In this document: positions 1 through 61,416 of the stretch, one piece after another
How the letters are laid out: the number at the start of each line of letters is the position of its first letter
Position numbering within the stretch: the first letter of the stretch is position 1
Notes under the pieces: model-generated
Seen by the model: the letters and a program-made list of their open reading frames with translations, nothing else
The model's database searches: none
Told to the model about the DNA's origin: nothing
Position numbers and translations under genes: made by a program
NCBI RefSeq assembly: GCF_025698965.1
Contig: NZ_JAILWL010000001.1
Coordinates: 1 to 61,416 of the forward strand
Length of the DNA: 61,416 nt
Reading direction: 5' to 3'
DNA from: Roseibium sp.
GTDB taxonomy: Bacteria > Pseudomonadota > Alphaproteobacteria > Rhizobiales > Stappiaceae

Positions 1-1201
1 GCGGACCTGCCGGGTGCGCATGCCGGGCAAGATCCTGCCCTGGTTCGTGATCCTCGGCTACAACGCTTTCATCGTCATCGCCGGTACGGGCTACCTGCTT
101 GGCGCAACGCAGTCCAAGGAATATGCCGAACCGGAATGGTATGCCGACCTTTGGCTGACCATCGTCTGGGTGTTCTACCTGCTGCTGTTCCTCGGAACAT
201 TGTGGAAGCGTAAGGAGCCGCACATCTATGTGGCGAACTGGTTCTATCTGGCCTTCATCGTCACGATTGCCTTGCTTCACGTCACCAACAACCTGACAAT
301 CCCGGTCTCGATCTATTCGACCAAGTCCTACATCGTCTGGTCGGGTGTGCAGGATGCGATGGTTCAGTGGTGGTACGGCCACAATGCGGTTGGCTTCTTC
401 CTGACCGCCGGCTTCCTTGCCATCATGTATTATTTCATCCCGAAACGCGCTGAACGACCGGTTTATTCCTATCGGCTGTCCATCGTGCACTTCTGGGCGC
501 TGATCTTCATCTACATCTGGGCCGGTCCGCACCATTTGCATTACACGGCTCTGCCGCAATGGGCATCAACGCTCGGTGCGACGTTCTCCATCATTCTTTG
601 GATGCCGTCCTGGGGTGGCATGATCAACGGTCTGATGACGCTGTCCGGAGCATGGGACAAGCTGAGAACCGATCCGGTTCTGCGCATGATGGTCGTTTCG
701 GTCGCTTTCTACGGCATGTCGACCTTCGAAGGTCCGTTGATGAGCCTGCGATCGGTCAACTCCCTGTCGCACTACACCGACTGGACCATTGGTCACGTGC
801 ACTCAGGTGCGCTCGGCTGGGTGGGTTACATTTCCTTCGGTGCGCTCTACTGCCTCATCCCGTGGCTGTGGAACAAGAAACAGCTCTATTCCCTGCGGCT
901 CGTCGACTGGCACTTCTGGCTGTCAACGATCGGTATCGTTCTCTACATCACCGCGATGTGGGTCTCCGGTATCATGCAGGGCCTGATGTGGCGCGCATAT
1001 GACAGCCTCGGCTTCCTGGAGTACTCCTTCGTGGAAACCGTGGAGGCGATGCATCCCTTCTACATCATCCGTGCCATGGGTGGCGCACTCTTCGTGATCG
1101 GCGCTCTGATCATGGCCTACAATCTCTGGATGACCGTCCGTCATGGCGAGGCTGAAGAAGCCGACACCACGCCGGCTGGCTCCCTGGCTCCGGCCGAATA
1201 A
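1..1201 (+). CDS. ccoN: cbb3-type cytochrome c oxidase subunit I (5'-truncated by window edge)
   Basis: Frame is open from the window start (RTCRVRMP...). Contains heme-copper motifs [17 protein letters not shown] and [12 protein letters not shown]; first gene of ccoNOQP. Confidence 0.97.
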
Positions 1202-1213
1202 GGGAGGAAGACA

Positions 1214-1948
1214 ATGTCACTTTGGAACAAACACCAAGTCTTTGAAAAGAACTCCTTCGTTCTTCTGGTCGGTATCCTGGTCGCGGTCGCCGTCGGTGGC
1301 CTCGTGGAGATTGCACCGCTCTTCTACTTGAAGAGCACGATCGAGAAGACGGAGGGCATGCGGCCCTATACGCCGCTGGAGCTCGCGGGTCGGAACATTT
1401 ATATCCGCGAGGGCTGCTATCTCTGCCATTCGCAGATGGTCCGTCCGATGCGCGACGAGTTGGAACGCTACGGTCACTTTTCGCTCGCGGCGGAAAGCAT
1501 GTATGACCATCCGTTCCAGTGGGGCTCCAAACGGACAGGTCCCGATCTGGCTCGCGTCGGCGGAAAATACTCCGACGACTGGCATGTCGAGCATCTGATC
1601 AATCCGCGTTCACTGGTGCCGGCCTCGATCATGCCCGGATATCCGTTCCTGGCGGAAAACAAGCTGGACACGCGCGATATCGCATCGCACCTGACAGTCA
1701 ACACCTACGTTGGCGTGCCTTATACCGAGGAGCAGATCAAGAACGCCAAGACGGATCTTCTGGGTCAGGCCATGCCGGACACGGACGCGGCGTATGACTT
1801 TGAAGAACGCTGGCCGACCGCAACCGTCCGCAGTTTCGATGGCGATCCTAAGGTCGTGACCGAAATGGACGCCCTTGTTGCCTATCTGCAGGTGCTTGGG
1901 ACCATGGTCGACTTCTCCATCTACGACGACAAGGCAAACGCGAGGTAA
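1214..1948 (+). CDS. ccoO: cbb3-type cytochrome c oxidase subunit II (monoheme cytochrome c)
   Basis: [14 protein letters not shown] heme-c motif and [14 protein letters not shown]; GGAGG RBS. Confidence 0.97.
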
Positions 1949-1953
1949 GGGCG

Positions 1954-2109
1954 ATGAACGAAACGTATTCCGCATTCGCAGGCTTCGCGCAGACTTGGGG
2001 CCTTATCTACTTCATGATCCTGTTCGGCATCGTCCTGGCCTACGCATTGTGGCCAAAGAACCGTAAAAAGTTCGACGACGCTGCCCAGATCCCGTTCCGG
2101 GAGGATTGA
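1954..2109 (+). CDS. ccoQ: cbb3-type oxidase subunit CcoQ (51 aa, absent from the ORF track)
   Basis: Translated by hand: MNETYSAFAGFAQTWGLIYFMILFGIVLAYALWPKNRKKFDDAAQIPFRED. One TM helix plus the typical FDxAAxIPF tail; lies between ccoO and ccoP. Confidence 0.93.
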   Translation: MNETYSAFAGFAQTWGLIYFMILFGIVLAYALWPKNRKKFDDAAQIPFRED

Positions 2110-2112
2110 TTC

Positions 2113-2991
2113 ATGGCTGATACGCATGACAAGGAAATCGACCAAATCTCCGGGGTCGAAACGACTGGCCACGAATGGGATGGTCTGAAGGAACTCAACA
2201 ACCCGCTGCCGAAATGGTGGTTGTATCTCTTCTATGCCACCATGGTATGGGCGGTGATCTACTGGGTGCTCTATCCATCCTGGCCGCTGGTTTCCAGCTA
2301 CACCAAAGGCATTTTGGGTGCCAACCAGCGTGAGGAAGCGATTGCTGCCTACGATAAGGGTGTAGAAGCCCGGTCGGAGTTCGCCGACAAGATCGTGGCG
2401 ACATCCCTGGAGGATATCTCAAAGGATCAGGAACTCTTGCAGTTCGCACTTGCCAATGGCCAGGCGGCATTCGGCGACAATTGCGCACCATGTCACGGTT
2501 CCGGAGGGACGGGGGCGGAAGGCTATCCGAACCTGCAGGACGACACCTGGATCTGGGGTGGCACGCTGGATGACATCCACACCACGTTGCTCTACGGCAT
2601 TCGCACGGAAAACGACGATGCGCGTATCGGTGACATGCCGGCCTTTGGTCGCGATGAGTTGTTGAGCCGTGACGAGATCAATCAGGTTTCTAACTTCGTT
2701 GCCTCCCGCGCCGGTGTGGAAACGGATGAGGGGATCGATCTTGCAGCGGGACAGGTGCTTTACGAAGACAACTGTGCTGCCTGCCACGGTGATAATCTGG
2801 AAGGCATTCAGGAAGTCGGTGCTCCGAGCCTGATGTCCGCCAACTATCTCTATGGCAAGACGTTGCCGCAGATTAAGGCCCAGGTCTCCAACCCGCGCAA
2901 CGGTGTCATGCCGGCCTGGGTGGATCGCCTGGATCCAGCAACAGTCAAATCGCTGACGGTCTATGTCCACTCCTTCGGTGGAGGTCAGTAA
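2113..2991 (+). CDS. ccoP: cbb3-type oxidase subunit III (diheme cytochrome c)
   Basis: TTGHEWDG..ELNNPLPKWW N-terminus; two CxxCH motifs (CAPCH, CAACH). Confidence 0.97.
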   Translation: MADTHDKEIDQISGVETTGHEWDGLKELNNPLPKWWLYLFYATMVWAVIYWVLYPSWPLVSSYTKGILGANQREEAIAAYDKGVEARSEFADKIVATSLEDISKDQELLQFALANGQAAFGDNCAPCHGSGGTGAEGYPNLQDDTWIWGGTLDDIHTTLLYGIRTENDDARIGDMPAFGRDELLSRDEINQVSNFVASRAGVETDEGIDLAAGQVLYEDNCAACHGDNLEGIQEVGAPSLMSANYLYGKTLPQIKAQVSNPRNGVMPAWVDRLDPATVKSLTVYVHSFGGGQ

Positions 2992-3034
2992 TGACTGAGG
3001 AGATGCGGCAACATCGCCGGATCACCTGAAGAAA

Positions 3035-3048
3035 TTGATCCGGCGCAA
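3035..3048. promoter_or_regulatory. Fnr/FixK (anaerobox) site upstream of ccoGHIS
   Basis: TTGATCCGGCGCAA fits TTGA-N6-(T/G)CAA; fixGHIS operons are typically FixK/FnrN controlled. Confidence 0.75.
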
Positions 3049-3159
3049 GGTGTGACGTCTTGCGCCGGTTTACGTTAGAGCCACGCTGTCATCGGAAGAT
3101 GGCAAATGGTTTTTCCAGGATCCTATTGGGGCAGGATCGCGTTAAAAAGGACGGACGGT

Positions 3160-4623
3160 ATGTCTACGGACACCGAGACGCATGAGGGCGGGCACCCTGA
3201 CACTTGGTTCGAGTCTGCCAAAAAAATCTATCCCATGGCGACCCACGGCTTGTTCCGCCGGATCAAGTGGACATTGCTCTTCATAACGTTGGGCATCTAT
3301 TATTTTCTGCCCTTCATCCGCTATGACCGCGGACCGGACGCCCCCGGGCAGGCTGTGCTGATCGATATCGAGCACGCCAGGGGCTACTTTTTCTTCATCG
3401 AAATCTGGCCTCAGGAAGTCTATTATCTTACGGGCCTGCTGATCATCGCGGCCGTCGCGCTGTTCCTGATGAATGCCGTGGCGGGCAGAATCTGGTGCGG
3501 CTATCTGTGCCCGCAAACCGTATGGACCGACCTGTTTCTCTGGGTTGAGCGAAAAGTTGAGGGCGATCGGCGCGAGCGCATTGCGCTCGACAAGGATCCC
3601 TGGACTTTCGGCAAAGTGCGCAAGCGGGTCACCAAGCATTTTTTCTGGTTGATGATCGCATGGTGGACCGGCGGCGCCTGGGTGCTCTACTTCAATGATG
3701 CGCCCACATTGGTTTGGCAGCTCCTGACCTTTCAGGCACCGATGATCGCCTATATCTGGATCGCGATCCTCACGTCGACCACCTACCTGCTGGCCGGGTT
3801 CATGCGCGAGCAGGTCTGCATCTATATGTGCCCCTGGCCTCGCATCCAGGCCGCGCTCACCGACGAAAAAGCTCTCAACGTGACGTATCGATGGGACCGT
3901 GGTGAACCACGCGGGTCGCTGAAGCAGAACAAGAAACTGGAAGCGCAAGGCCTGCCGGCAGGCGATTGCATCGACTGTTTTCAGTGTTTTCAAGTTTGTC
4001 CAACAGGTGTCGACATTCGCAAGGGAATGCAGCTTGACTGCATTCAATGTGGGCTGTGCATCGATGCCTGCGACAACATCATGACCAAGATCGGCAAACC
4101 GACCGGCCTGATCGGCTATGACACGGACGAGAACATCGAGCGACGGCTCGAAGGCAAGGAACCGGTTTACGAGATCGTCCGTGTTCGAACCGTTATCTAT
4201 GCGGCGATCATCGTCGTCGTCGGCGCTATTATGCTGTTTACGCTCTTGAACAGGGACTTTGCAGACATAAGCGTATTGCACGATCGCAATCCGGTGTTCG
4301 TGGAACAGTCCGACGGTACAGTGCGTAACGGGTATGCGGTTCGTCTGTCCAACAAGCGCCGCCATACGCGCAGCTTCATGTTGCATGTCGAAGGCATGCC
4401 CGCGAACACCCTGGTTGAAGCTGTTGGTGCTGAAGCGAATTTTGCCGGCCGTCCCATTATTGAAGTCGGACCGGACACGACACGGGAAGTGAGAGTGCTC
4501 GTCACTTCGCCGCCATGGACGGAAATGCCGCACTCGACACATGTAACCTTCCGGATCACCGAAAGCGTGATGGGCGAGGTGGTCACAACGAACGACACGT
4601 TCAAGGCACCGGGAAAACCGTGA
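3160..4623 (+). CDS. ccoG: cytochrome c oxidase accessory protein CcoG (4Fe-4S membrane protein)
   Basis: GRIWCGYLCPQTVW, CIYMCPWPRIQ, and two ferredoxin clusters (CIDCFQCFQVCP, CIQCGLCIDAC). ATG 3160 chosen after AAGGA. Confidence 0.95.
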   Translation: MSTDTETHEGGHPDTWFESAKKIYPMATHGLFRRIKWTLLFITLGIYYFLPFIRYDRGPDAPGQAVLIDIEHARGYFFFIEIWPQEVYYLTGLLIIAAVALFLMNAVAGRIWCGYLCPQTVWTDLFLWVERKVEGDRRERIALDKDPWTFGKVRKRVTKHFFWLMIAWWTGGAWVLYFNDAPTLVWQLLTFQAPMIAYIWIAILTSTTYLLAGFMREQVCIYMCPWPRIQAALTDEKALNVTYRWDRGEPRGSLKQNKKLEAQGLPAGDCIDCFQCFQVCPTGVDIRKGMQLDCIQCGLCIDACDNIMTKIGKPTGLIGYDTDENIERRLEGKEPVYEIVRVRTVIYAAIIVVVGAIMLFTLLNRDFADISVLHDRNPVFVEQSDGTVRNGYAVRLSNKRRHTRSFMLHVEGMPANTLVEAVGAEANFAGRPIIEVGPDTTREVRVLVTSPPWTEMPHSTHVTFRITESVMGEVVTTNDTFKAPGKP

Positions 4624-4633
4624 GGAGACAAGG

Positions 4634-5146
4634 ATGACGATGGTTCAGTCGAACATGAAAGATCCCAAGGCCATCACCGGTAAAACGGTGCTGGTCTGGC
4701 TGCTCGGGTTCTTTGGCGTGATTTTTACCGCCAACGCGATTTTCATCTATCTTGCGCTCGGGTCTTTCCCGGGCGTGGTGGTGGAAAGTTCCTATGAGGC
4801 CGGTCAGGCATATAATCAGGAGATCGCAGCTGCCAAGGCACAGGCTGAACTGCACTGGCAGGTGACAAGCGAATTTCTCGATACAGGTGACACCGGCAGC
4901 ACGCTCATGGTCTCGGCCACCGATGCTGACGGAACACCGCTTTTTGGTGTCGATGTCCGCGCGGTTCTGCGGCACCCGGCAAACGATGACGCGGATGTTG
5001 AGTTGTTTCTGCATGCTGATGGCGGTGGACGCTACGTGGCGGACGTTGAAGCATTGCCGGAGGGTAACTGGACGCTTGTTCTCGAAATTCGGCAGGAAGG
5101 CATTCGGAAGTTCAAGTCCGAAAACAGGATTTATCTGAAAGATTGA
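4634..5146 (+). CDS. ccoH: FixH/CcoH family protein
   Basis: ITGKTVLVWLLGFFGVIFTAN TM helix followed by FPGVVVESSY; operon position. Confidence 0.92.
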   Translation: MTMVQSNMKDPKAITGKTVLVWLLGFFGVIFTANAIFIYLALGSFPGVVVESSYEAGQAYNQEIAAAKAQAELHWQVTSEFLDTGDTGSTLMVSATDADGTPLFGVDVRAVLRHPANDDADVELFLHADGGGRYVADVEALPEGNWTLVLEIRQEGIRKFKSENRIYLKD

Positions 5147-5156
5147 GGTCGTACCA

Positions 5157-7403
5157 GTGACGGTTCACCAACGTGATTGGCAGTCCTTTGTGACTGAAGG
5201 CAAAGATGGCGCGGTTCATATGGATCTCGCCGTCGACGGGATCACGTGTGCCGCTTGCATGGGCGAGATCGAACGTGGATTGAAGCGTCTGCCGGGCATC
5301 CGGACCGCGCGTGTCAATCTGACCAGTCAGCGTCTCGCCGTGGACTGGGTTGAAGATCAAACCGGTGCTGATGAAATCGTCTCCGAGCTGGCGCGGCTTG
5401 GATATACGGCGCATCCGTTCGATCCTGCCAGCCAGAAGGAACGCCAGGACAGGACCGGCAAACAGCTGCTCCGCTGTCTCGCGGTCGCAGGCTTTGCTGG
5501 CATGAATATCATGTTGTTGTCGGTATCTGTCTGGTCGGGAAACGCGACCGACATTACGCCGGAAACGCGTGATTTCTTTCACTGGTTATCTGCGTTGATC
5601 GCCTTGCCGACGGTTGCCTATTCCGGCCGACCGTTCTTGAAAAGCGCCTTCCGCGCGCTCGCTGCCGGTCGTTTGAACATGGATGTTCCGATTGTGATCG
5701 GGGTCTTTTTGGCCGTGGCTCTATCGGTCGTTCAAACGCTGCAGCATCAGCATCACGCTTACTTTGAATCAGCAGTGATGCTGTTGTTCTTTCTGCTGGT
5801 GGGCAGATATCTCGATCACAACATGAAAGGCCGGACCCGCTCGTTTGCCGAAAACATCGCTGCTCTGAAAGCGGAAGTGGCTGCAAGGATCAATCCCGAT
5901 GGCAGCGTGCGGGAAATTCCGCTTTCGAAAGTTCAGTCCGGAGACAGGGTTCTTGTTTCAGGCGGTGAGCGTGTACCGATCGACGGTGTCGTCGAGACGG
6001 GCCGGTCGGAAATCGACCAGAGTCTTGTCACCGGCGAAAGCGTATTGGTCCCGGTTAAGCCAGGTCAAAGGGTCTATGCCGGAACGTTGAACGGGGCAGG
6101 AGCGCTTCAGGTCAGGGTCGAGGCAGCATCCGGTGCGACTTTGTTGGATGAGGTCAACCGGCTTCTTGAAGCTGCCTCGCAGGCGAAATCCAAATATGTA
6201 CGCATCGCGGACAGGGCTGCCCAACTCTATGCGCCACTGGTGCACGGTGCCGCTGCGTTGACATTCCTGGGATGGCTGCTTGCAGGCTTGTCCTGGCAGC
6301 CGGCTCTGGTGATTTCCATTTCCGTCCTGATCATCACCTGCCCATGTGCCCTGGGTCTGGCTGTACCTGCGGTTCAGGTGGTGGCGTCGGGCCAGTTGTT
6401 CCGAAGCGGAATACTGCTGAACTCGGGAGATGCCATTGAGCGTCTGTCGGATATTGATACGATCCTCTTCGACAAAACCGGCACGCTGACGCTCGCCGAA
6501 CCGGATTTGTGCGACACAATCGACCCCGATGACCGGACCATCGCCCTTGCGGGCCGCCTGGCTCTCGCCAGCCGCCACCCGCTATCGACGGCACTGGTAA
6601 AGGCGACCGGGGCTCTGATCCCGCTTGCCGATGTCGAGGAAGTGCCGGGTGCCGGTCTTGAAACGACCGTGGAAGGCGAGACGCTGCGTCTCGGCAGTCC
6701 GCTATTTTGCGGTGCGTCTCAGGATGAAATCGAATATGCACTAGCCGCGACACCTGGAGCGTCATTGCTGGCAATTCGCCTTGGCGATAGCGCTGTCCGC
6801 TTGCTTGCCTTCCGCCAGAGCCTGAGGCCGGATGCCAGACAGGTTGTTGAGCTTTTGAAAGAGCAAGGCTATGCGCTTGAGATCCTGTCGGGCGACACGG
6901 AGCCCGCTGTCGCAGATTGTGCAGCAGCGCTGGATGTATCGACCTGGCGGGCGGGCATGAAACCCGGACAGAAAATTGCACGCCTGGAAGAGCTGCAGCG
7001 TCAGGGTCGAAAGGTTCTGATGGTCGGCGACGGCCTCAACGACGCACCTGCATTGGCCGGAGCGTATGTGTCGCTTTCTCCCGTATCCGCCGTGCATCTC
7101 AGTCAGGCCGCGTCCGACGCGGTTTTCCTGGGCGATAAACTCATGCCCGTTGCCGATGCGCTTCGGTTGTCGATACGGGCGAGAGCGGCAATTGAGCAAA
7201 ATCTCTGGATTTCGACGATCTACAACGTCATTGCGGTTCCCATTGCCGTCGCGGGCTTTGTGACCCCGCTCATGGCTGCTGTGGCGATGTCGGCTTCGTC
7301 GCTCGCCGTGACCGCCAATGCCCTTAAGCTTCGCTGGGGGGAGACGGGCCAGTATACCTATCGGGAGACTGAAAAGCTGCCACCAAGGATCGGAAAGGAA
7401 TAA
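5157..7403 (+). CDS. ccoI: Cu-translocating P1B-type ATPase FixI/CcoI
   Basis: HMA motif ITCAAC, TGES, CPCALGLA, DKTGT, GDGLND. Confidence 0.95.
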   Translation: MTVHQRDWQSFVTEGKDGAVHMDLAVDGITCAACMGEIERGLKRLPGIRTARVNLTSQRLAVDWVEDQTGADEIVSELARLGYTAHPFDPASQKERQDRTGKQLLRCLAVAGFAGMNIMLLSVSVWSGNATDITPETRDFFHWLSALIALPTVAYSGRPFLKSAFRALAAGRLNMDVPIVIGVFLAVALSVVQTLQHQHHAYFESAVMLLFFLLVGRYLDHNMKGRTRSFAENIAALKAEVAARINPDGSVREIPLSKVQSGDRVLVSGGERVPIDGVVETGRSEIDQSLVTGESVLVPVKPGQRVYAGTLNGAGALQVRVEAASGATLLDEVNRLLEAASQAKSKYVRIADRAAQLYAPLVHGAAALTFLGWLLAGLSWQPALVISISVLIITCPCALGLAVPAVQVVASGQLFRSGILLNSGDAIERLSDIDTILFDKTGTLTLAEPDLCDTIDPDDRTIALAGRLALASRHPLSTALVKATGALIPLADVEEVPGAGLETTVEGETLRLGSPLFCGASQDEIEYALAATPGASLLAIRLGDSAVRLLAFRQSLRPDARQVVELLKEQGYALEILSGDTEPAVADCAAALDVSTWRAGMKPGQKIARLEELQRQGRKVLMVGDGLNDAPALAGAYVSLSPVSAVHLSQAASDAVFLGDKLMPVADALRLSIRARAAIEQNLWISTIYNVIAVPIAVAGFVTPLMAAVAMSASSLAVTANALKLRWGETGQYTYRETEKLPPRIGKE

Positions 7404-7410
7404 CACGCTT

Positions 7411-7560
7411 ATGGAAGTGATTGTCTATCTGATACCGATAGCTTTGTTCCTGGGTGGGCTGGGACTGGTGGCCTTCCTCTGGTCGCTGAAGAATGGGCAG
7501 TATGATGATCTGGAAGGGGCCAAGTGGCGCATTCTGGATGATGATGATCTGCCTGACTGA
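7411..7560 (+). CDS. ccoS: cbb3 oxidase maturation protein CcoS
   Basis: MEVIVYLIPIALFLGGLGLVAFLWSLKNGQYDDLEGAKWRIL, with the characteristic GQYDD motif; start reassigned to ATG 7411. Confidence 0.93.
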   Translation: MEVIVYLIPIALFLGGLGLVAFLWSLKNGQYDDLEGAKWRILDDDDLPD

Positions 7561-7671
7561 CTGTGATGTTTCAAGGTGCTCCAAAAGGATGGTTACGCCT
7601 TCGTCATCTTGACAGGCTCACAGCTTGTGACCTACCGCTGATCCTTGTCATTTTTGCCATGGAGAGCACGC

Positions 7672-8337
7672 ATGGATCAGTTTCCTGAAGCGCACAAGCC
7701 AGGTTATGCCATCTATTCGAAGACCTCACTCGCCATATACGACACGCTGGTACTTGGGCTTTCCAACCGTTTTATCTGGCGCTGTCCCAGTCAGTATCTG
7801 ACGGCTCTCTATAATCGGAAGCTGACTGATAACCATCTGGATATCGGCGTTGGAACTGGCTACTTCCTCGACAAGGCGACCTTTCCAGTTGCGGCTCCCA
7901 AAGTGACCTTGATGGACCCGAACAACGAATGTCTTGAGAAGGCGGCCGGGCGGATTGCGAGATACAATCCGACCAGGGTCAAGGCCGACGCTCTTGTTCC
8001 CTGGCCCGGGACACTCGGAGCATTTGGTTCAATTGGTGTGAACTACGTTCTGCATTGTCTGCCCGGAACAATGGCAGACAAGGCGGTTTTGTTCGATTGT
8101 CTCAAGCCACATCTTGCTGAAGAAGGCACTGTTTTCGGATCAACCATTCTGCAGGGTGACGTACCTCGGTCCGCATTCGCCCGCAAACTTATGAAAATCT
8201 ACAATGGCAAGGGTGTTTTTTCGAATGAAAACGACACACGCGAGAGCCTGGAGACGGAACTTTCGCACCGGTTTAAAAATGTGGACATCGAAATGATGGG
8301 ATGTGTCGCCCTGTTTTCCGCAAGTGAGCCCGTTTAA
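7672..8337 (+). CDS. class I SAM-dependent methyltransferase (YbcY-like)
   Basis: HLDIGVGTGYFL SAM-binding motif, LAIYDTLVLGLSNRFIWRCP and YVLHCLPG; GGAGA RBS before ATG 7672. Confidence 0.85.
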   Translation: MDQFPEAHKPGYAIYSKTSLAIYDTLVLGLSNRFIWRCPSQYLTALYNRKLTDNHLDIGVGTGYFLDKATFPVAAPKVTLMDPNNECLEKAAGRIARYNPTRVKADALVPWPGTLGAFGSIGVNYVLHCLPGTMADKAVLFDCLKPHLAEEGTVFGSTILQGDVPRSAFARKLMKIYNGKGVFSNENDTRESLETELSHRFKNVDIEMMGCVALFSASEPV

Positions 8338-8350
8338 GGCGTCCTTGAGG

Positions 8351-8533
8351 TCAAACTGCCGAGACCGCCATGCAAACGGCAAGGAGAACGAGGCCGAACC
8401 CGGAGATAAGAAGAGCGTTTTCGCGCAGCAGGTAGCCAAGTCCGGCATGTGCCGGATCTTGTTCCAGGGGAAATGTCTCGTCTTCGTCAAAACATTCAGT
8501 GTTTTGGCAGGTTTGTCTTACGAATGTTGGCAA
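8351..8533 (-). CDS. putative small membrane protein (~60 aa)
   Basis: GAGG followed by TTG start; C-terminal hydrophobic helix YLLRENALLISGFGLVLLAVCMAVSAV; fills an intergenic gap. Confidence 0.35.
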   Translation of the reverse strand: MPTFVRQTCQNTECFDEDETFPLEQDPAHAGLGYLLRENALLISGFGLVLLAVCMAVSAV

Positions 8534-8748
8534 GGTCGCCTCGTCTTTTTGGATTGGAGGCAAGATGAGGCCAAGCCCTGAAAGTCCCGTTAATGCCACC
8601 TGCGAGAAAAAGTTAATTTCACGCAACATTACCAAGTGGTGAAATCAATCGCTGAATGTATGTCCGGCATTCGAAGGTTCTGGTTATCTAAAGCTAACTC
8701 ATTGTTCAGAATTTCGTGCCAAGACTGGGGAGAAACAAGGAGGATTGG

Positions 8749-9288
8749 GTGAGCCTGGATCTTGCCTCGCTGACATTCTTGCTGGTCGAAGACAGTGCCT
8801 ACATGCGGACGATCCTGCGCACCATGCTGCAGGGGTTCGGCGCGCGTCGCATTGTGGAAGCCGAGGACGGAGCATCCGGCCTCGAGGCGATGGATCGTGC
8901 CAACCCGGATATCCTCATCCTTGATTGGGTCATGCCCATTCTGGACGGTGCGGATATGGTGCGTATGATCCGCAGTCCCAACAATCCCTTTGCCTACATA
9001 CCGATCATCATGGTTACGGCACACACGGAACGAAGCCGGATTGTCGAGGCGCGCCGTCTTGGTGTTCATGAACTTCTGTCAAAGCCGATTTCGGCCAAGT
9101 CACTGTATCAGCGCGTGTCGAGTGTGATTCTGCATCCGCGAGATTTTATCAAGACAGCGACCTATTTTGGTCCCGCACCACGGGAAATCCGGAACAGGCA
9201 GAAAATCTGGCAAGGCGGTCCCGGTCAACCGCAGGACCCGAACGGTCAAGGACAGGAAACCGGCGAAAACGTCACCGCGATCGGATAA
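8749..9288 (+). CDS. single-domain response regulator (receiver)
   Basis: LLVEDS, phosphoacceptor ILDWVMP, IIMVTA and LSKP; no DNA-binding domain; GGAGG RBS before GTG 8749. Confidence 0.88.
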   Translation: MSLDLASLTFLLVEDSAYMRTILRTMLQGFGARRIVEAEDGASGLEAMDRANPDILILDWVMPILDGADMVRMIRSPNNPFAYIPIIMVTAHTERSRIVEARRLGVHELLSKPISAKSLYQRVSSVILHPRDFIKTATYFGPAPREIRNRQKIWQGGPGQPQDPNGQGQETGENVTAIG

Positions 9289-9323
9289 ATCCGGATTTGC
9301 TGCTCAGGGGGAACCTGAAAACC

Positions 9324-9554
9324 TCAGGCAGCGGACTGGGCTGTATCCAAAGATGCGCGTGTGGACATGCCAGCTTGCGATGTCCGTGCGGTGCCAGCCT
9401 CAAGCTTGTCGGCAAACTGTGCCAGAACATCAAGATCAACAGTGTAGTGATCCAGCAGAAATTGTGAGAGAACATCAATTGGAAGGTGTTGATACCCATC
9501 GATGGCAGCCATCAGCGCTTCAAGAGTGTCTAGCCGTTCACGCAGCTTGATCAT
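9324..9554 (-). CDS. hypothetical small protein (76 aa)
   Basis: ATG-started helical-looking ORF in an intergenic gap, preceded by a near-consensus CtrA box. Confidence 0.55.
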   Translation of the reverse strand: MIKLRERLDTLEALMAAIDGYQHLPIDVLSQFLLDHYTVDLDVLAQFADKLEAGTARTSQAGMSTRASLDTAQSAA

Positions 9555-9597
9555 GGGAACCCGTTAAATTGGTTTTCTTTCACCGTGGAAGTTTATA

Positions 9598-9613
9598 GTT
9601 AATACTGCGTAAA
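9598..9613 (-). promoter_or_regulatory. CtrA-like binding site (one mismatch)
   Basis: Minus strand reads TTTA-CGCAGTA-TTAAC versus consensus TTAA-N7-TTAAC, ~44 bp upstream of the 76-aa ORF. Confidence 0.45.
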
Positions 9614-9754
9614 AATGACAAGAGCAAGTAGATGCTGGAACTGAAAACGCCAGCTTGTTAACTTCCACAAACTTTTCGTCGTTAAGTGGCTGAATTACTG
9701 GAAAAGTTCACCCAACGTATGCATCCTGCCTGGGCAGTATGAGGAAGCAAATTC

Positions 9755-10198
9755 ATGGCAAAGATCGTCTATATCCTGAACGGGCCGAACCTTAATCTCC
9801 TGGGAAAGCGGCAGCCGGAGATTTACGGCTATCAGACGCTTGATGATGTTCGCCAACTTTGCGAGGCCCAAGCCGTGGAGGCGGGACTGCAAATTGTTTT
9901 TCGCCAGAGCAACGCCGAACACGATCTGATCGATTGGGTGCAGGAAGCCCGGGAACACGGCGCCGGCGTCATTATCAATCCAGCAGCTTATTCCCACACG
10001 TCGGTCGCAATTCTCGATGCGCTCAACATGTGCACCTTTCCGGTTATCGAGGTGCACATTTCAAACATCCACAAACGGGAAAGTTTCCGCCATCATTCCT
10101 ATGTGACAGCCAGAGCGGACGGGTTGATAGTTGGATGTGGCACCGAAGGCTACTTGCTGGCTCTACGCCATATGGCAACCTTGTTGAGCGACGACTGA
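9755..10198 (+). CDS. aroQ: type II 3-dehydroquinate dehydratase
   Basis: [45 protein letters not shown]. Confidence 0.96.
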
Positions 10199-10309
10199 AC
10201 GGCATCGGCTGAAGATAACGGCAGAATAAGTTCTATCCAATGGGAAAGACGCTGTTGTGATCGGGCTTTCAAGCGCCTAGCTGGCCGTGTGCGAAACGCG
10301 GGCGACGTG

Positions 10310-11059
10310 TCACGATCCGGATCCTTTGAAAAACTCTCGTACAATCGTTTTGACCAGGATTGTCGCGTCGAGCCAAAATGACTGGGCTTGAACGTAGATC
10401 AGGTCATATTCCAAACGCATGCGCGCGGAAAGCTCGGTTTTTGTCTCTCCTCGGCATCCATTGACCTGAGCCAGTCCGGTAATGCCGGGCCGGACGTGAT
10501 GACGGCCCATATATCTCTGGTCGAAGATCTCATAGGGAACGCCGACAGCCAGCATGCCCGGTACATGCGGGCGCGGGCCGACAAGGGACATGTCGCCTTT
10601 CAGGACATTGATGAGCTGTGGCAGTTCGTCGAAATTGCTTTTACGCAGAAAGAACCCTATCGGGGTGATACGAGGATCATTTGCAACTGTCTGTGCCACC
10701 CCTGAAGCATCGCAAAGATGAACGTGCATCGTTCGGAATTTGAAAATGGTGAATGGAATTCCGTTCAATCCGTATCTTTTCTGGCGGAAAAAAACGGGTC
10801 CCGGACTCGACATTTTTATGATCAGGGCAACCGTGGCCAGCAGCGGAAACAACAGAGCCAAGCCTGCGGTCGCGCCGAAAAGATCAACAGACCGCTTCAA
10901 AATGCGCTGTACCAGGGGACACGAGGTGCGCTTTGGGAAAGCGTGGGAAGTGGAAACGAGTTTTCGCTTTAAACGACGCTGCCAGTTCGCATATTCGGCA
11001 AGTACAATGTCATGCCTGCAGTGATCGTCCGCATCGTTGGTGACCGTATCGTTCGTCAA
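10310..11059 (-). CDS. bacterial sugar transferase (priming phosphoglycosyltransferase)
   Basis: [46 protein letters not shown]. Confidence 0.93.
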
Positions 11060-11141
11060 ATTTGCTAGCCTCAGCTAATTCTTCTCACGTACCGCCCACA
11101 CGCATACTGTAATCAGATGCGTCTGCTTTCGCCAGAGTATA

Positions 11142-11157
11142 GTTAACACAAGGTTAA
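11142..11157 (-). promoter_or_regulatory. consensus CtrA binding site upstream of the sugar transferase
   Basis: Minus strand TTAA-CCTTGTG-TTAAC is an exact TTAA-N7-TTAAC match in an AT-rich promoter region. Confidence 0.7.
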
Positions 11158-11326
11158 TTAAAAATTTGTAATTGTACTTGGTATGAGTTGCATGCGAGTG
11201 GCCACATCAGACACTGGTGGTGCCTGCTTTCAGTATTTTCATGAGATTTGTTTGAATGAACGAACCACCCTAGGGCAGGTGCCCACCCCGAAGTACGGCA
11301 AAAACATAATAGGGGAAAATTTTCTA

Positions 11327-12634
11327 TCAGTAGCTGCGCCCAACGCTAGTGTACTCAAAGCCTTTCGCTTCCATATAGTCAGGCTTGTAGATATTGCGCA
11401 GATCGACAACTTTCGGCTCGGTGACGAGCGATTTGACGCGGTCCAGATCCAGAGCGCGGAATTGATCCCATTCTGTCAAGATGACGATCACGTCTGCATT
11501 CTCAATTGCGTGGTAGGGGCCATCGCAGAACATGACACCTGACATGATCTTGCTTGCCTCTTCCATACTTGCGGGATCGTAGGCACGCAGTTTGGCGCCT
11601 TCTGCCTGTAGCTTTTCAACGATGTCGATACTGGGAGCTTCGCGCATGTCGTCGGTATTCGGTTTGAATGCGAGACCGAGCAGGGCAATGGTCTTGCCTT
11701 TGACATCGCCACCCATGAAGTCGATCACCTTCTGCGCCATCTTCTTTTTTCTGGCCGCATTCACTTCGATCACGGAATCGACGATTTTGAGGTCGGATTT
11801 TGCGTCGGCCGCAATTTTTGAAAGGGCAAGCGTGTCCTTGGGGAAACAGGACCCCCCATAGCCCGGGCCGGCATGAAGGAACTTGCCACCGATACGGTTG
11901 TCGAGGCCGATGCCACGGGAGACTTCCTGAACGTTGGCACCGACACTTTCGCACAAGTCGGCAATTTCGTTGATGAACGTGATTTTGACGGCAAGGAATG
12001 CATTTGCCGCATATTTGATAAGTTCAGATGTCCGGCGCTTGGTAACGATGATCGGAGTTTCATTGAGATAAAGAGGCCGGTAAAGTTCCTGCATGACTTC
12101 GACCGCTCGTGTGCTTTCGGTGCCGACGACGACCCGGTCGGGTCGCTTGAAATCGTTGATGGCCGCACCTTCGCGCAGGAATTCCGGGTTGGAGACTACA
12201 GCGAAATCGGCATCCGGATTTGTTTTCCGGATAATGGCTTCGACCTCGTCGCCTGTCCCAACCGGAACGGTCGATTTTGTGACGATAACCGTAAATCCGT
12301 CGATCAGTTCCGCGATTTCTTCGGAAGCGGCATAGACGTAAGAAAGGTCTGCATGACCGTCACCACGGCGCGTCGGCGTGCCGACTGCGATAAAAACGGC
12401 ATCGGCCTGTTTGATGGCATCCGTCGGGTCGGTGGTGAAGAATAGCCGTTCTTCTTCAACGTTCTTGGCAACAAGTTCCTGCAGACCTGGTTCGTAAATC
12501 GGGATGTCGCCGTTATTCAACGCATCAATTTTCGTCGCGTCCTTGTCAATACAGGTCACCACGTGACCGAAATCAGCAAAACATGTCCCGGAAACCAGAC
12601 CGACATAGCCGGTGCCAATCATTGCAACGCGCAT
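11327..12634 (-). CDS. ugd: UDP-glucose 6-dehydrogenase
   Basis: GTGYVG Rossmann motif, SNPEFLREG, catalytic GYGGSCFPKD, AFKPNTDDMRE. Confidence 0.93.
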   Translation of the reverse strand: MRVAMIGTGYVGLVSGTCFADFGHVVTCIDKDATKIDALNNGDIPIYEPGLQELVAKNVEEERLFFTTDPTDAIKQADAVFIAVGTPTRRGDGHADLSYVYAASEEIAELIDGFTVIVTKSTVPVGTGDEVEAIIRKTNPDADFAVVSNPEFLREGAAINDFKRPDRVVVGTESTRAVEVMQELYRPLYLNETPIIVTKRRTSELIKYAANAFLAVKITFINEIADLCESVGANVQEVSRGIGLDNRIGGKFLHAGPGYGGSCFPKDTLALSKIAADAKSDLKIVDSVIEVNAARKKKMAQKVIDFMGGDVKGKTIALLGLAFKPNTDDMREAPSIDIVEKLQAEGAKLRAYDPASMEEASKIMSGVMFCDGPYHAIENADVIVILTEWDQFRALDLDRVKSLVTEPKVVDLRNIYKPDYMEAKGFEYTSVGRSY

Positions 12635-12825
12635 TTTTTAAATTCCAGTTCTTAAGCAGGTACCCCAGGTGGGGATGCGCCAAGAGGTCATCATCTCTGG
12701 GCAACTTTGAAGCTGCACAGCCCCTAACACGACTTGAGAACGGATTTCTACCCCAATCCGGTCGCATGACCATGCTGATTGCCGCCTTGCAAATCATGGC
12801 CTGCTGTCGATCTGTTTCGGAATGA

Positions 12826-13521
12826 CTATACGGTCAAGTAGCGACGGACTTCGGCTTCTGAAAGATCTGCTCCGCTTCCGGACAAGACGATCTCCCCCCG
12901 GTCCATCACCGCATATTCGTCTGCCAGGTCGCGGGCGAATTCGAAATACTGCTCGACGAGAACGATCGCCATCGTTTTTTGATCGCGCAGCCATGAGATC
13001 GCCCGGCCGATATCCTTGATGATGGACGGCTGAATGCCTTCGGTTGGTTCATCGAGAACGAGCAAATTGGGACGAGTGATCAGTGCCCGTGCGATAGCAA
13101 GCTGTTGCTGTTGTCCGCCGGACAGATCACCACCACGGCGGTTCAGCATGTCTTTCAGAACCGGAAACAGTTCAAAGACCGTCTCCGGGATCTTGCGATC
13201 CTTTCGCTTCAGGGGCGCATAGCCCGTTTCAAGGTTTTCCTTGACCGAGAGCAGGGGAAAGACTTCGCGTCCCTGCGGAACGACGGCGATACCCTTCTTG
13301 GCACGGGCGTGCGCCGGCAGGGATGAAATGTCTTCACCGTTCCAGAAAATCTTGCCGCTGCTGATCCCGTGCTGCCCGGCCACGGCGCGCAATGTCGATG
13401 TCTTGCCGACGCCGTTTCGGCCCATCAGGCAAGTCACTTTGCCGACTTCCGCGGTCAGGGAGACCCCTTTCAACGCCTGTGCTGCGCCATAATAAAGATC
13501 GATGTTTTCAACTTTGAGCAT
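12826..13521 (-). CDS. urtE: urea ABC transporter ATP-binding subunit
   Basis: GRNGVGKT, LSGGQQQQLAIARAL, LDEPTEGIQPSII. Confidence 0.93.
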   Translation of the reverse strand: MLKVENIDLYYGAAQALKGVSLTAEVGKVTCLMGRNGVGKTSTLRAVAGQHGISSGKIFWNGEDISSLPAHARAKKGIAVVPQGREVFPLLSVKENLETGYAPLKRKDRKIPETVFELFPVLKDMLNRRGGDLSGGQQQQLAIARALITRPNLLVLDEPTEGIQPSIIKDIGRAISWLRDQKTMAIVLVEQYFEFARDLADEYAVMDRGEIVLSGSGADLSEAEVRRYLTV

Positions 13522-13524
13522 GTT

Positions 13525-14271
13525 TCACCGCCCCAGATAGACTTCAACAACCCGCTCATCGGCGGAAACATGATCCAGAGACCCTTCTGCAAGGACCGAG
13601 CCTTCGTGCAGGACGGTAACCTTGACACCGAGCGAGCGAACAAAAGCCATGTCATGCTCGACAACGACCACTGAGTGATCTTTCGCGATATCTTTCAACA
13701 GATCGGCCGTCTCGGCTGTCTCGGCGTCGGTCATACCGGCGGCCGGTTCGTCCACAAGAAGCAGTTTCGGATCCTGTGCCAGCAGCATGCCGATTTCCAG
13801 CCATTGCTTTTGTCCATGGCTGAGATTGGCGGCGAGCTCATGGCGCTTGTTGCCGAGCCGGATGAGATCAAGAAGGGACTCGATCCGCTTCTTTTCACCG
13901 TTGGCAATCACGTGAAAGAGCGTTGCAAATGGCTCGCGCGGTGCCTTGAGTGCGAGTTCCAGATTGTCCCAGACCGTATGGCTTTCAAAAACGGTTGGTT
14001 TCTGAAATTTCCGGCCGATACCGAGTTCTGCGATGGAGGCTTCATCTTCTCCGGTCAGATCGACTGCCCCATCGAAATAGACATCGCCACTATCGGGTCG
14101 GGTTTTGCCCGTAATGACATCCATCATCGTGGTCTTGCCCGCACCATTTGGTCCGATGATCGCGCGCATTTCTCCTGGGGCTATGGTCAGAGAGAGTTCA
14201 TTCAAGGCTTTGAAGCCATCGAAGGAAACCGATACGCCATCGAGATAAAGAAGGCTTGATGCTCGGGCCAT
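13525..14271 (-). CDS. urtD: urea ABC transporter ATP-binding subunit
   Basis: GPNGAGKTT, GIGRKFQKP, LSHGQKQWLEIGM. Confidence 0.93.
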   Translation of the reverse strand: MARASSLLYLDGVSVSFDGFKALNELSLTIAPGEMRAIIGPNGAGKTTMMDVITGKTRPDSGDVYFDGAVDLTGEDEASIAELGIGRKFQKPTVFESHTVWDNLELALKAPREPFATLFHVIANGEKKRIESLLDLIRLGNKRHELAANLSHGQKQWLEIGMLLAQDPKLLLVDEPAAGMTDAETAETADLLKDIAKDHSVVVVEHDMAFVRSLGVKVTVLHEGSVLAEGSLDHVSADERVVEVYLGR

Positions 14272-14274
14272 GGT

Positions 14275-15513
14275 CTACTCCGCAGGTTGGGGCTTGGTCG
14301 TGCCGGGAAAACGGGCAACCGGTTCGCAATGGATGATGTTGGCAGGCGCGCTCGGAGATTGCGGTGGTGTTGAAGGCGGTTCGTCAGATCCTTTTTCATA
14401 GTCAGATGAGATCTTGCGCTGGCGCAGTGCCGTCCAGCCACCGCTTATGGTCCCGACGATGCCTTTGGGCAGGAACAGGGTGACCACAACAAAGAGACCG
14501 CCTAGTGCGAACAGCCAGATGTCGGGCAGGGCGGCAGTGAACCAGGTTTTGGCGAAGTTCACGAGCACAGCTCCGAGAACGGCTCCCACAAGCGTACCGC
14601 GACCGCCGACGGCAACCCAGATGACCACTTCAATCGAATTGGCAGGGGCAAATTCACCCGGATTGATAATGCCGACTTGCGGTACGTAGAGCGCCCCGGC
14701 AATTCCGGCCATCATAGCTGACAGGGTCCAGACGAAGAGTTTGTAGTGCTCCACCCGGTAGCCGAGGAACCGGGTCCGGCTCTCGGCGTCACGAACCGCG
14801 ACAAGAACCTTGCCAAGCTTGGAGCGGGTCACGGCCCGGCAGATGAGGAAACACACGACCAGCGCCAGGCCTGAGGCTGCAAACAGACCGGCGCGGGTGG
14901 TGTCGGCTTGAATGTCAAAGCCGAGAATGTCTTTGAAATCGGTCAGGCCATTGTTTCCGCCAAAGCCCATATCATTCCGGAAAAAGGCCAGCAAAAGCGC
15001 GTAGGTGAGAGCCTGTGTAATGATCGACAGATAAACACCTGTTACTCGCGAGCGGAAGGCAAACCAGCCAAAGATGAACGCGAGTGCACCCGGTACCAGC
15101 AGGATCATCACTGCCGCAAACCAGAACATGTCGAAGCCGGACCAGTACCAGGGCAGGTCCTGCCAGTTCAGGAAAACCATGAAGTCGGGCAGGATCGGGT
15201 CGCCATAGACGCCCCGTGTTCCGATCTGGCGCATCAGGTACATGCCCATGGCATAGCCACCAAGTGCAAAGAATGCAGCATGACCGAGCGAGAGAATGCC
15301 GCAATAGCCCCAGACCAGATCAACCGCGAGCGCGAGCAAGGCGTAGGTGAGATACTTGCCCATCAGCGTGACCGCATAGGTCGGCACATGGAAAGGCGAA
15401 TTTTCAGGAACCAGCAGGTTACTGGCGGGCACGAGAATGATCGCGGCACCAAGGATCGCCAGGAAAATCCCGGCGCGTGCGTCCATCGCACGGAATAAGA
15501 ATGAGGACATCAT
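14275..15513 (-). CDS. urtC: urea ABC transporter permease
   Basis: DLVWGYCGILSLGH, LPDFMVFL, GGNNGLTDFK; Pro-rich C-terminal tail. Confidence 0.92.
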   Translation of the reverse strand: MMSSFLFRAMDARAGIFLAILGAAIILVPASNLLVPENSPFHVPTYAVTLMGKYLTYALLALAVDLVWGYCGILSLGHAAFFALGGYAMGMYLMRQIGTRGVYGDPILPDFMVFLNWQDLPWYWSGFDMFWFAAVMILLVPGALAFIFGWFAFRSRVTGVYLSIITQALTYALLLAFFRNDMGFGGNNGLTDFKDILGFDIQADTTRAGLFAASGLALVVCFLICRAVTRSKLGKVLVAVRDAESRTRFLGYRVEHYKLFVWTLSAMMAGIAGALYVPQVGIINPGEFAPANSIEVVIWVAVGGRGTLVGAVLGAVLVNFAKTWFTAALPDIWLFALGGLFVVVTLFLPKGIVGTISGGWTALRQRKISSDYEKGSDEPPSTPPQSPSAPANIIHCEPVARFPGTTKPQPAE

Positions 15514-17129
15514 GCTTCAACTGCCCGGCCCTTGAGGGCGAAGAGACCCCGTGGACGCTTTTGAATAAAGAGAATGATGAAGACGAGCACGAAGATCTTG
15601 CCTAAAACCGCACCGGCATAGGGTTCGAGGAACTTGTTGACGACCCCAAGGGTCATCGCCCCGACCAGCGTGCCCCACAGATTGCCGACGCCACCGAAAA
15701 CAACCACCATGAAGCTGTCGATGATGTACCCCTGACCAAGATTGGGGGAGACGTTGTCGATCTGGGACAGGGCGACACCGGCAACGCCGGCAATGCCTGA
15801 GCCTAGACCGAAGGTCAGCGCGTCGATCCAGGGGGTGCGTATGCCCATTGAAGCGGCCATGCGCCGGTTCTGCGTGACAGCACGGGTGTAGAGACCGAAT
15901 GGTGTTTTCTTCAGGACGAGCATCAGTGCCGCAAAGACCACCAGTGCAAATACTATGATCCACATACGGTTATAGGTGATGGTCATTTGCCCGAGTTCGA
16001 AAGCCCCGGACATCCAGTCCGGGTTGCCGACTTCGCGATTGGTCGGTCCGAAGAGGGACCGCACCGCCTGCTGAAGGATCAGCGAGATTCCCCAGGTCGC
16101 AAGCAGCGTTTCCAGGGGACGTCCATAAAGCCAGCGGATCACGCCACGTTCGATGCCGATGCCGATCACACCGGAGGTCAGGAACGCAAGGGGCAGGGCT
16201 ATGAGCAGTGAATACTCAAAAAGCCCTGGTGCGGACGTCCGGATCAGTTCCTGAACAACAAATGTGGTGTAGGCACCGATCATCACCATTTCGCCATGGG
16301 CCATGTTGATGACCCCCATGACACCGAAAGTGATGGCAAGTCCGATGGCGGCCAGAAGCAGAACGGAACCGAGCGACAGGCCGTACCAGACATTCTGCGC
16401 AGTATCCCATGCGGCAATAGACTTTTCGATTTTGGCAGCGGCCGAAACTGCCGCATCGCGTAAGTCTCCTTCCGCTGTTGATTGCAGACCGATCAGCAGC
16501 GACAGGGCATCCCGGTTGCCCATCTCGGAAAGCGTGGCAACGGCAGCCAACTTGTCGGACGCGTCAAGATCGGAATTCAAAACCGCCGCAGCGCGCGCCT
16601 GTTCCATGACCTTGAGAACGCCGTCATCGGTTTCAGCTGCAATGGCGACGTTAAGGGCGGGGATGCTGTCCGGATCTTTGGCCTTGAATATGGCAGAGGC
16701 CGCAGACCTTCTGACCTCGGGGTCTGGCGCTTGCAGGGTTAGAGACCCAAGCGCTGCGCGAACAACGCGCCGCAGCTTGTTGTTGACCTTGATCTTTTTG
16801 ATTTCACGCTTGCCGGCTTCCCCCGTGGGCTCAAGGGTCAACGGATCAGTAAGGACAAACGTCTTGCCGCTCTTCCTGGCGATAAACACCGCGTTGTCCG
16901 ATTTGCGAAAATAGAGATTGCCGACCCCAAGCGCTTTCAGGACAGGCGCGGCCGCCGGATTGCCGGTCGCAACCAGCGCCTCGATCTGTTGTTCGGTTTC
17001 GGCGTATTTCCCTTTGGCCAGTTCATTGACCAGGTTGCGCAGGGATTCCGCATCCGCTTGTGCAAACGCCTGTCCGGTTAGACCGGCGAACAGGCAAAAA
17101 AACACCAAGATTGATTTCAAGAGGGACAT
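15510..17129 (-). CDS. urtB: urea ABC transporter permease with N-terminal periplasmic helical domain
   Basis: GLAITFGVMGVINMAHGE and LYGRPLETLLATWG. Start placed at ATG 17129 (signal-like N-terminus); ATG 17213 is possible. Confidence 0.9.
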   Translation of the reverse strand: MSLLKSILVFFCLFAGLTGQAFAQADAESLRNLVNELAKGKYAETEQQIEALVATGNPAAAPVLKALGVGNLYFRKSDNAVFIARKSGKTFVLTDPLTLEPTGEAGKREIKKIKVNNKLRRVVRAALGSLTLQAPDPEVRRSAASAIFKAKDPDSIPALNVAIAAETDDGVLKVMEQARAAAVLNSDLDASDKLAAVATLSEMGNRDALSLLIGLQSTAEGDLRDAAVSAAAKIEKSIAAWDTAQNVWYGLSLGSVLLLAAIGLAITFGVMGVINMAHGEMVMIGAYTTFVVQELIRTSAPGLFEYSLLIALPLAFLTSGVIGIGIERGVIRWLYGRPLETLLATWGISLILQQAVRSLFGPTNREVGNPDWMSGAFELGQMTITYNRMWIIVFALVVFAALMLVLKKTPFGLYTRAVTQNRRMAASMGIRTPWIDALTFGLGSGIAGVAGVALSQIDNVSPNLGQGYIIDSFMVVVFGGVGNLWGTLVGAMTLGVVNKFLEPYAGAVLGKIFVLVFIILFIQKRPRGLFALKGRAVEA

Positions 17130-17252
17130 GGGTCCACCGGCTTTGAATAGTCGTGTAAGGGTTGGGAGGCGTACCTGGATGAATTTGTCATCGAATGTTT
17201 CGCCACTCCGCATGTCTGATCGCTGGTCAGAGATGACACTTCAAACGCAAAT

Positions 17253-17286
17253 AGTTAGATCGGGTTGTTGAGAACCCGACCTAACT
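17253..17286 (-). terminator. intercistronic stem-loop after urtA (stabiliser/partial terminator)
   Basis: Minus strand AGTTAGGTCGGGTT-CTCAAC-AACCCGATCTAACT forms a 14-bp stem with one G-U pair. Confidence 0.6.
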
Positions 17287-17299
17287 TTGTTTGCTGCCT

Positions 17300-18583
17300 T
17301 TAGGAGCCGGAACCACCGCACTTGCCAGTAGCAGTGTTGAAGTTGCCGCAGGACATCGGTGCCCGCCAATCGGAAATCAGGTCTTTGGATCCGTCCAGGT
17401 AGTCCGACCATGCGTCGCCGACAACCGTGCCGGAGGTTTCCCAAACGGTTTCAAACTGGCCGTCTTCCTGGATTTCACCGATCAACACGGGCTTGGTGAT
17501 GTGGTGGTTCGGCATCATCGCGGAGTAACCGCCGGTCAGGTTGGGTACGGTCACACCAACGATGGAGTCGATGACCGCGTCCGGATCGGTTGTACCGGCT
17601 TTCTCTACCGCTTCGACCCACATGTTGAAGCCAATGAAATGAGCTTCCATCGGATCGTTGGTTACGCGGTTGTCATCGCCGACAAATGCCTGCCATGTGT
17701 CGATGAACTCGGCATTGGCATCAGTGTCCGCAGACTGGAAGTAGTTCCAGGCCGCAAGGTGACCGACGAGTGGTGCGGTGTCGAGACCGGCAAGTTCTTC
17801 TTCGCCAACCGAAAAGGCGACAACCGGAATATCTTCCGCCTTGATGCCTGCATTGCCGAGTTCTTTGTAGAACGGCACGTTGGCATCTCCGTTGATGGTC
17901 GAAACGACCGCCGTTTTCTTGCCGGCGGAGCCGAATGCCTTGATATCGGACACGATCGTTTGCCAGTCGGAATGCCCAAATGGCGTGTAGTTGATCATGA
18001 TGTCTTCTTCAGCCACACCCTTGGACTTAAGGTAGGCTTCCAGGATCTTGTTGGTCGTGCGCGGATAAACATAGTCGGTGCCGGCCAGGACCCAGCGTTC
18101 GACGCCTTCTTCGTTCATCAGGTAGTCAACAGCCGGAATGGCCTGCTGGTTCGGTGCCGCACCGGTGTAGAAGACGTTGCGCTGGCTTTCTTCGCCTTCA
18201 TACTGAACCGGGTAGAACAGCAACGAATTCAACTCTTCAAAGACCGGCAGAACGGATTTGCGGGACACGGAAGTCCAGCACCCGAACACCGCATCCACTC
18301 CATTAACTTCAATCAGTTCGCGTGCCTTCTCGGCAAAGAGCGGCCAGTCGGACGCCGGGTCAACGACAACGGCTTCAAGTTTCTTTCCCAAAAGACCGCC
18401 TTTTTTGTTCTGCTCTTCGATGAGCATCAGCATGGCGTCTTTCAACGTGGTTTCCGAAATCGCCATCGTGCCGGAAAGCGAGTGCAGAATGCCGACCTTG
18501 ATGGTGTCTTCGGCAGCAGCGCCACCGATCATTGTGGAGGCCATCAGGCCGGCCAGAGCAAATTTGGTGAATGTCTTTTTCAT
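17300..18583 (-). CDS. urtA: urea ABC transporter substrate-binding protein
   Basis: Signal peptide; IKVGILHSLSGTMAISE, FGCWTSVSRK, YPVQYEG, GTDYVYPR. Confidence 0.95.
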   Translation of the reverse strand: MKKTFTKFALAGLMASTMIGGAAAEDTIKVGILHSLSGTMAISETTLKDAMLMLIEEQNKKGGLLGKKLEAVVVDPASDWPLFAEKARELIEVNGVDAVFGCWTSVSRKSVLPVFEELNSLLFYPVQYEGEESQRNVFYTGAAPNQQAIPAVDYLMNEEGVERWVLAGTDYVYPRTTNKILEAYLKSKGVAEEDIMINYTPFGHSDWQTIVSDIKAFGSAGKKTAVVSTINGDANVPFYKELGNAGIKAEDIPVVAFSVGEEELAGLDTAPLVGHLAAWNYFQSADTDANAEFIDTWQAFVGDDNRVTNDPMEAHFIGFNMWVEAVEKAGTTDPDAVIDSIVGVTVPNLTGGYSAMMPNHHITKPVLIGEIQEDGQFETVWETSGTVVGDAWSDYLDGSKDLISDWRAPMSCGNFNTATGKCGGSGS

Positions 18584-18688
18584 GCGAGTTCCCCTTGTTG
18601 CGTCACCGGTTCCCGGCCGGTGCAAAGCGGCTGGAAGGTTTGCCGCTGTCGGGGAAAGATCGTGCGCCGGAATGTGTGCGCTGCAACA

Positions 18689-18704
18689 TACGTCATTTGA
18701 CGTA
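18689..18704. promoter_or_regulatory. palindromic operator upstream of urtA
   Basis: Perfect inverted repeat TACGTCA-TT-TGACGTA (7-2-7, NarL/LuxR-like geometry) directly upstream of a TTGCAG -35-like hexamer on the minus strand. Confidence 0.6.
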
Positions 18705-18885
18705 ATAGGTCGAAGCGCCGACGCAGGTGGCTGTCATCTGCTTTTAAACACACGTTGGGACTGGGAGGGGAATCGCTGCAGGCCTTCGAGGTCTATTTGA
18801 ACAGCTTGCCAAGATTTAATCCCGTCAGCGATCGTATGCGTTAAAGTTAGGGAAGGGGCGAAGCCAAATTGAAATCGGGTGTTCC

Positions 18886-20754
18886 ATGGCGCATTCTGCA
18901 ATCCGTCATCACAGAAGTTTTCTAGTCGAAAGCTTCCTAGCCGCCGTGATGTGTGCGTTGGTTTCCAGTACCGGAAAGGTACAGGCCTCAGACGAGGACG
19001 TTCCGTGGACCTATGCAATTACCAGGTTTGGCGAGCCGGAACTTGGCCCCGACGATCCGCTGCCCTATGCCAATCCGGATGCACCGAAGGGCGGTGTTCT
19101 CAAACTCGGAGTCCATGGCACATTTGACAGCCTGAACCAGTACATCGTTCAAGGTGCATGGACGACGACGCGGGGCATGCGTGAGCGCCCGTTCGGCAAC
19201 AACATTCTGGAATCGCTGATGGTGCGCAATTATGACGAGCCGTCGGCACTTTATGGACTGCTTGCCCGGAAAGTGCGCATGCCTGAGGACCGTTCCTGGA
19301 TCGAATATGAACTCAATCCGGATGCACGTTTTTCAGACGATACACCGGTTACGCCGGAAGACGTGATCTTTTCGCTTGAAATTATCCGGGATCGGGGACG
19401 CCCGCCTTTCCGGGACAATTATGCCCTGATCGAAAAAGCGGAGATCACCGGACCCGGGCGATTGAAGCTTACGTTCTCAGAAAGCGGAAACCGAAATCTG
19501 CCGATCGCCGTTTCGCTTGCACCTGTCTATTCGCGAAAGCACATCGATCCGGAGACGTTCGATCGCTCGACCCTGACACCTCCAGTGGCAAGCGGCCCGT
19601 ACACGTTTGCTTCCATCGAACCCGGACGGCGTGTCGTGTATAAGAAGAACCCGGAGTATTGGGCAACCGACCTGCCCATCATGGCCGGTGTGTTCAATTT
19701 CGACGAGATCCGGATCGATTATTTCCGTGACCGGACAGCTCTGCTGGAAGCCTTCAAAAAGGGTGAGATTGATGCCCTTGCATTCCAGGATCCAGCCCGA
19801 TGGGAGAATGGGTTCAACTTTGCAGCGGCGAATGCCGGGGACGTGGTACGCGAAGTTTATGATCGGGCCGGTCCGGCCAGCATGTATGGGATCGCCTTCA
19901 ACACCCGTCGTGAGATGTTCTCCGATCGCCGGGTTCGCAAGGCACTTGCGAACTTGTTCGACTTCGACTGGGTCAACCGGGCTTACTATTTCGATCTGGT
20001 CACACGTACGATCGGATATTGGGACAATTCGGTGCTGTCATCCGTCGGCCGGCCCGAAGGCCATCTGGAACAGGTTATGCTGGCACCCTATCCGGACGCG
20101 GTGGAAGCGGACGTGATCATGGGAACATGGCGTCCCTCCAATGGCGACGGGACGGCGCGCGACAGGGCGCAGATGCAGTCCGCCTTGGCGGAACTGGAAA
20201 ATGCGGGGTATAGGCTCGACAGCGAAAAGCTTGTTGAGACCAGAACCGGTAAGCAGCTCTCCTTCGAAATCATGACCAAAAATGCCGACGAGGAGCGTCT
20301 CGCGGAAGCTTATGTCCGTACGCTTCGATTGCTCGGTATCGATGCGCGGGTGCGCACACCCGATCCAGGTCAATTCGAGGACCGCAGGACAAAGCGCGAC
20401 TTTGACATGGTCTTCAACCAATGGGGTGTCGGACTGTCTCCGGGAGCAGAACAGCTTGGCAGATGGTCAAGCGCAGCTTCGGAAACTCCTGGAAGCTTCA
20501 ATTTCGTCGGAGCACGTGAACCGGCCATAGACCACGTTCTCGAGGCCTTGATGTCGGCGGAAACGGAGGACGATTTCGTTGCCTCTGTGCGGGCATTGGA
20601 TCGATTGCTGATTTCCGGCTTCTACGCCGTTCCGCTTTTCCACAATGACAAAAGCTGGATCGGTCGCTGGAAGACGGTTGTTCCACCTCCGGCTGGCAAG
20701 CAATCGGGGGCGCCAAGTTTCGATCTCTGGTGGTCCGCCGCAGCTGAAAAGTGA
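18886..20754 (+). CDS. extracellular solute-binding protein family 5 (YejA/DppA-like), no adjacent permease
   Basis: PYANPDAPKGG, GTFDSLN, PPVASGPY, FNTRR.FSDRRVRKAL, RALDRLL. Confidence 0.88.
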   Translation: MAHSAIRHHRSFLVESFLAAVMCALVSSTGKVQASDEDVPWTYAITRFGEPELGPDDPLPYANPDAPKGGVLKLGVHGTFDSLNQYIVQGAWTTTRGMRERPFGNNILESLMVRNYDEPSALYGLLARKVRMPEDRSWIEYELNPDARFSDDTPVTPEDVIFSLEIIRDRGRPPFRDNYALIEKAEITGPGRLKLTFSESGNRNLPIAVSLAPVYSRKHIDPETFDRSTLTPPVASGPYTFASIEPGRRVVYKKNPEYWATDLPIMAGVFNFDEIRIDYFRDRTALLEAFKKGEIDALAFQDPARWENGFNFAAANAGDVVREVYDRAGPASMYGIAFNTRREMFSDRRVRKALANLFDFDWVNRAYYFDLVTRTIGYWDNSVLSSVGRPEGHLEQVMLAPYPDAVEADVIMGTWRPSNGDGTARDRAQMQSALAELENAGYRLDSEKLVETRTGKQLSFEIMTKNADEERLAEAYVRTLRLLGIDARVRTPDPGQFEDRRTKRDFDMVFNQWGVGLSPGAEQLGRWSSAASETPGSFNFVGAREPAIDHVLEALMSAETEDDFVASVRALDRLLISGFYAVPLFHNDKSWIGRWKTVVPPPAGKQSGAPSFDLWWSAAAEK

Positions 20755-20892
20755 GATCCTATCCAAGCCAAATCTCTTTGGCGCGGAAATTGCTGTTTCA
20801 GGCACATCGTGTTGAACAAGGGTGCTCACCGGACCGATGGGGCTTACGTATTGCCTAATACTGAGGCAGCTGACTAATTTCGGGGCAGCGTT

Positions 20893-23800
20893 GTGAGGGC
20901 GCGCCAGCGCATTCTGCCGATCCGCCGCCAGTACAACAAATGGGTCAACAACCAGACCCTGGAAGATTATGCACTGCGGTTCACGGCAAAAAGCGCGCGC
21001 CGCTTTTCATCCCGCGCCATTTCGCAGACCGCCATCGGCGCAATTTCGTTTTTGGCGCTTGAGGCGATCGGTGGAGCGATCACGCTGTCCCACGGGACCG
21101 CAAATGCATTTCTTGCCATTCTGGTCGGCAGTCTTGTGCTGCTTGTTGTCGGTCTGCCGATCAGCCGTTATGCCATGCGTTACGGCGTCGATATCGACCT
21201 CCTGACACGTGGTGCGGGTTTTGGTTATATCGGCTCGACAATCACTTCGCTGATTTATGCCAGTTTCACCTTCATCCTGTTTGCGATCGAGGCTTCGATC
21301 ATGTCGAGCGCCCTGGAATTCGCTTTCGGCGTTCCACTCTGGATCGGCTACATCATCAGTGCGGTGGCAGTGATTCCGCTGGTGACCCACGGCATAACCT
21401 GGATCAGTCGTTTTCAGCTGGCCACACAACCCTTCTGGATCATCCTCAACGTACTTCCGTTCGTTTTCATCGCGTTCACCGACTGGCAGGCGGTTGGAGA
21501 CTGGTTGAGTTTTTCCGGAATAGATCCCGAAACACAGGCACCCAGCAGTCAGCCCGGCGGATGGCCCAGCATCAATCTCATCAGCTTCGGCGCCGCGTCG
21601 GCCGTGATCCTGGCCCTGATGGCTCAAATTGGCGAGCAGGTCGATTTTCTTCGCTTCCTGCCAGCACAGGATTTTGCCCGGCGCCGTCATCGCCTGGCCT
21701 TGTTTCTGGCTGGACCGGGCTGGGTCATTCTCGGGGCACCGAAGATGATTGCCGGCTCGTTTCTGGCGGTGCTCGTCTTGTCGCACGGTGTGCCTGTGGA
21801 ACACGCGGACGAACCTTCGCGAATGTATGCCGTCGCCTTCGGTTACATGATCCCAAGTGAGACGGTGGTCCTGTTGTTGATGGCTGCATTCGTGGTGGTG
21901 GCACAGTTGAAGATCAACGTGATGAATGCCTATGCGGGATCATTGGCGTGGTCGAACTTCTTTTCCCGCCTGACCCATTCCCATCCGGGTCGGGTTGTCT
22001 GGCTGGTTTTCAATGTCGGCATCGCGCTGCTTCTGATGGAGCTGGGTATCTATAGCTTGCTGGAAGAAACCCTTGGGGTCTTTTCCATAATCGCCATGGC
22101 GTGGCTTTCCGCCATTTCCGCAGACCTCTTTATCAACAAACCTCTTGGCTTGTCGCCTCCGGGCATCGAGTTCAAGCGAGCCCATCTATATGACATCAAC
22201 CCGGTTGGCACAGGAGCAATGCTGCTTGCGACCTGCCTCGCACTGGCAGCCCACTTCGGTCAGTTCGGCGATGTCGCTGCAGCACTCGCGACATTCCTGG
22301 CCATGGTCGTCGCATTTGTTGCGGCACCTCTGATTGCCATTGCCACCAAGGGCAGGTTTTATCTGGCTCGCAAGCCGCGACGCAGCTGGCAGGATGTGAA
22401 CCAGATTGCATGTTCAATTTGTGAAAATCCGTTTGAGCCTGAAGATATGGCTTATTGTCCGGCCTACCAGGCGCCGATCTGTTCGCTTTGCTGTTCACTG
22501 GATGCCCGCTGCCACGATTCCTGCAAACCCAAGGCCCGGATTTCCTATCAGTTGGGATCCGTCGCAGGTCGGTTTTTGCCCGAACGCGCACTCGTCCATT
22601 TGCGCTCCCGTCTGGGGCGCTACGCTTTGTCCTCCTTGGTCTCAGTTGCCGGAATAGGACTTGTTCTGTGGATCATCTACGCACAGGCAGCCAGCCGGTT
22701 AGGAGACCCTACCGGTCTGATCGGCCAGACCGTCACTCTGATCTTCTTCGTGTTTGCCATTGTGGCTGGAATTTCCTGCTGGTTTCTTGTACTCGCCCAC
22801 GACACGAGGCGGGTGGCAGAAGAGGAGTCAGCCCGTCAAAACGCGTTGTTGCAAAGAGAGATCGATGCCCACAGCGCGACCGATGCGGCACTACAGAAAG
22901 CCAAGGAAGACGCCGAGGCGGCAAACCTGGCCAAGAGCCGGTATGTCGTTGGTCTTTCCCACGAACTCAGAACACCTTTGAACGCGGTTATGGGATATGC
23001 GCAGGTTCTGGAGCGCGATGAGACTTTGCCGCTGACGCGCAAACCTGCGGTCAGCACAATTCGGCGTAGCGCGGAGCACTTGTCGGGACTTATTGACGGC
23101 CTGTTGGACATTTCCCGCATCGAAGCCGGTCGACTGCAGATCTATTCCAACGAGATTAACATTCTCGAATTCCTGGACCAGATCGTCGACATGTTCCGGA
23201 TGCAGGCGGTGGCCAAGGGACTTGAATTCGACTACGTACGGGCTGCCAATCTGCCGATCTTTGTCAGAACGGATGAAAAACGTCTTCGGCAGATTCTGGT
23301 CAATTTATTATCCAATGCAATCAAGTTCACCAGTGAAGGCAAGGTGTCCCTCACGGTCCGGTATCGGTCACAGGTCGCCAGCTTCGTTGTGTCTGACAGT
23401 GGCCCCGGGATCGAACTGGCCGAACAACACAAGATATTCGAACCCTTTGGAAGGAGCCGTTCGGCTGGCGTGAACCAAACACCAGGACTGGGGTTGGGAC
23501 TAACCATTACCAAGTTGCTGACCGAGACCATGGGCGGTGCAATCGCGGTTGCCAGTGAGCAGGGAACGGGCGCTTCATTCGAAGTGCGACTGATGCTTGC
23601 AGCCGTTGATCGTCCGGCCGACACAATTCGTCTCGACAGGCAAGTGCGGGGTTATGAGGGGCCGCGCAGGACAATTGCCGTCATAGACGACAACCCCGAT
23701 CACAGGTCGCTCGTAAGCGATATCCTGAAGCCTCTTGGCTTTGCGGTGCTGGGCGCGGAAAGCGGCGCAAGTTGCCTTGAAACCGTTTGCTGCCTGAAAC

Positions 23801-24282
23801 CGGATCTTTATCTCATCGACATTCTGATGCCGGGAATGAATGGTTGGGAATTGGTGAATGTTCTTCGCGATCAGGGAGACGCAGCACCTATCATCATGCT
23901 GTCTGCAAATATTGGCGATCAGGCTCTGCGCCCGGAGGGACCGATCCATCACAGTGCGACGCTGGCAAAGCCCTTTGTTATCGGTCAGTTGCTGGATCTT
24001 TTGCAAAAATACATGAGCATTGTCTGGACGGAAAAACCACAGCCAAACACCAGTGAAACACAGCTGGCCGTACCGCTCCGCTCACCGGGTGCGGAACATA
24101 TCGCCGATCTGATGTCGCTGGCCGACATTGGCTATGTCGAGGGGATCGAAGCCAAGCTGGCGGAGCTTGCGACCGAGCCGGAAAACCGGGCCCTGACAGA
24201 CACCTTGAACGAGCATCTCAACAAGTTTGATTTCGACGCTTACAGGAATGTCCTGAGCGGATTGGAGACGCATGACGGATGA
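20893..24282 (+). CDS. hybrid sensor histidine kinase/response regulator with N-terminal purine-cytosine-permease-like domain and Cys-rich linker
   Basis: ~12 TM segments (TLEDYALRF, DIDLLTRGAGFG, NAYAGSLAWSN), Cys cluster, H-box LSHELRTPLN, NLLSNAIKFT, GLGLGL, receiver DILMP. Confidence 0.9.
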   Translation: MRARQRILPIRRQYNKWVNNQTLEDYALRFTAKSARRFSSRAISQTAIGAISFLALEAIGGAITLSHGTANAFLAILVGSLVLLVVGLPISRYAMRYGVDIDLLTRGAGFGYIGSTITSLIYASFTFILFAIEASIMSSALEFAFGVPLWIGYIISAVAVIPLVTHGITWISRFQLATQPFWIILNVLPFVFIAFTDWQAVGDWLSFSGIDPETQAPSSQPGGWPSINLISFGAASAVILALMAQIGEQVDFLRFLPAQDFARRRHRLALFLAGPGWVILGAPKMIAGSFLAVLVLSHGVPVEHADEPSRMYAVAFGYMIPSETVVLLLMAAFVVVAQLKINVMNAYAGSLAWSNFFSRLTHSHPGRVVWLVFNVGIALLLMELGIYSLLEETLGVFSIIAMAWLSAISADLFINKPLGLSPPGIEFKRAHLYDINPVGTGAMLLATCLALAAHFGQFGDVAAALATFLAMVVAFVAAPLIAIATKGRFYLARKPRRSWQDVNQIACSICENPFEPEDMAYCPAYQAPICSLCCSLDARCHDSCKPKARISYQLGSVAGRFLPERALVHLRSRLGRYALSSLVSVAGIGLVLWIIYAQAASRLGDPTGLIGQTVTLIFFVFAIVAGISCWFLVLAHDTRRVAEEESARQNALLQREIDAHSATDAALQKAKEDAEAANLAKSRYVVGLSHELRTPLNAVMGYAQVLERDETLPLTRKPAVSTIRRSAEHLSGLIDGLLDISRIEAGRLQIYSNEINILEFLDQIVDMFRMQAVAKGLEFDYVRAANLPIFVRTDEKRLRQILVNLLSNAIKFTSEGKVSLTVRYRSQVASFVVSDSGPGIELAEQHKIFEPFGRSRSAGVNQTPGLGLGLTITKLLTETMGGAIAVASEQGTGASFEVRLMLAAVDRPADTIRLDRQVRGYEGPRRTIAVIDDNPDHRSLVSDILKPLGFAVLGAESGASCLETVCCLKPDLYLIDILMPGMNGWELVNVLRDQGDAAPIIMLSANIGDQALRPEGPIHHSATLAKPFVIGQLLDLLQKYMSIVWTEKPQPNTSETQLAVPLRSPGAEHIADLMSLADIGYVEGIEAKLAELATEPENRALTDTLNEHLNKFDFDAYRNVLSGLETHDG

Positions 24283-25186
24283 ACGCCGAGATACGGTTCT
24301 TGTGGTCGATGACAGCCCGGAAACACTCGGATTTGTCACCGAAGCCCTGAAACAGACCGGAATTGCCGTGCTTGTTGCGACCAGTGGCGAAGCGGCGCTT
24401 TCCATCTGCGAGAAAGTGACACCAGACACAATCCTCATGGATGCGGTCATGCCCGGACTGGACGGGTTCGACACCTGTCGGAGGATCAAGACCTATCCGT
24501 CTCACAAACACGTGCCGGTTATATTCATGACAGGACTTTCGGAGACTGAGCATATAGTCAAGGCGCTGGAAAGCGGGGGCGTGGATTTTCTGACCAAGCC
24601 GATCGACGTGGATGAATTGAAGGCGCGCATAAAGGTTCATCTGAAAAACGCACGTTCAGTGCAAAGCGCGCATGTGGCTCTTGATGCGGCAGGCCGCCAC
24701 CTTGTGGCCGTATCTTCCGAAGGAACGGTGTTGTGGTCGACCCCCCAGATCCAGAACCTTTTGGCGAAAACGGGTGCAGCTGATACCAGTCTGTTTCGGT
24801 TGGGCAGGGCTTTGGGGGAATGGCTCGAAGGTCCGCATGCTGTCGACATTCGGCGCAGGAGTTTCATGCTCGGGCTTTCGGAGAACCTCGCTGTCCAGCT
24901 GCATCCTTTGGGCCGGGTCGGGCCTGATGAAAATCTGTTTCGCGTGACGGCAGAAGATGAGGCCGGACAGCAGAACGCCTTGCAGGACAGGTTCGATCTG
25001 ACGAAACGAGAGGCTGAAGTCCTGATCTGGATTGCCAAAGGCAAGGCCAACAAGGATATCGGCGAAATCCTTGGCTTGTCGCCGCGGACAGTCAACAAGC
25101 ATCTGGAACAGATCTTCATAAAACTGGGCGTTGAAAATCGGGCCTCTGCCGCGGTCCGGGCCGCCGAAGTGATTTACGCTTTGTGA
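24272..25186 (+). CDS. DNA-binding response regulator (REC + LuxR HTH)
   Basis: VVDD, MDAVMP, LTKP; C-terminal LTKREAEVL..GKANKDIGEILGLSPRTVNKHL; overlaps the kinase stop codon. Confidence 0.92.
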   Translation: MTDERRDTVLVVDDSPETLGFVTEALKQTGIAVLVATSGEAALSICEKVTPDTILMDAVMPGLDGFDTCRRIKTYPSHKHVPVIFMTGLSETEHIVKALESGGVDFLTKPIDVDELKARIKVHLKNARSVQSAHVALDAAGRHLVAVSSEGTVLWSTPQIQNLLAKTGAADTSLFRLGRALGEWLEGPHAVDIRRRSFMLGLSENLAVQLHPLGRVGPDENLFRVTAEDEAGQQNALQDRFDLTKREAEVLIWIAKGKANKDIGEILGLSPRTVNKHLEQIFIKLGVENRASAAVRAAEVIYAL

Positions 25187-25417
25187 TTGCCTGGGGATGG
25201 TGACCTGGCGAGCTGGTCTGGTTTTTAGGTTTTGAAACGAAGTTGCAGGGAAAATCAGCTTGTCCCGAGGAGAAGCAAAACGGCTTCACTCCGCTGCTTC
25301 AACGCGTTCCATCGGGCAGAATGTTCGTTTTTCGCAACTTTTCCTCCAGTTCATTGACGTTTGCTACGCCATTGCAGCCAATTGGATGAGGGTATGACCT
25401 TGAGGACACGACAACTC

Positions 25418-25437
25418 GACAAGGACACATCCTTGTC
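25418..25437. promoter_or_regulatory. inverted repeat upstream of GntR/FadR gene (possible autoregulatory operator)
   Basis: Perfect 8-bp arms: GACAAGGA-CACA-TCCTTGTC. Confidence 0.35.
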
Positions 25438-25523
25438 ATATGGATGCAAAACAGTCGGAATGAGCGCTCAGTTGGGCGCCAAATGGCGGTTAGACGCCAA
25501 ACTATGTGCGGAGGAAGGAAGTC

Positions 25524-26243
25524 ATGGCAGAGTTTCGACAAGTCCATCGGGCATCCCTCCTGCCGGATCGCATAGCTTCGGACATTATGGCCAAGATTAC
25601 CGATGGCGAATTGAAGCCGGGTGACGCGCTCCCGACCGAACATAGTCTGGCCCAGACATTTGGTGTAAGCCGGAATGTCGTGCGCGAGGCGATCGCTCGA
25701 TTGCGGTCAGATGGCATTATCGAATCCCGTCAGGGTAGGGGGGCTGTGGTCAAACCAGTTTGCGAACGCGAAACATTCCGCGTCGATATCCGCGCACTCG
25801 GAAAATCCGACAATCTGGCGGACCTGTTCGAGCTGCGCGGTCTTCTGGAAATCGAGGCGGCGGGGCTTGCCGCCGAACGCCGTAGCGATGCTGATCTCGT
25901 CGTTTTGCAAACAGCCATTGCCGATATGGAGGGCCAGCAGGAATTCGATGAAAAGCGGCTGGAGGCCGATGCGACTTTTCACCGGGCGCTCGGCAAGGCA
26001 TCGGGCAACACCTATCTGTCCACCATCATCGATTATATCTCCTCGCGCTTGAAGGAAACGACACAGGCGACCTCAGAAATCTATACGAGGGACGACCTTC
26101 TCGATGTCACGATCAGCGAACATCGGAAAATTCTGTATGCGGTCGAGGCGGGTAGCAGAAGTTCAGCGCGTGTTGCGATGGCAGCGCATATTCAAGGGGC
26201 GGCGGAACGTCTTCAGGTTCCGGTGAAACTCGGCAGACCTTAG
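25524..26243 (+). CDS. GntR family transcriptional regulator, FadR subfamily
   Basis: LKPGDALPTEHSLAQTFGVSRNVVREA wHTH; FCD domain (DATFHRAL, EHRKI). Confidence 0.92.
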   Translation: MAEFRQVHRASLLPDRIASDIMAKITDGELKPGDALPTEHSLAQTFGVSRNVVREAIARLRSDGIIESRQGRGAVVKPVCERETFRVDIRALGKSDNLADLFELRGLLEIEAAGLAAERRSDADLVVLQTAIADMEGQQEFDEKRLEADATFHRALGKASGNTYLSTIIDYISSRLKETTQATSEIYTRDDLLDVTISEHRKILYAVEAGSRSSARVAMAAHIQGAAERLQVPVKLGRP

Positions 26244-26287
26244 CACTCGTGCGCCTGCCAAAAGGCCTCGGGGGAGGGGGACGAAGG

Positions 26288-26746
26288 TCAATCGCTGGTT
26301 TTCGTTGTATCGGCTTCCAGATGGATGACCACATCAACCTTCTCGATACGGTAACCTGAGGGCGCGCGAGGTGTGACATCGATGACCAGCGCGGAGGACG
26401 GACAGTCGAACACCCTGTCTTCATCAGGAATATAGTAATGCCTGTGGTCGCCAGTGTCGGTGTCGAACCATGTGCGTTCACCCGAAATTGCTATCCTGCG
26501 CAAGAGGCCGACCCGCTCGAAATCGTTGAGCGTGTTGTAGATTGTAGCAAGTGAAATTCGACCACCATTGCCGGAAATCGTTTCAAAAAGCTTCGATGCG
26601 TCAACATGTTGGTGCGGGCCGCAAAGCAGGTTTTCGGCAACGGTCCGGCGTTGAACTGTGGGGCGCAGACCCGCAGCACGAAGACGTTTGGTGATCGTAT
26701 CGTTCGAATTGTCGCAGATGTCCGTCTTGCTATCGGTCATGTCCAT
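26288..26746 (-). CDS. Fur-family regulator, Irr-like
   Basis: AGLRPTVQR, ISLATIYNTL, WFDTDTGDHRHYY and P.GYRIEKVDVVIHL follow the Irr layout, with HHH replaced by HRH. Start ATG 26746 or 26740. Confidence 0.8.
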   Translation of the reverse strand: MDMTDSKTDICDNSNDTITKRLRAAGLRPTVQRRTVAENLLCGPHQHVDASKLFETISGNGGRISLATIYNTLNDFERVGLLRRIAISGERTWFDTDTGDHRHYYIPDEDRVFDCPSSALVIDVTPRAPSGYRIEKVDVVIHLEADTTKTSD

Positions 26747-26829
26747 CCGTTTCTGAGTGCTTGAGTTGGTCCATCGCACCAAGGTTCAACGTAGTGCACG
26801 CATCCATTGATGTTCCATAAAACAAGTTT

Positions 26830-26846
26830 TTGCAAATGACTTGCAA
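26830..26846. promoter_or_regulatory. Mur/Fur(alpha)-type box near the irr-like promoter
   Basis: TTGCAAATGACTTGCAA, same family as the boxes at 26938 and 26967. Confidence 0.65.
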
Positions 26847-26937
26847 TAGCAAAAATAATTTACGTGCCCACTATCTGATAACCTGAGTGAAATCTGGGTT
26901 GGAGGGCTCGCTGAAACCGGGTCGCAGTATTTGTGAA

Positions 26938-26985
26938 AATGCAAATCATTCGCAACTAGCTTGACAGTTGCGAATGATTTGCAAT
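26938..26985. promoter_or_regulatory. two Mur/Fur(alpha) boxes flanking the sitA -35 element
   Basis: AATGCAAATCATTCGCAAC and GTTGCGAATGATTTGCAAT; 18-bp perfect inverted repeat (26940-26957 / 26966-26983) around TTGACA (26961-26966). Confidence 0.75.
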
Positions 26986-27031
26986 ATCACTTGCAGGTAA
27001 CAGGGCGAGGTTTCTCTTTCAGGAGTTTGGA

Positions 27032-27934
27032 ATGTTCAAAAAGCTGGCAATTACCACATCGATCACAACGCTGGCGGTTGGCCTTGCCACTGGTGTGTTG
27101 GCCGAGGACAAGATGAAAGTGGTCACCACGTTCACGGTTCTGGCTGATATTGCACAAAATGTGGCAGGGGAGACAGCTGAGGTTGTTTCGATTACCAAGC
27201 CCGGCGCGGAAATTCATGGCTACCAGCCAACCCCCCAGGACATCGTACGGGCTTCCGATGCCGATCTGATCCTTTGGAACGGGATGAACCTGGAGCTGTG
27301 GTTTGAGCAGTTTCTTTCAAATCTCGGCGACATCCCATCCGCAACGCTGACCGATGGCATTGACCCGATTTCCATCAGGTCCGGGTCCTATGAAGGCAAA
27401 CCGAACCCGCACGCATGGATGGGCCTCGACAATGCGCTCGTCTATATCGACAACATCGTCAAGGCGTTTTCGGAGCAGGACCCTGACAATGCGGCGACCT
27501 ATGAGCAAAACGCTACCGTCTATAAAGACAAGCTGCGCGAAACGATCGACCCGTTGCGTCAAGCGGTTTCCACAATTCCGCAGGAACAGCGCTGGCTGGT
27601 AACGTGTGAGGGGGCGTTCAGTTATCTCGCTCGGGATTTCGACATGAAGGAACTCTACCTCTGGCCGATGAACGCCGATCAGGTTGGCACGCCGCAACAG
27701 GTCCGCGCGGTGATTGACGGTGTCAGGGACAACGAGATTCCGGTTGTCTTTTGTGAAAGCACGGTCAACACCGCACCGGCCCGGCAAGTAGCACGCGAAA
27801 CCGGCGCCACCTATGGCGGTGAGCTATACGTGGACTCCTTGAGTGAAGCAGACGGTCCGGTGCCAACCTATCTCGATCTTCTGAAAGTCACCGCCGGAAC
27901 CGTGGCCGAGGGTCTCAAGGCAGCCACCAATTGA
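27032..27934 (+). CDS. sitA: Mn/Fe ABC transporter substrate-binding protein (SitA/MntA)
   Basis: GAEIHGYQPT, NPHAWM, TCEGAFSYLA, LYVDSLS. Confidence 0.92.
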   Translation: MFKKLAITTSITTLAVGLATGVLAEDKMKVVTTFTVLADIAQNVAGETAEVVSITKPGAEIHGYQPTPQDIVRASDADLILWNGMNLELWFEQFLSNLGDIPSATLTDGIDPISIRSGSYEGKPNPHAWMGLDNALVYIDNIVKAFSEQDPDNAATYEQNATVYKDKLRETIDPLRQAVSTIPQEQRWLVTCEGAFSYLARDFDMKELYLWPMNADQVGTPQQVRAVIDGVRDNEIPVVFCESTVNTAPARQVARETGATYGGELYVDSLSEADGPVPTYLDLLKVTAGTVAEGLKAATN

Positions 27935-27956
27935 TCAACGGAATGGCTTGACCTGG

Positions 27957-27984
27957 CCCCGCGGAAATCTTGCCGCGGGGTTTT
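27957..27984 (+). terminator. stem-loop with U-tract after sitA
   Basis: CCCCGCGG-AAATCTTG-CCGCGGGG-TTTT. Confidence 0.6.
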
Positions 27985-28025
27985 GATTGTGAAGCCATGA
28001 ATTGTGCTCTTAAATGGGATGACCC

Positions 28026-28925
28026 ATGCTGAATGTCATCAAGGACCTGGAAATGGACGTGACCGCACAGGCGGATGGAGGCGGCCTATCCGCCGAGGAC
28101 GTCACGGTAACCTACCGCAATGGTCACACCGCATTGTGGAACGCGAGTTTTGAAATTCCACGTGGCACCGTTACGGCCCTTGTCGGCGTCAATGGCGCGG
28201 GAAAATCCACCCTTTTCAAGGCGATGATGGGGTTCGTCCCGGCGGCCAGGGGCAAGATCCGCATCCTGGATCTTCCCGTCCGAGAAGCCCTGCGCAAGAA
28301 CCTTGTCGCCTACGTTCCCCAGTCTGAGGAAGTTGACTGGTCGTTTCCGGTTCTGGTGGAAGACGTCGTCATGATGGGGCGCTACGGCCATATGGGGTTT
28401 TTGCGCCGTCCCAAGCAGGCAGATCATGATGCCGTCGATCAAGCGTTGCAGCGGGTCAACATGCAGGACTTCCGGCACCGTCAGATCGGTGAGCTTTCCG
28501 GCGGCCAGCGCAAGCGCGTCTTTCTTGCCCGTGCGCTGGCACAGGACGGTCAGGTGATCCTTCTGGACGAGCCCTTCACCGGTGTAGATGTCAAGACAGA
28601 AGAGCAGATCATCGGCCTGTTGAAGGAACTGCGTGACGAGGGCAGGGTGATGCTGGTGTCGACCCATAACCTCGGGTCTGTTCCGGAATTCTGCGATCGA
28701 ACAGTTCTGGTCAAGGGAACCGTGCTCGCCTACGGCCCGACGGAAACCACCTTCACGCGCGACAATCTGGAGCAGGCCTTCGGGGGTGTTCTGCGCCACT
28801 TTACGATTTCCGACGAAACGCTGCATACGGACGGCGATCAGCGCAAAGTGACCATCCTGACCGACGACGAGCGGCCTTTCGTCCAATATGGCGATGAAGT
28901 CCAGACCACCGAGGTCCGCAAGTGA
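28026..28925 (+). CDS. sitB: Mn/Fe ABC transporter ATP-binding protein
   Basis: [43 protein letters not shown]. Confidence 0.92.
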
Positions 28926-29842
28926 TGGAAGTGCTTCTGGAGCCGTTTTCCTATAATTACATGACCAACGCGATGTGGGTGTCCGCCCTGGTCGGTGGTG
29001 TCTGCGCGTTTCTCTCCGCATACCTGATGTTGAAGGGCTGGTCTTTGATTGGCGATGCCCTGTCTCATTCCGTCGTGCCGGGTGTTGCAGCGGCTTACAT
29101 CATCGGGCTGCCGTTTGCTCTGGGAGCCTTTATTGCCGGCGGGCTTGCAGCTGGTGCGATGCTGTTCCTGTCGGAGCGGTCCGGATTGAAAGTGGACGTG
29201 ATCATCGGCCTGATCTTCACCAGCTTCTTCGGTCTGGGGCTCTTCATTGTTTCGGTCAACCCGATGTCGGTATCTGTCCAGACAATCACCATGGGCAACA
29301 TTCTGGCGATCACCCCGGAAGACACGCTCCAGCTCGCCATCATCGGCTTCGTTTCCCTGGCAGTCCTGCTCGCCAAATGGAAGGACCTGATGGTCACATT
29401 CTTTGACGAAAACCATGCCCGCACCATTGGACTGCGGCCCGGTCTCTTGAAGGCGATCTTCTTCGTGCTTCTGTCGGCCTCGGTCGTTGCAGCCATGCAG
29501 ACTGTCGGAGCCTTTCTGGTTATCGCCATGGTCGTGACACCCGGTGCAACCGCATATCTCCTTTGCGATCGCTTTCCGCGCCTGATCATGCTCTCGGTCG
29601 CGATTGGAGCGCTCACCAGTTTCACCGGAGCCTATGCCAGCTATTTCCTCGATGGTGCGACCGGTGGCATCATCGTCACGTTGCAGACGATTATCTTCCT
29701 GATTGCCTTCCTGCTTGCTCCCAAACATGGCCTTCTGGCTGCAAGGCGAAAAGCGGCTGAGGCCTTGAAGAAAGGGCCGCCTGACAGCATTGCACCCTCA
29801 GGGGTGCTCTCTGGACAGACCAGCCGTGAGGAGATGCTGTGA
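28922..29842 (+). CDS. sitC: Mn/Fe ABC transporter permease
   Basis: [20 protein letters not shown]-3 motif. Confidence 0.9.
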
Positions 29843-30702
29843 TGGATCTCGACACGCTGCTGCTTCCGTTCAAATTCCCCTTCATGCAGAACGCCTTCCT
29901 GATCTGCATCATCGTTGCCGTCCCGACGGCGCTGCTGTCCTGCTTTTTGGTCATGAAAGGTTGGGCCCTGATGGGGGACGCCGTCAGCCATGCGATCCTG
30001 CCGGGCATCGTGCTTGCCTACATCTTCGGAATACCGTTGCTTGTCGGCGCCTTCGCTGCCGGCATGTTGTGCGCGCTGGCAACCGGGTTCCTGGCCGGGA
30101 ACAGCCGGGTCAAGCAGGACACGGTGATGGGCGTGGTCTTTTCAGGAATGTTCGGGCTTGGCATTGTGCTCTATGTCTCGATCGAAACCAACGCCCATCT
30201 GGACCACATTCTGTTCGGCAACATGCTCGGCGTTGGCCCGGGCGACCTCGTGACCGCCGGATCCATTGCGCTCATCGTCGGTGCGGGCCTTGTTCTGAAG
30301 TGGAAAGACCTGGTCCTCCACAGTTTCGACGCCGCCCAGGCCCAGGCGTCCGGTCTTCCTGTCAATCTGCTGCACTACGGTCTGCTGGCTGCCCTTTCAC
30401 TGACCATCGTCGCAACACTGTCGGCAGCGGGACTGATCCTTGCCATCGGTTTGCTGATCGCCCCCGGTGCAATAGCCTTCCTGCTTGTGCGCACATTCGG
30501 CACGATGCTGTGGGTATCGGTTCTTGTCTGCATGGCATCCATGCTGGCCGGAACCTATGCCAGCTTCTTTCTCGACAGCGCCCCGGCGCCAACCATCGTT
30601 CTGATCCTGACGGGCCTCTTCGTCATCGCTTTCGTCCGCCGGATGATCCTGACACGAAAGATGTCCCAACGCCGGGTATCGGGCGAACCGGCTGCTGAAT
30701 AG
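29839..30702 (+). CDS. sitD: Mn/Fe ABC transporter permease
   Basis: KGWALMGDAVSHAILPG, HLDHILFGN. Confidence 0.9.
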   Translation: MMDLDTLLLPFKFPFMQNAFLICIIVAVPTALLSCFLVMKGWALMGDAVSHAILPGIVLAYIFGIPLLVGAFAAGMLCALATGFLAGNSRVKQDTVMGVVFSGMFGLGIVLYVSIETNAHLDHILFGNMLGVGPGDLVTAGSIALIVGAGLVLKWKDLVLHSFDAAQAQASGLPVNLLHYGLLAALSLTIVATLSAAGLILAIGLLIAPGAIAFLLVRTFGTMLWVSVLVCMASMLAGTYASFFLDSAPAPTIVLILTGLFVIAFVRRMILTRKMSQRRVSGEPAAE

Positions 30703-30703
30703 A

Positions 30704-30732
30704 AAAAGAGCCCGGAATATTCGGGCTCTTTT
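30704..30732 (+). terminator. intrinsic (possibly bidirectional) terminator after sitD
   Basis: AAAAGAGCCCG-GAATATT-CGGGCTCTTTT. Confidence 0.8.
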
Positions 30733-30765
30733 GGCAATCGAATCAGACTTGCTCCCACAAGAATG

Positions 30766-30817
30766 AAAAAGGGTGTCCGCTCCCTCTCTGGGCGGTCGAT
30801 GGGAAGAGGGAGCGGAC
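30766..30817 (-). terminator. intrinsic terminator after algD
   Basis: 13-bp arms GTCCGCTCCCTCT / AGAGGGAGCGGAC followed on the minus strand by ACCCTTTTT. Confidence 0.65.
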
Positions 30818-30831
30818 CGGAGCGCTCAGTC

Positions 30832-32241
30832 CTACCAGCCGATACCGACATAGTTGGAAGAGGTTGGGGCGTTGTTGGGGATGCGGATCAGGTCCACAAC
30901 CACGGCCTCTTCCTTCTTGGACGCGAGCGCGCTCCTGAGGGCGGGAATGTTCTGGGAGACAACAACCGCATCTGCGTCCGCGAGCGCCGTTTCCGGGGTT
31001 TCCTTCAAAAACTCCGGCAAAGCGTCCACGACAGTCTGAAGATGCGGAGCCGCATGGCGCATATAGTCGAACTGTTGGCTGATATGCGGACCAGGCTGGA
31101 TGGCCGGGTCATAGGCGGTTACCTCGATGCCGGATTTCATCAACTCCGCGATCACGTCCAGAATGGGGCTCTCGCGCAAGTCGTCCGTGCCCGGTTTGAA
31201 AGCAATGCCCATGATCGCGACTTTTCTCGCACAAGTGCGTTTGACAAGATTGAGGGCCTGGCGGACCTGCTCCTGATTGGAGGGGATCAGAGCATCGAGC
31301 ATCGGCAGGTCGATGCCGAGATGATCCGCCAGGTGTGTCACGGCGCGGACTTCCTTCGGCAGGCAGGAACCGCCGAATGCGAAGCCGGGCTTCAGGTAGT
31401 AGGGGGACAGGTTGAGCTTGGTGTCCTGAACGAAAATGTCCATGACTGCATGGCTGTCGATGCCCATTGGCTTGCACAGACGGCCGATTTCATTGGCAAA
31501 GCAGACCTTGGTCGCGTGCCAGACATTGTCGACATACTTCACCAGTTCCGCGACTTCGACCGAGGTGACGATCGGATTGATATCGACCGATGCGTAGATC
31601 CTGGCCAGGGCACGGGCAGTATATTGATCGGTCACACCGAAGACCGTTTTCGGCGGTTCGTGGAAATCCGCGACGGCGCTGCCTTCACGTAGGAATTCCG
31701 GATTGAAGCAGATGCCGAAATCCTGGCCGGCGGTTTTGTGTGAATAGCGCTCGATGATCGGCTTCATCACCTTGAGCGTCGTTCCCGGAGGAACGGAGCA
31801 TCGCAGCACGATGATATGGAATGAATCCTTGACAGCAAGGGCCTCGCCGATACTGCGGGCAACCGCCTCGATTGCGCGCGTGTCGCAACCGCCGTCCTCT
31901 GCGGTCGGCGTGCCAACGGAAACAAAGGTGATGTCGGTGGTCCAGATGGCGCGCTTGATGTCAGTCGTCGCGGACAGCAGGTCATTATCGACGCCCCTCG
32001 TCAACAGTTCCCCGAGCTGATCTTCTACTATGGGGCTTTGTCCCCATGCGATGGCATCAACTTTTTTCTCATCGACGTCGACACCAACGACGCGGTGACC
32101 AAGTGAGCTGAGGCAGGCAAGCGAAACAGCGCCGACATACCCCAGACCGATCACGCTGATCGCATCCTTGAAATCCTGAATTCCGAGCTCGGAAGCGTCC
32201 AGCTTGCGGGCGAATTGTTCATTTGAGACATACATGTTCAT
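30832..32241 (-). CDS. algD: GDP-mannose 6-dehydrogenase (AlgD-like)
   Basis: GLGYVGAV, FNPEFLREG, KYVDNVWHATKVCFANEIG, and LNLSPYYLKPGFAFGGSCLPKEVRA closely follow AlgD rather than Ugd; linked to alg8/alg44. Confidence 0.85.
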   Translation of the reverse strand: MNMYVSNEQFARKLDASELGIQDFKDAISVIGLGYVGAVSLACLSSLGHRVVGVDVDEKKVDAIAWGQSPIVEDQLGELLTRGVDNDLLSATTDIKRAIWTTDITFVSVGTPTAEDGGCDTRAIEAVARSIGEALAVKDSFHIIVLRCSVPPGTTLKVMKPIIERYSHKTAGQDFGICFNPEFLREGSAVADFHEPPKTVFGVTDQYTARALARIYASVDINPIVTSVEVAELVKYVDNVWHATKVCFANEIGRLCKPMGIDSHAVMDIFVQDTKLNLSPYYLKPGFAFGGSCLPKEVRAVTHLADHLGIDLPMLDALIPSNQEQVRQALNLVKRTCARKVAIMGIAFKPGTDDLRESPILDVIAELMKSGIEVTAYDPAIQPGPHISQQFDYMRHAAPHLQTVVDALPEFLKETPETALADADAVVVSQNIPALRSALASKKEEAVVVDLIRIPNNAPTSSNYVGIGW

Positions 32242-32277
32242 TCGACTGCTCCCAGAATGTGTTCTGGCAATTTCAGA

Positions 32278-32293
32278 AACAAGGAACGTGCCA
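32278..32293 (-). promoter_or_regulatory. sigma54 -24/-12 promoter for algD
   Basis: Minus strand TGGCACG-TTCC-TTGTT; IHF-like TTTCAGTAAGTTA at 32323-32335. Confidence 0.65.
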
Positions 32294-32363
32294 AACGCAG
32301 GTTTGAAAAATTTCTTTATTTATTTCAGTAAGTTACGGTTACTGTGGCAAAGTGGGTAAAGTT

Positions 32364-32404
32364 TCGGGTTTTCGAAATTGAAAACCCGATTTTCAAAATC
32401 CAAC
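32364..32404. promoter_or_regulatory. putative upstream activator sequences (algD)
   Basis: TCGGGTTTTC-GAAATT-GAAAACCCGA (perfect 10-bp arms) plus a weaker copy, TTTCAAAATCCAAC, 21 bp further. Confidence 0.55.
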
Positions 32405-32735
32405 TTTTTAGAAGCGCAATGCGAAGGAAAAAATCGCTTACCCAGGTGTCGTGAAATTTTGAAAGGAAAGGTCCTTCAGGCAACTTCGCTTCCTGTGCGA
32501 AGCGATTTTGTCCAGACCACGACCAGCGCCATCTGAAAACGCGACCGGCAGGTCGCCCTTATTATAAAGAGTACGCGGGACCGATTGGCGTAATCCTGAA
32601 ATTCGCGATTTCAAAAAGACCCCTTTTCGTTTCGCGAAGTTCCGGCTGGATCAATCCATCTCGACTTTGCTGACGCTACCTTTAAGTAATTGGAAAGCTG
32701 ATATAAATCATAAAGTGGAGCTGATTTTGAAATTG

Positions 32736-32751
32736 TGGCCGACCGATTGCA
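32736..32751 (+). promoter_or_regulatory. sigma54 -24/-12 promoter for the HAD-NUDIX operon
   Basis: TGGCCGA-CCGA-TTGCA; IHF-like site (minus strand TTCCAATTACTTA) at 32683-32695. Confidence 0.65.
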
Positions 32752-32790
32752 TTTGCTTCTCCAGAACCAATTGAACAATGGAGAGCAGTC

Positions 32791-33633
32791 ATGTTTTCGA
32801 AAGTTGCGTTTGAGGCCATTGGTCAGGTAACCGGGCCTGAAATCGTTGACCCGCTTGCCGCTGGCGAAAAAGTCTTCCTGTTCGATCTGGATGTGCTTGT
32901 CGCGAGCCGTTTCGGTCGGATGGATCATGAATTTGCCGGCTATGTACGGGAATTTGCCCGTTCACATCCATGCTACCTGCTGACATCGGCCAACTACTCT
33001 GAGGTAATGTCGCGTCTGCCCGGGTCCGTCCGCCATGCCTTTGAAGGTGTGTTTGCCTCGTGCGGTACAGAGCTTTGGGTGAACAATGAAATACTGATCC
33101 GTCACGAACACCTTTTCTCCGACGATCTTTATGAGTTTGTCGCCAAGGCGGTCCAGCAAAGCGCCTATTCCGGGAAGGAAGCACCATTGCTGGAATGCGG
33201 GTCTGCCACCCTTCGTTTGAGCCTTGCCGGCATTCGAAGCACGGCCGGTCAACAAATGGCCTATCGGCGCTGGGAGAGAGAACATCGTGAACTTGATGTG
33301 ATTGCAGATGAAATGAAGGCCCGTTTTCCGGATCACACGGTATGCCGGGACAGCGATATCAGCCTGATGATCACACCCAATACTTTCACCAGTGCCCGGG
33401 TTCATGAACATATCCTGAAACGCCACAAGGCATCGCGCCTGATTGCCTATTTCGCCAACCGATCCGCAGGTGGATTTGCAAAACCGCTCTGCGACGCCCT
33501 GTTGACCTCGGATGTCGTGTCGACAGTGAATGGGCCGAGCGATGTTAGCCAGTTGCTCAGCTATGAAATGCGCTCAGCTCCTGATGCCGGTCAACGGCCG
33601 CACACCATGAACCGGATGCTTCAGGAGGCTTGA
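32791..33633 (+). CDS. HAD-IIB protein resembling eukaryotic/phage-type phosphomannomutase, motifs degenerate
   Basis: VFLFDLDVLVASR (motif I DxD), YLLTSANY (motif II-like) and FASCGTELW; motif IV acidic residues not visible (YFANRSAGG). Confidence 0.6.
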   Translation: MFSKVAFEAIGQVTGPEIVDPLAAGEKVFLFDLDVLVASRFGRMDHEFAGYVREFARSHPCYLLTSANYSEVMSRLPGSVRHAFEGVFASCGTELWVNNEILIRHEHLFSDDLYEFVAKAVQQSAYSGKEAPLLECGSATLRLSLAGIRSTAGQQMAYRRWEREHRELDVIADEMKARFPDHTVCRDSDISLMITPNTFTSARVHEHILKRHKASRLIAYFANRSAGGFAKPLCDALLTSDVVSTVNGPSDVSQLLSYEMRSAPDAGQRPHTMNRMLQEA

Positions 33634-33634
33634 T

Positions 33635-34219
33635 ATGAACGCCATCGATCAGAAGGGTTTTGATCGTAGCTGCTGGTCACTTGTCGAGAGCCGCAAGGTC
33701 TTTGATGCGGGCAATCGATTGCGGGTCCTGCGCCAGACGGTGTGTCTGCCCGACAATCGGATCGTGGACGATTATTACCGCATCGACCTGCCGTCATTCG
33801 CAACTATCTACGCGCTGACGGAAGACGGCAATGTCCTGCTGTTGCGTCAATACAAGCATGGCGTCGGCGAGGTTTGCCTGACATTGCCGGGAGGGCAAAT
33901 TGAACCGGGTGAAGATCCCGAATTCTCTGCCCGGCGCGAACTTCTGGAGGAGACCGGCTATGGCGGCGGCCGCTGGCTTCAAGGCCCGTCACTGGTGCTT
34001 CACGGCAACCAGAGGATTGCGCGCGCACACATCTATGTCGCGCAACATGTCATCAAGCTGGGCGAGGCAGGTTCAGGTGACCTTGAAGAGACGCAACTGG
34101 TGTTGAAGCCCCGGCAAGATCTGCGCCGTGCCATGCTTCAGGGAGAGCTGCCGATCACGACCCATGTCGCCACAATCGGCATTGCGGAAACGCTGCTTGA
34201 AGCAATATCGCGTGGGTGA
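33635..34219 (+). CDS. NUDIX hydrolase (ADP-sugar/NDP-sugar pyrophosphatase-like)
   Basis: Nudix box GQIEPGEDPEFSARRELLEETGY; LLRQYKHGVG. Confidence 0.9.
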   Translation: MNAIDQKGFDRSCWSLVESRKVFDAGNRLRVLRQTVCLPDNRIVDDYYRIDLPSFATIYALTEDGNVLLLRQYKHGVGEVCLTLPGGQIEPGEDPEFSARRELLEETGYGGGRWLQGPSLVLHGNQRIARAHIYVAQHVIKLGEAGSGDLEETQLVLKPRQDLRRAMLQGELPITTHVATIGIAETLLEAISRG

Positions 34220-34226
34220 GACGGAC

Positions 34227-34375
34227 GAAGGGAAACGATGGGGCCTTTCCCTTCTTGAATTCGGTGCCGGGATTTCACCGGCTGCGGCGGGGTGGCCTCT
34301 GACGCGATTTCCCCTCGCGCCTAGGGCCTGAAGTCCGCCCTTCAGATGGCCTACTTCTGAAACTCTTTCCCCGAC
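34227..34375. ncRNA. candidate structured non-coding RNA / multi-hairpin intergenic element
   Basis: Four consecutive hairpins: 34227-34254, 34266-34282, 34303-34319, 34322-34353. G-U extensions favour the minus strand; no convincing ORF. Confidence 0.3.
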
Positions 34376-34540
34376 TGTTTCTCTATGCCAGGGCCGTCAA
34401 CGCCTCAGTTTCGCACGGGATTTATGTGACTCAGTTCGTGCTTGCATTGTTGTTTACCATACGTTAAGAAAGTAGACAAGGTTCGTGACTCAATTTATGA
34501 AGAAAAAACTCTTCGGAAATTCGAGAAAAACGGACCTGCT

Positions 34541-35188
34541 GTGATCGAGCACAACGACGAAAGAGAATGGGAAACGCGCGTGTACGGCTATGCCCGCGTC
34601 AGCACAGAAGACCAGAACCTTGATATGCAGATCCGCGCCCTCAACGATTACGGATGCTCCTATATCTTCAAGGAAAAACGGTCTGCGTACGGGGTGAAGC
34701 GCAAACAGCTTGAATGGCTAAAAAAGAGCCTAGCGCCGGGTGATACGCTTGTTGTCTGGAAGCTGGATCGGTTGGGCCGTGATGTCGGTGAACTGATCAC
34801 GTTCATGGCAATGTTGAAGAAGAAAGAAGTGAACTTCGTCAGCCTGAATGATCAGATTGATACCCGTACGGCCATGGGAAACTTCATGTTTCATCTGTTG
34901 GCGTCATTGGCGCAGTTGGAACGCGATCTGGTAGCGGAACGAACTAGGGCAGGGATGGACGCAGCTCGTAAGCGCGGTTGGCATCCGGGGCCGGAAACAC
35001 TCATTAAGCGGTTGGAGCGGGAAGACCCGAAGCAGCTCAAGGCGCTGCGGAAAGACATCGCGGACCCGAAAATGTCTTGGCGAGCACTCCATAAGAAGTA
35101 TGGTTATGCAGTTGCAACTCTACGGCGACACTTTGAAGGTGAGCGCAAAGAGGCATTGGCCAAGTTAGCCGAATTGGATGAAGAATGA
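34541..35188 (+). CDS. small serine recombinase (resolvase/invertase family, C-terminal HTH)
   Basis: Catalytic YGYARVSTEDQN, GDTLVVWKLDRLGR, IDTRTAMGNFMF, ERDLVAERTRAGMDAARKRG; C-terminal HTH (MSWRALHKKYGYAVATLRRHF). Start uncertain (GTG 34541). Confidence 0.93.
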   Translation: MIEHNDEREWETRVYGYARVSTEDQNLDMQIRALNDYGCSYIFKEKRSAYGVKRKQLEWLKKSLAPGDTLVVWKLDRLGRDVGELITFMAMLKKKEVNFVSLNDQIDTRTAMGNFMFHLLASLAQLERDLVAERTRAGMDAARKRGWHPGPETLIKRLEREDPKQLKALRKDIADPKMSWRALHKKYGYAVATLRRHFEGERKEALAKLAELDEE

Positions 35189-35192
35189 ATAG

Positions 35193-35870
35193 GTGGCAGA
35201 GTTGTTAGGCGCATTTACTTCTAGCACGTCAGGCCTGCTGGCGCTCGGTGCAATGTTTTTCGGCGTAGTTGCATTGCTTCTAGGAGGATTTGCCGCCGCG
35301 ATTAGAGATAAAGAAAGTGCTGATGCGGAAAGCGCTTATCAAGCAAAACTAGACCAGAAAACCGACAAGATAACCGTATTGCAGGACGAAATTAGTTCTC
35401 TGCAAAGTGAGACTATTAAGATGATCACTGGAGGCGATTCATTTCCTGTGGTGAATTTGGTGCAACACCCTAAACTCGGGATGGGTAAGTTCTCCCCCGA
35501 GATTTGGGTTTCTGGGGCTTACCACCTCAGAAACGTGAAAGTCTCAATCACTATAGTAAGTGGGGCTGAGACCAATAAATATAGCTTTGAAGAAGTAAGT
35601 CTTCGTGCTTATGGCGGATTGCCTTTTGATCTTATTGTAAACGCCGCAGCGGAGGGTGGCGCTACTTTGAGTGTTCGGACATCTGCGGAAAATGGAACTT
35701 GGTACCAAAAGATCGACTTCCGGAAAGCCGACGACGGACGGTTCCAGTTCAAGACAAAGATTGTTCGTTTTGGTCACCCTCAAACGACAGTTCTTAAGAA
35801 GGACTTCGACGAGGACCTTAGCTTTGGTTCCATTGACGAAATGAAGCGGTCCCCGACGTTTGTACAATAA
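35193..35870 (+). CDS. hypothetical membrane-anchored protein (cargo)
   Basis: N-terminal TM helix, coiled-coil-like stretch and beta-rich C-terminus; its stop TAA lies in ATAAGGAGCC. Confidence 0.7.
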   Translation: MAELLGAFTSSTSGLLALGAMFFGVVALLLGGFAAAIRDKESADAESAYQAKLDQKTDKITVLQDEISSLQSETIKMITGGDSFPVVNLVQHPKLGMGKFSPEIWVSGAYHLRNVKVSITIVSGAETNKYSFEEVSLRAYGGLPFDLIVNAAAEGGATLSVRTSAENGTWYQKIDFRKADDGRFQFKTKIVRFGHPQTTVLKKDFDEDLSFGSIDEMKRSPTFVQ

Positions 35871-35876
35871 GGAGCC
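35867..35876 (+). repeat. partial copy of the element right-end motif
   Basis: ATAAGGAGCC at a gene junction. Confidence 0.55.
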
Positions 35877-35882
35877 GAGGTG

Positions 35883-36101
35883 ATGGGAAAAACGTTCCAG
35901 GTTCTCGATTTCGAGGATAGCGGCATCCACGGAATTGCGATTGCACCGATGAAAGATCGTTTGAGCGTAAACTGCACGAGCGATGGTGAGATTGATGCTG
36001 CAATCCAGAACCTGAAAGATGATGCGGACCGTATTGCCAAGGTCATGAAACGCGAACTTCGAAAGAGGAAGAAACAGCCTCTTTTCGGTCGTGACTCATA
36101 G
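35883..36101 (+). CDS. hypothetical protein (~72 aa, cargo)
   Basis: AAGGAG/GAGG RBS; ends ...GRDS* inside the repeat motif. Confidence 0.65.
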   Translation: MGKTFQVLDFEDSGIHGIAIAPMKDRLSVNCTSDGEIDAAIQNLKDDADRIAKVMKRELRKRKKQPLFGRDS

Positions 36102-36106
36102 GAGCC
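36090..36106 (+). repeat. copy of the element right-end motif
   Basis: CGTGACTCATAGGAGCC, one A shorter than the terminal copy. Confidence 0.75.
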
Positions 36107-36149
36107 TGTGAGTTGCTTGCAAATCATGGAACTAAGGAGAGTTGTAGTT

Positions 36150-36587
36150 GTGAGCGTTTGGGCAAAAGTAGAAGGCGTAGGCGGCCTAATATCCGGGGTT
36201 GCAGCATTTATCGTTGCTGGAGTTGCAATTTATCAGGCAAGTACCGCAAATCAAAAAACTGATGAACTAATAGAGAATTACAACAAGACCTTTTTCGCAA
36301 AAAATAGTGGTTTCAATAAATTGTTTCTTACTCCTGTTCGAGAGGAAAAAGTACTTACTCTTATGAACTCATTTGAAAGAGTAAACTGGGCGCCAATGAC
36401 CGTGGCGGAGTTGTGGGAGGCCGAAGAGGCTGCCGAGTTGGGGGTGAGTAAGCAAGAATTCATTCAGATCATAAGGGCAGGCTTCGGCATGGGCGTACTT
36501 AGGGAGGTCTTTCCAAGGTCAGGAGAGAAGATAGAGCGCACTGCGATTGGCAAAATTGAGTGGCGACCTGTGTTTCGCATAAATTAG
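36150..36587 (+). CDS. hypothetical membrane protein (cargo)
   Basis: N-terminal TM helix (GLISGVAAFIVAGVAIY) and possible wHTH-like C-terminus. Start uncertain (36108/36126/36150; AAGGAG precedes GTG 36150). Confidence 0.6.
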   Translation: MSVWAKVEGVGGLISGVAAFIVAGVAIYQASTANQKTDELIENYNKTFFAKNSGFNKLFLTPVREEKVLTLMNSFERVNWAPMTVAELWEAEEAAELGVSKQEFIQIIRAGFGMGVLREVFPRSGEKIERTAIGKIEWRPVFRIN

Positions 36588-36724
36588 TAGTTCGGAAAGT
36601 CAGGTAGAAACTAGGGAGGCCGTTGCAGCTATGCCCGGTGGTGACTGGAACCTAGCCGAAGCCAATGAGCGCTTTGGCGGATCTGGTCGAGCTGGTGGCA
36701 GGAAGAAAAAGTAGGTTTTTTGTT

Positions 36725-37174
36725 ATGGCTTTATCGGAATATTGGAAGAGTATAATTGCCAACACAGTTCCAATACTGGTTGGTGGAGGTTTGGTAGTTG
36801 GTGGTTTCGATTATCTAACGAAAGATCGCGGGCACGACATTGAGATGGTCAAGATAGGTGTCCAAATCCTTAGAGTGGATCCAAATAAAAATCCAGAAAT
36901 TGGAGATGCTGGGCGCGAATGGGCGATGCGTCTCATAAATCGTTATTCTGGCGAATCGCTTACGGTATCAGAAATGGATCAACTCAGAACTTCTCCCATT
37001 GTGGATTGGTACAATGATAACACCCCGAACAGCGTCTTGTATGGTGCGGGCTACAAACGGATTACTCCTAGCAAGGCGACCGCTCAATTCATTTGGGAGA
37101 ATGATAAAGAACTCGTTGATCAGATAGCAGCTCACAATCTCCAATGTGAAAAAGATGCGAGTTGTCTTGAATGA
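36725..37174 (+). CDS. hypothetical membrane protein (cargo)
   Basis: N-terminal TM helix (IIANTVPILVGGGLVVGGF); stop TGA is the first triplet of TGACTCATAAGGAGC. Start 36725 or 36665. Confidence 0.6.
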   Translation: MALSEYWKSIIANTVPILVGGGLVVGGFDYLTKDRGHDIEMVKIGVQILRVDPNKNPEIGDAGREWAMRLINRYSGESLTVSEMDQLRTSPIVDWYNDNTPNSVLYGAGYKRITPSKATAQFIWENDKELVDQIAAHNLQCEKDASCLE

Positions 37175-37186
37175 CTCATAAGGAGC
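37172..37186 (+). repeat. copy of the element right-end motif
   Basis: TGACTCATAAGGAGC, 15/15 identical to the terminal copy. Confidence 0.8.
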
Positions 37187-37190
37187 GGAC

Positions 37191-37364
37191 ATGTCTGACG
37201 ATAGCGTGAACCATGACCATTTGGTCGGCAGATCGTGGTCTGCATATAGCGCGATGATCAACGAAGCGCAGGCACTCGAAAACACAGCTCAGCGACTACG
37301 TGAGCGGGCAGCAGAATTGCACTTGGTTTTAGACCCGCCTGCTGAAAAAGAACGTGACTCATAA
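37191..37364 (+). CDS. hypothetical protein (57 aa, cargo; absent from the ORF track)
   Basis: MSDDSVNHDHLVGRSWSAYSAMINEAQALENTAQRLRERAAELHLVLDPPAEKERDS. RBS comes from the motif copy at 37172 and the stop from the copy at 37353. Confidence 0.6.
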   Translation: MSDDSVNHDHLVGRSWSAYSAMINEAQALENTAQRLRERAAELHLVLDPPAEKERDS

Positions 37365-37370
37365 GGAGCC
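37353..37370 (+). repeat. terminal right-end (attR-like) motif
   Basis: CGTGACTCATAAGGAGCC; host-like GC-rich sequence (stop of the convergent regulator at 37373) resumes immediately after. Confidence 0.8.
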
Positions 37371-37372
37371 CT

Positions 37373-38848
37373 CTACAGCTCCGCCTCCGAAAGTTCCGCT
37401 TCCTCATCCTCATCACTCTCACCATCCTGCGCTGCCCAGATTTCCTTCTTGCGGTAGAGCGTCGACGGGCTGACCTGAAGGACGCGGGCGGTCTTCGGCA
37501 GGCTGCCGCCGCACGCGTCTATGGTTGCCTCGATCATTTGCCGTTCCAGCGTGTCGAACGACTGACCGAGTGCGAGGGTCAGGCTGGGCCAGGAACCGCT
37601 TGCCGCCGCCGCGACAGGGGTGATGCCTTGCTGCGGTGAGGGGACCTGCAGCGGAACGGACCCGGAGTTTCGCGATGCGGAGGGAACGCGCCCCTGAAGC
37701 GTCGACAACATGTCCACATCAACGATTGGACCTTCGTTCAGGACAACAAGATTGCGGATTGTATTTTGCATCTCCCGGACGTTTCCAGCCCAGGCGTGGG
37801 CCATCAGCGCTTCTTCCGCTTCCACGGAAAATCCGTCGAACTGTTTCCCTTCCTCTGACGCGAATTGCGTCAGGAAATGCCGGGCGAGTTCGAGAATATC
37901 CGCCCCGCGCGCCCTGAGCGGAGGTAGTCCGATCGGCAGGACATGAAGCCGGTAGTAAAGATCCTCTCGGAAACGGTTGGCTTCAACCTCTTCCAGCGGA
38001 TCCCGGTTGGTCGCGCAGACAATGCGCACATCGATTTTCTTCAGGCTGTCGCTGCCGACTTTCTGGATCGTGCCGCTCTGCAAGAACCGCAGCAGTTTGG
38101 CCTGAAGGTTCAGCTCCAGTTCACAGATTTCGTCCAGAAACAGTGTACCGCCGTCAGCGCGGGCGGCCGCTCCGTCGCGGTCTGACGTTGCACCGGTAAA
38201 GGCACCTTTGACGTGACCGAAGATCTCCGATTCAATCAGGTCTTTCGGGATGGCCGCGCAATTGAGCGGGATAAAGGGCCGCTTGGCCCGCGGGCTGGAT
38301 TTGTGGATGGCCTCCGCGCAGACTTCCTTGCCCGTTCCGCTTTCACCGGTAATGAAAACAGAAGCATTGGAGCGGGCCACGCTTTCAATCATCTTGTAAA
38401 CCGCGGTCATCGGCAGGGAAGACCCGACAAACCCGTGATGTGCCTTGGGATTTGACGGCTGCCTGACCTCCTCGACAACTTCGGTCAGGGTTTCACGCTC
38501 AAGGGCATTTCTTGTGGTGGTCACCAGCCGTTCCTCGGCAACGGGTTTGACGAGGAAGTCGTAGGCACCGGCCTGCATGGCATCGACGGCGGTCTTGATC
38601 GAGCCGGAGCTGGTGACCACGACCACGGTCACCGGGAGTTGCTCTTCCCGAATGGTGCTGAGCACCTCCAGCCCGTTCATATCCGGCAATTGCAGATCCA
38701 GGAGTACGACGCTGACGCCGCCCTTGCGCAGCCGCTCGAGCGCCGCCTTGCCAGTCTCCACATGAAGCGTGTCAATGCCGGCCCGTGACAGATGGTGACC
38801 ATAGACGGTGGCCAGCGGCAGGGCGTCTTCAACAATCAGGACTTTCAA
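37373..38848 (-). CDS. sigma54-dependent response regulator (REC-AAA+-Fis HTH), LuxO-like
   Basis: LLDLQLPDMNG, GESGTGKE, GAFTGA, FREDLYYRL; C-terminal VSPSTLYRKKEIW resembles LuxO-type tails. Confidence 0.9.
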   Translation of the reverse strand: MKVLIVEDALPLATVYGHHLSRAGIDTLHVETGKAALERLRKGGVSVVLLDLQLPDMNGLEVLSTIREEQLPVTVVVVTSSGSIKTAVDAMQAGAYDFLVKPVAEERLVTTTRNALERETLTEVVEEVRQPSNPKAHHGFVGSSLPMTAVYKMIESVARSNASVFITGESGTGKEVCAEAIHKSSPRAKRPFIPLNCAAIPKDLIESEIFGHVKGAFTGATSDRDGAAARADGGTLFLDEICELELNLQAKLLRFLQSGTIQKVGSDSLKKIDVRIVCATNRDPLEEVEANRFREDLYYRLHVLPIGLPPLRARGADILELARHFLTQFASEEGKQFDGFSVEAEEALMAHAWAGNVREMQNTIRNLVVLNEGPIVDVDMLSTLQGRVPSASRNSGSVPLQVPSPQQGITPVAAAASGSWPSLTLALGQSFDTLERQMIEATIDACGGSLPKTARVLQVSPSTLYRKKEIWAAQDGESDEDEEAELSEAEL

Positions 38849-38879
38849 CTCACATTCCTCCTGCCGCCGGGGGTATCAA

Positions 38880-41800
38880 TCAGGCGTTGAGAGATATTCT
38901 TACACCAATCTCGTCACCTAATGCTTTCACTTCCCCTAACGTACGTTCACATGTCTCATCGAGTTCATCGACCTTGGCCATGGCCGCGGCCGATTTACCG
39001 TCTCGCGCAAGCGTGTTGATTGTGGCGGCGACATTCGTCAGGTCTGTCGCTCCGAACGTTCCCGCGACGCTCTTCAGCGCGTGGGTCGCCCGTTCCAGTT
39101 TTTCAAGATCATCGTTTTCGACTGCCTCATGCACAGCTTCGCGGCGCTTCAGTGTGTCTTCGACAAACTGGTGAAGCAGTTTTTCCTGAAGCTCCTTCGG
39201 CATGGTGCTCAGGATGTCTCGAGCTTCCGCCAGCGTGTGTGCATCTACCGGCGCATTGGATGCCGGTGTTTTGATTTCGCGGCTGCGGACATTTCTTGAA
39301 ATGCAGGAGAGCAGATCCTGCTTCTCCACCGGTTTTGCCAGGAAGTCGGACATCCCCGAGGCGATAAAGCGCTCCCTGTCTCCGCGCAGAGAATAGGCGG
39401 TGAGCGCAACGATGGGCGTATCGGTATTCCGCCGACCTTCCTTGATCATCCTAGTGGCTTCAAGACCGTCCATTTCCGGCATCGAAATATCCATCAGGAT
39501 GCAATCATAGTCGCGCTTCTGTGCCGCCTGCACGGCTTCCTTGCCATTGTTTGCGATATCGATATCGCACCCGGCTCGCTCCAGCGCATGGCTGACAACG
39601 ATCTGATTGGTTGCGTTGTCTTCGGCAAGCAGTATGACAAGACCGTCCGGCAGTTCGGCATCAACGGCTTCGCTGTTGTCACCGGTGGCGGCTGTCTGAT
39701 CTTCTGCAAGCGTGATCGGTACAGTGAAGTGAAAAGTGCTTCCGGCCCCGGGCAGGCTCTCCAGAGAGATGTCTCCATCCATGAGCTGGGCAATCTGCTG
39801 ACAGATCGCGAGGCCCAACCCGGTTCCCCCCTGCTTTTTGGTGTAGCTGCCATCCACCGTGACAAATTCTCCGAACAGGGCTTCATGCTTGTCTTTGGGA
39901 ATGCCGATGCCGGTATCTTTTACCGAAAACCGGAAAACGGGTCGGACCGGATCGTCCTTCACAATGTCAACGGTGATCTCGACTGATCCGATCTCGGTGA
40001 ATTTGATCGCGTTGGAAACAAGGTTCAGGATCACCTGTCGCAATCGTCCGGAGTCTCCGACAACGATTTGCGGAGTAGCCTCCTGTCCATTCAGGAAGAG
40101 CCCCAGACCCTTTTCCTGGGCGATCGGCATGAACAGGTCGGCAACGCTTTTCACGACCGTATTCAACCGGAAAGGAGCATTGTCGAGTTCCATCCGACCA
40201 GCTTCCAGTTTGGAAAAGTCCAGAATGTCGTTGATCAATTCCAGGAGGGAACGTCCCGATTCCCGCGCTGTCTTGACATAATCGGCCTGGCCGGGATCGA
40301 GATCGGTATCACGCAGCAGGCTCAAGATACCGAGTACCCCGTTCATGGGGGTCCGGATTTCGTGGCTCATCATTGCCAGGAACTTGGCCTTGGCCTCATT
40401 AGCGGCTTCCGCTTTTTCCTTGGCATCACGCAACGCTGCGTCTGCCGCCTTGCGCTCAGTGATGTCGCGAACATAGCCAAGGAACAGGGGCCCCTCCGCA
40501 CCGCGTGTATGCCGGATTGCAAGCTCGACGATGATCTCGTGACCATCCTTGTGCTGGCCCTCAATTTCAATGCGTTTGCCGAGAACCGGCCCCTCTCCGG
40601 TAATCAGAAACCTGGCAAGACCATCATCATGTGCCTGCCGGTACTTTTCCGGAATGATGAAGTTCGACATCTTCTGACCGACCAGCTCTTGTGCCTCCCA
40701 GCCAAAGACCTCTTCGGCAGCCGGGCTGAAATCCAGGACAACACCTTCGCCATTCATGACGATGACACCGTCAAAGGAGGCATCGACCACGTTGCGAAGC
40801 AGGTCCTCGCTGCGTTTCAGCTCTTCTTCCCGCTTTTTCAGTTCGGTGATATCGACCCGAAAACCGACAAGTCCGCCTTCGCTTGTTCGTGTTTCGATCA
40901 CGCGAAGCCAGCGTCCGCTATCCAGGTGCTGTTCCATCGGGGCGCCGGGATTGCGATGGCGCTCCATACGCAAGGACACCCAGTCTTCCAGAACGTTATC
41001 GGGGACCTGATACTGACCGCGCTTGGCACCTCCCCGGATGATGTCTTCGAATTTCGCTCCGGGTTGGATCAAATCCGCACTCTGGCTGTAGAACTCTTTG
41101 TATTTGCTGTTGCAAAGCACTAGGCGATCATCCGCGTCGTAAAGCACGAAACCGTCCGGCAGGGATTCAATGGCATCGACAAGCCGGGTCTCCGCCTGCT
41201 TCAGTTTCGCGGCGGCAGATTTTTGCTCGCTGAGGTCTCTCAAGATGGCGGTAAAGGTGTTTGTGCCATCGACCGTGCTCTCGGAAAGTGACATTTCGAC
41301 GGGATACTCATGCCCATCAAGACGCCGGCCCATGGTTTCAAGCCGTCCTCCTTCCGGGCCGCTATCGGTATTGGATCCGGCGCAGCAGTCGAACGGCAGC
41401 TCTGTTTGCGTTGTAAGCGGAAGGATGTCGCAGATCAGTTTTCCGATAAGCGCGCTTGCCTCCGTTGCGGCAAACATCTTGAGTGCAGTTTGGTTCGCGC
41501 TGAGAATCTCGCCGCTCCGGGAGATTGTCAGAACCCCGTCGAGCATGGTGTCCAAAATAGCGTTGACCTGCGCTTCGCCGGTTTCTGCGCGATGAATTGC
41601 GGTACGAAGCGCTTCGTTCTTGTCCCGTTCGGCGTCAGCGAGGTCCGCGAGTTTTCTGGTGGCACGCTGGCGTTGATGGGAAAGAACAAATGTAAGGGCA
41701 ACGGCGGCCACAAAGGCGACCGCGAGCAGGAAGATCAGGTTGTCGATCGAGGTGAGCCCGGTTCCATATAGGGCACTGGCGGGTATGACGATTTCCTGGA

Positions 41801-42380
41801 TACCCCTGATGTCCCCGACTTCCCAATCCGTTTTGGGCGATTCAGCATGCGTGTTGTGACAGGCAACGCAGCTTTCTTCCATTCGAACGGCCGTTGCACT
41901 GCGGAACACCGCGCCGTCTTCCCGTTGCTCCAGAACCTGAAATGGTTCGTCGGGTGATGAAGCAACGACTTCCAGCGCCTTGCGCTCAAACGCATCGAGT
42001 TCCCGATCCTGACGCCAGGGCCATGGATAACTTGAAAGCATGCGAATGCCGCTGCTCGCGCCGATATTCTTGAGTTCATCTTCAAGCGCCAGCGTCATGG
42101 AGACCGGAGCCGGAATTGTCAGGTCCTTGCCGTGGTAATCGTGGCTCACGGCAACATCCTGTGACGACCAGAGCTTGTCGACTACCTCTCGGGAATAGAA
42201 GGACCGCGTTGCCGACAGGAGTTCGGACTGAGCGCGCGCAGCCGCTGCGAGATCTGCAGTTCGGGCTTTCTGTCCGAAATCAACCGCGATGACATAGGCA
42301 GCGATGGCGGAAGCAGAAATAAAAACAAGAACCAGCCAGAACGTCGCGTCGTAGCTTAAGTCCTTGATCCATTTCCGCAT
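38880..42380 (-). CDS. unorthodox hybrid histidine kinase: TM-(heme c DUF3365-like)-TM-PAS-PAS-PAS-HisKA-HATPase-REC-Hpt
   Basis: Periplasmic MEESCVACH...WEVGDIRG; FixL-like PAS (IPEKYRQAHDDGLARF); MMSHEIRTPMNG; GTGLGL; MDISMP; Hpt THALKSVAGTFGA. GGAGAG RBS before ATG 42380. Confidence 0.9.
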   Translation of the reverse strand: MRKWIKDLSYDATFWLVLVFISASAIAAYVIAVDFGQKARTADLAAAARAQSELLSATRSFYSREVVDKLWSSQDVAVSHDYHGKDLTIPAPVSMTLALEDELKNIGASSGIRMLSSYPWPWRQDRELDAFERKALEVVASSPDEPFQVLEQREDGAVFRSATAVRMEESCVACHNTHAESPKTDWEVGDIRGIQEIVIPASALYGTGLTSIDNLIFLLAVAFVAAVALTFVLSHQRQRATRKLADLADAERDKNEALRTAIHRAETGEAQVNAILDTMLDGVLTISRSGEILSANQTALKMFAATEASALIGKLICDILPLTTQTELPFDCCAGSNTDSGPEGGRLETMGRRLDGHEYPVEMSLSESTVDGTNTFTAILRDLSEQKSAAAKLKQAETRLVDAIESLPDGFVLYDADDRLVLCNSKYKEFYSQSADLIQPGAKFEDIIRGGAKRGQYQVPDNVLEDWVSLRMERHRNPGAPMEQHLDSGRWLRVIETRTSEGGLVGFRVDITELKKREEELKRSEDLLRNVVDASFDGVIVMNGEGVVLDFSPAAEEVFGWEAQELVGQKMSNFIIPEKYRQAHDDGLARFLITGEGPVLGKRIEIEGQHKDGHEIIVELAIRHTRGAEGPLFLGYVRDITERKAADAALRDAKEKAEAANEAKAKFLAMMSHEIRTPMNGVLGILSLLRDTDLDPGQADYVKTARESGRSLLELINDILDFSKLEAGRMELDNAPFRLNTVVKSVADLFMPIAQEKGLGLFLNGQEATPQIVVGDSGRLRQVILNLVSNAIKFTEIGSVEITVDIVKDDPVRPVFRFSVKDTGIGIPKDKHEALFGEFVTVDGSYTKKQGGTGLGLAICQQIAQLMDGDISLESLPGAGSTFHFTVPITLAEDQTAATGDNSEAVDAELPDGLVILLAEDNATNQIVVSHALERAGCDIDIANNGKEAVQAAQKRDYDCILMDISMPEMDGLEATRMIKEGRRNTDTPIVALTAYSLRGDRERFIASGMSDFLAKPVEKQDLLSCISRNVRSREIKTPASNAPVDAHTLAEARDILSTMPKELQEKLLHQFVEDTLKRREAVHEAVENDDLEKLERATHALKSVAGTFGATDLTNVAATINTLARDGKSAAAMAKVDELDETCERTLGEVKALGDEIGVRISLNA

Positions 42381-42570
42381 GGTTCTCTCCTCTCGGCTCT
42401 CCGGTTCGGGAGGTGTACCTTTACGGAAGTTAGCTTTTTTGTGCTTGCTCATTGGTTATCAATTTTCAATTTGTTGAAAACAGGTCCCGAACGCCAGAGT
42501 ATTTGCCGGGATCGACTTCAGTCCGGTGTGCGCCTGCAAGGGCGTGCAGGCGCACATATCCCGATCTTCG

Positions 42571-44079
42571 CTAGAAATTGAAGTAGATGAACTCGGTCAT
42601 TTCAGCCAGGCGGTAGGTTTGCACCAGCGCGACGCCAAAGAGAACGGAGACGGCAGCCGCCCATCCGGCTGTCGGCTTCCAGCGAACCGGCAGGAAACCC
42701 TCCGAAGGACGCTGCGCGACCAGTTTCTTAAGGCCGAGTACCGGGTTGTACCTCTCGGTGAATTCGATGGAATTCGGCAGCAGAAACACGATTGCCGCAA
42801 GACAGATCATGGCAGCCCAGACAGGAGCAGTCCCGAAAATCATGCTGTCCCACAGGCCGGGTTCGTAAACCGTCGAAAGTCCGGTCATGCCCGCAAGGAT
42901 GTTGCTGGCGCCGGAAAATGACTCAGCCCGGAAAAACACCCATGCGACAACCACAGCCAGAAGCGTCACTCCTCGGCTCAGGATGTTTCCGACCGGTCGC
43001 GGCAGGATCGCGGGAATGTATCCTTTTTCAGCCAGGGCCGACCAGCCGTGGTTGATGGCCAGATAAGCACCGTGCAGTCCGCCCCAGAAGACGAAGGTCC
43101 AGCTGGCGCCGTGCCACAGGCCGCCAAGCAGCATGGTGATCATCAGATTTGCATAGCGTCGTATCGGACCGGTCCGGTTGCCGCCAAGCGGGATATAGAG
43201 ATAATCCCGCAGAAAATGCGACAGGGTGATGTGCCAGCGGCGCCAGAAATCGGAAATGCTGGTTGCCTTGTAGGGGGAGTTGAAGTTCACCGGCAGGCGG
43301 ATGCCGAAGAGGCGCGCCAGACCAAGCGCCATATCGCAATAGCCGGAAAAATCGAAATAGAGCTGGAATGTGTAGGCAAGGGCTCCGATCCACGCGGCTT
43401 CAAAGGGAACGCCGCTGGTCGTTTCCGCCAAATTGAACACGCTGTTGGCGTAGGGGGCTATGCCGTCGGCCAGCACGATCTTCTTGAAAAGACCAATGGC
43501 AAACAGCGTGCTGCCGACGGCCAGGTTCAAGACCAGCTTGTTCTTGAAAACAGGCAGCCGGAACTGCGGGATGGTTTCCTTCTGCATCACGATCGGACCG
43601 GCGATCAGCTGCGGGAAAAAGACAACGAACAGCATGTAGCGCGGGAAATCGCATTCCGAGATGTCACCCTTGTAGGTGTCGATCAGGAACGAGATCTGCT
43701 GGAAGGTGAAGAAGGAGATCGCGAGCGGCAGCACGAGATGCAGCAGCGGGATTTCCGACCCGGAGATAAGGTTCGCATTGCCAATGAAGAAGTCGGCATA
43801 TTTGAAGACCGCAATCAGCGCGAGGTTGAAGGCGATGCCCGCAATCAGGATGAAACGGTCGCGGATCTGTCTGAGAACACGGTGAAAACCGTAGTTCACC
43901 ACGACAGAGCCCAGAAGCAGTGGCAGATAAACCGGGGTCCACCAGGCGTAGAACACCAGCGACGCGATTGTCAGCCACCAGATGATGCCGTTTTCCCACC
44001 CCCAATGCCTGAGCACGAGGTATCCGATCAGAACCGGTGGCAGGAACAGATAGATGAATTCAAGTGAACTGAAGACCAT
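42571..44079 (-). CDS. algI: MBOAT O-acyltransferase (AlgI/DltB family)
   Basis: LPLAISFFTFQ, FFPQLIAGPI, QLYFDFSGY, DFWRRWHITLS, GLWHGA; C-terminal EFIYFNF. Confidence 0.85.
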   Translation of the reverse strand: MVFSSLEFIYLFLPPVLIGYLVLRHWGWENGIIWWLTIASLVFYAWWTPVYLPLLLGSVVVNYGFHRVLRQIRDRFILIAGIAFNLALIAVFKYADFFIGNANLISGSEIPLLHLVLPLAISFFTFQQISFLIDTYKGDISECDFPRYMLFVVFFPQLIAGPIVMQKETIPQFRLPVFKNKLVLNLAVGSTLFAIGLFKKIVLADGIAPYANSVFNLAETTSGVPFEAAWIGALAYTFQLYFDFSGYCDMALGLARLFGIRLPVNFNSPYKATSISDFWRRWHITLSHFLRDYLYIPLGGNRTGPIRRYANLMITMLLGGLWHGASWTFVFWGGLHGAYLAINHGWSALAEKGYIPAILPRPVGNILSRGVTLLAVVVAWVFFRAESFSGASNILAGMTGLSTVYEPGLWDSMIFGTAPVWAAMICLAAIVFLLPNSIEFTERYNPVLGLKKLVAQRPSEGFLPVRWKPTAGWAAAVSVLFGVALVQTYRLAEMTEFIYFNF

Positions 44080-44082
44080 GGC

Positions 44083-45309
44083 TTAGCCCTCCTGTTTGCC
44101 AGTGGCTTGCGGAATGGACCGCTCGATGATGGTGAGATTGGCTGCGTTGCTTTGCTGCAGCTCTTTCAGGAAACGCGCGCTTCCCTGGTGACCGCGGTCG
44201 GCGCCTTTTTGCGCAAGTTCGAGAGCCTTGGTCCAGTCGCGTTCGACAAACACGCCGTCAACATACAGCTTTGCGAGTTCCTCCATGGCGCCGGGATGTC
44301 CGACATTGACGCCGCGCTCCAGCAGCGCCACTGCGTCCTTCGGCTCCAGATCATATTTGTTCTGAAGATGAAGCCGGGCGAGGGCGGTCAGTGCGCCGCC
44401 ATGTTCCGCCTTGGCGGCCGTGCGAAACCAGTCGAGCGCTTCCTGGGCAGCCTTCTCGTCAGTGGAATTGGCGATCAGCATCTGCCCGAGATCGTGCATC
44501 GCACCGGCGTCTCCAAGATCGGCCGAACGCAGGAACCACTCCTTTGCAAGGGTCTGGTCAACGGCAACAAACTCGCCGTCGCGGAAGATCCGGCCAAGGG
44601 TTTTTGCAGAGCTTGCAGATCCGTCGCGGGCTTTCCTTTCCAGGCCCTCGATCGCGCGTGACGCCCAGAATCGGGCCTTTTCGACATCCGGTGTACTGCC
44701 ATATCGGCCGGTCAAAAGGATGCGCGCATAGTTTATGGTCGAGGACGGATAGCCGGCAATCGCAGCACGTTCATAATGATGGAACGCGATCATCAGGTCC
44801 CGGTCGGTGCCGATGCCGCGTTCAAAGTGTTTGGCAAGCTGCACATGTGCCTTTGGATAATCCCATTCCAAGGCTTTGGTGAACCATTGAAGTGCAATTT
44901 CTGCACATTGGTCTCCGGAGGACCGTTGGAACAGGCGGCCGAGCTCATAAGCGGTTTCCCCGCGAAACTCGAAAGAATACCGGACGGCTTCCATGAAGAT
45001 CAGGCGTGCCTGGGCGAGATCCTGTTCAACACCCCAACCGTTCTTGTAGGCCCGGCCGAGGTGAAAGAGCGCTGCCGGATGTCCGTCATTCGCCAATTGT
45101 GTGAAGACGTCCGCTGCAGCCTCCCAGCGGCCGAGTTTCTGCAGTCCGCGGGCTTGCTTGATCATCTCTTCAACCGTTGGATCGATTCTGCTGGACTTGA
45201 TGGACCTGGTATCCTGTCCGGGGAGCATTGCGATGGCGCCGGCGATCCCGAAAACGGTTCCGAGCAGAAGGTACTTCCAAAAGCGCGATTTTGATGCGGC
45301 CTTGGTCAT
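44083..45309 (-). CDS. Sel1/TPR-repeat envelope protein (AlgK-like scaffold)
   Basis: N-terminal hydrophobic anchor and about eight Sel1-like repeats (e.g. ALFHLGRAYKNGWGVEQD, AMEELAKLYVDGVFVERD). Confidence 0.8.
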   Translation of the reverse strand: MTKAASKSRFWKYLLLGTVFGIAGAIAMLPGQDTRSIKSSRIDPTVEEMIKQARGLQKLGRWEAAADVFTQLANDGHPAALFHLGRAYKNGWGVEQDLAQARLIFMEAVRYSFEFRGETAYELGRLFQRSSGDQCAEIALQWFTKALEWDYPKAHVQLAKHFERGIGTDRDLMIAFHHYERAAIAGYPSSTINYARILLTGRYGSTPDVEKARFWASRAIEGLERKARDGSASSAKTLGRIFRDGEFVAVDQTLAKEWFLRSADLGDAGAMHDLGQMLIANSTDEKAAQEALDWFRTAAKAEHGGALTALARLHLQNKYDLEPKDAVALLERGVNVGHPGAMEELAKLYVDGVFVERDWTKALELAQKGADRGHQGSARFLKELQQSNAANLTIIERSIPQATGKQEG

Positions 45310-45521
45310 TGTGCCATCCCCCTGGTCAAGGATTGTCTTGGTTGGTCCGCGGTTACGTGCCGCGACATCTTCGGGTCGTTATCAAACAGCCAGTCGATTT
45401 TCCGAGGCGCCTGATGGTTCCCATGGGGGACATTGGTGATTTCAGCGGCGACACAGGCACCGACAACAAATCCGGTCAGGCACAAAAGAGCATCCTGAAG
45501 AGCGCGATTGGGGTCAGCCAT
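45306..45521 (-). CDS. small hypothetical protein (71 aa) translationally coupled at both ends
   Basis: ATG 45521 overlaps the upstream stop (ATGGCTGA), and its TGA overlaps the Sel1 gene ATG (ATGA); hydrophobic N-terminal segment. Confidence 0.55.
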   Translation of the reverse strand: MADPNRALQDALLCLTGFVVGACVAAEITNVPHGNHQAPRKIDWLFDNDPKMSRHVTADQPRQSLTRGMAQ

Positions 45522-46782
45522 TGGCCTGCCTCCAGATCCGGCAGGACTTGCCTTCAAGAAGTTCAAGCGTTCCCTCCCTTCGCGAATGCGCCGTGTCCTG
45601 AGGCGTGACAGGGCAAACGAGATCGGTGCGTCTTGCCGTGGCTGCTGTCACATGGTCAGGATCGGGGTCGAGCAGCAGCAGCAACTCGCCGACAATTCGT
45701 CGCGCCGGAGTGGAGCTGAAGTGATAGGCGTCGGTGAAGTTGTCGAGGTCGCGTGCAAACGGAGCGTCGAAGTCGAGATCGACGACGGGTGCAAGCGTGG
45801 ACAATCTTTCCCGGAACTTGTGGTTTGCCGAAGTCAACCCGAAATCGGATATCCGACGCTGCATTTCGGAAATTGTCGGTGGGATGAAGAACACGAGGTC
45901 GACCTCGTTTTCATCGCACCAGGTGGCGATTTCCTCAACCATCTTCCACAAGTCGTCAGATTGTTTGAAGCGACGCCAGTCAGCAGCACCATTGGTACCG
46001 ACCTGCTTGGCAAACAATTGCGGCAGGTCACGTTCGAGAGTGATTTCCGGCCAATAGCCAGCCCAGTGGCCGAGTCCGTAGCCGCGGCCATGAAAGACGG
46101 TTGGAAGCACAAGTGTTCCGTGCGGTGCTGAAAGGGCGCACTGGTCGCACAGGGCCGGGTCCAGAAGTGCGTCGACCGTCAGTGTGTTGAGCGCAGAAAA
46201 TTCTGCTGCCTGCGCCGAATGAACGGGCCACAATGCCGGGTTTTCAAACATCTTGAACACACCCGAATACCGCGCCTGAAGCAGCCTCCAGCCGGTCTTG
46301 GCGACAAACCAGTTCGAGTAATAGGAGAAAGGGTCGTTTGCGAGTGCAATGGCTTCCGGTACCCGGTTCATTCCACCCTTGAAGCGCGCATCCATGCTGC
46401 GTAGCGGCAGGCTGACGATCAGGGTTTCCAGGTCCGCGGTGTCGCGCAGATACTTGAATGTCTCGTAGATTTCATAAACGGTCGCGCCGCCATAAGCGAA
46501 ATTATAAACGTCGTCCCGTCCAAGTTCCTGCCAATACTTGTCTTGCAGGGCGCGCGCGCGGCTGTCCCCAAGGATGACCGTTGGCGCTTTCAGCCGCGGA
46601 TACTCGATCATCTTGTAAAGCGGGTAATGCGCCTTGACGCTGATCTCCAGTTTGTCGAGATCAAGATCGAGCAACTGATTGTGGTCATAAGCGTCAACGA
46701 CGAGGTTGAAGGCAACCGGAGAAAGGGCCAGCATTCCGGTAAAAGCCATAGCCGCAGCGTAGAGTTTTGGTTTCAGTTTCAT
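45514..46782 (-). CDS. SGNH-like periplasmic O-acyltransferase partner (AlgJ/AlgX/DltD-like role)
   Basis: N-terminal TM helix; block I VILGDSR, block II YNFAYGGAT, block V FTDAYHF (DxxH); same operon as the MBOAT. Confidence 0.7.
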   Translation of the reverse strand: MKLKPKLYAAAMAFTGMLALSPVAFNLVVDAYDHNQLLDLDLDKLEISVKAHYPLYKMIEYPRLKAPTVILGDSRARALQDKYWQELGRDDVYNFAYGGATVYEIYETFKYLRDTADLETLIVSLPLRSMDARFKGGMNRVPEAIALANDPFSYYSNWFVAKTGWRLLQARYSGVFKMFENPALWPVHSAQAAEFSALNTLTVDALLDPALCDQCALSAPHGTLVLPTVFHGRGYGLGHWAGYWPEITLERDLPQLFAKQVGTNGAADWRRFKQSDDLWKMVEEIATWCDENEVDLVFFIPPTISEMQRRISDFGLTSANHKFRERLSTLAPVVDLDFDAPFARDLDNFTDAYHFSSTPARRIVGELLLLLDPDPDHVTAATARRTDLVCPVTPQDTAHSRREGTLELLEGKSCRIWRQANG

Positions 46783-46818
46783 TGGGTGCCCCCTTGAATT
46801 CGTTTCGAGGACCTAAGA

Positions 46819-46834
46819 AACAAGATCGGGGCCA
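46819..46834 (-). promoter_or_regulatory. sigma54 promoter for the SGNH-Sel1-MBOAT operon
   Basis: Minus strand TGGCCCC-GATC-TTGTT; IHF-like 46863-46875; three UAS-like repeats at 46885, 46909 and 46931. Confidence 0.6.
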
Positions 46835-46958
46835 GACGGCAGGTCTTTTAAAAGATGATATAAAACAACAGGTTGGAGAATTGTTTTCAATTCGGGAAGG
46901 AAAGCTGGTTTCGATTTTGGGGAGAAAACTTTGCAAAATGGGAAGTCTGCGGCAGACA

Positions 46959-48560
46959 CTATGCCGCTGCAGACAGGCTCAGAACGTGTGAAATCATGCG
47001 GCCGCTAGGTGGTTCAATCAGCCCGGCCATCAGGCAGACGCCCAGAAACAGCATGGTGACGTAAAGGAGGGTGAGGTAGCTCGCCATCCAGTTTTGCAAT
47101 GTTGCAATCAGACCGTCGCCATCGCCCGCCCGCTGGTCGCCGCGATTGGACCAGCGCTGCTTCGACAGCCGGAAGATGCAATAGACTTTCACCGACGCGT
47201 TGATGAGCTGGTTGAAATACAAAATGAACGGATAACTGAGATCGACTTTCCTCGAATATTGGAAGAGGAACAGCGACAGCAGCATGCGCGTGATGCAGAT
47301 AAAAACCACGTAACCGAGGATGTAAAACGGGTCGTAAAGCACAGAGGTACAGATTGCCAGAACCGGGCTGACCAGCATGGTCCACATGGACACGCGTTGG
47401 TCCAGAAGGCACCACCAGATGAAGAATGGCATTCGACCCGGGCCTAGCGCCAGGGCACGGGTTCCATTGCGCAGCATGTTGCCTGACCAGCGCCGGAAGT
47501 TTTGAACCATCCGGTCCATGCCGGAGCCTTCGATCACTTCGACCGTGTAGCCCATGGCATCGGGCACATAGAGCATGCGACAGCCAGACTGGAGCATGTA
47601 GTACCAAGTGCTCTTGTCGTCGCCGGACAGAAACCGGAATTTACCCCACAGCCAATGCTCCAGATGGTCGGCTTCCAACAGACGGATGAACTTCAGCTTC
47701 ACAAGGTGATTGGCGCGGAACACCGACATGCGCCCGGTCAGGGTCAGGACACGGCCTGACAGGGAATGGGACTGCATGGCCAGCCGGCGCTGGGCAAAGC
47801 GCATGGTCAACCAGTTTGCAATCCAGCGCGGACCGATGCACAGCACTTCCTCGTCGGTCGTGCAGGCTTGAAGATCCGGATAGAGCTTGAAAAGGGGAAG
47901 ACAGGCACCAACGGCATTCTTGGCAAGGATGAAGTCGCCATCCATGAATATGATGAGATCGTCATCCTCGACATCACCGCGGCTCATGGCTCTGAGCACC
48001 AGGCCAATTGCCAGCCGCTTGCCGGGTTGGTTCTGTCGAACGACATGCAGCTTGATGTCGAGATCGCTCCATTCACGGACAAGAAGATTTGTGATCAGTT
48101 CTTCATCATAGGCGTCACCGGAACCGAGCCAGATGGTTCCGGGAACACCTGCGTCGCGAATTTCACGGCATATGGAACGGATGACTTTTTCGGTGATGTC
48201 CCGGTGTTCCTTGTAAGTGGTCATCATGAAATGAAGACGGCGAGGCCGCCAGCCGTCCTCCCAGATCTTCCGGCCCGCGTCACGCATGGATGGGTAGACG
48301 AAGCGTCCGTAAATCCAGGCACGGACAGCGTGGGTCATCCACCAGCCGTAGCGCCAGATGCCGAGAATTCCGATGACAAGTGTGATCTCTTTTGTCGTTG
48401 GGCTGAAAAAGACATTTTCGACGGTTGTCAGGCCGACAAAACAACAGCCGAAATAAAGACTTATCTGGAACAACGCAAAGGGTGTCCATTTCGCCAAACC
48501 CTTCGGCCGGTGCGTGATTTCGTCGACGTCATAGGTGCAGGCAGGGTTGCGGTCTTGCAT
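46959..48560 (-). CDS. alg8: GT2 processive glycosyltransferase, Alg8-like mannuronan synthase
   Basis: GILGIWRYGWW, GKRLAIG, MDGD (DxD), VLTLTGRMSVFRA, FLSGDDKSTWY, FRRWSGNMLR, LLDQRVSMWT. Confidence 0.85.
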   Translation of the reverse strand: MQDRNPACTYDVDEITHRPKGLAKWTPFALFQISLYFGCCFVGLTTVENVFFSPTTKEITLVIGILGIWRYGWWMTHAVRAWIYGRFVYPSMRDAGRKIWEDGWRPRRLHFMMTTYKEHRDITEKVIRSICREIRDAGVPGTIWLGSGDAYDEELITNLLVREWSDLDIKLHVVRQNQPGKRLAIGLVLRAMSRGDVEDDDLIIFMDGDFILAKNAVGACLPLFKLYPDLQACTTDEEVLCIGPRWIANWLTMRFAQRRLAMQSHSLSGRVLTLTGRMSVFRANHLVKLKFIRLLEADHLEHWLWGKFRFLSGDDKSTWYYMLQSGCRMLYVPDAMGYTVEVIEGSGMDRMVQNFRRWSGNMLRNGTRALALGPGRMPFFIWWCLLDQRVSMWTMLVSPVLAICTSVLYDPFYILGYVVFICITRMLLSLFLFQYSRKVDLSYPFILYFNQLINASVKVYCIFRLSKQRWSNRGDQRAGDGDGLIATLQNWMASYLTLLYVTMLFLGVCLMAGLIEPPSGRMISHVLSLSAAA

Positions 48561-50134
48561 CACTTTGCCTCCAGAAACTGTTCCACCGTGCGCCAGACCA
48601 CGTTGCCGCGATAGCGCTCGAAGTAGATATTTACAGGCGTTCCGCTGGTCGGCAGTTGTCCCGAAACCGGCGTGAGGATCACCTTGGCGGATCGGGAGTC
48701 CGGTGCGCGGAAGCGATGCGTTTCGCTCACTTCATCGACAAAACCGGCGGTACGGTCCACTTCAGAGACTTCGGCGGTCACCCAGCGGTCATCTGCCGGG
48801 AAATAGAGGTTGGCGGGGCTTCCGATCCGGACCTGCAAAACCTCCTCCTGGGTCAGAAAGGCGGTAATGAACTCGGTGCCTGTTTCTTCGACGGTCACCA
48901 TCGGTTCGCCCTGTTTGACGGCATTGCCCGGAACGAAGCCGACATCGATGATGCGACCGGAAAACGGTGCTGTGACCGTCTGCTGCGTTTCCTTCTTGGA
49001 AAGTTCTGCAACAACCGATTTCTGGAACGTTTGCTCGGATTTCAGTCGCGCTACCCTGGCTTCCATTTCCGCCAGGCGGCCGGCAAAAGCGTTTCCGGTG
49101 AAAAGGCGGATGCTGTCACCGCCATCGATCAGTTGCTTGAGTTCCTGGATATGGATTTCTTTTCGCGCCAGATCGGAAACAACTTGCTTTAACTCAAGTT
49201 CAGCTGCTTCAACATCCTGAGCAAGGACAAGACCCTTGTTTGCGAGGGTTTTGACCCGCACCAGCTTCAATTCCGCGTTTTCCTTGGCGAGAACCAGCCC
49301 GTCCAGCTGGGATTCCGCCTGACGCACATTGTTGCGAGCAATAAGAGAATAACCGTTGGCCCGACGCCTTTCTTCGCTGAGCAAAGTCTCCATTTCCGCA
49401 AGTTTTGCGTTTGTCGACGCCAGAACGGTTCTCGCGCGGCGCAGGTCGTTCTCGTGATTGACGTTTTCCATCACAACAAGCTGCTCTCCCGCCAAGATGT
49501 GTTGTTCGCCGACGCTGGGGGCATGAAGAACTCGCCCGGAAATTGGCGCGGTTACCTGAACCCTGTTGGCGCTGACAACAGCCGATTGAACTTCGAGACG
49601 GAACAGGGAAGCAAATGCATAGACGCCGACATATCCGAATACCGCCAGGCCGAGCGTCAGATAAAACAGGCTCATCATGATCTGTCTGATTGGCCAGCGA
49701 CGGACGGGCATGTCCTTCACGGGGTTAGGGTCGGGTTTGGTCGGCACAGGTGTCACCGGTGTATCGATCCGCACGATCGTGTCGGCAACATCAGTCATCT
49801 TGCCGCGGACAAGGTCCTCGACGAAATGCTGCATCAGGGACCTTTCACGTTCGCCAAGTTGCGTAAACGCAAAGGCAACCTGCCCGTTTTCCTCGTCGAG
49901 GCGAACAACCCTCGCATCGGCCTTCAACGAGATATTGAAACCCTGGAAAGGCAGGGTGCACGTTAGTGAATGATCGGACCCGTTTTCGGGAATGTTGCAC
50001 GAATACCCTGAGATCCGGCAGCCGCCGAGCCCCCAATCGACAGCATCAAAGGTTTGCCCGTCCAACGTAACGCGCATCGGCGCCGTTACCCTGTAGTGCA
50101 GCCTTTGGCTGGGTCTTTCGTGAATGATTTCCAC
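48560..50134 (-). CDS. alg44: Alg44-like co-polymerase (PilZ + TM + membrane-fusion/HlyD-like domain)
   Basis: IIHERPSQRLHYRV (RxxxR) and DWGLGG (variant of D/NxSxxG), a single TM helix, coiled coil and lipoyl-like halves (VTAPISG, VTAPFSG); coupled to alg8. Confidence 0.8.
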   Translation of the reverse strand: MEIIHERPSQRLHYRVTAPMRVTLDGQTFDAVDWGLGGCRISGYSCNIPENGSDHSLTCTLPFQGFNISLKADARVVRLDEENGQVAFAFTQLGERERSLMQHFVEDLVRGKMTDVADTIVRIDTPVTPVPTKPDPNPVKDMPVRRWPIRQIMMSLFYLTLGLAVFGYVGVYAFASLFRLEVQSAVVSANRVQVTAPISGRVLHAPSVGEQHILAGEQLVVMENVNHENDLRRARTVLASTNAKLAEMETLLSEERRRANGYSLIARNNVRQAESQLDGLVLAKENAELKLVRVKTLANKGLVLAQDVEAAELELKQVVSDLARKEIHIQELKQLIDGGDSIRLFTGNAFAGRLAEMEARVARLKSEQTFQKSVVAELSKKETQQTVTAPFSGRIIDVGFVPGNAVKQGEPMVTVEETGTEFITAFLTQEEVLQVRIGSPANLYFPADDRWVTAEVSEVDRTAGFVDEVSETHRFRAPDSRSAKVILTPVSGQLPTSGTPVNIYFERYRGNVVWRTVEQFLEAK

Positions 50135-50172
50135 TTTGGCATTTCCTTCATTGCCGATGACAGGGACACAGA

Positions 50173-50188
50173 CGCAAAGGGGAGGCCA
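50173..50188 (-). promoter_or_regulatory. sigma54 promoter for alg44-alg8
   Basis: Minus strand TGGCCTC-CCCT-TTGCG; IHF-like 50237-50249; UAS-like TTGCAAAATTGAAA (50296) and TTTCGAAATTGCAA (50338). Confidence 0.68.
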
Positions 50189-50431
50189 AAAACCGTGGGG
50201 CTGGAACTTGGAAGATTCTAAATTGAAGAAATCATATAATCCATTGAAATTATTGTGCTTTTATAAAGTTAAGAACTTGTTCATTATACGGGAGTTTGCA
50301 AAATTGAAATTGAAAACCGGACGAAGTCAGCTGCGGTTTTCGAAATTGCAAAGCCCGAAGCTGGTTCCATGTAGGAATGCCGGGGCGCATTCTTGCGACC
50401 CGGCGTTTCTCTCTCCAGAGGCTTTGAAACG

Positions 50432-52324
50432 TCAGAATATGAAGCAGTTGCTGTCGAACAAGGAGGTGACCGACTGGGTCCCCACGTCATTCAAAGTGCA
50501 CACATCCTGGTAGGTTCCGTTGCCGTTCAGGTCGACGGCAAGTGTCGTATCTCCATCCAGAACCGTTGCTTCCAGCTTAGCCAGGAAGGAAGGATCATCG
50601 TCAAATCGGGCAAGATGGCTGAAATCCAGAAGGTCGACGCCGATTTCAAAATCGGTGATTTCATCCACTCCCGTCAGATCCCAGGTCCGGAAGACGAACG
50701 TGTCGGCACCTTCGCCGCCTGTCACTGTGTCGGCACCTCTCAGACTGCGAATCTGATCATCGCCGGCACCGGCTTCAATCACGTTTACCCCGGAGGTTCC
50801 TTTCAGAATGTCATCGCCGCCACCTGACTTGATATTGTCGATGAAGTGCAGGGTATCCGTACCGATTTCCAATCCATGGCCGCGTTTGTTGTGCAAGGAC
50901 ACCGAAAGGTCGACATCAAAGTCGGAGTAATCGACGGTGTCGTTGCCTTTGCCGCCATGCATGTAGTCGTTGCCGGCATCTCCATAGAACGTGTCATCGT
51001 CATGACCGCCGTAGAGCTTGTCATTGTTGTGACCGCCGCGGAGTTCATCGTTTCCGGCACCACCTTTTAGGGTGTCGTCTCCATAGCCACCAATAAGAAT
51101 GTCGTTCCCGGAACCGCCAATGAGGCTGTCGGTGCCGTTGCCGCCATCCAGCATGTCGTCTCCGGTACCGCCATTCAGCGTGTCATTGCCGGTTTCTCCG
51201 TAAAGGACGTCATTGCCATTGTTGCCGTTCAGCTCGTCGTTGTGATGGCCTCCGTAAAGTGTGTCGTCGCCTGAATTGCCGTAAAGCGAGTCTATTCCTG
51301 AACCGCCGAAAAGCATGTCGTTACCGCTGCCGCCATGCAGGTCGTCATAACCGTTGTTGCCATAGAGCCAATCATCGCCAGAGCGACCATGCAGTTCATC
51401 GGCACCGGAACCGCCATGAAGAACATCATTGTCGGATCGCACGATCTCTGGACGATTGCCCTGTCCCGAACCGGTATCGCCCATGCCAATTTGCTGCTGA
51501 TAGTGAGCGTTTAGAAGCAAAGCGTTCTGAATGCCGATATCGACGGTGAAGACGCTGTCATCGAAGTCTCGGTCACCGCCGTTGAATAGGTCTTCAAACC
51601 CGAGCGTGATGGTGCCCGCATCCGTTTTCAACACACCTGTCGTGTGTAGAAGGTTATCCGGGTTGAGCCCAACCGTGTCGCCATAGGCGGCGGTGTGATA
51701 GGGATCGTACTGGATCAGGGTCTGGGTGCCGTCGGCCGCGATGTGATAGAGGCGGGGGCTGTCGCTGTTCAACGTAGCGACAGTGCCATCACTGTTCAGA
51801 AACTGGAGCGTTCCGGTTTCCATGTCGAGACCTGCATAGCCATTGTTTCGGCTATAGCCGTTTGAGACGATGAAGAAGGCGATCTTGTCGCCTGCCTGCA
51901 CATCCAGAAACTCACGGGACTCGCCTTGCACGAGGTCACCGCCACTCCCTTGCAAGGAAGCATTCGGCCAGATGAAATTAACATCGGTGATTGTGCCGTC
52001 GTCAGCAACCTTGTAATAGCCGAACGTGTTCTTGTAGCCGGCGGTCTCGCCTTCGAAAACGACCGACACCGGGTGATCACCCGTTATTGCCATGGATGTC
52101 AGCTGGACGAGATTGGGGCCACCGGAACCGTAAAGTATGTCGTTACCGTTATGGCCGTAAAGCGTATCATCACCGGTACCGCCCCAGATTTCGTCGTTAC
52201 CGTAATAGCCCTTCAACGTGTCGTCGCCAAAGCGACCGGACATGACATCTGAATGGACCGATCCATTCAGCACGTCATCCTCATTCGTCCCGATCACGGG
52301 GCGTGTTGCAGGTAAGCTTGCCAT
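50432..52324 (-). CDS. RTX/hemolysin-type Ca-binding repeat protein with DUF4114-like domain (type I secretion substrate)
   Basis: Many GGxGxDxLx nonapeptides; GETAGYKNTFGYY and LGFEDLFNGGDRDFDD; no signal peptide; C-terminal T1SS-like tail (DEITDFEIGVDLLDFS). Confidence 0.85.
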   Translation of the reverse strand: MASLPATRPVIGTNEDDVLNGSVHSDVMSGRFGDDTLKGYYGNDEIWGGTGDDTLYGHNGNDILYGSGGPNLVQLTSMAITGDHPVSVVFEGETAGYKNTFGYYKVADDGTITDVNFIWPNASLQGSGGDLVQGESREFLDVQAGDKIAFFIVSNGYSRNNGYAGLDMETGTLQFLNSDGTVATLNSDSPRLYHIAADGTQTLIQYDPYHTAAYGDTVGLNPDNLLHTTGVLKTDAGTITLGFEDLFNGGDRDFDDSVFTVDIGIQNALLLNAHYQQQIGMGDTGSGQGNRPEIVRSDNDVLHGGSGADELHGRSGDDWLYGNNGYDDLHGGSGNDMLFGGSGIDSLYGNSGDDTLYGGHHNDELNGNNGNDVLYGETGNDTLNGGTGDDMLDGGNGTDSLIGGSGNDILIGGYGDDTLKGGAGNDELRGGHNNDKLYGGHDDDTFYGDAGNDYMHGGKGNDTVDYSDFDVDLSVSLHNKRGHGLEIGTDTLHFIDNIKSGGGDDILKGTSGVNVIEAGAGDDQIRSLRGADTVTGGEGADTFVFRTWDLTGVDEITDFEIGVDLLDFSHLARFDDDPSFLAKLEATVLDGDTTLAVDLNGNGTYQDVCTLNDVGTQSVTSLFDSNCFIF

Positions 52325-52373
52325 TTACATTTCTCCTTCAATTGAGGCGAACACGCGCTTCCGGTGAAGGCTT

Positions 52374-52389
52374 TGCAGGCTTCGGGCCA
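52374..52389 (-). promoter_or_regulatory. sigma54 promoter for the RTX gene
   Basis: Minus strand TGGCCCG-AAGC-CTGCA; IHF-like TTTCAGATGTTTA at 52430-52442. Confidence 0.55.
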
Positions 52390-52637
52390 GCGCGCCCGCA
52401 TTGAGGAGAAGTGTGAAAAAGTCTATCTATTTCAGATGTTTATTTTGTTGTTCGGAATCAGAATTCGAACTGAACCTTTGCGTTTTAAGACAGCTCTTAC
52501 CGTTTTGAAAAATCCGGTTCCGGCAATGGGAATTGGTTAACGTTGCACCTCAGGGAGACAGCCGTAAGAGTCTGACGAACAACGTTAATAGTAACTTCGG
52601 CAAGCGTTGAGTTCAAAAACCGCAGTCCTGTGGCAGT

Positions 52638-53546
52638 TCAATTGGCTGATGCTTGTCTTATCCCATCCTTGAGCGCCCTGATCGCATCTGTTTCCACAAT
52701 CCCGGAGCGGCTCAGCAAACCGATTGGACGTGCCACTTCGGGGTTGAGGAGGTCCTTGAAGGTCAGGGACGTTCCCTGTGTGGATTTGATGACCGACCGT
52801 GGAAGCAGGGCGATGCCGACCCCTTCGCTGACCAGTTCCATCGCGGTTGTTGAGCGCCCGACTTCATACGACCATTGGGCCGTCAGGCGGCTTTTCGCCA
52901 TCGTCTCGTCAATCAGAAGACGGTTGCCCGTGCCACGCGCCGGGAGGATCAAGGGGTGACCTTCCAGGTTTGCCCAATCGACCCTGTCTTGACTGGCCAG
53001 AATATGAGTCGAGGGTATGGCCAGGCCGATAGGATCATTGAAGAGCGTTTCGAACCGAGTGTTTGGATCAAGGGAGCCAATCGAACACACACCAAAATCT
53101 GCGTCGCCCTGCGAGACGGCTTCGGCCACTTCGTTTGCCGCAAAATCCAGCAAACGAATTCGGGCGTTGAACCCCTGGTTTCGAAATTCTCTCAGCGCCG
53201 ACGGCAGCAGAGAGGCGACCACCGTCGGGATCATCGCCAGCGTGATCACGGAGTTACGCTGATAGGCAAACGCAACGCTTTCATCCCGCATGGCAAGGGC
53301 CGTCTCTCTTGCACCTTCCAGCATGGCCTCGGCACGTACCTGCAGTCTCTTGGCGGCAAGTGTCGGCCTGACTGCGCGGGTGGTACGTTCAAACAGCGGT
53401 GAACCCAATGCCTCTTCCAGCTTCTGCACACGCCGTGTAACCGCGGATTGCGAGAGGCTCAACCGCTCAGCCGCGTGATGGAAGGAGTTGGTCTCCATCA
53501 CTGCCAAAAAGGCTTCCAGATCGTTGAAGTCAAAATTAATGCGCAT
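52638..53546 (-). CDS. tcuR: LysR family regulator (TcuR-like)
   Basis: LysR HTH (SFHHAAERLSLSQSAVTRRVQKLEEALG..LFERTTR); divergent from tcuA. Gene symbol is by position. Confidence 0.8.
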   Translation of the reverse strand: MRINFDFNDLEAFLAVMETNSFHHAAERLSLSQSAVTRRVQKLEEALGSPLFERTTRAVRPTLAAKRLQVRAEAMLEGARETALAMRDESVAFAYQRNSVITLAMIPTVVASLLPSALREFRNQGFNARIRLLDFAANEVAEAVSQGDADFGVCSIGSLDPNTRFETLFNDPIGLAIPSTHILASQDRVDWANLEGHPLILPARGTGNRLLIDETMAKSRLTAQWSYEVGRSTTAMELVSEGVGIALLPRSVIKSTQGTSLTFKDLLNPEVARPIGLLSRSGIVETDAIRALKDGIRQASAN

Positions 53547-53553
53547 ATCGCAT
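53539..53553. promoter_or_regulatory. LysR recognition site (T-N11-A) overlapping the regulator's start codon
   Basis: ATGCG-CATAT-CGCAT palindrome. Confidence 0.6.
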
Positions 53554-53625
53554 CAATTTCAACAAAGTCATCATTAGTCAAATCAATTGCTCGATTGGTA
53601 GAAAGGCCTGAAGAGGACCCGGACC

Positions 53626-55011
53626 ATGACCACGCAATTCGATTTGGCCGTAATCGGTGGCGGCAACGCGGCGCTATGTGCTGCGATCACCGCCGCAGAG
53701 AGGGGCGCCAAAGTTGCCATTCTGGAGACAGCCCCCAAGGCCTATCGAGGCGGCAATTCTCGCCACACCCGCAATTTCCGGTGCATGCATTCGACACCTC
53801 TCGGGCCGTTGGTAGAAGATTACAGCGAAACAGAATATTTCGAGGATTTATTGAAGGTCACCGATGGCAAGACTGATGAAAAGCTTGCCCGGCTCGCCAT
53901 AAGAACTTCGGAAGAATGTCTCCCTTGGATGGAAAGGCGAGGTGTTCGTTTCCAGCCATCTCTGTCAGGCACACTGTCGCTTGCGCGCACCAACGCCTTT
54001 TTCATGGGCGGTGGCAAATCCCTGGTGAACGCCTATTACCGAACCGCGGAAAAACTGGGAGTGAAAGTGCTTTATGAAGCTCATGTCACGCACCTGGAGT
54101 TGGCAGGCGACCAAATCACCCGCATCGACTATTCCCACGAAGACATAAATCGGCAGATGTCGCCGAAGGCTGTCGTTGTTGCATCCGGCGGTTTCCAGGC
54201 CGACACCGACTGGTTGACCCGCGCGTGGGGGCCTGCCGCACGTAACTTCCTCATTCGTGGCACACCTTATAATCGAGGTGTGGTTCTTGCCGATCTTCTG
54301 GCGCAGGGAGTTCAATCCGTCGGTGATCCGACCCAGTGTCATGCGGTCGCCATTGATGGTCGGGCTCCCAAGTTCGACGGTGGCATCGTAACTCGTCTCG
54401 ATTGCGTGCCATTTTCAATTGTCGTCAACAAGAATGCCAAGCGGTTCTATGACGAGGGCGAGGATGTCTGGCCCAAGCGCTATGCGATCTGGGGACGGTT
54501 GGTTGCGGGTCAACCTGATCAGGTCGGCTATGTCATCATTGACGCAAAATCCCTGAACCTGTTCATGCCGTCTGTTTTCCCGCCGATCAAGGCGGACACG
54601 CTTGAAGAGCTCGCCCGGAAAATGGGATTGCCTGAGGCGGAACTCCGCAAGACCGTCGACGAGTTCAATGCCGCGTGCGGCGACACGTCGGCATTTCACC
54701 CGATGGAGCTGGATGCTGTCGCCACGACCAACCTGATGCCGCCAAAGACGAACTGGGCGCGCCCGATCACGGAAGCACCGTTCTACGGCTACAGCCTGCG
54801 GACTGGTGTCACCTTCACCTATCTGGGCCTCAAGGTTGATGAAAATGCCCAATGCAGCACCGCAACCGGACCGATCAGAAATCTGTGGGCCGCAGGTGAA
54901 ACCATGGCTGGATCAATTCTCGGGCAAGGATACCTCGCGGGCTTCGGCATGACGATCGGAACCGTGTTCGGACGCATCGCGGGACAGGAGGCTGCCAATT
55001 ATGCAAACTGA
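53626..55011 (+). CDS. tcuA: FAD-dependent tricarballylate dehydrogenase
   Basis: GGGNAALCAA, RGGNSRHTRN, LARTNAFFMGGGK, HAVAIDGRAPKFDGGIVTRLD. Confidence 0.92.
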   Translation: MTTQFDLAVIGGGNAALCAAITAAERGAKVAILETAPKAYRGGNSRHTRNFRCMHSTPLGPLVEDYSETEYFEDLLKVTDGKTDEKLARLAIRTSEECLPWMERRGVRFQPSLSGTLSLARTNAFFMGGGKSLVNAYYRTAEKLGVKVLYEAHVTHLELAGDQITRIDYSHEDINRQMSPKAVVVASGGFQADTDWLTRAWGPAARNFLIRGTPYNRGVVLADLLAQGVQSVGDPTQCHAVAIDGRAPKFDGGIVTRLDCVPFSIVVNKNAKRFYDEGEDVWPKRYAIWGRLVAGQPDQVGYVIIDAKSLNLFMPSVFPPIKADTLEELARKMGLPEAELRKTVDEFNAACGDTSAFHPMELDAVATTNLMPPKTNWARPITEAPFYGYSLRTGVTFTYLGLKVDENAQCSTATGPIRNLWAAGETMAGSILGQGYLAGFGMTIGTVFGRIAGQEAANYAN

Positions 55012-56068
55012 CCTTTTGCAGGAAGCCCGCCGGCAGGCTGAAATCTGTAACGCCTGCCGATATTGCGAAGGTTACTGCTCCGTGTTTCCGGCGTTGCATG
55101 CCGAGCGGTTCTTTTCCGATGGCGACCTGACCCAACTTGCTAATCTCTGTCACAACTGCCGGGGCTGTTACTATGCCTGCCAGTATACGGCGCCGCACGA
55201 GTTCGGCCTGAACCTTCCCAAGGTTCTGGCCGAAGTCAGGCACGACAGCTGGGAAACCCACGCATGGCCCACATCTGTTGCACGCGCATTTCAAAAGAGC
55301 GGTGTCATGATCGCTCTGGCGACCGTTCTTGGGTTTGCCGTAATGTTCCTCGCAATTCATATGTTCAAGCCTGCCGGCGGGGACGGTTTTTATGCGGTCC
55401 TGTCCCACTCGGTCATGATTGCCATTTTTCTGCCGGCGTTCCTGTTTCCGCTGGTCAGTATCGCAATCAGTCTGACGAGATATTGGCATACAACGGGTGG
55501 GACCAAGGTAACACTGGCGCAGATATCCGTTGCATTCGAGTCTGCTGCCAAGATGAAGAACCTGGCAGGAGGACATGGCGACGGCTGCAACTTTGAAGAC
55601 GAAGACCGGTTCAGTCAGGCACGTCGGCTGGCGCACCAGGCGGTAATGTACGGCTTTTTGCTCTGCTTCGCTTCGACATCCGTCGGTACCCTGATGCACT
55701 ATTTTCTGGATATGCCTGCGCCCTATCCGTTCTGGTCGCTGCCGAAACTCCTTGGCATTTCCGGAGGAATTTTGATGGTTATCGGCACCGTCAAGCTTGC
55801 GATGTTGAAGCTGCAGGCTGACAAAAACCTTGGTGCTCCGTCGGTGTGGGGAGGGGAAATGGGTTTCATTGTGCTGCTGTTCGTGGTCTCGCTCAGCGGG
55901 TTGCTGCTTTATGTTCTCGGCGGAACAGTGCTTCTACCGGCACTGCTTGCCATTCATCTCGGCTCGGTTCTGGGTTTCTTTCTGCTGACGCCCTACACAA
56001 AGATGGCGCACGGGTTTTATCGCCTTGCAGCCCTTGTTCGGGATGAGCAACGCAGACCTGCCGGGTAA
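55001..56068 (+). CDS. tcuB: tricarballylate utilization 4Fe-4S membrane protein
   Basis: ICNACRYCEGYC, LANLCHNCRGCYYAC, PYTKMAHGFYR. Confidence 0.92.
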   Translation: MQTDLLQEARRQAEICNACRYCEGYCSVFPALHAERFFSDGDLTQLANLCHNCRGCYYACQYTAPHEFGLNLPKVLAEVRHDSWETHAWPTSVARAFQKSGVMIALATVLGFAVMFLAIHMFKPAGGDGFYAVLSHSVMIAIFLPAFLFPLVSIAISLTRYWHTTGGTKVTLAQISVAFESAAKMKNLAGGHGDGCNFEDEDRFSQARRLAHQAVMYGFLLCFASTSVGTLMHYFLDMPAPYPFWSLPKLLGISGGILMVIGTVKLAMLKLQADKNLGAPSVWGGEMGFIVLLFVVSLSGLLLYVLGGTVLLPALLAIHLGSVLGFFLLTPYTKMAHGFYRLAALVRDEQRRPAG

Positions 56069-56094
56069 GCGGTGTAACTGGCAAAAGCCATTTC

Positions 56095-57459
56095 TCAATT
56101 GCGGGGAAGGGTAATCCGAACTTCCAGGCCCGGGGCTTTCCCTTGCAGGACGAGACTGCCGTCATGACGTTCCACAACCCTTGCAACGATCGGCAGGCCC
56201 AGACCGCTGCCACCGCCAGATCCTGAAACTTGTCCGAACCGTTGCAGAGCCGTCTGAATGTCCTTGTCGGTGAGACCGACGCCATTGTCCCTGACGACGA
56301 ATGTGACACGATCATCCGTCGCCTCTAGGGAAACCTTGATGCTGCTAAGCTGCTTTCCACCGTGCTTCAAGGCGTTGTCGATCAGATTGGCAACGGCCTC
56401 GCGCACCATCGTCCGGTCACCTGTCACAGAGACGGATGGCGCGCCTTTTTCGAAGTCGATCTGAACACCATTGAGGTCTTTCCCGGAAAATTCCGCTGTC
56501 AGTTCATCAAGCAGATCGCTTAAGGAAAATCTCTCCTTGGTCGACGCGGGACTGATCGATTTCGCGCGTTCATAGGTCAGCAGTTTCTGGGCGAGTTGGC
56601 TGGTTTCCTTCGCTGCCTTCACTAGATCGTCCGCGCGTTCCCGGGCAGATGCCTCGTCTTTCGCCGACCGTACGGCTTCGGCAAGGGACAGAACGCCGGC
56701 AATGGGATTTCGAAGTTGGTGGGCGGCGTTGGAAATGAATTCCGTCTGGTTTGCCATCGCCTGGGAAACCTGTCCCAGAAGTCGGTTCAAGGTGCGTACG
56801 ATCCCTTCGACTTCAACAGGTACGGGCCTGCGGATCGGTTTCAGATCCTCACCGGAGCGCAAATCGATGGCTTGCTGGAGATCGTTCAAAGGATGAAGTC
56901 CAATCCGGATGCCGAACCAGACGATAAGAGTGAGCGAGGTGATGATGGAGGAAATCGTGATCAGGGAACGGAGCATGAGATCCCGCACGAACTTGGAGCG
57001 ATCCGTCACGTTTTGCCAGACCGTGGTTGTGAAAATACCACTGAAACCATCAACTTGCATGCGCGTTCTCATCCGGAATCCACGAACTTCGCGTCCCAGA
57101 TACTCACCGTTGAAATAAACCGGGCTAAGGTCGCTGTCTGTCGTGCGTGGAATGCCTGCGGGCGGGGTGGCGTATCCGGCAACGATGACGCCATCGGGGG
57201 CATAGACATGATAAAAGACCCGCCCTCCGGAAGTGTCTGACAGGATCTTCCGCGTGCCGGGAGCAAGAGCGTCTCCGCTTGAAAGGGCCACATCGTTGGT
57301 GACTGCGAGGGCTGCTGATTGCAGGCTGCGATCAAAAACCTCTCCGGCCGTTATCCTTGCGTTGTTGAGCTGCCAAAGCCCCGTAGCGCCTGCAACGAAC
57401 AGGAGTGGGACAAGGATGATCAGCGTCAGGCGAATGCGAAGAGAATAGGTTCTCTTCAT
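56095..57459 (-). CDS. tctE: sensor histidine kinase (TctE-like)
   Basis: 2CSK_N-like N-terminus (FDRSL), NAAHQLRNP H-box, NLIDNALKH, GSGLGL. Confidence 0.82.
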   Translation of the reverse strand: MKRTYSLRIRLTLIILVPLLFVAGATGLWQLNNARITAGEVFDRSLQSAALAVTNDVALSSGDALAPGTRKILSDTSGGRVFYHVYAPDGVIVAGYATPPAGIPRTTDSDLSPVYFNGEYLGREVRGFRMRTRMQVDGFSGIFTTTVWQNVTDRSKFVRDLMLRSLITISSIITSLTLIVWFGIRIGLHPLNDLQQAIDLRSGEDLKPIRRPVPVEVEGIVRTLNRLLGQVSQAMANQTEFISNAAHQLRNPIAGVLSLAEAVRSAKDEASARERADDLVKAAKETSQLAQKLLTYERAKSISPASTKERFSLSDLLDELTAEFSGKDLNGVQIDFEKGAPSVSVTGDRTMVREAVANLIDNALKHGGKQLSSIKVSLEATDDRVTFVVRDNGVGLTDKDIQTALQRFGQVSGSGGGSGLGLPIVARVVERHDGSLVLQGKAPGLEVRITLPRN

Positions 57460-58127
57460 GTTTCGGACCTGTTCAGGGAGTATCCGAGGCCTCGGTGGAC
57501 CTGGATGTTGACACCGTAGGGGCTCAGCCTTTTGCGCAAGCGGGAGACATAGACCTCAATAACTTTCTCATCTGTCTCGCTTCCCGCGCCATAAAGCTGA
57601 TCCAGAAGACTTGCTTTTGAAACGGTGCGCCCGTTCGCCTGTACCAACCCGGCCAGCAGGGCGAGCTCCCGTCTTGGAACTTCCAGCGCAACATTTCCTT
57701 CAAGCAATTGCAGTGCGCCGAGGTCGAACTTGAGAGGACCGACCTCCTGCAAGTGCCGCGGTGCGGTTGCCTTGCGCCGACCGAGTGCGCGAATTCGGGC
57801 TGCCAGTTCTTCCATCTCGAAGGGTTTGACAAGGTAATCGTCTGCCCCGGCATCCAGCCCCAAAACCCGATCCTGCGTTTCCGACCGGGCGGTCAACAGA
57901 ATGACTGGACGGGGATCGCCGCGTTCTCGCAAACCACGGAGCAGCTCGAGCCCGCTCTTGCCCGGCAGATTGATATCGAGAATGACCAGGTCGCCATCTT
58001 CCTGCTGCAGAAAGTCTTCGGCGTCACCTCCATGATGCAGAACATCGACTGAGTGACCCGCATCTCTCAATTGGTATGCTATGCCTTTGGCAAGGCTCAC
58101 GTTATCTTCGACCAGCGCAATCCGCAT
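57456..58127 (-). CDS. tctD: OmpR-family response regulator (TctD-like)
   Basis: LVEDN, LDINLP, GADDYLVKPF, IEVYVSRLRKRL, RGLGY; divergent from tctC. Confidence 0.85.
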   Translation of the reverse strand: MRIALVEDNVSLAKGIAYQLRDAGHSVDVLHHGGDAEDFLQQEDGDLVILDINLPGKSGLELLRGLRERGDPRPVILLTARSETQDRVLGLDAGADDYLVKPFEMEELAARIRALGRRKATAPRHLQEVGPLKFDLGALQLLEGNVALEVPRRELALLAGLVQANGRTVSKASLLDQLYGAGSETDEKVIEVYVSRLRKRLSPYGVNIQVHRGLGYSLNRSET

Positions 58128-58144
58128 ATTTTTTTCTTTTTCGA

Positions 58145-58164
58145 TGAAAGCTTATTGCAAGCTT
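58145..58164. promoter_or_regulatory. tandem direct repeat, putative TctD site
   Basis: TGAAAGCTT and TGCAAGCTT spaced 11 bp, typical OmpR-family geometry. Confidence 0.45.
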
Positions 58165-58255
58165 CGCAGGGAAATCTTGATGCATCAAGCCGCTTTTGAG
58201 CGGCCTGACCGCGCGGTGGACGTAACCGGTCTGCCTGCGCCATTGGGAGGAAAAA

Positions 58256-59362
58256 ATGGTTCTTAAGAAGCTTGCGCGTCAACTGACGCTCAGTGTCATG
58301 TGTGCTGCTGGTGCTCTTGCTCCGGCTCAGGCACTCGCGGAAGGCATTGACCTTTCCGGCAAAACGGTCGAGTGGGTTATTCCGTTTTCTGAAACCGGTG
58401 GATCAGCCAAATGGGCCAACTTCTATGCCCCCTTGCTCAGCGAAGCATTGCCCGGCAATCCAACCGTTGTAGTAAAATTCATGCCAGGTGCGGGCTCGAC
58501 AAAGGGCGCGAACTGGTTTCAGAACCAGAAGTTCGATGACAGCCAGGGCACCGTGATTTTCGGATCTTCCGGCTCGACCCAGTTCCCGTATCTCCTCGGC
58601 GACCCGCGGGTTCGTTACGAGTACAAGGACTGGAACGTCGTTCTGGCATCCGGAACCGGAGGTGTCGCCTATCTGCCGCCTGATCTTGCAGACAAGATGA
58701 ACGGTGAAGACGCCAGCGCCTTGCGTGACGTTGACTTCATCTATGGTTCGCAAGGTGCAACCCGTCTTGATCTGGTGCCTTTGCTTGCATGGGAAATGCT
58801 GGGCCTGAAAGTGGAACCGGTATTTGGCATCAAGGGTCGAGGTGATGGCCGGCTGATGTTTGAGCGCGGCGAAGCCAATATCGATTACCAGACATCGTCA
58901 TCGTATCTGAAAGGCGTGACACCACTGGTCGAGGCCGGAACGGCCGTGCCGATGATGACCTGGGGGGCACTGAATCCCGAGGGCGATATCGTTCGCGATC
59001 CGACTTTCCCGGACATTCCCACCTTCAAGGAAGTCTGCGAAGCGACGGACGGGTGTGAGACAAGCGGCGAAAAATGGGACGCCTGGAAGGCATTCTTCAT
59101 TTCCGGTTTCCCGGCACAGAAGATGGTTTTTCTGCCGAACGGCGCCTCTCCGGAGGCAGTCCTCACTTACTCCCAGGCATTCGAGAAGATCAAGGCACGG
59201 GATGACTTCGCCGAAATCTCTGCCGGTCGTCTCGGCAAATATCCTCAGATGACTGGTGGCAAGGCCCAAGGTGCACTGAAAAACGCGACCGAAGTTCCCG
59301 ACAGCGCAAAGGCCTTTGTCGTGACCTGGCTGAAGGATCGCTACGGCGTCTCCTTGAAGTAA
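58256..59362 (+). CDS. tctC: tripartite tricarboxylate transporter substrate-binding protein
   Basis: Signal peptide; GKTVEWVIPFSETGG, MPGAGS, FERGEANID; precedes tctA. Confidence 0.85.
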   Translation: MVLKKLARQLTLSVMCAAGALAPAQALAEGIDLSGKTVEWVIPFSETGGSAKWANFYAPLLSEALPGNPTVVVKFMPGAGSTKGANWFQNQKFDDSQGTVIFGSSGSTQFPYLLGDPRVRYEYKDWNVVLASGTGGVAYLPPDLADKMNGEDASALRDVDFIYGSQGATRLDLVPLLAWEMLGLKVEPVFGIKGRGDGRLMFERGEANIDYQTSSSYLKGVTPLVEAGTAVPMMTWGALNPEGDIVRDPTFPDIPTFKEVCEATDGCETSGEKWDAWKAFFISGFPAQKMVFLPNGASPEAVLTYSQAFEKIKARDDFAEISAGRLGKYPQMTGGKAQGALKNATEVPDSAKAFVVTWLKDRYGVSLK

Positions 59363-59370
59363 GAAGACCA

Positions 59371-59397
59371 GCCCGCCTGGGAGATATCCGGGCGGGC
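59371..59397 (+). terminator. intercistronic stem-loop after tctC
   Basis: GCCCGCCTGG-GAGATAT-CCGGGCGGGC, no U-tract. Confidence 0.5.
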
Positions 59398-59428
59398 ATC
59401 CCACGAAATTCAAATCAGAGACGATCCA

Positions 59429-61416
59429 GTGGACATTCTTGGTACCGCTATGCCTGCGCTCGCCGAGGCGTCAGCGATGATCTTACAGCCTGCGGTTCTC
59501 GGCTACCTCATTCTCGGCGTGGTCATGGGACTTTGCGTTGGCGTCTTCCCCGGTCTCGGCGGTATTGCGGGTCTGTCCCTGCTGCTGCCGTTCATGTTCG
59601 GCATGGACCCGGTCCTCGGCCTTGCCCTGATGATCGGTATGGTGGCGGTTGTGCCCACGTCCGACACATTCGCTTCGGTTCTGATGGGCATTCCCGGATC
59701 TTCCGCCTCGCAAGCCACCGTCCTTGATGGTTTCCCATTGGCGAAAAAGGGCGAGGCCGCCCGCGCCTTGTCGGCGGCCTTTGCTTCATCTCTGTTCGGT
59801 GGTCTGGTTGGTGCGGCATTCTTGACCCTTTTCATTCTGGTCGCCCGACCGATCGTGCTTCAGTTCCGGACGCCCGAATTGCTGATGATCACGCTTTTCG
59901 GTCTGTCGATGGTTGGCATTCTCGCCGGACAGGTCGCCATCAAAGGCATTGTGGCTGCAGGCCTTGGTCTGATGGTGGGAACGATAGGTGAGGGCGACAG
60001 TGCCGGTGCCCTGCGCATGGCAACCTACGACATGCCGTATCTAACGGACGGTCTGAAATTGGTGATCGTTGGTCTTGGCATTTTCGCCATCCCGGAAATC
60101 GTTGCTCTCTTGCGCCAGGATCGAGCCATTTCGGAGCGCTCCATGCTTGGTGGGGGCTGGCTTCATGGCGTGCGCGATTGGTTTTCGAATATCTGGCTCA
60201 GCGTGCGTTGTTCCCTGATCGGTGTGACGGTCGGTGTCATTCCCGGGCTTGGCGGTTCGGTTGTCGACTGGATTGCCTATGGCCATACGGTTCAAACCTC
60301 AAAGGACAAGTCCAAATTCGGCAATGGCGACATCCGGGGTGTGATTGGGCCGGAGAGTTCCAACAATGCCAAGGAAGGCGGCGGTCTGGTGCCAACCCTG
60401 TTGTTCGGTATTCCCGGGTCCGGATCCATGGCCGTCTTCATCGGCGCAGTTGCGCTGCTCGGCTCGGGACAGATCGAAGTCGGTCCGTCCATGCTTAAGA
60501 ACAATCTGGATGTCACATACGCGATCGTCTGGCTGCTGGCGCTCGCCAATGTTGCCGGAACGATCATCTGCATTCTGGGCTCCAGTGGCATTGCGCGACT
60601 GACAACCATTCCCTTTGCGTTGCTGGCGCCATTCCTCTTCATGATCATCTCGTTCGCCGCGTTCCAGTCGGGGCAGAACCTGATGGATCTGGTGGCCCTG
60701 TTCAGCATCGGTCTGCTCGGCATTCTCATGCGCCGGTTCGATTGGTCCCGGCCTGCGTTCCTGATCGGGTTCGTTTTGTCCAATCCGGCGGAAACCTACA
60801 CCAATCAGGCCGTTCAGATTGCCGCTTCCAGGTTCCGCAAAAGCTTTTCCGACGGAGTGGAGTACATCTTCTCACCGATCGTGATTGTCCTGATCATCAT
60901 TACGGTGATTTCGGTGTTTGTTGGTCTGCGACAGTCGAAAAACATCAGGGCGGAAGGTGAGGTTGCGGTTGGCACGAAACGCGCGCCGCTCATCTTCCTG
61001 ATTGCCATCCTGGCCTACCTTGTCTTTGCCTTCACCAATGCCTCGCTCATTCCGGATTATGCTTCCGCGGATCGCGTGTTCCCGCAATTTGTCGGGCTGG
61101 TTTCGATTGTCGGATGCGCGGTCCTTCTTTTCCGTATGCGCTCGGCATCGGAAAAGGATCCGCTTTTCTGTGACAGCGAGGTCGGCAATTCGGAAAACAA
61201 CAGGCACGGTCTTTGGGCAACACTCGCCTGGTTTGCCGGCCTTCTCATCCTGACGTCTCTGGTCGGATTCATACTGGCGTTGGCCGTATTCCTTGTCGCC
61301 TTCATTCATTTCCGTGCAGGGCGGAACCTCACTTACGCGCTCCTTTATGGGGGCTGTGGTGTCGTTTTCATGTGCGCCATGGCGTGGCTGCTCAATCGGG
61401 ATTTCCCACCGGGGGT
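59429..61416 (+). CDS. tctA: tripartite tricarboxylate transporter TctA with C-terminal TctB-like fusion (3'-truncated; absent from the ORF track)
   Basis: GTG 59429 MDILGTAMP...; VGVFPGLGG, LMGIPGSSAS, GPESSNNAKEGG, LLFGIPGSG. The frame continues past ~490 aa into four further TM segments ending ...NRDFPPG. Confidence 0.88.
   Translation, partial: MDILGTAMPALAEASAMILQPAVLGYLILGVVMGLCVGVFPGLGGIAGLSLLLPFMFGMDPVLGLALMIGMVAVVPTSDTFASVLMGIPGSSASQATVLDGFPLAKKGEAARALSAAFASSLFGGLVGAAFLTLFILVARPIVLQFRTPELLMITLFGLSMVGILAGQVAIKGIVAAGLGLMVGTIGEGDSAGALRMATYDMPYLTDGLKLVIVGLGIFAIPEIVALLRQDRAISERSMLGGGWLHGVRDWFSNIWLSVRCSLIGVTVGVIPGLGGSVVDWIAYGHTVQTSKDKSKFGNGDIRGVIGPESSNNAKEGGGLVPTLLFGIPGSGSMAVFIGAVALLGSGQIEVGPSMLKNNLDVTYAIVWLLALANVAGTIICILGSSGIARLTTIPFALLAPFLFMIISFAAFQSGQNLMDLVALFSIGLLGILMRRFDWSRPAFLIGFVLSNPAETYTNQAVQIAASRFRKSFSDGVEYIFSPIVIVLIIITVISVFVGLRQSKNIRAEGEVAVGTKRAPLIFLIAILAYLVFAFTNASLIPDYASADRVFPQFVGLVSIVGCAVLLFRMRSASEKDPLFCDSEVGNSENNRHGLWATLAWFAGLLILTSLVGFILALAVFLVAFIHFRAGRNLTYALLYGGCGVVFMCAMAWLLNRDFPPG

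Follow-up and report, generated by a model that had tools for sequence, protein, structure and literature searches.

A divergent Alg8–Alg44 cassette of marine Alphaproteobacteria and its candidate TolC-type export route

INTRODUCTION

What has been characterised of bacterial alginate synthesis comes from Pseudomonas and Azotobacter. Outside these genera, a survey lists an 'atypical alginate operon' for Dinoroseobacter shibae (Bundalovic-Torma et al. 2020, PMC7112194, supplementary file 9 row 23), with an AlgD gene of 1410 bp, an Alg8 gene of 1593 bp and the order alg8-algA-algD; that entry calls no Alg44, AlgK, AlgE, AlgG or AlgL and puts forward no export route. For other polysaccharides TolC-type proteins have been implicated in secretion. 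In Thermosynechococcus vulcanus a cellulose synthase, an HlyD-like adaptor and a TolC-like exporter are described as replacing the TPR/porin pair (Maeda et al. 2018, as cited in PMC8892547), and in Sinorhizobium meliloti the bgsBA genes, with the adaptor before the synthase, need TolC to produce a mixed-linkage glucan (MLG). The authors of the MLG study state that an indirect role of TolC cannot be excluded and that direct conduction of polysaccharide by TolC is open (PMC13438883).

Here we follow up positions 30832..52324 of a 61,416-nt stretch of Roseibium sp. DNA (contig NZ_JAILWL010000001.1; the whole stretch is called the window), for which a preliminary description had proposed a minimal, rearranged alginate-like system with a different export route.

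RESULTS

Every open reading frame named in that description was confirmed at its position in the window, and all core frames are intact with their catalytic motifs present. The GT2 polysaccharide synthase (46959..48563, minus strand, 534 aa) matches Alg8 of a canonical algD-8-44-K-E-G-X-L-I-J-F-A operon at 38% over 454 aa (E 1e-94), with the DxD, GDDK and RW motifs aligned, and its matches fall from E 1e-58 or better for the Alg8 family to E 5e-8 for the next GT2s; on these similarities we assign it to the Alg8 family. In a tree without a non-Alg8 outgroup it lies in an Alg8 clade of marine Alphaproteobacteria that is separate and strongly supported. The stem of this clade is long (3.25 changes per column in a quick tree), so that donor or linkage could have shifted. 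The dehydrogenase (30832..32241, minus strand, 469 aa) has as its best PDB match the Pseudomonas aeruginosa GDP-mannose 6-dehydrogenase (GMD) 1MFZ (E 2.6e-113; next match E 1.8e-76) and falls among GMDs, apart from two other dehydrogenase paralogues of the same genome. It carries the GMD-type stretch before the catalytic Cys and is closest to GMD rather than UGD; we class it as AlgD-type and orthologous to GMD, with GDP-mannuronate formation as its predicted activity. Similarity, family and tree checks thus bore out the earlier AlgD, Alg8 and Alg44 assignments.

A PMM family gene lies within the cassette at 17/80 related loci and AlgA at 28/80; housekeeping AlgA/ManC and PGM/PMM genes are present elsewhere in the window genome. 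The 'PMM-like HAD' of the preliminary description (32791..33633, plus strand) is a degenerate eukaryote-type phosphomannomutase, matching the cassette PMM of relatives at 27% (E 2e-25). That PMM matches PF03332 at E 2.8e-33; the window protein gave no Pfam match and does not keep motifs I–IV intact, the catalytic Lys and the motif IV Asp residues being gone in 14/14 Roseibium rows and motif I altered. The label therefore holds for descent and fails for the catalytic residues, and the protein is likely a PMM-derived pseudo-enzyme. This degeneration is a genus-wide trait in Roseibium. The adjacent NUDIX hydrolase (33635..34219, plus strand, PF00293) occurs in 13/13 Roseibium-genus regions and several other genera; control of the nucleotide-sugar pool is our guess at its role.

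The Alg44-like co-polymerase gene (48560..50134, minus strand, 524 aa) precedes alg8, and the two frames overlap by 4 nt. This order had been pointed out before. An alg44-like gene was found at all 73 genome loci that leave room upstream of the GT2; it stands immediately 5' of the GT2 gene in mapped loci, inserted ORFs splitting the pair at one (L022). The arrangement is far beyond chance. Like Alg44, the protein has a PilZ domain (RxxxR), a single membrane helix and a membrane-fusion domain of HlyD type, here EmrA-like, and adjoins alg8; within its PilZ D-x-S-x-x-G motif, Gly replaces the serine. Its AF2 model (pLDDT 81, pTM 0.47) aligns with the Alg44 PilZ structure 4RT0 (Z 14.8, rmsd 2.4, 104 aligned) and with EmrA 4TKO (Z 16.9, rmsd 8.3, 313 aligned), and the top fold matches were EmrA (Foldseek E 9e-20) and EmrAB-TolC.

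The EmrA-like hairpin of the window protein spans 158-159 residues, compared with 28 in Pseudomonas-type Alg44, and bears Arg293 and Leu297 at its tip, corresponding to the TolC-binding RLS motif of PMC3391258. Hairpins of 157-165 aa occur in 60/63 metagenome copies; among these long copies the tip Arg is kept in 60/60 and the Leu in 59/60, at a median hairpin column conservation of 40%, and the genome set gave similar counts (Arg in 74/75, Leu in 72/75). At the third RLS position the window protein has Leu, against Thr or Ser in 46/60 relatives. Four Hellea-type loci have hairpins of 69-70 aa without the tip, and they are the sole loci with a porin before alg44. The hairpin length and tip motif are new here, as are the in-cassette TolC-family gene of one lineage, the exchange of the tip for a porin in another and the conserved sigma-54 sites described below. 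The RLS motif is general to long-hairpin adaptors and may therefore be inherited.

AlgE, AlgG, AlgL, AlgF and AlgA are absent from the window, as had been described. A search of the whole genome (99.5% complete, 678 contigs) for a standard set elsewhere found no AlgE, AlgG, AlgL, AlgX or AlgF; AlgA, in contrast, lies on another contig. AlgE was undetected in the window genome and five complete relatives by a search that was positive in control genomes, and neither the window genome nor 28 clade genomes held a full-length AlgE-family match, with weak partial PF13372 matches in 10/28. A PF13372 match is likewise missing from 8/12 canonical-like alphaproteobacterial genomes, of which five have measured hairpins of 4-9 aa, so the absence of AlgE is not specific to the clade. 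AlgG was found in 0/5 complete relatives and 0/28 clade genomes (13/16 canonical or canonical-like genomes were positive), and AlgL in neither the window genome nor the five relatives. AlgJ, AlgX and AlgF were not found by tblastn and family search of the window genome, the family search giving no control signal and its models being checked on L177. Of the canonical AlgI/J/F/X acetylation set only an AlgI-like protein is present, and the window system lacks the canonical AlgK/AlgE scaffold-porin pair. The window genome does carry TolC-family genes, and a TolC-family gene sits inside the cassette at 2/160 loci (L065 and L226, one lineage). Features of a TolC-dependent tripartite polysaccharide exporter thus occur together: a long hairpin, an RLS tip with Arg and Leu kept and the third position variable, and a genomic TolC-family gene.

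The AlgI-like MBOAT acyltransferase (42571..44079, minus strand, 502 aa; 42% to AlgI, E 8e-89) has His323 in 96/96 rows. The SGNH-type O-acyltransferase/esterase-like protein (45514..46782, minus strand, 422 aa) keeps Ser74, Asp351 and His354 in 70/71 rows; a domain search returned a weak DUF1574 match and no ALGX match, which places it outside the AlgJ/AlgX family as judged from sequence. Between them lie a Sel1-repeat protein (44083..45309, minus strand, 408 aa, N-terminal hydrophobic segment, PF08238), present at 63/80 related loci, and a small accessory ORF with one hydrophobic segment (45306..45566, minus strand). The former scores 39.8 bits against the AlgK model NF038194 (cut-off 700), and its likeness to AlgK lies solely in the repeats. 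The latter is Roseibium-specific: in Roseibium-like loci it has matches of 32-54% and a gap of ~208 nt is kept, and is missing in other genera. The RTX/DUF4114 protein (50432..52324, minus strand, 630 aa; PF00353 E 7.8e-70, PF13448) has no hydrophobic segment, and its gene is found at 51/80 related loci and alongside even the minimal cassette; it is likely a secreted partner of the polymer. From this gene content the product may be O-acylated and lack epimerisation.

One conserved gene, overlooked by the preliminary description, is missing from this strain. In 26/26 Roseibium-like loci with room, the MBOAT gene is followed by a gene for a protein of ~650 aa, which we call U0, combining a beta-propeller with an (alpha/alpha)6-barrel. 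U0 was not found in the window genome; a scar at 42453..42570 (minus strand) retains a remnant of its 3' end, and an independent contig covers 42478-42780 gap-free. U0 has been deleted in this strain, and the 'minimal system' of the preliminary description, while correct as to the small gene set here, is partly the result of this deletion. Elsewhere U0 is missing from 13/57 related loci with room and lies directly 3' of alg8 in several. One cassette without it (L279) contains an alginate lyase gene of family PF05426, the single such gene among 160 related loci. The (alpha/alpha)6 family to which U0 belongs is unnamed and conserves Glu, Asp, His, Tyr, Asn and Arg residues. By fold, hydrolases rank first (GH105 Z 19.2, GH76 Z 19.0), with many families tied at Z 17-19 and with cellobiose 2-epimerases and dermatan sulfate epimerase among the matches (Z 15-18); family profiles run on 34 distant homologues gave weak GH88, GH76 or epimerase matches in 4/34. 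We consider U0 a candidate for a new family of carbohydrate enzymes. Also overlooked was an insertion at 34442..37174 (plus strand) that encodes a serine resolvase (PF00239) and three orphan ORFs, has 49% GC against 56% for the cassette and is missing from 13/13 Roseibium-genus relatives. It is strain-specific and outside the system. The window copy is therefore derived, having lost U0 and the catalytic motifs of its 'PMM' and gained the resolvase insertion.

A sigma-54-type promoter site lies 55 nt upstream of alg44 (50173..50189, minus strand, 17.6 bits), and an untrained sigma-54 pattern was found there in 64/78 relatives, with 0.3 expected from shuffles. A weak site precedes the SGNH gene (46819..46835, minus strand, 7.8 bits in the window), where 57/70 relatives score 10 or more with a matrix partly trained on these sites, and a third lies upstream of algD (32279..32293, minus strand, 12.9 bits), found in 37/51 relatives and left out of matrix training. 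Next to the cassette are genes for a LuxO-like sigma-54 activator, a response regulator of 491 aa with an intact GAFTGA loop (37373..38848, minus strand), and a hybrid histidine kinase which, by domain search, has a Tll0287-like sensor, PAS domains, a receiver and Hpt (38880..42452, minus strand); the kinase gene adjoins the cassette in 13/13 Roseibium-genus regions. Synteny and the conserved sites thus link to the cassette what had been described as a dedicated two-component system, and the activator likely controls the several units through sigma-54.

Across marine Alphaproteobacteria 310 genome loci were matched; the gene set is a widespread clade rather than a one-off. Minimal loci consist of alg44-alg8-algD-RTX (L041, L042, L074, L078 and others), with no Sel1 gene and the full hairpin and tip kept. 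The clade probably includes the D. shibae operon, whose gene sizes and order, the features on which D. shibae itself was compared, match two loci (L178/L179) that fall in the window's clade in the tree. That branch differs from the window in having AlgF/I/J/X and a hairpin of 117-121 aa.

DISCUSSION

We suggest, at a probability of roughly 0.55, that the AlgD-type dehydrogenase, the Alg8 synthase and the long-hairpin Alg44-like adaptor make beta-1,4-polymannuronate, which is exported via a TolC-type tunnel and not AlgK/AlgE; the long hairpin, tip motif, fold and missing AlgE make the previously proposed different export route likely. The AlgA and PMM genes in cassettes of relatives and the PF05426 lyase gene in one cassette fit such a precursor and polymer. 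Housekeeping AlgA/ManC and PGM/PMM would supply GDP-mannose for oxidation to GDP-mannuronate by the dehydrogenase, and c-di-GMP bound by the PilZ domain would activate Alg8. The EmrA-like hairpins, given their motif, fold and gene context, would build a duct docked, tip to tip, to a TolC-family protein. An optional MBOAT-SGNH-Sel1 module could O-acylate the chain, and the U0 of most relatives, lost in this strain, may trim or clear stray polymer. Outside the cell the Ca2+-binding RTX protein might join the polyanion, the weakest step of the scheme, and the hybrid kinase and LuxO-like activator would drive the several sigma-54 promoters.

Compared with Pseudomonas/Azotobacter alginate, the locus shares an AlgD-type GMD (44%), Alg8, a PilZ co-polymerase with membrane helix and membrane-fusion domain, an MBOAT protein and, in relatives' cassettes, AlgA. 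It differs in its separate Alg8 clade, alg44 coming first, a hairpin of 159 rather than 28 residues, division into several units, AlgE, G, L, X, J and F not found, another SGNH family, an RTX partner and likely sigma-54 control via the LuxO-like activator. Like BgsB-BgsA-TolC of S. meliloti, it places a membrane-fusion gene ahead of that for a GT2 synthase, would be controlled by c-di-GMP, has no porin of its own and has TolC encoded elsewhere; that system, however, makes a neutral mixed-linkage glucan from UDP-glucose, with c-di-GMP binding to the synthase itself, and lacks a PilZ adaptor, a GMD and an acylation module (PMC13438883). In T. vulcanus the synthase is of the cellulose BcsA type, as described in PMC8892547, rather than of the Alg8 family.

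Alternatively, the same mannuronan could leave by the usual route, with Sel1 as an AlgK-like scaffold to an unrecognised porin elsewhere and the hairpin serving as a spacer. The frequency of Sel1, its weak AlgK similarity, the need of periplasmic modifiers for access to the chain and the frequent lack of a detectable AlgE in canonical-like alphaproteobacterial systems speak for this. We nevertheless hold it unlikely, since minimal loci without Sel1 keep the full hairpin and tip, the tip is lost where a porin joins the cassette, and a TolC-family gene occurs inside the cassette. Against our main reading stand the Leu at the third RLS position, the Gly in the PilZ motif, the long stem of the clade and the confinement of the in-cassette TolC and the porin swap to one lineage each; it is also hard to see how SGNH, Sel1 and U0 proteins could act on the chain from the periplasm if the duct is sealed. 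It is distinctly improbable, in our estimate, that the hairpin docks TolC only for RTX secretion, with the polymer leaving otherwise or staying cell-bound: the RTX gene accompanies even the minimal cassette, and for S. meliloti it has been raised that TolC may act indirectly, through a secreted protein (PMC13438883), but no type I secretion ABC transporter is among the conserved cassette genes, and the adaptor is gated by PilZ, with its translation coupled to that of the synthase.

The polymer, too, might not be plain mannuronan. Were U0 a new C5-epimerase or remodeller, or the Alg8 linkage different, relatives would make a G-containing polymer or another polyuronate and this strain an unmodified one. 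The unnamed family with its conserved residues, the epimerases among its fold matches, its place directly after alg8 in several loci and the long Alg8 stem fit this idea; hydrolases as top fold matches, the loci lacking U0 and the PL5 lyase in one cassette without U0 weigh against it, and we regard it as quite unlikely. Still less probable is that the locus is decaying or silent in this strain, whatever its role in relatives. The U0 deletion, resolvase element and degenerate PMM would suit such decay, as would the lethality reported in P. aeruginosa for losing the clearing lyase during alginate production (PMC8829089). Yet the core frames, catalytic motifs and promoter sites are kept, the PMM is degenerate genus-wide, 13 other loci also lack U0, and an RNA library contains near-identical pieces, though this is no proof of transcription.

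Extending the tunnel reading to the whole lineage is more tentative, at somewhat less than even odds: an apparently unstudied lineage of marine Alphaproteobacteria would have a c-di-GMP-gated, tripartite Alg8-Alg44-TolC polymannuronate machine, the first to pass a polyanion through a drug-efflux tunnel, with U0 as a new mannuronan-processing family. Because the long hairpin and its tip motif recur in distant Alg8-like outgroups, this route may be ancestral, the Pseudomonas AlgK/AlgE route arising by hairpin loss. If the polymannuronate reading holds, cultivable marine Roseibium and many Alphaproteobacteria would produce unepimerised mannuronan, bearing on marine biofilm chemistry and on non-pathogenic sources of polyM. 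For the question of TolC conduction, variants already exist in nature within the clade (long hairpin, in-cassette TolC, short hairpin with porin), and two tip residues lend themselves to mutation.

The regulatory genes also have a described counterpart, in the LuxO-sigma-54 system of Vibrio. LuxO is the best family of the activator, and the palindrome that emerged de novo upstream of alg44 agrees with the LuxO sites given in PMC10328515 Table 1. Unlike the Vibrio system, the activator reaches 577 bits against the LuxO equivalog NF041946, under its cut-off of 800, is paired with one hybrid kinase that has its own Hpt, and likely targets polysaccharide genes rather than qrr RNAs.

A conserved alginate-type synthase cassette

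The Roseibium cassette is a genuine, conserved and new form within the alginate-type synthase family. Every ORF named in the preliminary description was found in the window with its frame intact, and the orthology proposed there for AlgD, Alg8 and Alg44 held up, with structural matches, direct identity to Alg8, the PilZ fold and trees in agreement. The top PDB match of the dehydrogenase is the P. aeruginosa GDP-mannose dehydrogenase (GMD; E 2.6e-113), followed by UDP-glucose dehydrogenase (1.8e-76), and in a 40-row tree, a quick search without bootstrap, it falls among 38 GMD-type rows (support 93), apart from two paralogues in the same genome (assembly of 6.37 Mb, 678 contigs, 99.5% complete). 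A UDP-glucose dehydrogenase and sugar-transferase pair at window 10310-12634 is separate from the cassette and unrelated to it.

The closest named records to the window GT2 are from Roseibium/Labrenzia (84-94% identity). Its alignment with canonical Alg8 (38% identity, 454 residues, E 1e-94) brings into register DxD, GDDK and RW, the catalytic motifs. In a search of 301 genomes from the phylum, no Alg8-family match scored worse than E 1e-58 and no other GT2 better than 5e-8. A PDB sequence search with the GT2 gave no match, and none of the NCBIfam models matches Alg8 or Alg44, canonical operon included; orthology therefore rests on direct comparison and trees. In the GT2 tree, likewise a quick search without bootstrap and with no outgroup (27 of the 80 genome loci and 36 others), the window GT2 falls in a clade (34 of the 64 rows, support 100) that sits on a long stem, separate from Pseudomonas-type rows. 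The reference canonical operons came from gammaproteobacterial genomes, with AlgG, AlgL, AlgA, AlgK, AlgE, AlgX and AlgF verified by family models.

The Alg44-like protein has a PilZ domain predicted to fold like that of Alg44 (4RT0; Z 14.8, rmsd 2.4, 104 aligned), followed by one membrane helix and a membrane-fusion domain; the architecture of Alg44 and its c-di-GMP role are outlined in PMC8461298. The RxxxR motif is retained, and glycine replaces the serine of D-x-S-x-x-G in the window protein, as it does in 28 of 75 rows. A GGDEF-type motif is found in about 20 of the genome's frames. The MBOAT shares 42% identity with canonical AlgI. Its histidine and the Ser-Asp-His set of the SGNH protein, which lies outside the AlgJ/X family, are invariant, so the pair is likely active as judged from these residues.

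GT2 relatives occupy 310 stretches of the genome collection, from which the best 80 were fetched with 10-kb flanks, many on short contigs. They come from Roseibium, Pelagibius, Denitrobaculum, Anderseniella, Sneathiella, Lentilitoribacter, Cohaesibacter, Hellea and others. Within these flanks the 80 loci encode Alg44-like (75), SGNH (66), Sel1 (63), MBOAT (63), RTX (51), LuxO-like (38), AlgD (35), AlgA (28) and PMM/HAD (17) proteins, and 44 carry U0, a gene of about 650 codons that follows the MBOAT gene in relatives. The smallest cassettes are alg44-alg8-algD-RTX alone. The RTX gene accompanies even minimal cassettes; its core domains vary, a comparison of the core returned only its own family (score 0.78), and we infer that the protein is a Ca2+-binding partner. 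The window type occurs in 19 of 36 sampled genus members and a distant type in 2 more; among 400 sampled Alphaproteobacteria, 5 had a 57-70% GT2 match and 16 more had only distant Alg8-family genes.

Other versions exist. A roseobacter-like branch has AlgF/I/J/X in place of the window-type modifier set. Outside the window clade lies a second, canonical-like alphaproteobacterial type, algD-alg8-alg44-algA-AlgG-like-AlgL (L104:8297-20000, L105, L106, L136-L139, L180, L183 and L184), present also in two Roseibium-genus genomes. Most of these clusters encode a protein of about 1,200 aa ending in an AlgG-like beta-helix; AlgL is frequent, the Sel1/TPR proteins are long, Alg44 is without the hairpin found in the window clade, and AlgE is often unrecognisable. 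Distant Alg8-like genes paired with long-hairpin Alg44-like genes that retain the tip motif were seen at L140, L145, L147 and L148, two of them in 1.6-Mb genomes; no GMD or modifier genes were recognised in their vicinity. Plasmids of Rhizobium, Loktanella and Salipiger carry Alg8-like matches as well. In one Roseibium record (L022:7126-9995) the alg44-like and Sel1 genes are split, which suggests decay of the cassette there.

Our literature search, with most subscription papers outside its reach, found no study of this cassette. PMC7112194 lists 64 alginate operons, one of them atypical, in D. shibae; the gene sizes and order given for it match the roseobacter branch of the window clade, and supplementary files 1-12 hold no Labrenzia or Roseibium match. 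Alginate genes including algE are reported for one kelp alphaproteobacterial genome in PMC9238374. A link to brown-algal alginate was discarded, the brown-algal GT2s discussed in PMC11468063 being without Alg8 homology.

Product and export route

Mannuronan is the likely product. The preliminary description had found no AlgE, AlgG, AlgL, AlgF or AlgA in the window. In the genome, AlgA is present on another contig (47%, E 2e-137), and two PGM/PMM-family genes also lie outside this contig. Neither family searches nor canonical queries found AlgE, AlgL, AlgG, AlgX or AlgF in the genome (best AlgX E 0.009; no control gave a match in the AlgX and AlgF family searches), nor were they found in 4-5 complete relatives. 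AlgG was found in none of the 28 clade genomes, as against 13 of 16 canonical or canonical-like genomes. The AlgE family had no full-length match in the 28 clade genomes and weak partial ones in 10. Two AlgE-family matches were rejected: a weak one, 12 kb from the G418 cassette, sits among NMT1 transporter genes, and one in L075 is a 100-aa antisense frame within alg44.

The Alg44-like protein, about 135 residues longer than Pseudomonas-type Alg44, carries a hairpin between its lipoyl halves. In the main clade this segment measures 158-159 residues; five gammaproteobacterial rows have 28-32, and six rows of the canonical-like alphaproteobacterial type have 4-9. Structurally, the protein comes closest to EmrA (Foldseek E 9e-20; Z 16.9, rmsd 8.3) and to EmrAB-TolC. 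At the hairpin tip, Arg293 is kept in 74 of 75 rows and Leu297 in 72 of 75, in a set to which the window itself, some 28 close kin and an outgroup row belong and whose thresholds excluded short-hairpin types. A further 80 loci from metagenomes gave 63 scored copies, 60 of them with a hairpin of 157-165 residues; in these, the tip Arg (60/60) and Leu (59/60) are near-invariant against a median hairpin column conservation of 40%, and the third position is Thr/Ser in 46 of 60. RxxxLxxxxxxS/T is described in PMC3391258 as the TolC-binding motif of MacA, AcrA and HlyD, with a permissive third position; that position is Leu in the window. These sequence and model comparisons suggest that export is probably of TolC type, and we put mannuronan production together with such export at a probability of about 0.55.

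Two variants are consistent with TolC export. At L065 and L226 (2 of 160 loci, one lineage) a TolC-family gene stands between pmm and nudix-alg44-alg8; a peptide-pattern search of metagenomes found no relatives of it, and among proteins only distant ones. Four Hellea-type loci, again one lineage, have a hairpin of 69-70 residues without the tip and alone have a porin before alg44. This Porin_4 gene (L063:3973-5007; also L069, L071 and L076) is a candidate third export route. An OEP gene beside the GT2 of outgroup L182 is part of an RND pump and was left out of the count. Two TolC-family genes are complete in the window's genome, and a housekeeping orthologue is interrupted by a contig end; TolC was found in 26 of 26 genus members, a count that is uninformative because genomes without the cassette are included. 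As for precedents, bgsBA glucan needs TolC, directly or not (PMC13438883), and PMC8892547 cites a proposal of a comparable machine for cyanobacterial cellulose. Against TolC export, 8 of 12 canonical-like alphaproteobacterial genomes are also without a recognisable AlgE; the tip motif may be inherited, because four distant outgroup rows share it; and the chain must be accessible to periplasmic modifiers.

Regulation and the derived state of the window copy

An untrained sigma-54 pattern occurs in relatives before alg44 (64/78), the SGNH gene (37/70) and algA (24/31), where shuffles expect 0.1-0.4, and before neither alg8 nor the kinase gene. A matrix trained on these three upstream sets placed sites before algD (37/51) and HAD (13/30) in relatives; in the window it gave sites upstream of alg44, algD and HAD and weak ones upstream of the SGNH and RTX genes. 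Scanned end to end with the plain consensus, the window yielded 3 matches where 5.7 were expected; the sigma-54 evidence is positional conservation across relatives only. When 27 alg44 upstream regions were searched de novo, with no null control, a 13-bp palindrome emerged that matches LuxO ChIP-seq sites in Table 1 of PMC10328515, and the activator adjoining the cassette has LuxO as its best family, at a score under the family cut-off. The shared sites, the palindrome and the LuxO-like activator suggest that the scattered units are likely one regulon controlled by the kinase-activator pair. That the two-component system belongs to the cassette, as first proposed, is supported by its presence in 13 of 13 extended genus regions, all ordered MBOAT-U0-kinase-activator, NUDIX and HAD opposite, algD.

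The window copy is derived, departing from this order twice. A 49%-GC insertion parts the activator from NUDIX, genes that lie no more than 40 nt apart in 12 of 13 relatives; it spans window 34442-37174 and encodes a serine resolvase and three ORFs without a family, and a search for terminal repeats found none. The other departure is loss of U0, which every one of 26 Roseibium-like loci carries, as do 44 of 57 loci with room. U0 begins about 13 nt after MBOAT in relatives; it was looked for and not found in the window's genome, and a remnant of its 3' end persists in the window. In an independent estuary library, one contig extends from within MBOAT to 93 nt beyond the stop with 4 differences and no gap, which supports a real deletion and is no proof of transcription. 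In one public run, 0.11 of the sampled words were present.

The U0 protein has a hydrophobic N-terminal segment, and its predicted structure (pLDDT 87, pTM 0.88) likely combines a beta-propeller with an (alpha/alpha)6 barrel. Its fold comes closest to GH105 (Z 19.2, rmsd 3.5, 286 aligned) and to GH76 (Z 19.0), many families being tied, and Pfam, a PDB profile search and the ESM Atlas gave no family name. It has 218 distant relatives, and Glu, Asp, His, Tyr, Asn and Arg residues are conserved over 77 rows. One cassette without U0 contains a PF05426 alginate lyase. AlgL clears stray polymer (PMC8829089), and by analogy U0 may be a trimming or clearing enzyme.

The HAD gene (window 32791-33633), described earlier as PMM-like, does descend from the intact eukaryote-type PMM of other genera, but in 14 of 14 Roseibium rows the catalytic Lys is missing, as are the Asp residues of motif IV. 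This likely pseudo-phosphomannomutase keeps an intact frame of about 280 aa and its own sigma-54-type site, as in 13 of 13 genus relatives. At L032:5853-6605 and 16 other loci, a eukaryote-type (PF03332) PMM family gene in the cassette replaces AlgC.

The flanks of the cassette (window 14-7403, 12826-24282, 27032-30702 and 52638-61416) hold ordinary neighbours: a cbb3 oxidase (fixNOP-GHI), a branched-chain-type ABC transporter with a two-component pair, Fur with a Mn/Fe ABC transporter, and tricarballylate genes with a Tct transporter. An ARAGORN tRNA-Trp call at window 23395-23484 falls within a kinase gene encoded on the other strand and is probably false.

Follow-up and report, generated by a model that had tools for sequence, protein, structure and literature searches.

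Integrons are built on the integrase IntI and the attI and attC sites, and integrase-free arrays are referred to as CALIN. How phages precisely swap small accessory genes at gene boundaries is a long-standing question, for which illegitimate recombination combined with selection, short-homology recombination and dedicated sites are the candidate answers. In Cluster K mycobacteriophages, the available part of the report describes SAS/ESAS elements, in which a one-directional 13-bp repeat with AGG-AG-CC precedes small non-structural genes (PMC3203893). For the PeSL cassettes of T4-type phages, inter-ORFan repeats, gene gain and loss, and experimentally shown mini-circles are described in the accessible sections of PMC2839356. 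IS607 serine transposases act over a 2-bp core and choose their targets with hardly any specificity (GG), according to the portion of PMC6188088 that was available.

The segment at ~34242-37368 (~3.1 kb) of the window, which is the whole 61,416-nt stretch of marine Roseibium DNA that was analysed, is by its sequence a phage-type two-armed gene-cassette module headed by a recombinase gene (Table 1). The prediction that this segment is an insertion was borne out, since it was not present in the loci of relatives, the nearest of which were ~75% identical in DNA, and in 15 of 16 loci from relatives the NUDIX hydrolase gene adjoined the regulator gene. The homology to prophages begins exactly at the left outer junction, and in the L191 locus the first junction is the same one and lies 314 nt before the recombinase match. 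With ends at 34242-34243 and 37367-37368, the empty spacer between the flanking stop codons would be 28 nt; the spacer of the relatives was 16-39 nt in 14 of 15 loci and 305 nt in one. Because only this boundary gives a spacer like that of the relatives and the prophage homology starts there, the true left end was placed at ~34242. The left end originally proposed (34418-34420) had to be abandoned: homology to prophage L048 (window 34242-34426, 86% identity over 185 columns) runs through it, and the spacer would be 206 nt. The proposed right end was correct to ~2 nt, and the stop codon of the host gene lies 4 nt beyond the right outer junction (37368). As predicted, neither a DDE or Tn3 transposase nor TnpB was found in the insert by analysis of ORFs, Pfam search and repeat scan, and the same searches revealed no Tn3 terminal inverted repeats.

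Table 1. Features of the insert and its flanks (positions in the window)
Feature	Position	Strand	Evidence or remark
Host NUDIX hydrolase gene, outside the module (left flank)	33635..34219	+	PF00293
Left outer junction, class 2; proposed true left end	34242..34255	-	Minus strand AGG-CC-CC, 2-bp core 34242-34243
Non-coding leader of the leftward class-2 array	34244..34426	-	Matches prophage L048 at 86% identity
Control region between the divergent arms	34426..34540	.	GTGACTCA at 34426 and 34485; imperfect 30-bp palindrome 34450-34479
Small serine recombinase, 215 aa, GTG start, catalytic residues intact	34541..35188	+	PF00239, E=3e-42
Cargo gene, 225 aa, N-terminal membrane segment	35193..35870	+	ORF
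Class-1 junction, stop codon and AGG-AG-CCG, core 35873-35874	35868..35877	+	
Cassette gene, 73 aa	35880..36101	+	40%-identical homologue in the array of recombinase-headed phage L146
Class-1 junction with GTGACTCA arm, core 36103-36104	36091..36106	+	
Cassette gene, up to 159 aa	36108..36587	+	ORF; no Pfam match
Junction-like arm (AGG 36613-36615) fused to the 3' tail of a gene of the dead-resolvase family X	36613..36714	+	83% identical to the X gene end in L063; profile match E=2.3e-8
Cargo gene, 150-169 aa depending on start choice	36665..37174	+	Homologues of its C-terminal part lie close to two further clade recombinases
Class-1 junction with TGACTCA arm, core 37184-37185	37172..37188	+	
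Cassette gene, 57 aa, stop codon within the last junction	37191..37364	+	Sequence
Right outer junction, class 1	37355..37368	+	12-nt arm 37355-37366, core AG 37367-37368
Host sigma-54 response regulator gene, outside the module (right flank)	37373..38848	-	PF00158/PF00072

The original prediction described a simple element at 34419-37367 that is excised via a symmetric 26-bp site with a GA core. Its letters were all present, including GGA at 34418-34420 and 37365-37367 with the flanking 12-mers, both half-sites and the imperfect palindrome. The joined site indeed reached the symmetry score of 8/12, a value attained by only 18 of the 6806 GA-by-GA pairings near the two ends; its meaning as a crossover site was not upheld. 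A simpler cause of this score is TGACTCA, a near-palindromic heptamer that has the same orientation at both places and occurs five times in the insert (34427, 34486, 36092, 37172 and 37355); two of these copies are internal gene junctions, which were absent from the prediction. The GA core and the symmetric 12-2-12 site were conserved in no homologue. The proposed left-end motif was found upstream of none of the seven other full-length clade recombinases (L027, L031, L047, L066, L146/L196, L191 and L192), and in L027 and L191 the shared block begins just past the GGA-containing left motif. The right-end motif proved to be the junction motif of the cassette array, since it also occurs at internal gene junctions. 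Additionally, no inverted pair of symmetric 26-bp hix-like sites around an invertible segment was found in the repeat scan. With its symmetry and nearly exact right end on one side and the prophage homology, the spacer length and the motif distribution on the other, the simple-element model is largely refuted and is considered very improbable.

The predicted small serine recombinase was confirmed by Pfam, alignment and modelling; it is intact, and its C-terminal part is a helical DNA-binding domain. The PF00239 catalytic domain contains the YxRVS and DRLxR motifs, and residues R17, S19, D74, R75 and R78 (numbered from 34547) were invariant in 37 of 37 homologues. The model and a fold search matched Tn3/gamma-delta resolvases, with a long helix E, an arm and the C-terminal helical domain; no HTH_7 Pfam match was obtained for the protein. 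The catalytic domain begins at residue 12 of the model, so an IS607-type N-terminal DNA-binding domain is absent. The best matches in cultured phages were invertases (42-47% identity). The assumption that integration and excision are limited to large or IS607-type serine recombinases overlooked the resolvase-like integrase of phiRSM, as described in the available text of PMC4471427. The array-heading enzymes formed one clade (SH-aLRT 98 in a quick tree, which does not place family X). The live enzyme was present in 6 of 72 Roseibium genomes, and its relatives were located mostly in prophages, between two divergent arrays. A metagenome scan with whole-protein alignment yielded mostly ordinary resolvases, which were used as controls, and one clade member (L066) in 80 loci. 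The module as an integrator of the whole prophage was rejected for G008, in which the far end has an integrase-like ORF (assigned by eye and from its position).

The relatives, 44-79% identical, share one layout, in which a minus-strand array with AGG-CC-C junctions (class 2) is followed by a divergent control region, the resolvase and a plus-strand array with AGG-AG-C junctions (class 1). In the 11 clade loci, 30 class-1 and no class-2 junctions were counted in the downstream 2.5 kb, and 19 class-2 and no class-1 junctions were counted upstream on the opposite strand, with none on the wrong strands. The same counts for 82 ordinary resolvase loci were 3 class-1 and 1 class-2 in 133 kb downstream and 1 class-2 and 3 class-1 in 142 kb upstream. 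When the A-rich filter was switched off for 21 heads, AG accounted for 68 of 124 AGG-NN-C(C/G) sites downstream and CC for 67 of 137 upstream, with four sites of the other class on each side. This association of heads with junctions is partly circular because L050, L146/L196 and most family X loci were found via the motif itself, and kin do not count as independent. The strict class-1 motif outside Roseibium was at chance level (5 of 300 genomes versus 4 control matches), and the class-2 15-mer occurred at 52 loci in viral contigs, none with an array or a head gene and all taken as chance; the host range beyond Roseibium is carried only by L066, L265 and L318.

In the present genome, no cassette lies beyond the leftward leader. 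The leader as a known or unusually stable RNA was rejected, since no Rfam family was found in 33500-38000 and its folding was no better than that of shuffled sequences (z -0.5). The control region is likely an operator or a res-like site with divergent promoters; it was conserved in L027 and L191 and different in more distant heads. No promoter was detected in it by a sigma-70 consensus scan, and in 34200-37450 no promoter-like site was found and terminators were at chance level. The cargo genes had no Pfam, PHROG or PADLOC match, and the sole match of the 35193..35870 product was an unnamed Atlas cluster.

Near-identical cassettes recurred in new orders, bounded by junctions. Alignment ends (at least 85% identity) lay within 10 nt of the motif in both partners in 19 of 35 cases, compared with a random expectation of 1.7 of 38. 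Units of 243 bp (100%), 311 bp (98.7%) and 301 bp (99.7%) were common to two prophages of one genome, the first two in the order A-B in one prophage and B-A in the other, and in L027 a 387-bp unit (99.2%) was repeated non-tandemly; all four units had junctions at both ends. Judged by these comparisons, the single-gene cassettes of the array are independently mobile. Of 60 units, 4 had a reversed gene; these and the geneless units (123-125 nt) keep junctions of the same direction. In all six genomes that carry it, the luxR segment begins on or beside a junction, in different contexts; it is therefore a mobile unit itself, and a resumption of host DNA at the preceding junction was dropped as an explanation. 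The likeliest mechanism, quite conceivable if short of probable, is that cassette units move through a site-specific crossover at the 2-bp core, with the serine recombinase of the module as the most plausible catalyst.

The junctions also overlap stop codons and serve as stop and ribosome signals, which counts against catalysed crossover at the core. A start codon followed 56 of 68 class-1 and 56 of 66 class-2 junctions, and, as for SAS, a one-directional repeat lies a few bases before the starts of accessory phage genes. The junctions may therefore be translation-coupling signals at which short-homology exchange occurs under selection for whole genes, with the live or dead head only regulating the divergent promoters. 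This explanation, possible though rather doubtful, gains from the Cluster K SAS, which have the same letters AGG-AG-CC and for which the available part of PMC3203893 proposes a role in translation initiation, and from the T4-type PeSL repeats, whose recombination yields gene mini-circles (accessible sections of PMC2839356). Dead heads are common, and the junctions do not co-vary with the DNA-binding domain of the head. However, the crossover identity was often merely 6-8 nt, with two cases stopping at the core, which is far short of the 23-27 bp needed by Red-beta in the part of PMC3945230 that was available. Moreover, AGG-CC-C is a poor Shine-Dalgarno match, yet it is equally conserved and strictly one-sided, host AAGGAG sites showed no preference for CCG/CGG after them (141 of 2277), and the units with a reversed gene or without a gene do not fit a purely translational role.

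Joins to host DNA also weigh against translation coupling, because they occur on cores beside convergent host stops, where a ribosome site would be useless. Such joins, with no following start codon, were found at both ends of the present insert and of the mgtE islet L052; the ends of islets L050 and L159 were similar to those of the mgtE islet. L056 (left end) and L031 (right end) had further host joins on cores, and several phage-free islets terminated on junctions. The left ends of L030, L044 and L057 were not on junctions, which counts against crossover at the core.

Many arrays are headed by the catalytically dead family X, which counts against catalysis by the recombinase. This family has the resolvase fold, but of 117 members ~8 have a serine in the catalytic column and 2 have the DRLxR motif; it comprises 347 clusters at 50% identity and was present in 10 of 72 Roseibium genomes. 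A single-protein family X query of viral contigs gave one locus. Junction-bounded duplicates were found in 3 of 8 live-enzyme loci versus 0 of 8 dead-homologue loci (p=0.2, not significant). Of the junctions under live heads, 16 of 40 had the GTGACTCA arm; under X heads, 10 of 43 did. Since the same junction arms occurred under heads whose C-terminal domains were only 11-67% identical, it is unlikely that the helix-turn-helix domain alone reads the junction. The junction sites were asymmetric rather than 12-2-12, which also counts against the enzyme. Concerning the adjacent recombinase as the cassette mover, the layout, the duplicate counts and the junction arms gave mixed signals.

The sharp breakpoints and the same junctions under very different heads would be covered if the core-specific crossover were performed by another host or phage enzyme, with the live and dead resolvase-fold proteins only marking and regulating the module; arrays in proviruses without PF00239 (4 of 5 records) agree with this. 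Arrays in PF00239-negative proviruses without any head were dropped as a class, since G374, G373 and G058 carry the dead homologue; in the searches run, neither a live nor a dead head was found in G372 or in the searched 10 kb of G375. Another enzyme is nevertheless unlikely: Pfam scans of 192 neighbouring proteins (size-filtered from 220 ORFs) revealed no other gene common to the arrays, and the catalytic residues kept in the live clade, with no other substrate in view, would be left unexplained.

If the recombinase of the module is the mover, two junctions with the same core would recombine, and a cassette circle would be excised or inserted. Core matching (AG with AG only, CC with CC only) would keep the arms separate and fix the orientation. 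Short-homology exchange would likewise be expected to keep the AG and CC classes apart, which counts against the enzyme. Crossover between the two outer junctions, one of class 1 and one of class 2, would set the whole module free as a circle; this circle, with its inward AGG/CCT symmetry, would then integrate at a minimal GG-NN-CC-like host site, as in the present locus; integration at a minimal target is plausible. The outer cores are GG/AG in this insert and GG/GG in L052, and the unlike cores of the former count against the enzyme. The recombinase probably also represses the divergent promoters, and the dead homologue at the head of other arrays would have just the repressor role left and would itself be served in trans.

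In its full form, this proposal describes an undescribed integron analogue in temperate alphaproteobacterial phages. A small serine recombinase would capture, excise and reorder single-gene cassettes at ~7-base junctions hidden in the overlap of stop codon and ribosome site, with two arrays separated by their 2-bp cores. New cassettes would arise when a junction arm is joined to cryptic cores inside genes, whole or partial arrays would be dropped into host chromosomes, and dead homologues would head sister arrays as regulators. Taken together, this picture is possible but less likely than not. If a site-specific cut at the junction does the swapping, as is likely, the module would be an integron-like gene store. 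The module offers a direct test of the swapping question, with one 215-aa enzyme, defined junctions and the prediction that AG pairs only with AG and CC only with CC. If the enzyme does the swapping, this would be a serine-recombinase counterpart of the integron and a route for phage genes into bacterial chromosomes without a prophage. If it does not, the module still shows gene exchange that is exact to the base with 6-8 nt of identity, along with a large family of dead recombinases that have apparently found a new use at phage promoters.

A literature search, which covered few subscription papers and no supplements, found no publication on the two-armed recombinase-headed layout. SAS/ESAS share the one-directional AGG-AG-CC repeat just before the starts of small genes, whereas cassette-exact exchange, a recombinase, a second repeat class and chromosomal islets are not reported in the available part of PMC3203893. 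In PeSL, genes likewise come and go between repeats; however, each unit is one promoter-terminator module, according to the accessible sections of PMC2839356, whereas in the present system the junction is short, the control region is shared and the head has the resolvase fold. IS607, as far as described in the available portion of PMC6188088, is similar in its serine chemistry over a 2-bp core and in its ends with short direct, not inverted, repeats, and different in the N-terminal DNA-binding domain of TnpA and the usual second ORF, in place of which a C-terminal domain and a cassette array are found here. The phiRSM integrase is comparable as a small serine recombinase responsible for both integration and excision of a mobile unit; in contrast to the present module, its site is a 13-bp tRNA-Ser sequence and cassette arrays are absent, according to the available text of PMC4471427.

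The Hin/Gin/Cin invertases and Tn3/gamma-delta resolvases have the same fold and the same catalytic residues, whereas the present module has asymmetric junction sites and no inverted hix-like sites, invertible tail-fibre segment or Tn3 transposase. Integrons differ in their tyrosine integrase IntI, whereas the head here is a small serine recombinase (PF00239) or its dead homologue, the junction is ~7-20 nt and lacks an attC-like hairpin (the logo of 63 junction sites had no inverted-repeat box beyond ~30 nt), two divergent arrays with different 2-bp cores are located in temperate phages, and the enzyme gene is co-directional with one array. Both systems have in common a recombinase-headed array of single-gene cassettes, the reshuffling of precise units, geneless and reversed cassettes, and arrays without an active enzyme.

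The mobile module at this locus is real, but it is bigger and built otherwise than originally predicted. The NUDIX hydrolase and sigma-54 response regulator genes were adjacent in 15 of 16 relative loci, and the stop-to-stop spacer between them was 16-39 nt in 14 of 15. The ends listed in the table gave an empty spacer of 28 nt, whereas those of the original prediction, a circle-forming element with a GA core and a symmetric 26-bp site, would leave 206 nt. Homology to a prophage (L048) crossed the predicted left end, and the motif proposed there was found in 0 of the 7 other full-length loci of the clade, that is, the relatives of the window's serine recombinase. All the letters quoted in that prediction were found in the window, and the 8/12 symmetry of the joined site was confirmed; the score was due to the near-palindromic heptamer TGACTCA. 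The same score was reached by 18/6806 nearby GA pairings. Two heptamer copies were internal, and each overlapped a small gene's stop codon together with the ribosome site of the gene behind it. Therefore, the heptamer belongs to a junction motif present in several copies, of which the predicted right end was one. In L019 (genome G004), the spacer measured 305 nt and represented a separate small insertion.

Coordinates of the features in the window and in locus L209
Feature	Position	Remarks
Proposed left end of insert	34242-34243	Core 22 nt from the other host stop codon
Right end of insert	37367-37368	Core 4 nt from the convergent host stop codon
Homology to prophage L048	34242-34426	86% identity; begins exactly at a minus-strand junction-type sequence
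TGACTCA, plus strand (five copies in insert)	34427, 34486, 36092, 37172, 37355	
Shorter form of TGACTCA	35868	
GTGACTCA arm	within 34426-37361	Includes GANTC
Low-GC stretch	32000-33000	GC drops to 0.48; between a UDP-sugar dehydrogenase-like gene and a Pfam-negative 280-aa gene upstream of NUDIX
Family-X gene	L209:9922-10500	With relatives, alignment A4

The clade loci shared a common plan: a minus-strand leftward array, a divergent control region, the recombinase gene and a rightward array. The short genes were joined by AGG-CC-C(C/G) in the leftward array (class 2) and by (A/G)GG-AG-C(C/G) in the rightward array (class 1). Within 2.5 kb, at 11 clade loci, there were 30 class-1 and 0 class-2 junctions downstream and 19 class-2 and 0 class-1 junctions upstream, with none on the wrong strand; nine of these loci were the window or were reached via protein, and L050 and L146/L196 were first reached via the motif. 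The corresponding counts for 82 ordinary resolvase loci, used as a control, were 3 and 1 over 133 kb, and 1 and 3 over 142 kb. Without filtering, sites around 21 heads (the resolvase-fold genes leading arrays) had AG in 68/124 cases downstream and CC in 67/137 cases upstream, the other class accounting for 4 on either side. In Roseibium, 21 of 72 genomes contained the strict motif GTGACTCA-NNN-GGAGC, with 46 occurrences against 1 for the reversed control; across 300 further genomes from the order, it was about as frequent as expected by chance. The module was located behind lysis genes in prophages with differing structural genes, several of these assignments being made by eye. Elsewhere, it stood between host genes in the form of phage-free islets. 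This anatomy is well supported.

The GTGACTCA arm contains GANTC, the CcrM methylation site of alphaproteobacteria. This pattern was rare in the genome (1.28 per kb vs 1.6-4.8 for four control patterns) and stood at the arm position in 23/68 class-1 junctions; cell-cycle control is possible.

Comparison of the arrays by alignment showed cassettes moving as whole units. Among the ends of alignments with ≥85% identity, 19/35 had the motif no more than 10 nt away in each partner, compared with a mean of 1.7/38 for random positions. Two prophages of one genome (L031 and L063) shared units of 243 bp (100%), 311 bp (98.7%) and 301 bp (99.7%); the 243-bp and 311-bp units had swapped their order. A 387-bp unit of L027 had a second copy (99.2%) 1.8 kb distant, and L192 and L206 carried tandem unit copies, which assembly errors could explain. 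All of these units had a junction at each end. Identity past the unit was often limited to AGGAGC or AGGCCC, and two comparisons stopped directly behind the 2-bp core. Rough gene calls on 60 class-1 units placed one gene in forward orientation in 43 and in reverse orientation in 4; the other 13 contained either no gene or more than one. In six genomes of Roseibium (L321-L326), a luxR-type regulator lay on a segment, 1.7 kb or longer, that started at or beside a class-1 junction, the neighbourhoods being different.

Several joins to host DNA also fell on junctions. At the mgtE spot, which held different islets in three species, L052 opened on the left with a class-2 junction and closed on the right with an AGG-GG-CC join, and L050 and L159 had looser versions of these ends. 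L056 began on a class-2 junction, and prophage L031 had a class-1 junction at its end, adjoining a host-type gene; L030, L044 and L057 were counter-examples at their left ends. Related species carried differing cassette sets at common chromosomal spots (L050, L052 and L159 at mgtE; L054 and L056 at an oligopeptidase gene), which suggests that cassette turnover goes on after insertion. At two loci unrelated to each other (L162 and L164, after mgtE; L324 and L326), host stop codons were followed by a short sequence ending CTCATAA, which may be what is left of a junction or the terminus of a small repeat element.

Three findings make a site-specific cut at the junction probable: breakpoints were sharp at 6-8 nt of identity, host-DNA joins fell on the core, a place at which a ribosome site serves no purpose, and the classes were strictly separated by the 2-bp core. 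Strand exchange by serine recombinases takes place across a 2-bp core and requires the partner cores to be identical, as stated for IS607 and others in PMC6188088; the two junction classes fit such matching. Short-homology exchange at translation signals, as an alternative, is less likely than not; the Red-beta route would need 23-27 bp (PMC3945230), an argument that covers Red-beta and not other routes.

The candidate catalyst of a site-specific cut is the window's 215-aa small serine recombinase (PF00239). Its catalytic residues were invariant in 37 aligned homologues, and its predicted model matched Tn3 and gamma-delta resolvases. Close relatives (E<=1e-45) were present in 6/72 Roseibium genomes, further ones in a small number of viral and metagenomic contigs, and none was found in cultured phages, where the best listed matches were invertases (42-47%). 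The eight array-heading enzymes tested formed one clade in a quick tree (SH-aLRT 98). This enzyme may perform the crossover at the junction core, since it was the only candidate seen, its catalytic site was conserved and no hix-like or Tn3 substrate lay nearby. Junction-bounded duplicates weakly favoured loci with a live enzyme (3/8 vs 0/8, p=0.2). The whole model, cutting by this enzyme, is put forward as tentative, and cutting by another enzyme appears unlikely.

Some arrays have a second kind of head. PF00239 had no match in 4/5 virus records carrying the motif, and in G374, G373, G058 and others the head position was held by a 180-210-aa protein, family X, a catalytically dead homologue of the window enzyme (HHalign probability 96-98%). 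Its predicted model matched resolvases, with a shorter helix E; the catalytic serine was retained in about 8/117 members and DRLxR in 2/117. Family X comprised 347 clusters at 50% identity and was present in 10/72 Roseibium genomes. Both junction classes also occurred in X-headed arrays: 14 loci, the majority found through the motif, had 40 and 2 of them downstream and 21 and 0 upstream. The C-terminal domains of heads were 11-67% identical, yet the junction arms were common to them; this is the main argument against the head as junction reader. In the window array, the 3' tail of a family-X gene lay immediately behind a junction arm. By eye, other truncated X genes started a short way behind junction-like letters in L055, L232 and L233, and had no clear start of this kind in L051-L053; together with the tail in the window, the former suggest capture at cryptic cores. 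The large, unnamed family X has the resolvase fold and sits at divergent phage promoters. It lacks the catalytic serine, shows a conserved E-x-x-(T/S)-G-R motif and, besides a GRP arm, has a helical domain at the C-terminus. The G058 prophage (L208/L209) contained two modules with different X genes, their class-2 arrays meeting head-on.

No published account of such a layout was found in a literature search; the available text of PMC8987985 mentions resolvases and invertases only. The module does not belong to the Hin/Gin, Tn3 or IS607 systems. A precedent for a small serine recombinase as integrase is phiRSM (PMC4471427). By description, and as far as the accessible portions of the sources go, the module comes closest to PeSL cassettes (PMC2839356) and to the SAS repeats found in mycobacteriophages of Cluster K, in which the AGG-AG-CC letters recur (PMC3203893). 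The locus contributes three things: the separation of two cores, islets in the chromosome whose ends fall on cores, and an exchange, within one genome, between arrays with live and with dead heads. The module resembles an integron in its working but has neither IntI nor attC, by which integrons are defined; that it represents a new integron-like system is conceivable, if on the improbable side.

What the first reader, a model, noticed from the sequence alone, without database searches (positions are those of the whole stretch)
35867..37370. Cassette-like array: the recombination-site motif recurs at gene junctions and supplies stop codons and ribosome-binding sites
Seen: the right-end motif occurs four times in the same orientation, always exactly at a gene end. 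The copies are ATAAGGAGCC (35867; TAA stop of the 225-aa ORF), CGTGACTCATAGGAGCC (36090; ORF ends RDS*), TGACTCATAAGGAGC (37172; TGA stop) and CGTGACTCATAAGGAGCC (37353; a 57-aa ORF again ends RDS*). The motif carries stops in two frames and an (AA)GGAG Shine-Dalgarno that precedes the next start (ATG 37191, ATG 35883). All cargo genes are co-oriented with the recombinase, and the copies are more degenerate nearer the recombinase. Inference: either an integron-like gene-capture platform run by a serine recombinase, or nested former attR ends left by repeated integrate-and-recapture cycles. Either way, alternative excision at each copy would give circles with variable cargo.
Basis: partly seen in the sequence, partly recalled or inferred. 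Interest (0 to 1): 0.8.

Follow-up and report, generated by a model that had tools for sequence, protein, structure and literature searches.

The report
Two-armed phage gene-cassette shuffling platform
This 3.1-kb insert belongs to a family of back-to-back arrays of small genes in Roseibium and other phages, in which genes swap places exactly at a five-base core (GGAGC in one arm, GGCCC in the other), likely moved by the resolvase-family enzyme at the head of the array, which would make it an integron-like system built from none of the integron's parts.

Summary
The four copies are real. They are the best-preserved members of a degenerate junction site that defines gene cassettes. The insert (34241-37369) lies between two host genes that are adjacent in 15 relatives, and it ends at a junction core on each side. 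Related modules sit in Roseibium prophages, in chromosomal hot spots and in other phages: a resolvase-family gene (intact or catalytically dead), a co-oriented array with GGAGC cores and a divergent array with GGCCC cores (76 vs 0 and 29 vs 0). Shared cassettes have different neighbours in 24 of 24 comparisons, and homology switches at the 5-6-bp core. Two 98.7-100% identical cassettes occur as A-B and B-A in one genome, as a circular intermediate would give. Cassette shuffling is therefore well supported; the enzyme is inferred. A serine recombinase fits the 2-bp AG/CC difference and the left half-site layout. Against it: right halves are not symmetric, many head genes are dead, and many arrays have none. 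Not an integron (no IntI, no attC). Nested attR is not supported. Ten paper searches found no description. The scan held no look-alike, only an analogous Chloroflexota case.

The parts
34241..34245 (-). Left terminal junction core, GGCCC class; no left-arm cassettes are left in this copy; 21 bp past the NUDIX stop
   Evidence: Sequence; homology to L320 ends here; L324 and L065 have the same kind of site
34242..34426 (-). Non-coding leader of the (empty) left arm
   Evidence: 86% identical over 185 bp to L320 13640-13823, where it precedes a left-arm gene; no Rfam match
34425..34500 (.). Central region: likely overlapping divergent promoters with two GTGACTCA boxes (34426, 34485), possible operators
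   Evidence: Conserved from exactly 34425 in L021 and L065; promoter and operator roles are inference
34541..35188 (+). Small serine recombinase with intact YARVST and DRLGR motifs and a helical C-terminal domain
   Evidence: PF00239 E 2e-42; alignment; model matches Tn3 and gamma-delta resolvase, E 3e-14
35193..35870 (+). Cargo gene, 225 aa, hydrophobic N-terminus, no family; its 5' junction has no core
   Evidence: No Pfam, PHROG or PADLOC hit; only itself among near-length proteins; unnamed Atlas cluster
35867..35876 (+). Junction 1 (core GGAGC 35871-35875): stop plus ribosome-binding site
35883..36101 (+). Cassette gene, 72 aa, core at both ends
   Evidence: Homolog in array L067
36090..36106 (+). 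Junction 2 (core 36101-36105), one base short between TGACTCA and the core
36150..36587 (+). Cassette gene, 145 aa (159 aa if read from 36108), no family
36589..36620 (+). Junction 3, imperfect (GGAGG at 36615) with the upstream TTCGGAAA element
   Evidence: Profile score; homology to the dead gene of L023 starts here
36616..36713 (+). 3' fragment of a catalytically dead resolvase-like head gene from another array
   Evidence: 83% identical to the end of L023's head gene; profile hit E 2e-4
36725..37174 (+). Cargo gene, probably 149 aa, no family
37172..37186 (+). Junction 4 (core 37182-37186)
37191..37364 (+). Cassette gene, 57 aa; predicted 183-bp single-cassette circle
   Evidence: Core at both ends; the circle is a prediction
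37339..37370 (+). Right terminal junction (core 37365-37369), best-scoring site in the genome, 3 bp from the host regulator's stop
   Evidence: Top profile score in the genome
33635..34219 (+). Host NUDIX hydrolase, left flank
   Evidence: Pfam; adjacent to the regulator in 15 relatives
37373..38848 (-). Host sigma-54 response regulator, right flank
   Evidence: Pfam

Best explanation
The insert is a phage-derived, two-armed cassette array whose genes exchange at five-base cores, and the exchange is likely site-specific recombination by the small serine recombinase family that heads the arrays. A cassette runs from just after one core (spacer, start codon) to the next core, and carries in its own 3' end a half-site (best form GTGACTCATAA, plus an A-rich element about 25 bases upstream) that includes its stop codon; the core doubles as the next gene's ribosome-binding site (shown). 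Recombination between two like cores would excise one or more cassettes as a circle that re-enters at any like core, in the same or another array (inferred). The cores differ only in their central two bases (GG-AG-C, GG-CC-C), so a 2-bp serine-type crossover would keep the arms apart and protect the central promoters and head gene (inferred). Dead head genes would act as DNA-binding regulators, with intact enzymes such as this one working in trans (inferred). The window copy is a phage-free remnant joined to host DNA at its two outermost cores.
For: Arm segregation in 15 loci, any central pair allowed: 76 of 103 right-arm genes have GG-AG-C and none GG-CC-C; 29 of 51 left-arm genes have GG-CC-C and none GG-AG-C; host genes 121 and 16 of 1755. 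Homologous cassettes have different neighbours in 24 of 24 junction comparisons; identity is 0.38 before and 0.74 after 5' cores, 0.76 before and 0.36 after 3' cores. The switch lies within positions -1 to +4. Cassettes of 243 and 311 bp, 100% and 98.7% identical, occur as A-B and B-A in one genome with only 6-8 shared bases at their outer junctions; a 212-bp exact tandem duplicate is bounded by GGCCC. Red-beta needs 23-27 bp of exact pairing (PMC3945230, passage). TGACTC sits at a fixed -10 in 29 of 110 junctions against 1 of 268 host GGAGC sites, with upstream stops in all three frames. The left half reads motif, A/T-rich triplet, 2 bp, central pair, as in the Gin, Hin and Tn3 cores of PMC3985619 Table 1. 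A resolvase-family gene or fragment was found in 23 of 43 loci (partly selected for it). The dead family has the resolvase fold. The 7 intact head enzymes fall in one 52-row group of a 156-row tree (support 86, not firm). The same layout occurs in MW202785.1, L138 and L383.
Against: Right halves are not inverted repeats of left halves, unlike canonical serine sites. Eight of the 23 loci have only an intact dead head gene and 5 only a dead fragment; 20 of 43 have none in the stretch fetched. Thirteen of 19 motif-bearing genomes have no close intact enzyme. The crossover cannot be narrowed below 5-6 bp except in two or three possibly mutated cases. Head proteins with unlike C-terminal domains share the same motif. 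Both cores overlap sequence that pairs with the 16S tail, so translation explains part of their conservation. No circle or read-level joint was seen; array limits and gene calls are my own.
Confidence: 0.55

Rival explanations
1. The junctions are conserved stop-plus-ribosome-binding linkers, and cassettes exchange by microhomology or relaxed homologous recombination (phage Erf/RecT or host enzymes), filtered by selection for translation. The resolvase-family head gene is a regulator of the divergent promoters.
For: Both cores overlap anti-SD-pairing sequence. Dead head genes are far more diverse than intact ones (339 clusters at 50% identity). Erf is encoded by L307 and MW202785.1. Identity-dependent joining would also keep the two classes apart. 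PeSL linkers shuffle genes and make mini-circles without a known site-specific enzyme (PMC2839356, Discussion).
Against: Only 6-8 shared bases at fresh junctions, well under the 23-27 bp reported for Red-beta. The final C of GGAGC and the CCC of GGCCC do not pair with the 16S tail. The fixed-distance upstream elements are absent from host GGAGC sites. Terminal copies with no start codon keep the full motif.
Confidence: 0.27
2. The exchange is site-specific but done by a tyrosine recombinase with a 5-6-bp overlap (the small catalytic-domain-only protein found near some arrays, the phage integrase, or host Xer), or by another host factor.
For: The crossover window is 5-6 bp. A 185-197-aa tyrosine recombinase lies near arrays L048, L067, L304 and L312. 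Phage integrases adjoin several arrays.
Against: The small protein is near only 4 array loci, also occurs at two loci with no array seen (L045, L061) and has only 28-29% hits in the window's genome. No attC-like fold, no paired inverted binding arms.
Confidence: 0.13
3. The copies are nested former attR ends left by repeated integration and recapture of one recombinase-bearing element.
For: The insert ends at the best-preserved copy, and copies are more degenerate near the recombinase in this window.
Against: Cassettes change order, duplicate and appear in other loci. The left end has a different core on the other strand. The polarity is weak in 15 arrays. Much cargo is phage-type rather than flanking host DNA.
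Confidence: 0.05

Closest known systems
Integrons (IntI, attI, attC cassette arrays; defining features recalled)
   Same: Arrays of short single-gene cassettes, stop codon inside the site, variable order and content, arrays that persist without the recombinase, likely circular intermediates.
   Different: No IntI-type tyrosine recombinase at the head, no attC hairpin, two divergent arms with different cores, resolvase-family head gene, phage location.
PeSL cassettes of T4-type phages RB49 and phi1 (PMC2839356; abstract and Discussion read)
   Same: Short conserved junction elements that mark insertion, deletion and replacement of small phage genes; mini-circles.
   Different: PeSLs are promoter plus stem-loop elements thought to recombine by homology, with no recombinase identified; here there is no stem-loop at the junction, the shared stretch is 5-8 bp, and there are two classes and a resolvase-family gene.
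Start-associated sequences of cluster K mycobacteriophages (PMC3203893; passages read)
   Same: An asymmetric, ribosome-binding-site-like repeat just before start codons; its consensus contains the same GGAGCC.
   Different: The extended form has 17-bp inverted repeats; function unknown, recombination only suggested; no second class or resolvase in the passages read.
Small serine recombinases Gin, Hin, Tn3, gamma-delta (PMC3985619; passages and Table 1 read)
   Same: Fold and catalytic motifs of the window enzyme; left half-site layout; 2-bp central difference between site classes.
   Different: Their sites are pseudo-symmetric and few; here they are one-sided, degenerate and many, in direct repeat between genes.
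phiRSM integrase, a resolvase-type phage integrase (PMC4471427; passages read)
   Same: Precedent that a small serine recombinase can both integrate and excise in a phage.
   Different: One 13-base att site in a tRNA gene; no cassette array; no tRNA at this site.

Membership tests
Integron | IntI tyrosine recombinase next to the array | tested here: not met
   Head gene is PF00239; tyrosine recombinases near some arrays are phage-integrase types and absent here
Integron | attC single-strand hairpin at each cassette end | tested here: not met
   DNA fold z of 110 junctions -0.05 and -0.12, host controls -0.37 and -0.40 (65-nt windows only); no Rfam match in 5 loci
Integron | Cassettes with fixed boundaries in variable order | tested here: met
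Integron | Circular cassette intermediates | tested here: inconclusive
   A-B / B-A order fits a circle; not observed directly
PeSL linker system | Promoter plus stem-loop at each junction | tested here: not met
   No excess folding at junctions; promoters at junctions were not scanned
PeSL linker system | Exchange through a homologous patch of tens of bases | tested here: not met
   6-8 shared bases at fresh junctions
SAS/ESAS | Asymmetric SD-like repeat before start codons | tested here: met
SAS/ESAS | 17-bp inverted repeats upstream (extended form) | tested here: inconclusive
   Profiles show one-sided motifs only; no dedicated search for upstream inverted repeats
Resolvase/invertase enzyme family (window protein) | Catalytic serine motif, DRLGR and resolvase fold | tested here: met
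Resolvase/invertase site system | Pseudo-symmetric crossover site | tested here: not met
Resolvase/invertase site system | 2-bp crossover that must match | tested here: inconclusive
   Classes differ in 2 central bases and never mix; window mapped only to 5-6 bp
Resolvase/invertase site system | Cleavage and strand exchange by the enzyme at these sites | not testable with these tools
   Needs a recombination assay

The most novel reading that the evidence does not exclude
Temperate phages of alphaproteobacteria carry a serine-recombinase gene-cassette platform with two orthogonal arms. One-sided sites that double as stop codon and ribosome-binding site let cassette circles move between phages and chromosomal hot spots, a 2-bp code assigns each gene to an arm, and a large family of dead resolvases controls arrays served in trans by the intact enzymes.
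Probability: 0.5. Interest if true: 0.92.

Novelty: categorically new. Interest (0 to 1): 0.82.

Why it matters
How temperate phages gain and reorder small accessory genes exactly at gene borders is a long-standing question (linker-mediated, relaxed homologous or illegitimate recombination; PMC3945230 introduction, PMC2839356 discussion). Here the exchange point is mapped to five or six bases, comes in two classes that do not mix, and sits beside a candidate enzyme, so the question can be tested with a plasmid assay. If the serine enzyme is responsible, this is an integron analogue from a different recombinase family, a natural version of orthogonal-core gene assembly, and it gives a role to a family of over 300 unannotated dead resolvases. 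If the rival holds, it is still a sharply defined linker system and would rank as a new variant of the PeSL kind.

Tried and rejected
Base-level empty site: relatives are only about 71-76% identical and intergenic DNA does not align. Sequencing runs: none was listed, so no reads were laid. Generic repeat finder: mostly chance pairs. Metagenome and viral scans with the recombinase alignments returned mostly ordinary resolvases; 0 of 234 such loci had the strict motif, and 3 of 265 had three or more cores: L067 and L138 are arrays, L090 was not examined. Of the 18 viral loci from the degenerate pattern all had one match and most look like chance. L327 is a match inside a host gene. Dead-family profile: 0 of 301 order genomes; one strong hit among 401 class genomes; one search was spoiled by including the intact enzyme. 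No isolated-phage match for two dead-family queries; P0130 found no viral locus. attC-like folding, Rfam and site symmetry: negative. Defence cargo: 2 weak hits among 56 proteins, none in the window. Common stop/RBS junction genome-wide: rejected. Assembly artefact for the A-B / B-A pair: both junctions must exist in the DNA and copy A has 4 differences, but L028's record title says uncultured, so paths across repeats could be misjoined. The one-clade test of the tree did not finish. No complex prediction was run. Paper searches found no description of this system; the library lacks most subscription papers and no supplements were read.

Full report
Observation. The four copies are at the stated places and overlap stop codons. 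The long form occurs 3 times in the 6.37-Mb genome, all here. The short 35867 copy is not rare alone, and a 3-mismatch search was not above chance. The flanking NUDIX gene and sigma-54 regulator are adjacent in 15 of 19 fetched relative loci, the other four giving no NUDIX hit, so the 3.1 kb is an insert. Its cargo is 47% GC against 55% for the genome. Titles and protein names of close relatives point to Roseibium.

Anatomy. The insert starts at a GGCCC core on the minus strand (34241-34245). A 185-bp leader follows that is 86% identical to the leader of a left-arm gene in L320, then a central stretch with two GTGACTCA boxes shared with L021 and L065, then an intact small serine recombinase. 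Five unannotated genes follow, with a fragment of a second, dead resolvase-like gene that begins at an imperfect junction at 36615. The insert ends at the GGAGC core 3 bp from the host stop. No part is repeated elsewhere in the genome.

The family. The motif is in 19 of 132 family genomes, all in this genus, in none of the 60 from other genera, and never as the reversed control. The loci show one plan: a central resolvase-family gene, a co-oriented right array and a divergent left array of short genes. Many lie in prophages between lysis genes and the integrase or early operon. Others sit alone at chromosomal sites, with different cargo at the same site in different genomes and no insert in others (L322, L324, L366, L367). 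The plan also occurs outside the genus, with the cores but without TGACTCA: MW202785.1, a complete 40-kb phage record, L138 and L383. Of 43 loci screened, 7 have an intact enzyme, 3 a broken one, 8 an intact dead homolog, 5 a dead fragment only and 20 none (some were fetched because of the gene). The dead family lacks the catalytic serine and DRLGR, resembles the intact clade by profile (probability 88%), folds like gamma-delta and Tn3 resolvase and has 339 representatives at 50% identity.

The site. In 15 loci with a head gene, allowing any central pair, right-arm genes have GG-AG-C in 76 of 103 and GG-CC-C in none; left-arm genes have GG-CC-C in 29 of 51 and GG-AG-C in none; 20 and 17 have no core. 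Host genes show 121 and 16 of 1755. Of 298 ORFs in 33 regions, 108 have a core at both ends: 76 AG-AG, 32 CC-CC, none mixed (largely the same fact). Upstream of the core, TGACTC is fixed at -10 in 29 of 110 non-redundant junctions (host 1 of 268) and a TTYRRAA element lies near -25 in 22 of 110 (host 2 of 268); CC-class left halves also fit the AG profile. Stops fall in all three frames. The right half is not an inverted repeat and there is no attC-like fold.

Shuffling. All 24 junction comparisons between homologous cassettes (60% or more identical, core in both) show different neighbours, with identity switching at the core. Among 37 DNA matches of 80% or more, 35 of the 74 ends passed my filter for a core with an identity switch; by my count 24 have the same core in both partners, and mismatches bound the switch to -1..+4. 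In genome G014, cassettes A (311 bp, 98.7%) and B (243 bp, 100%) read A-B in L023 and B-A in L028, with 6-8 shared bases at the outer junctions; a left-arm cassette (301 bp, 99.7%) is shared too. Excision of an A-B circle and re-entry through its inner core gives exactly this in two steps (inference). L067 has an exact 212-bp tandem duplicate bounded by GGCCC.

Mechanism. Shown: cassette limits, two classes, recent exchange, and a resolvase-family head gene in many arrays. Inferred: circles, and the enzyme. For a serine recombinase: the classes differ only in the central two bases; the left half has the layout of the Gin, Hin and Tn3 cores (PMC3985619, Table 1 and passages); AG and CC cannot match in either orientation, which would protect the centre; 6-8 bases are far below the 23-27 bp given for Red-beta (PMC3945230, passages); the 7 intact head enzymes group together, weakly; and a small serine recombinase can integrate and excise (PMC4471427, passages). 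Against: one-sided sites, many dead or missing head genes, 13 of 19 motif genomes without a close intact enzyme, and overlap of both cores with anti-SD pairing. I give 0.55 to the serine enzyme, 0.27 to linker microhomology, 0.13 to a tyrosine or host enzyme and 0.05 to nested attR. That this is a cassette-exchange system of some kind I put near 0.9.

Comparison and novelty. It works like an integron but fails the IntI and attC tests (features recalled). It resembles PeSL shuffling (PMC2839356, abstract and Discussion) and the SAS repeats (PMC3203893, passages), but lacks the stem-loop and long homology of the first and adds two classes and mapped exchange to the second. Ten searches (listings only, apart from the five papers named) found no account of it; supplements were not read and most subscription papers are not held. 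The scan's notes held no look-alike and one analogous Chloroflexota case. I file it as categorically new on the best explanation; under the main rival it would be a new variant of linker-mediated shuffling. Gene calls and array limits come from my own scripts and eye, kin genomes are not independent, and no bench or read evidence exists.

Noticed in passing
window 34428, 34487, 36093, 37173, 37356: TGACTCA contains GANTC, the CcrM methylation site (recalled). Five of the 7 GANTC sites in the insert are these motifs, and GANTC is depleted genome-wide (observed/expected 0.41). Methylation could time binding to replication.
   Followed up: partly
window 34227-34254: A 9-bp inverted repeat spans the left core, one arm on the host side and one on the mobile leader; terminator-like. 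Right ends in L322, L324 and L366 also abut a hairpin.
   Followed up: partly
L021 4486-4560; L322 9969-10103 and 10870-11002; L027 9025-9115; L318 6186-6277; L371 near 4540: Gene-less units with a long CAGCGG...CCGCTG hairpin just before the full motif; two 135-bp copies in L322 are bounded by cores. No Rfam match in L021 or L318.
   Followed up: partly
P0121-P0270; L023 6530-7138: Large unannotated family of resolvase-fold proteins without the catalytic serine, mostly with no Pfam or PHROG hit.
   Followed up: yes
L067 6801-7358; L048 1513-2106; L304; L312; L061; L045: Small tyrosine recombinase (185-197 aa, catalytic domain only) near some arrays; several broken pieces in L312.
   Followed up: partly
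L320 7400-15600: Two complete head-gene units nested in one prophage end, with AG-class then CC-class cassettes on one strand.
   Followed up: partly
L027 and L364 (downstream of guanylate kinase); L317 and L329; L326 and L328: Further chromosomal sites with different inserts in near relatives; the arrays at such sites are rich in short membrane proteins.
   Followed up: partly
L323 9393: One motif copy reads TGAGTCA in place of TGACTCA, the other form of the palindrome.
   Followed up: no
window 23395-23484: ARAGORN calls a 90-nt tRNA-Trp(cca) on the minus strand with the anticodon at position 35; long for its kind, not checked.
   Followed up: no
window 32791-33633: 280-aa ORF with no Pfam hit at E 0.1, upstream of the NUDIX gene.
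   Followed up: no
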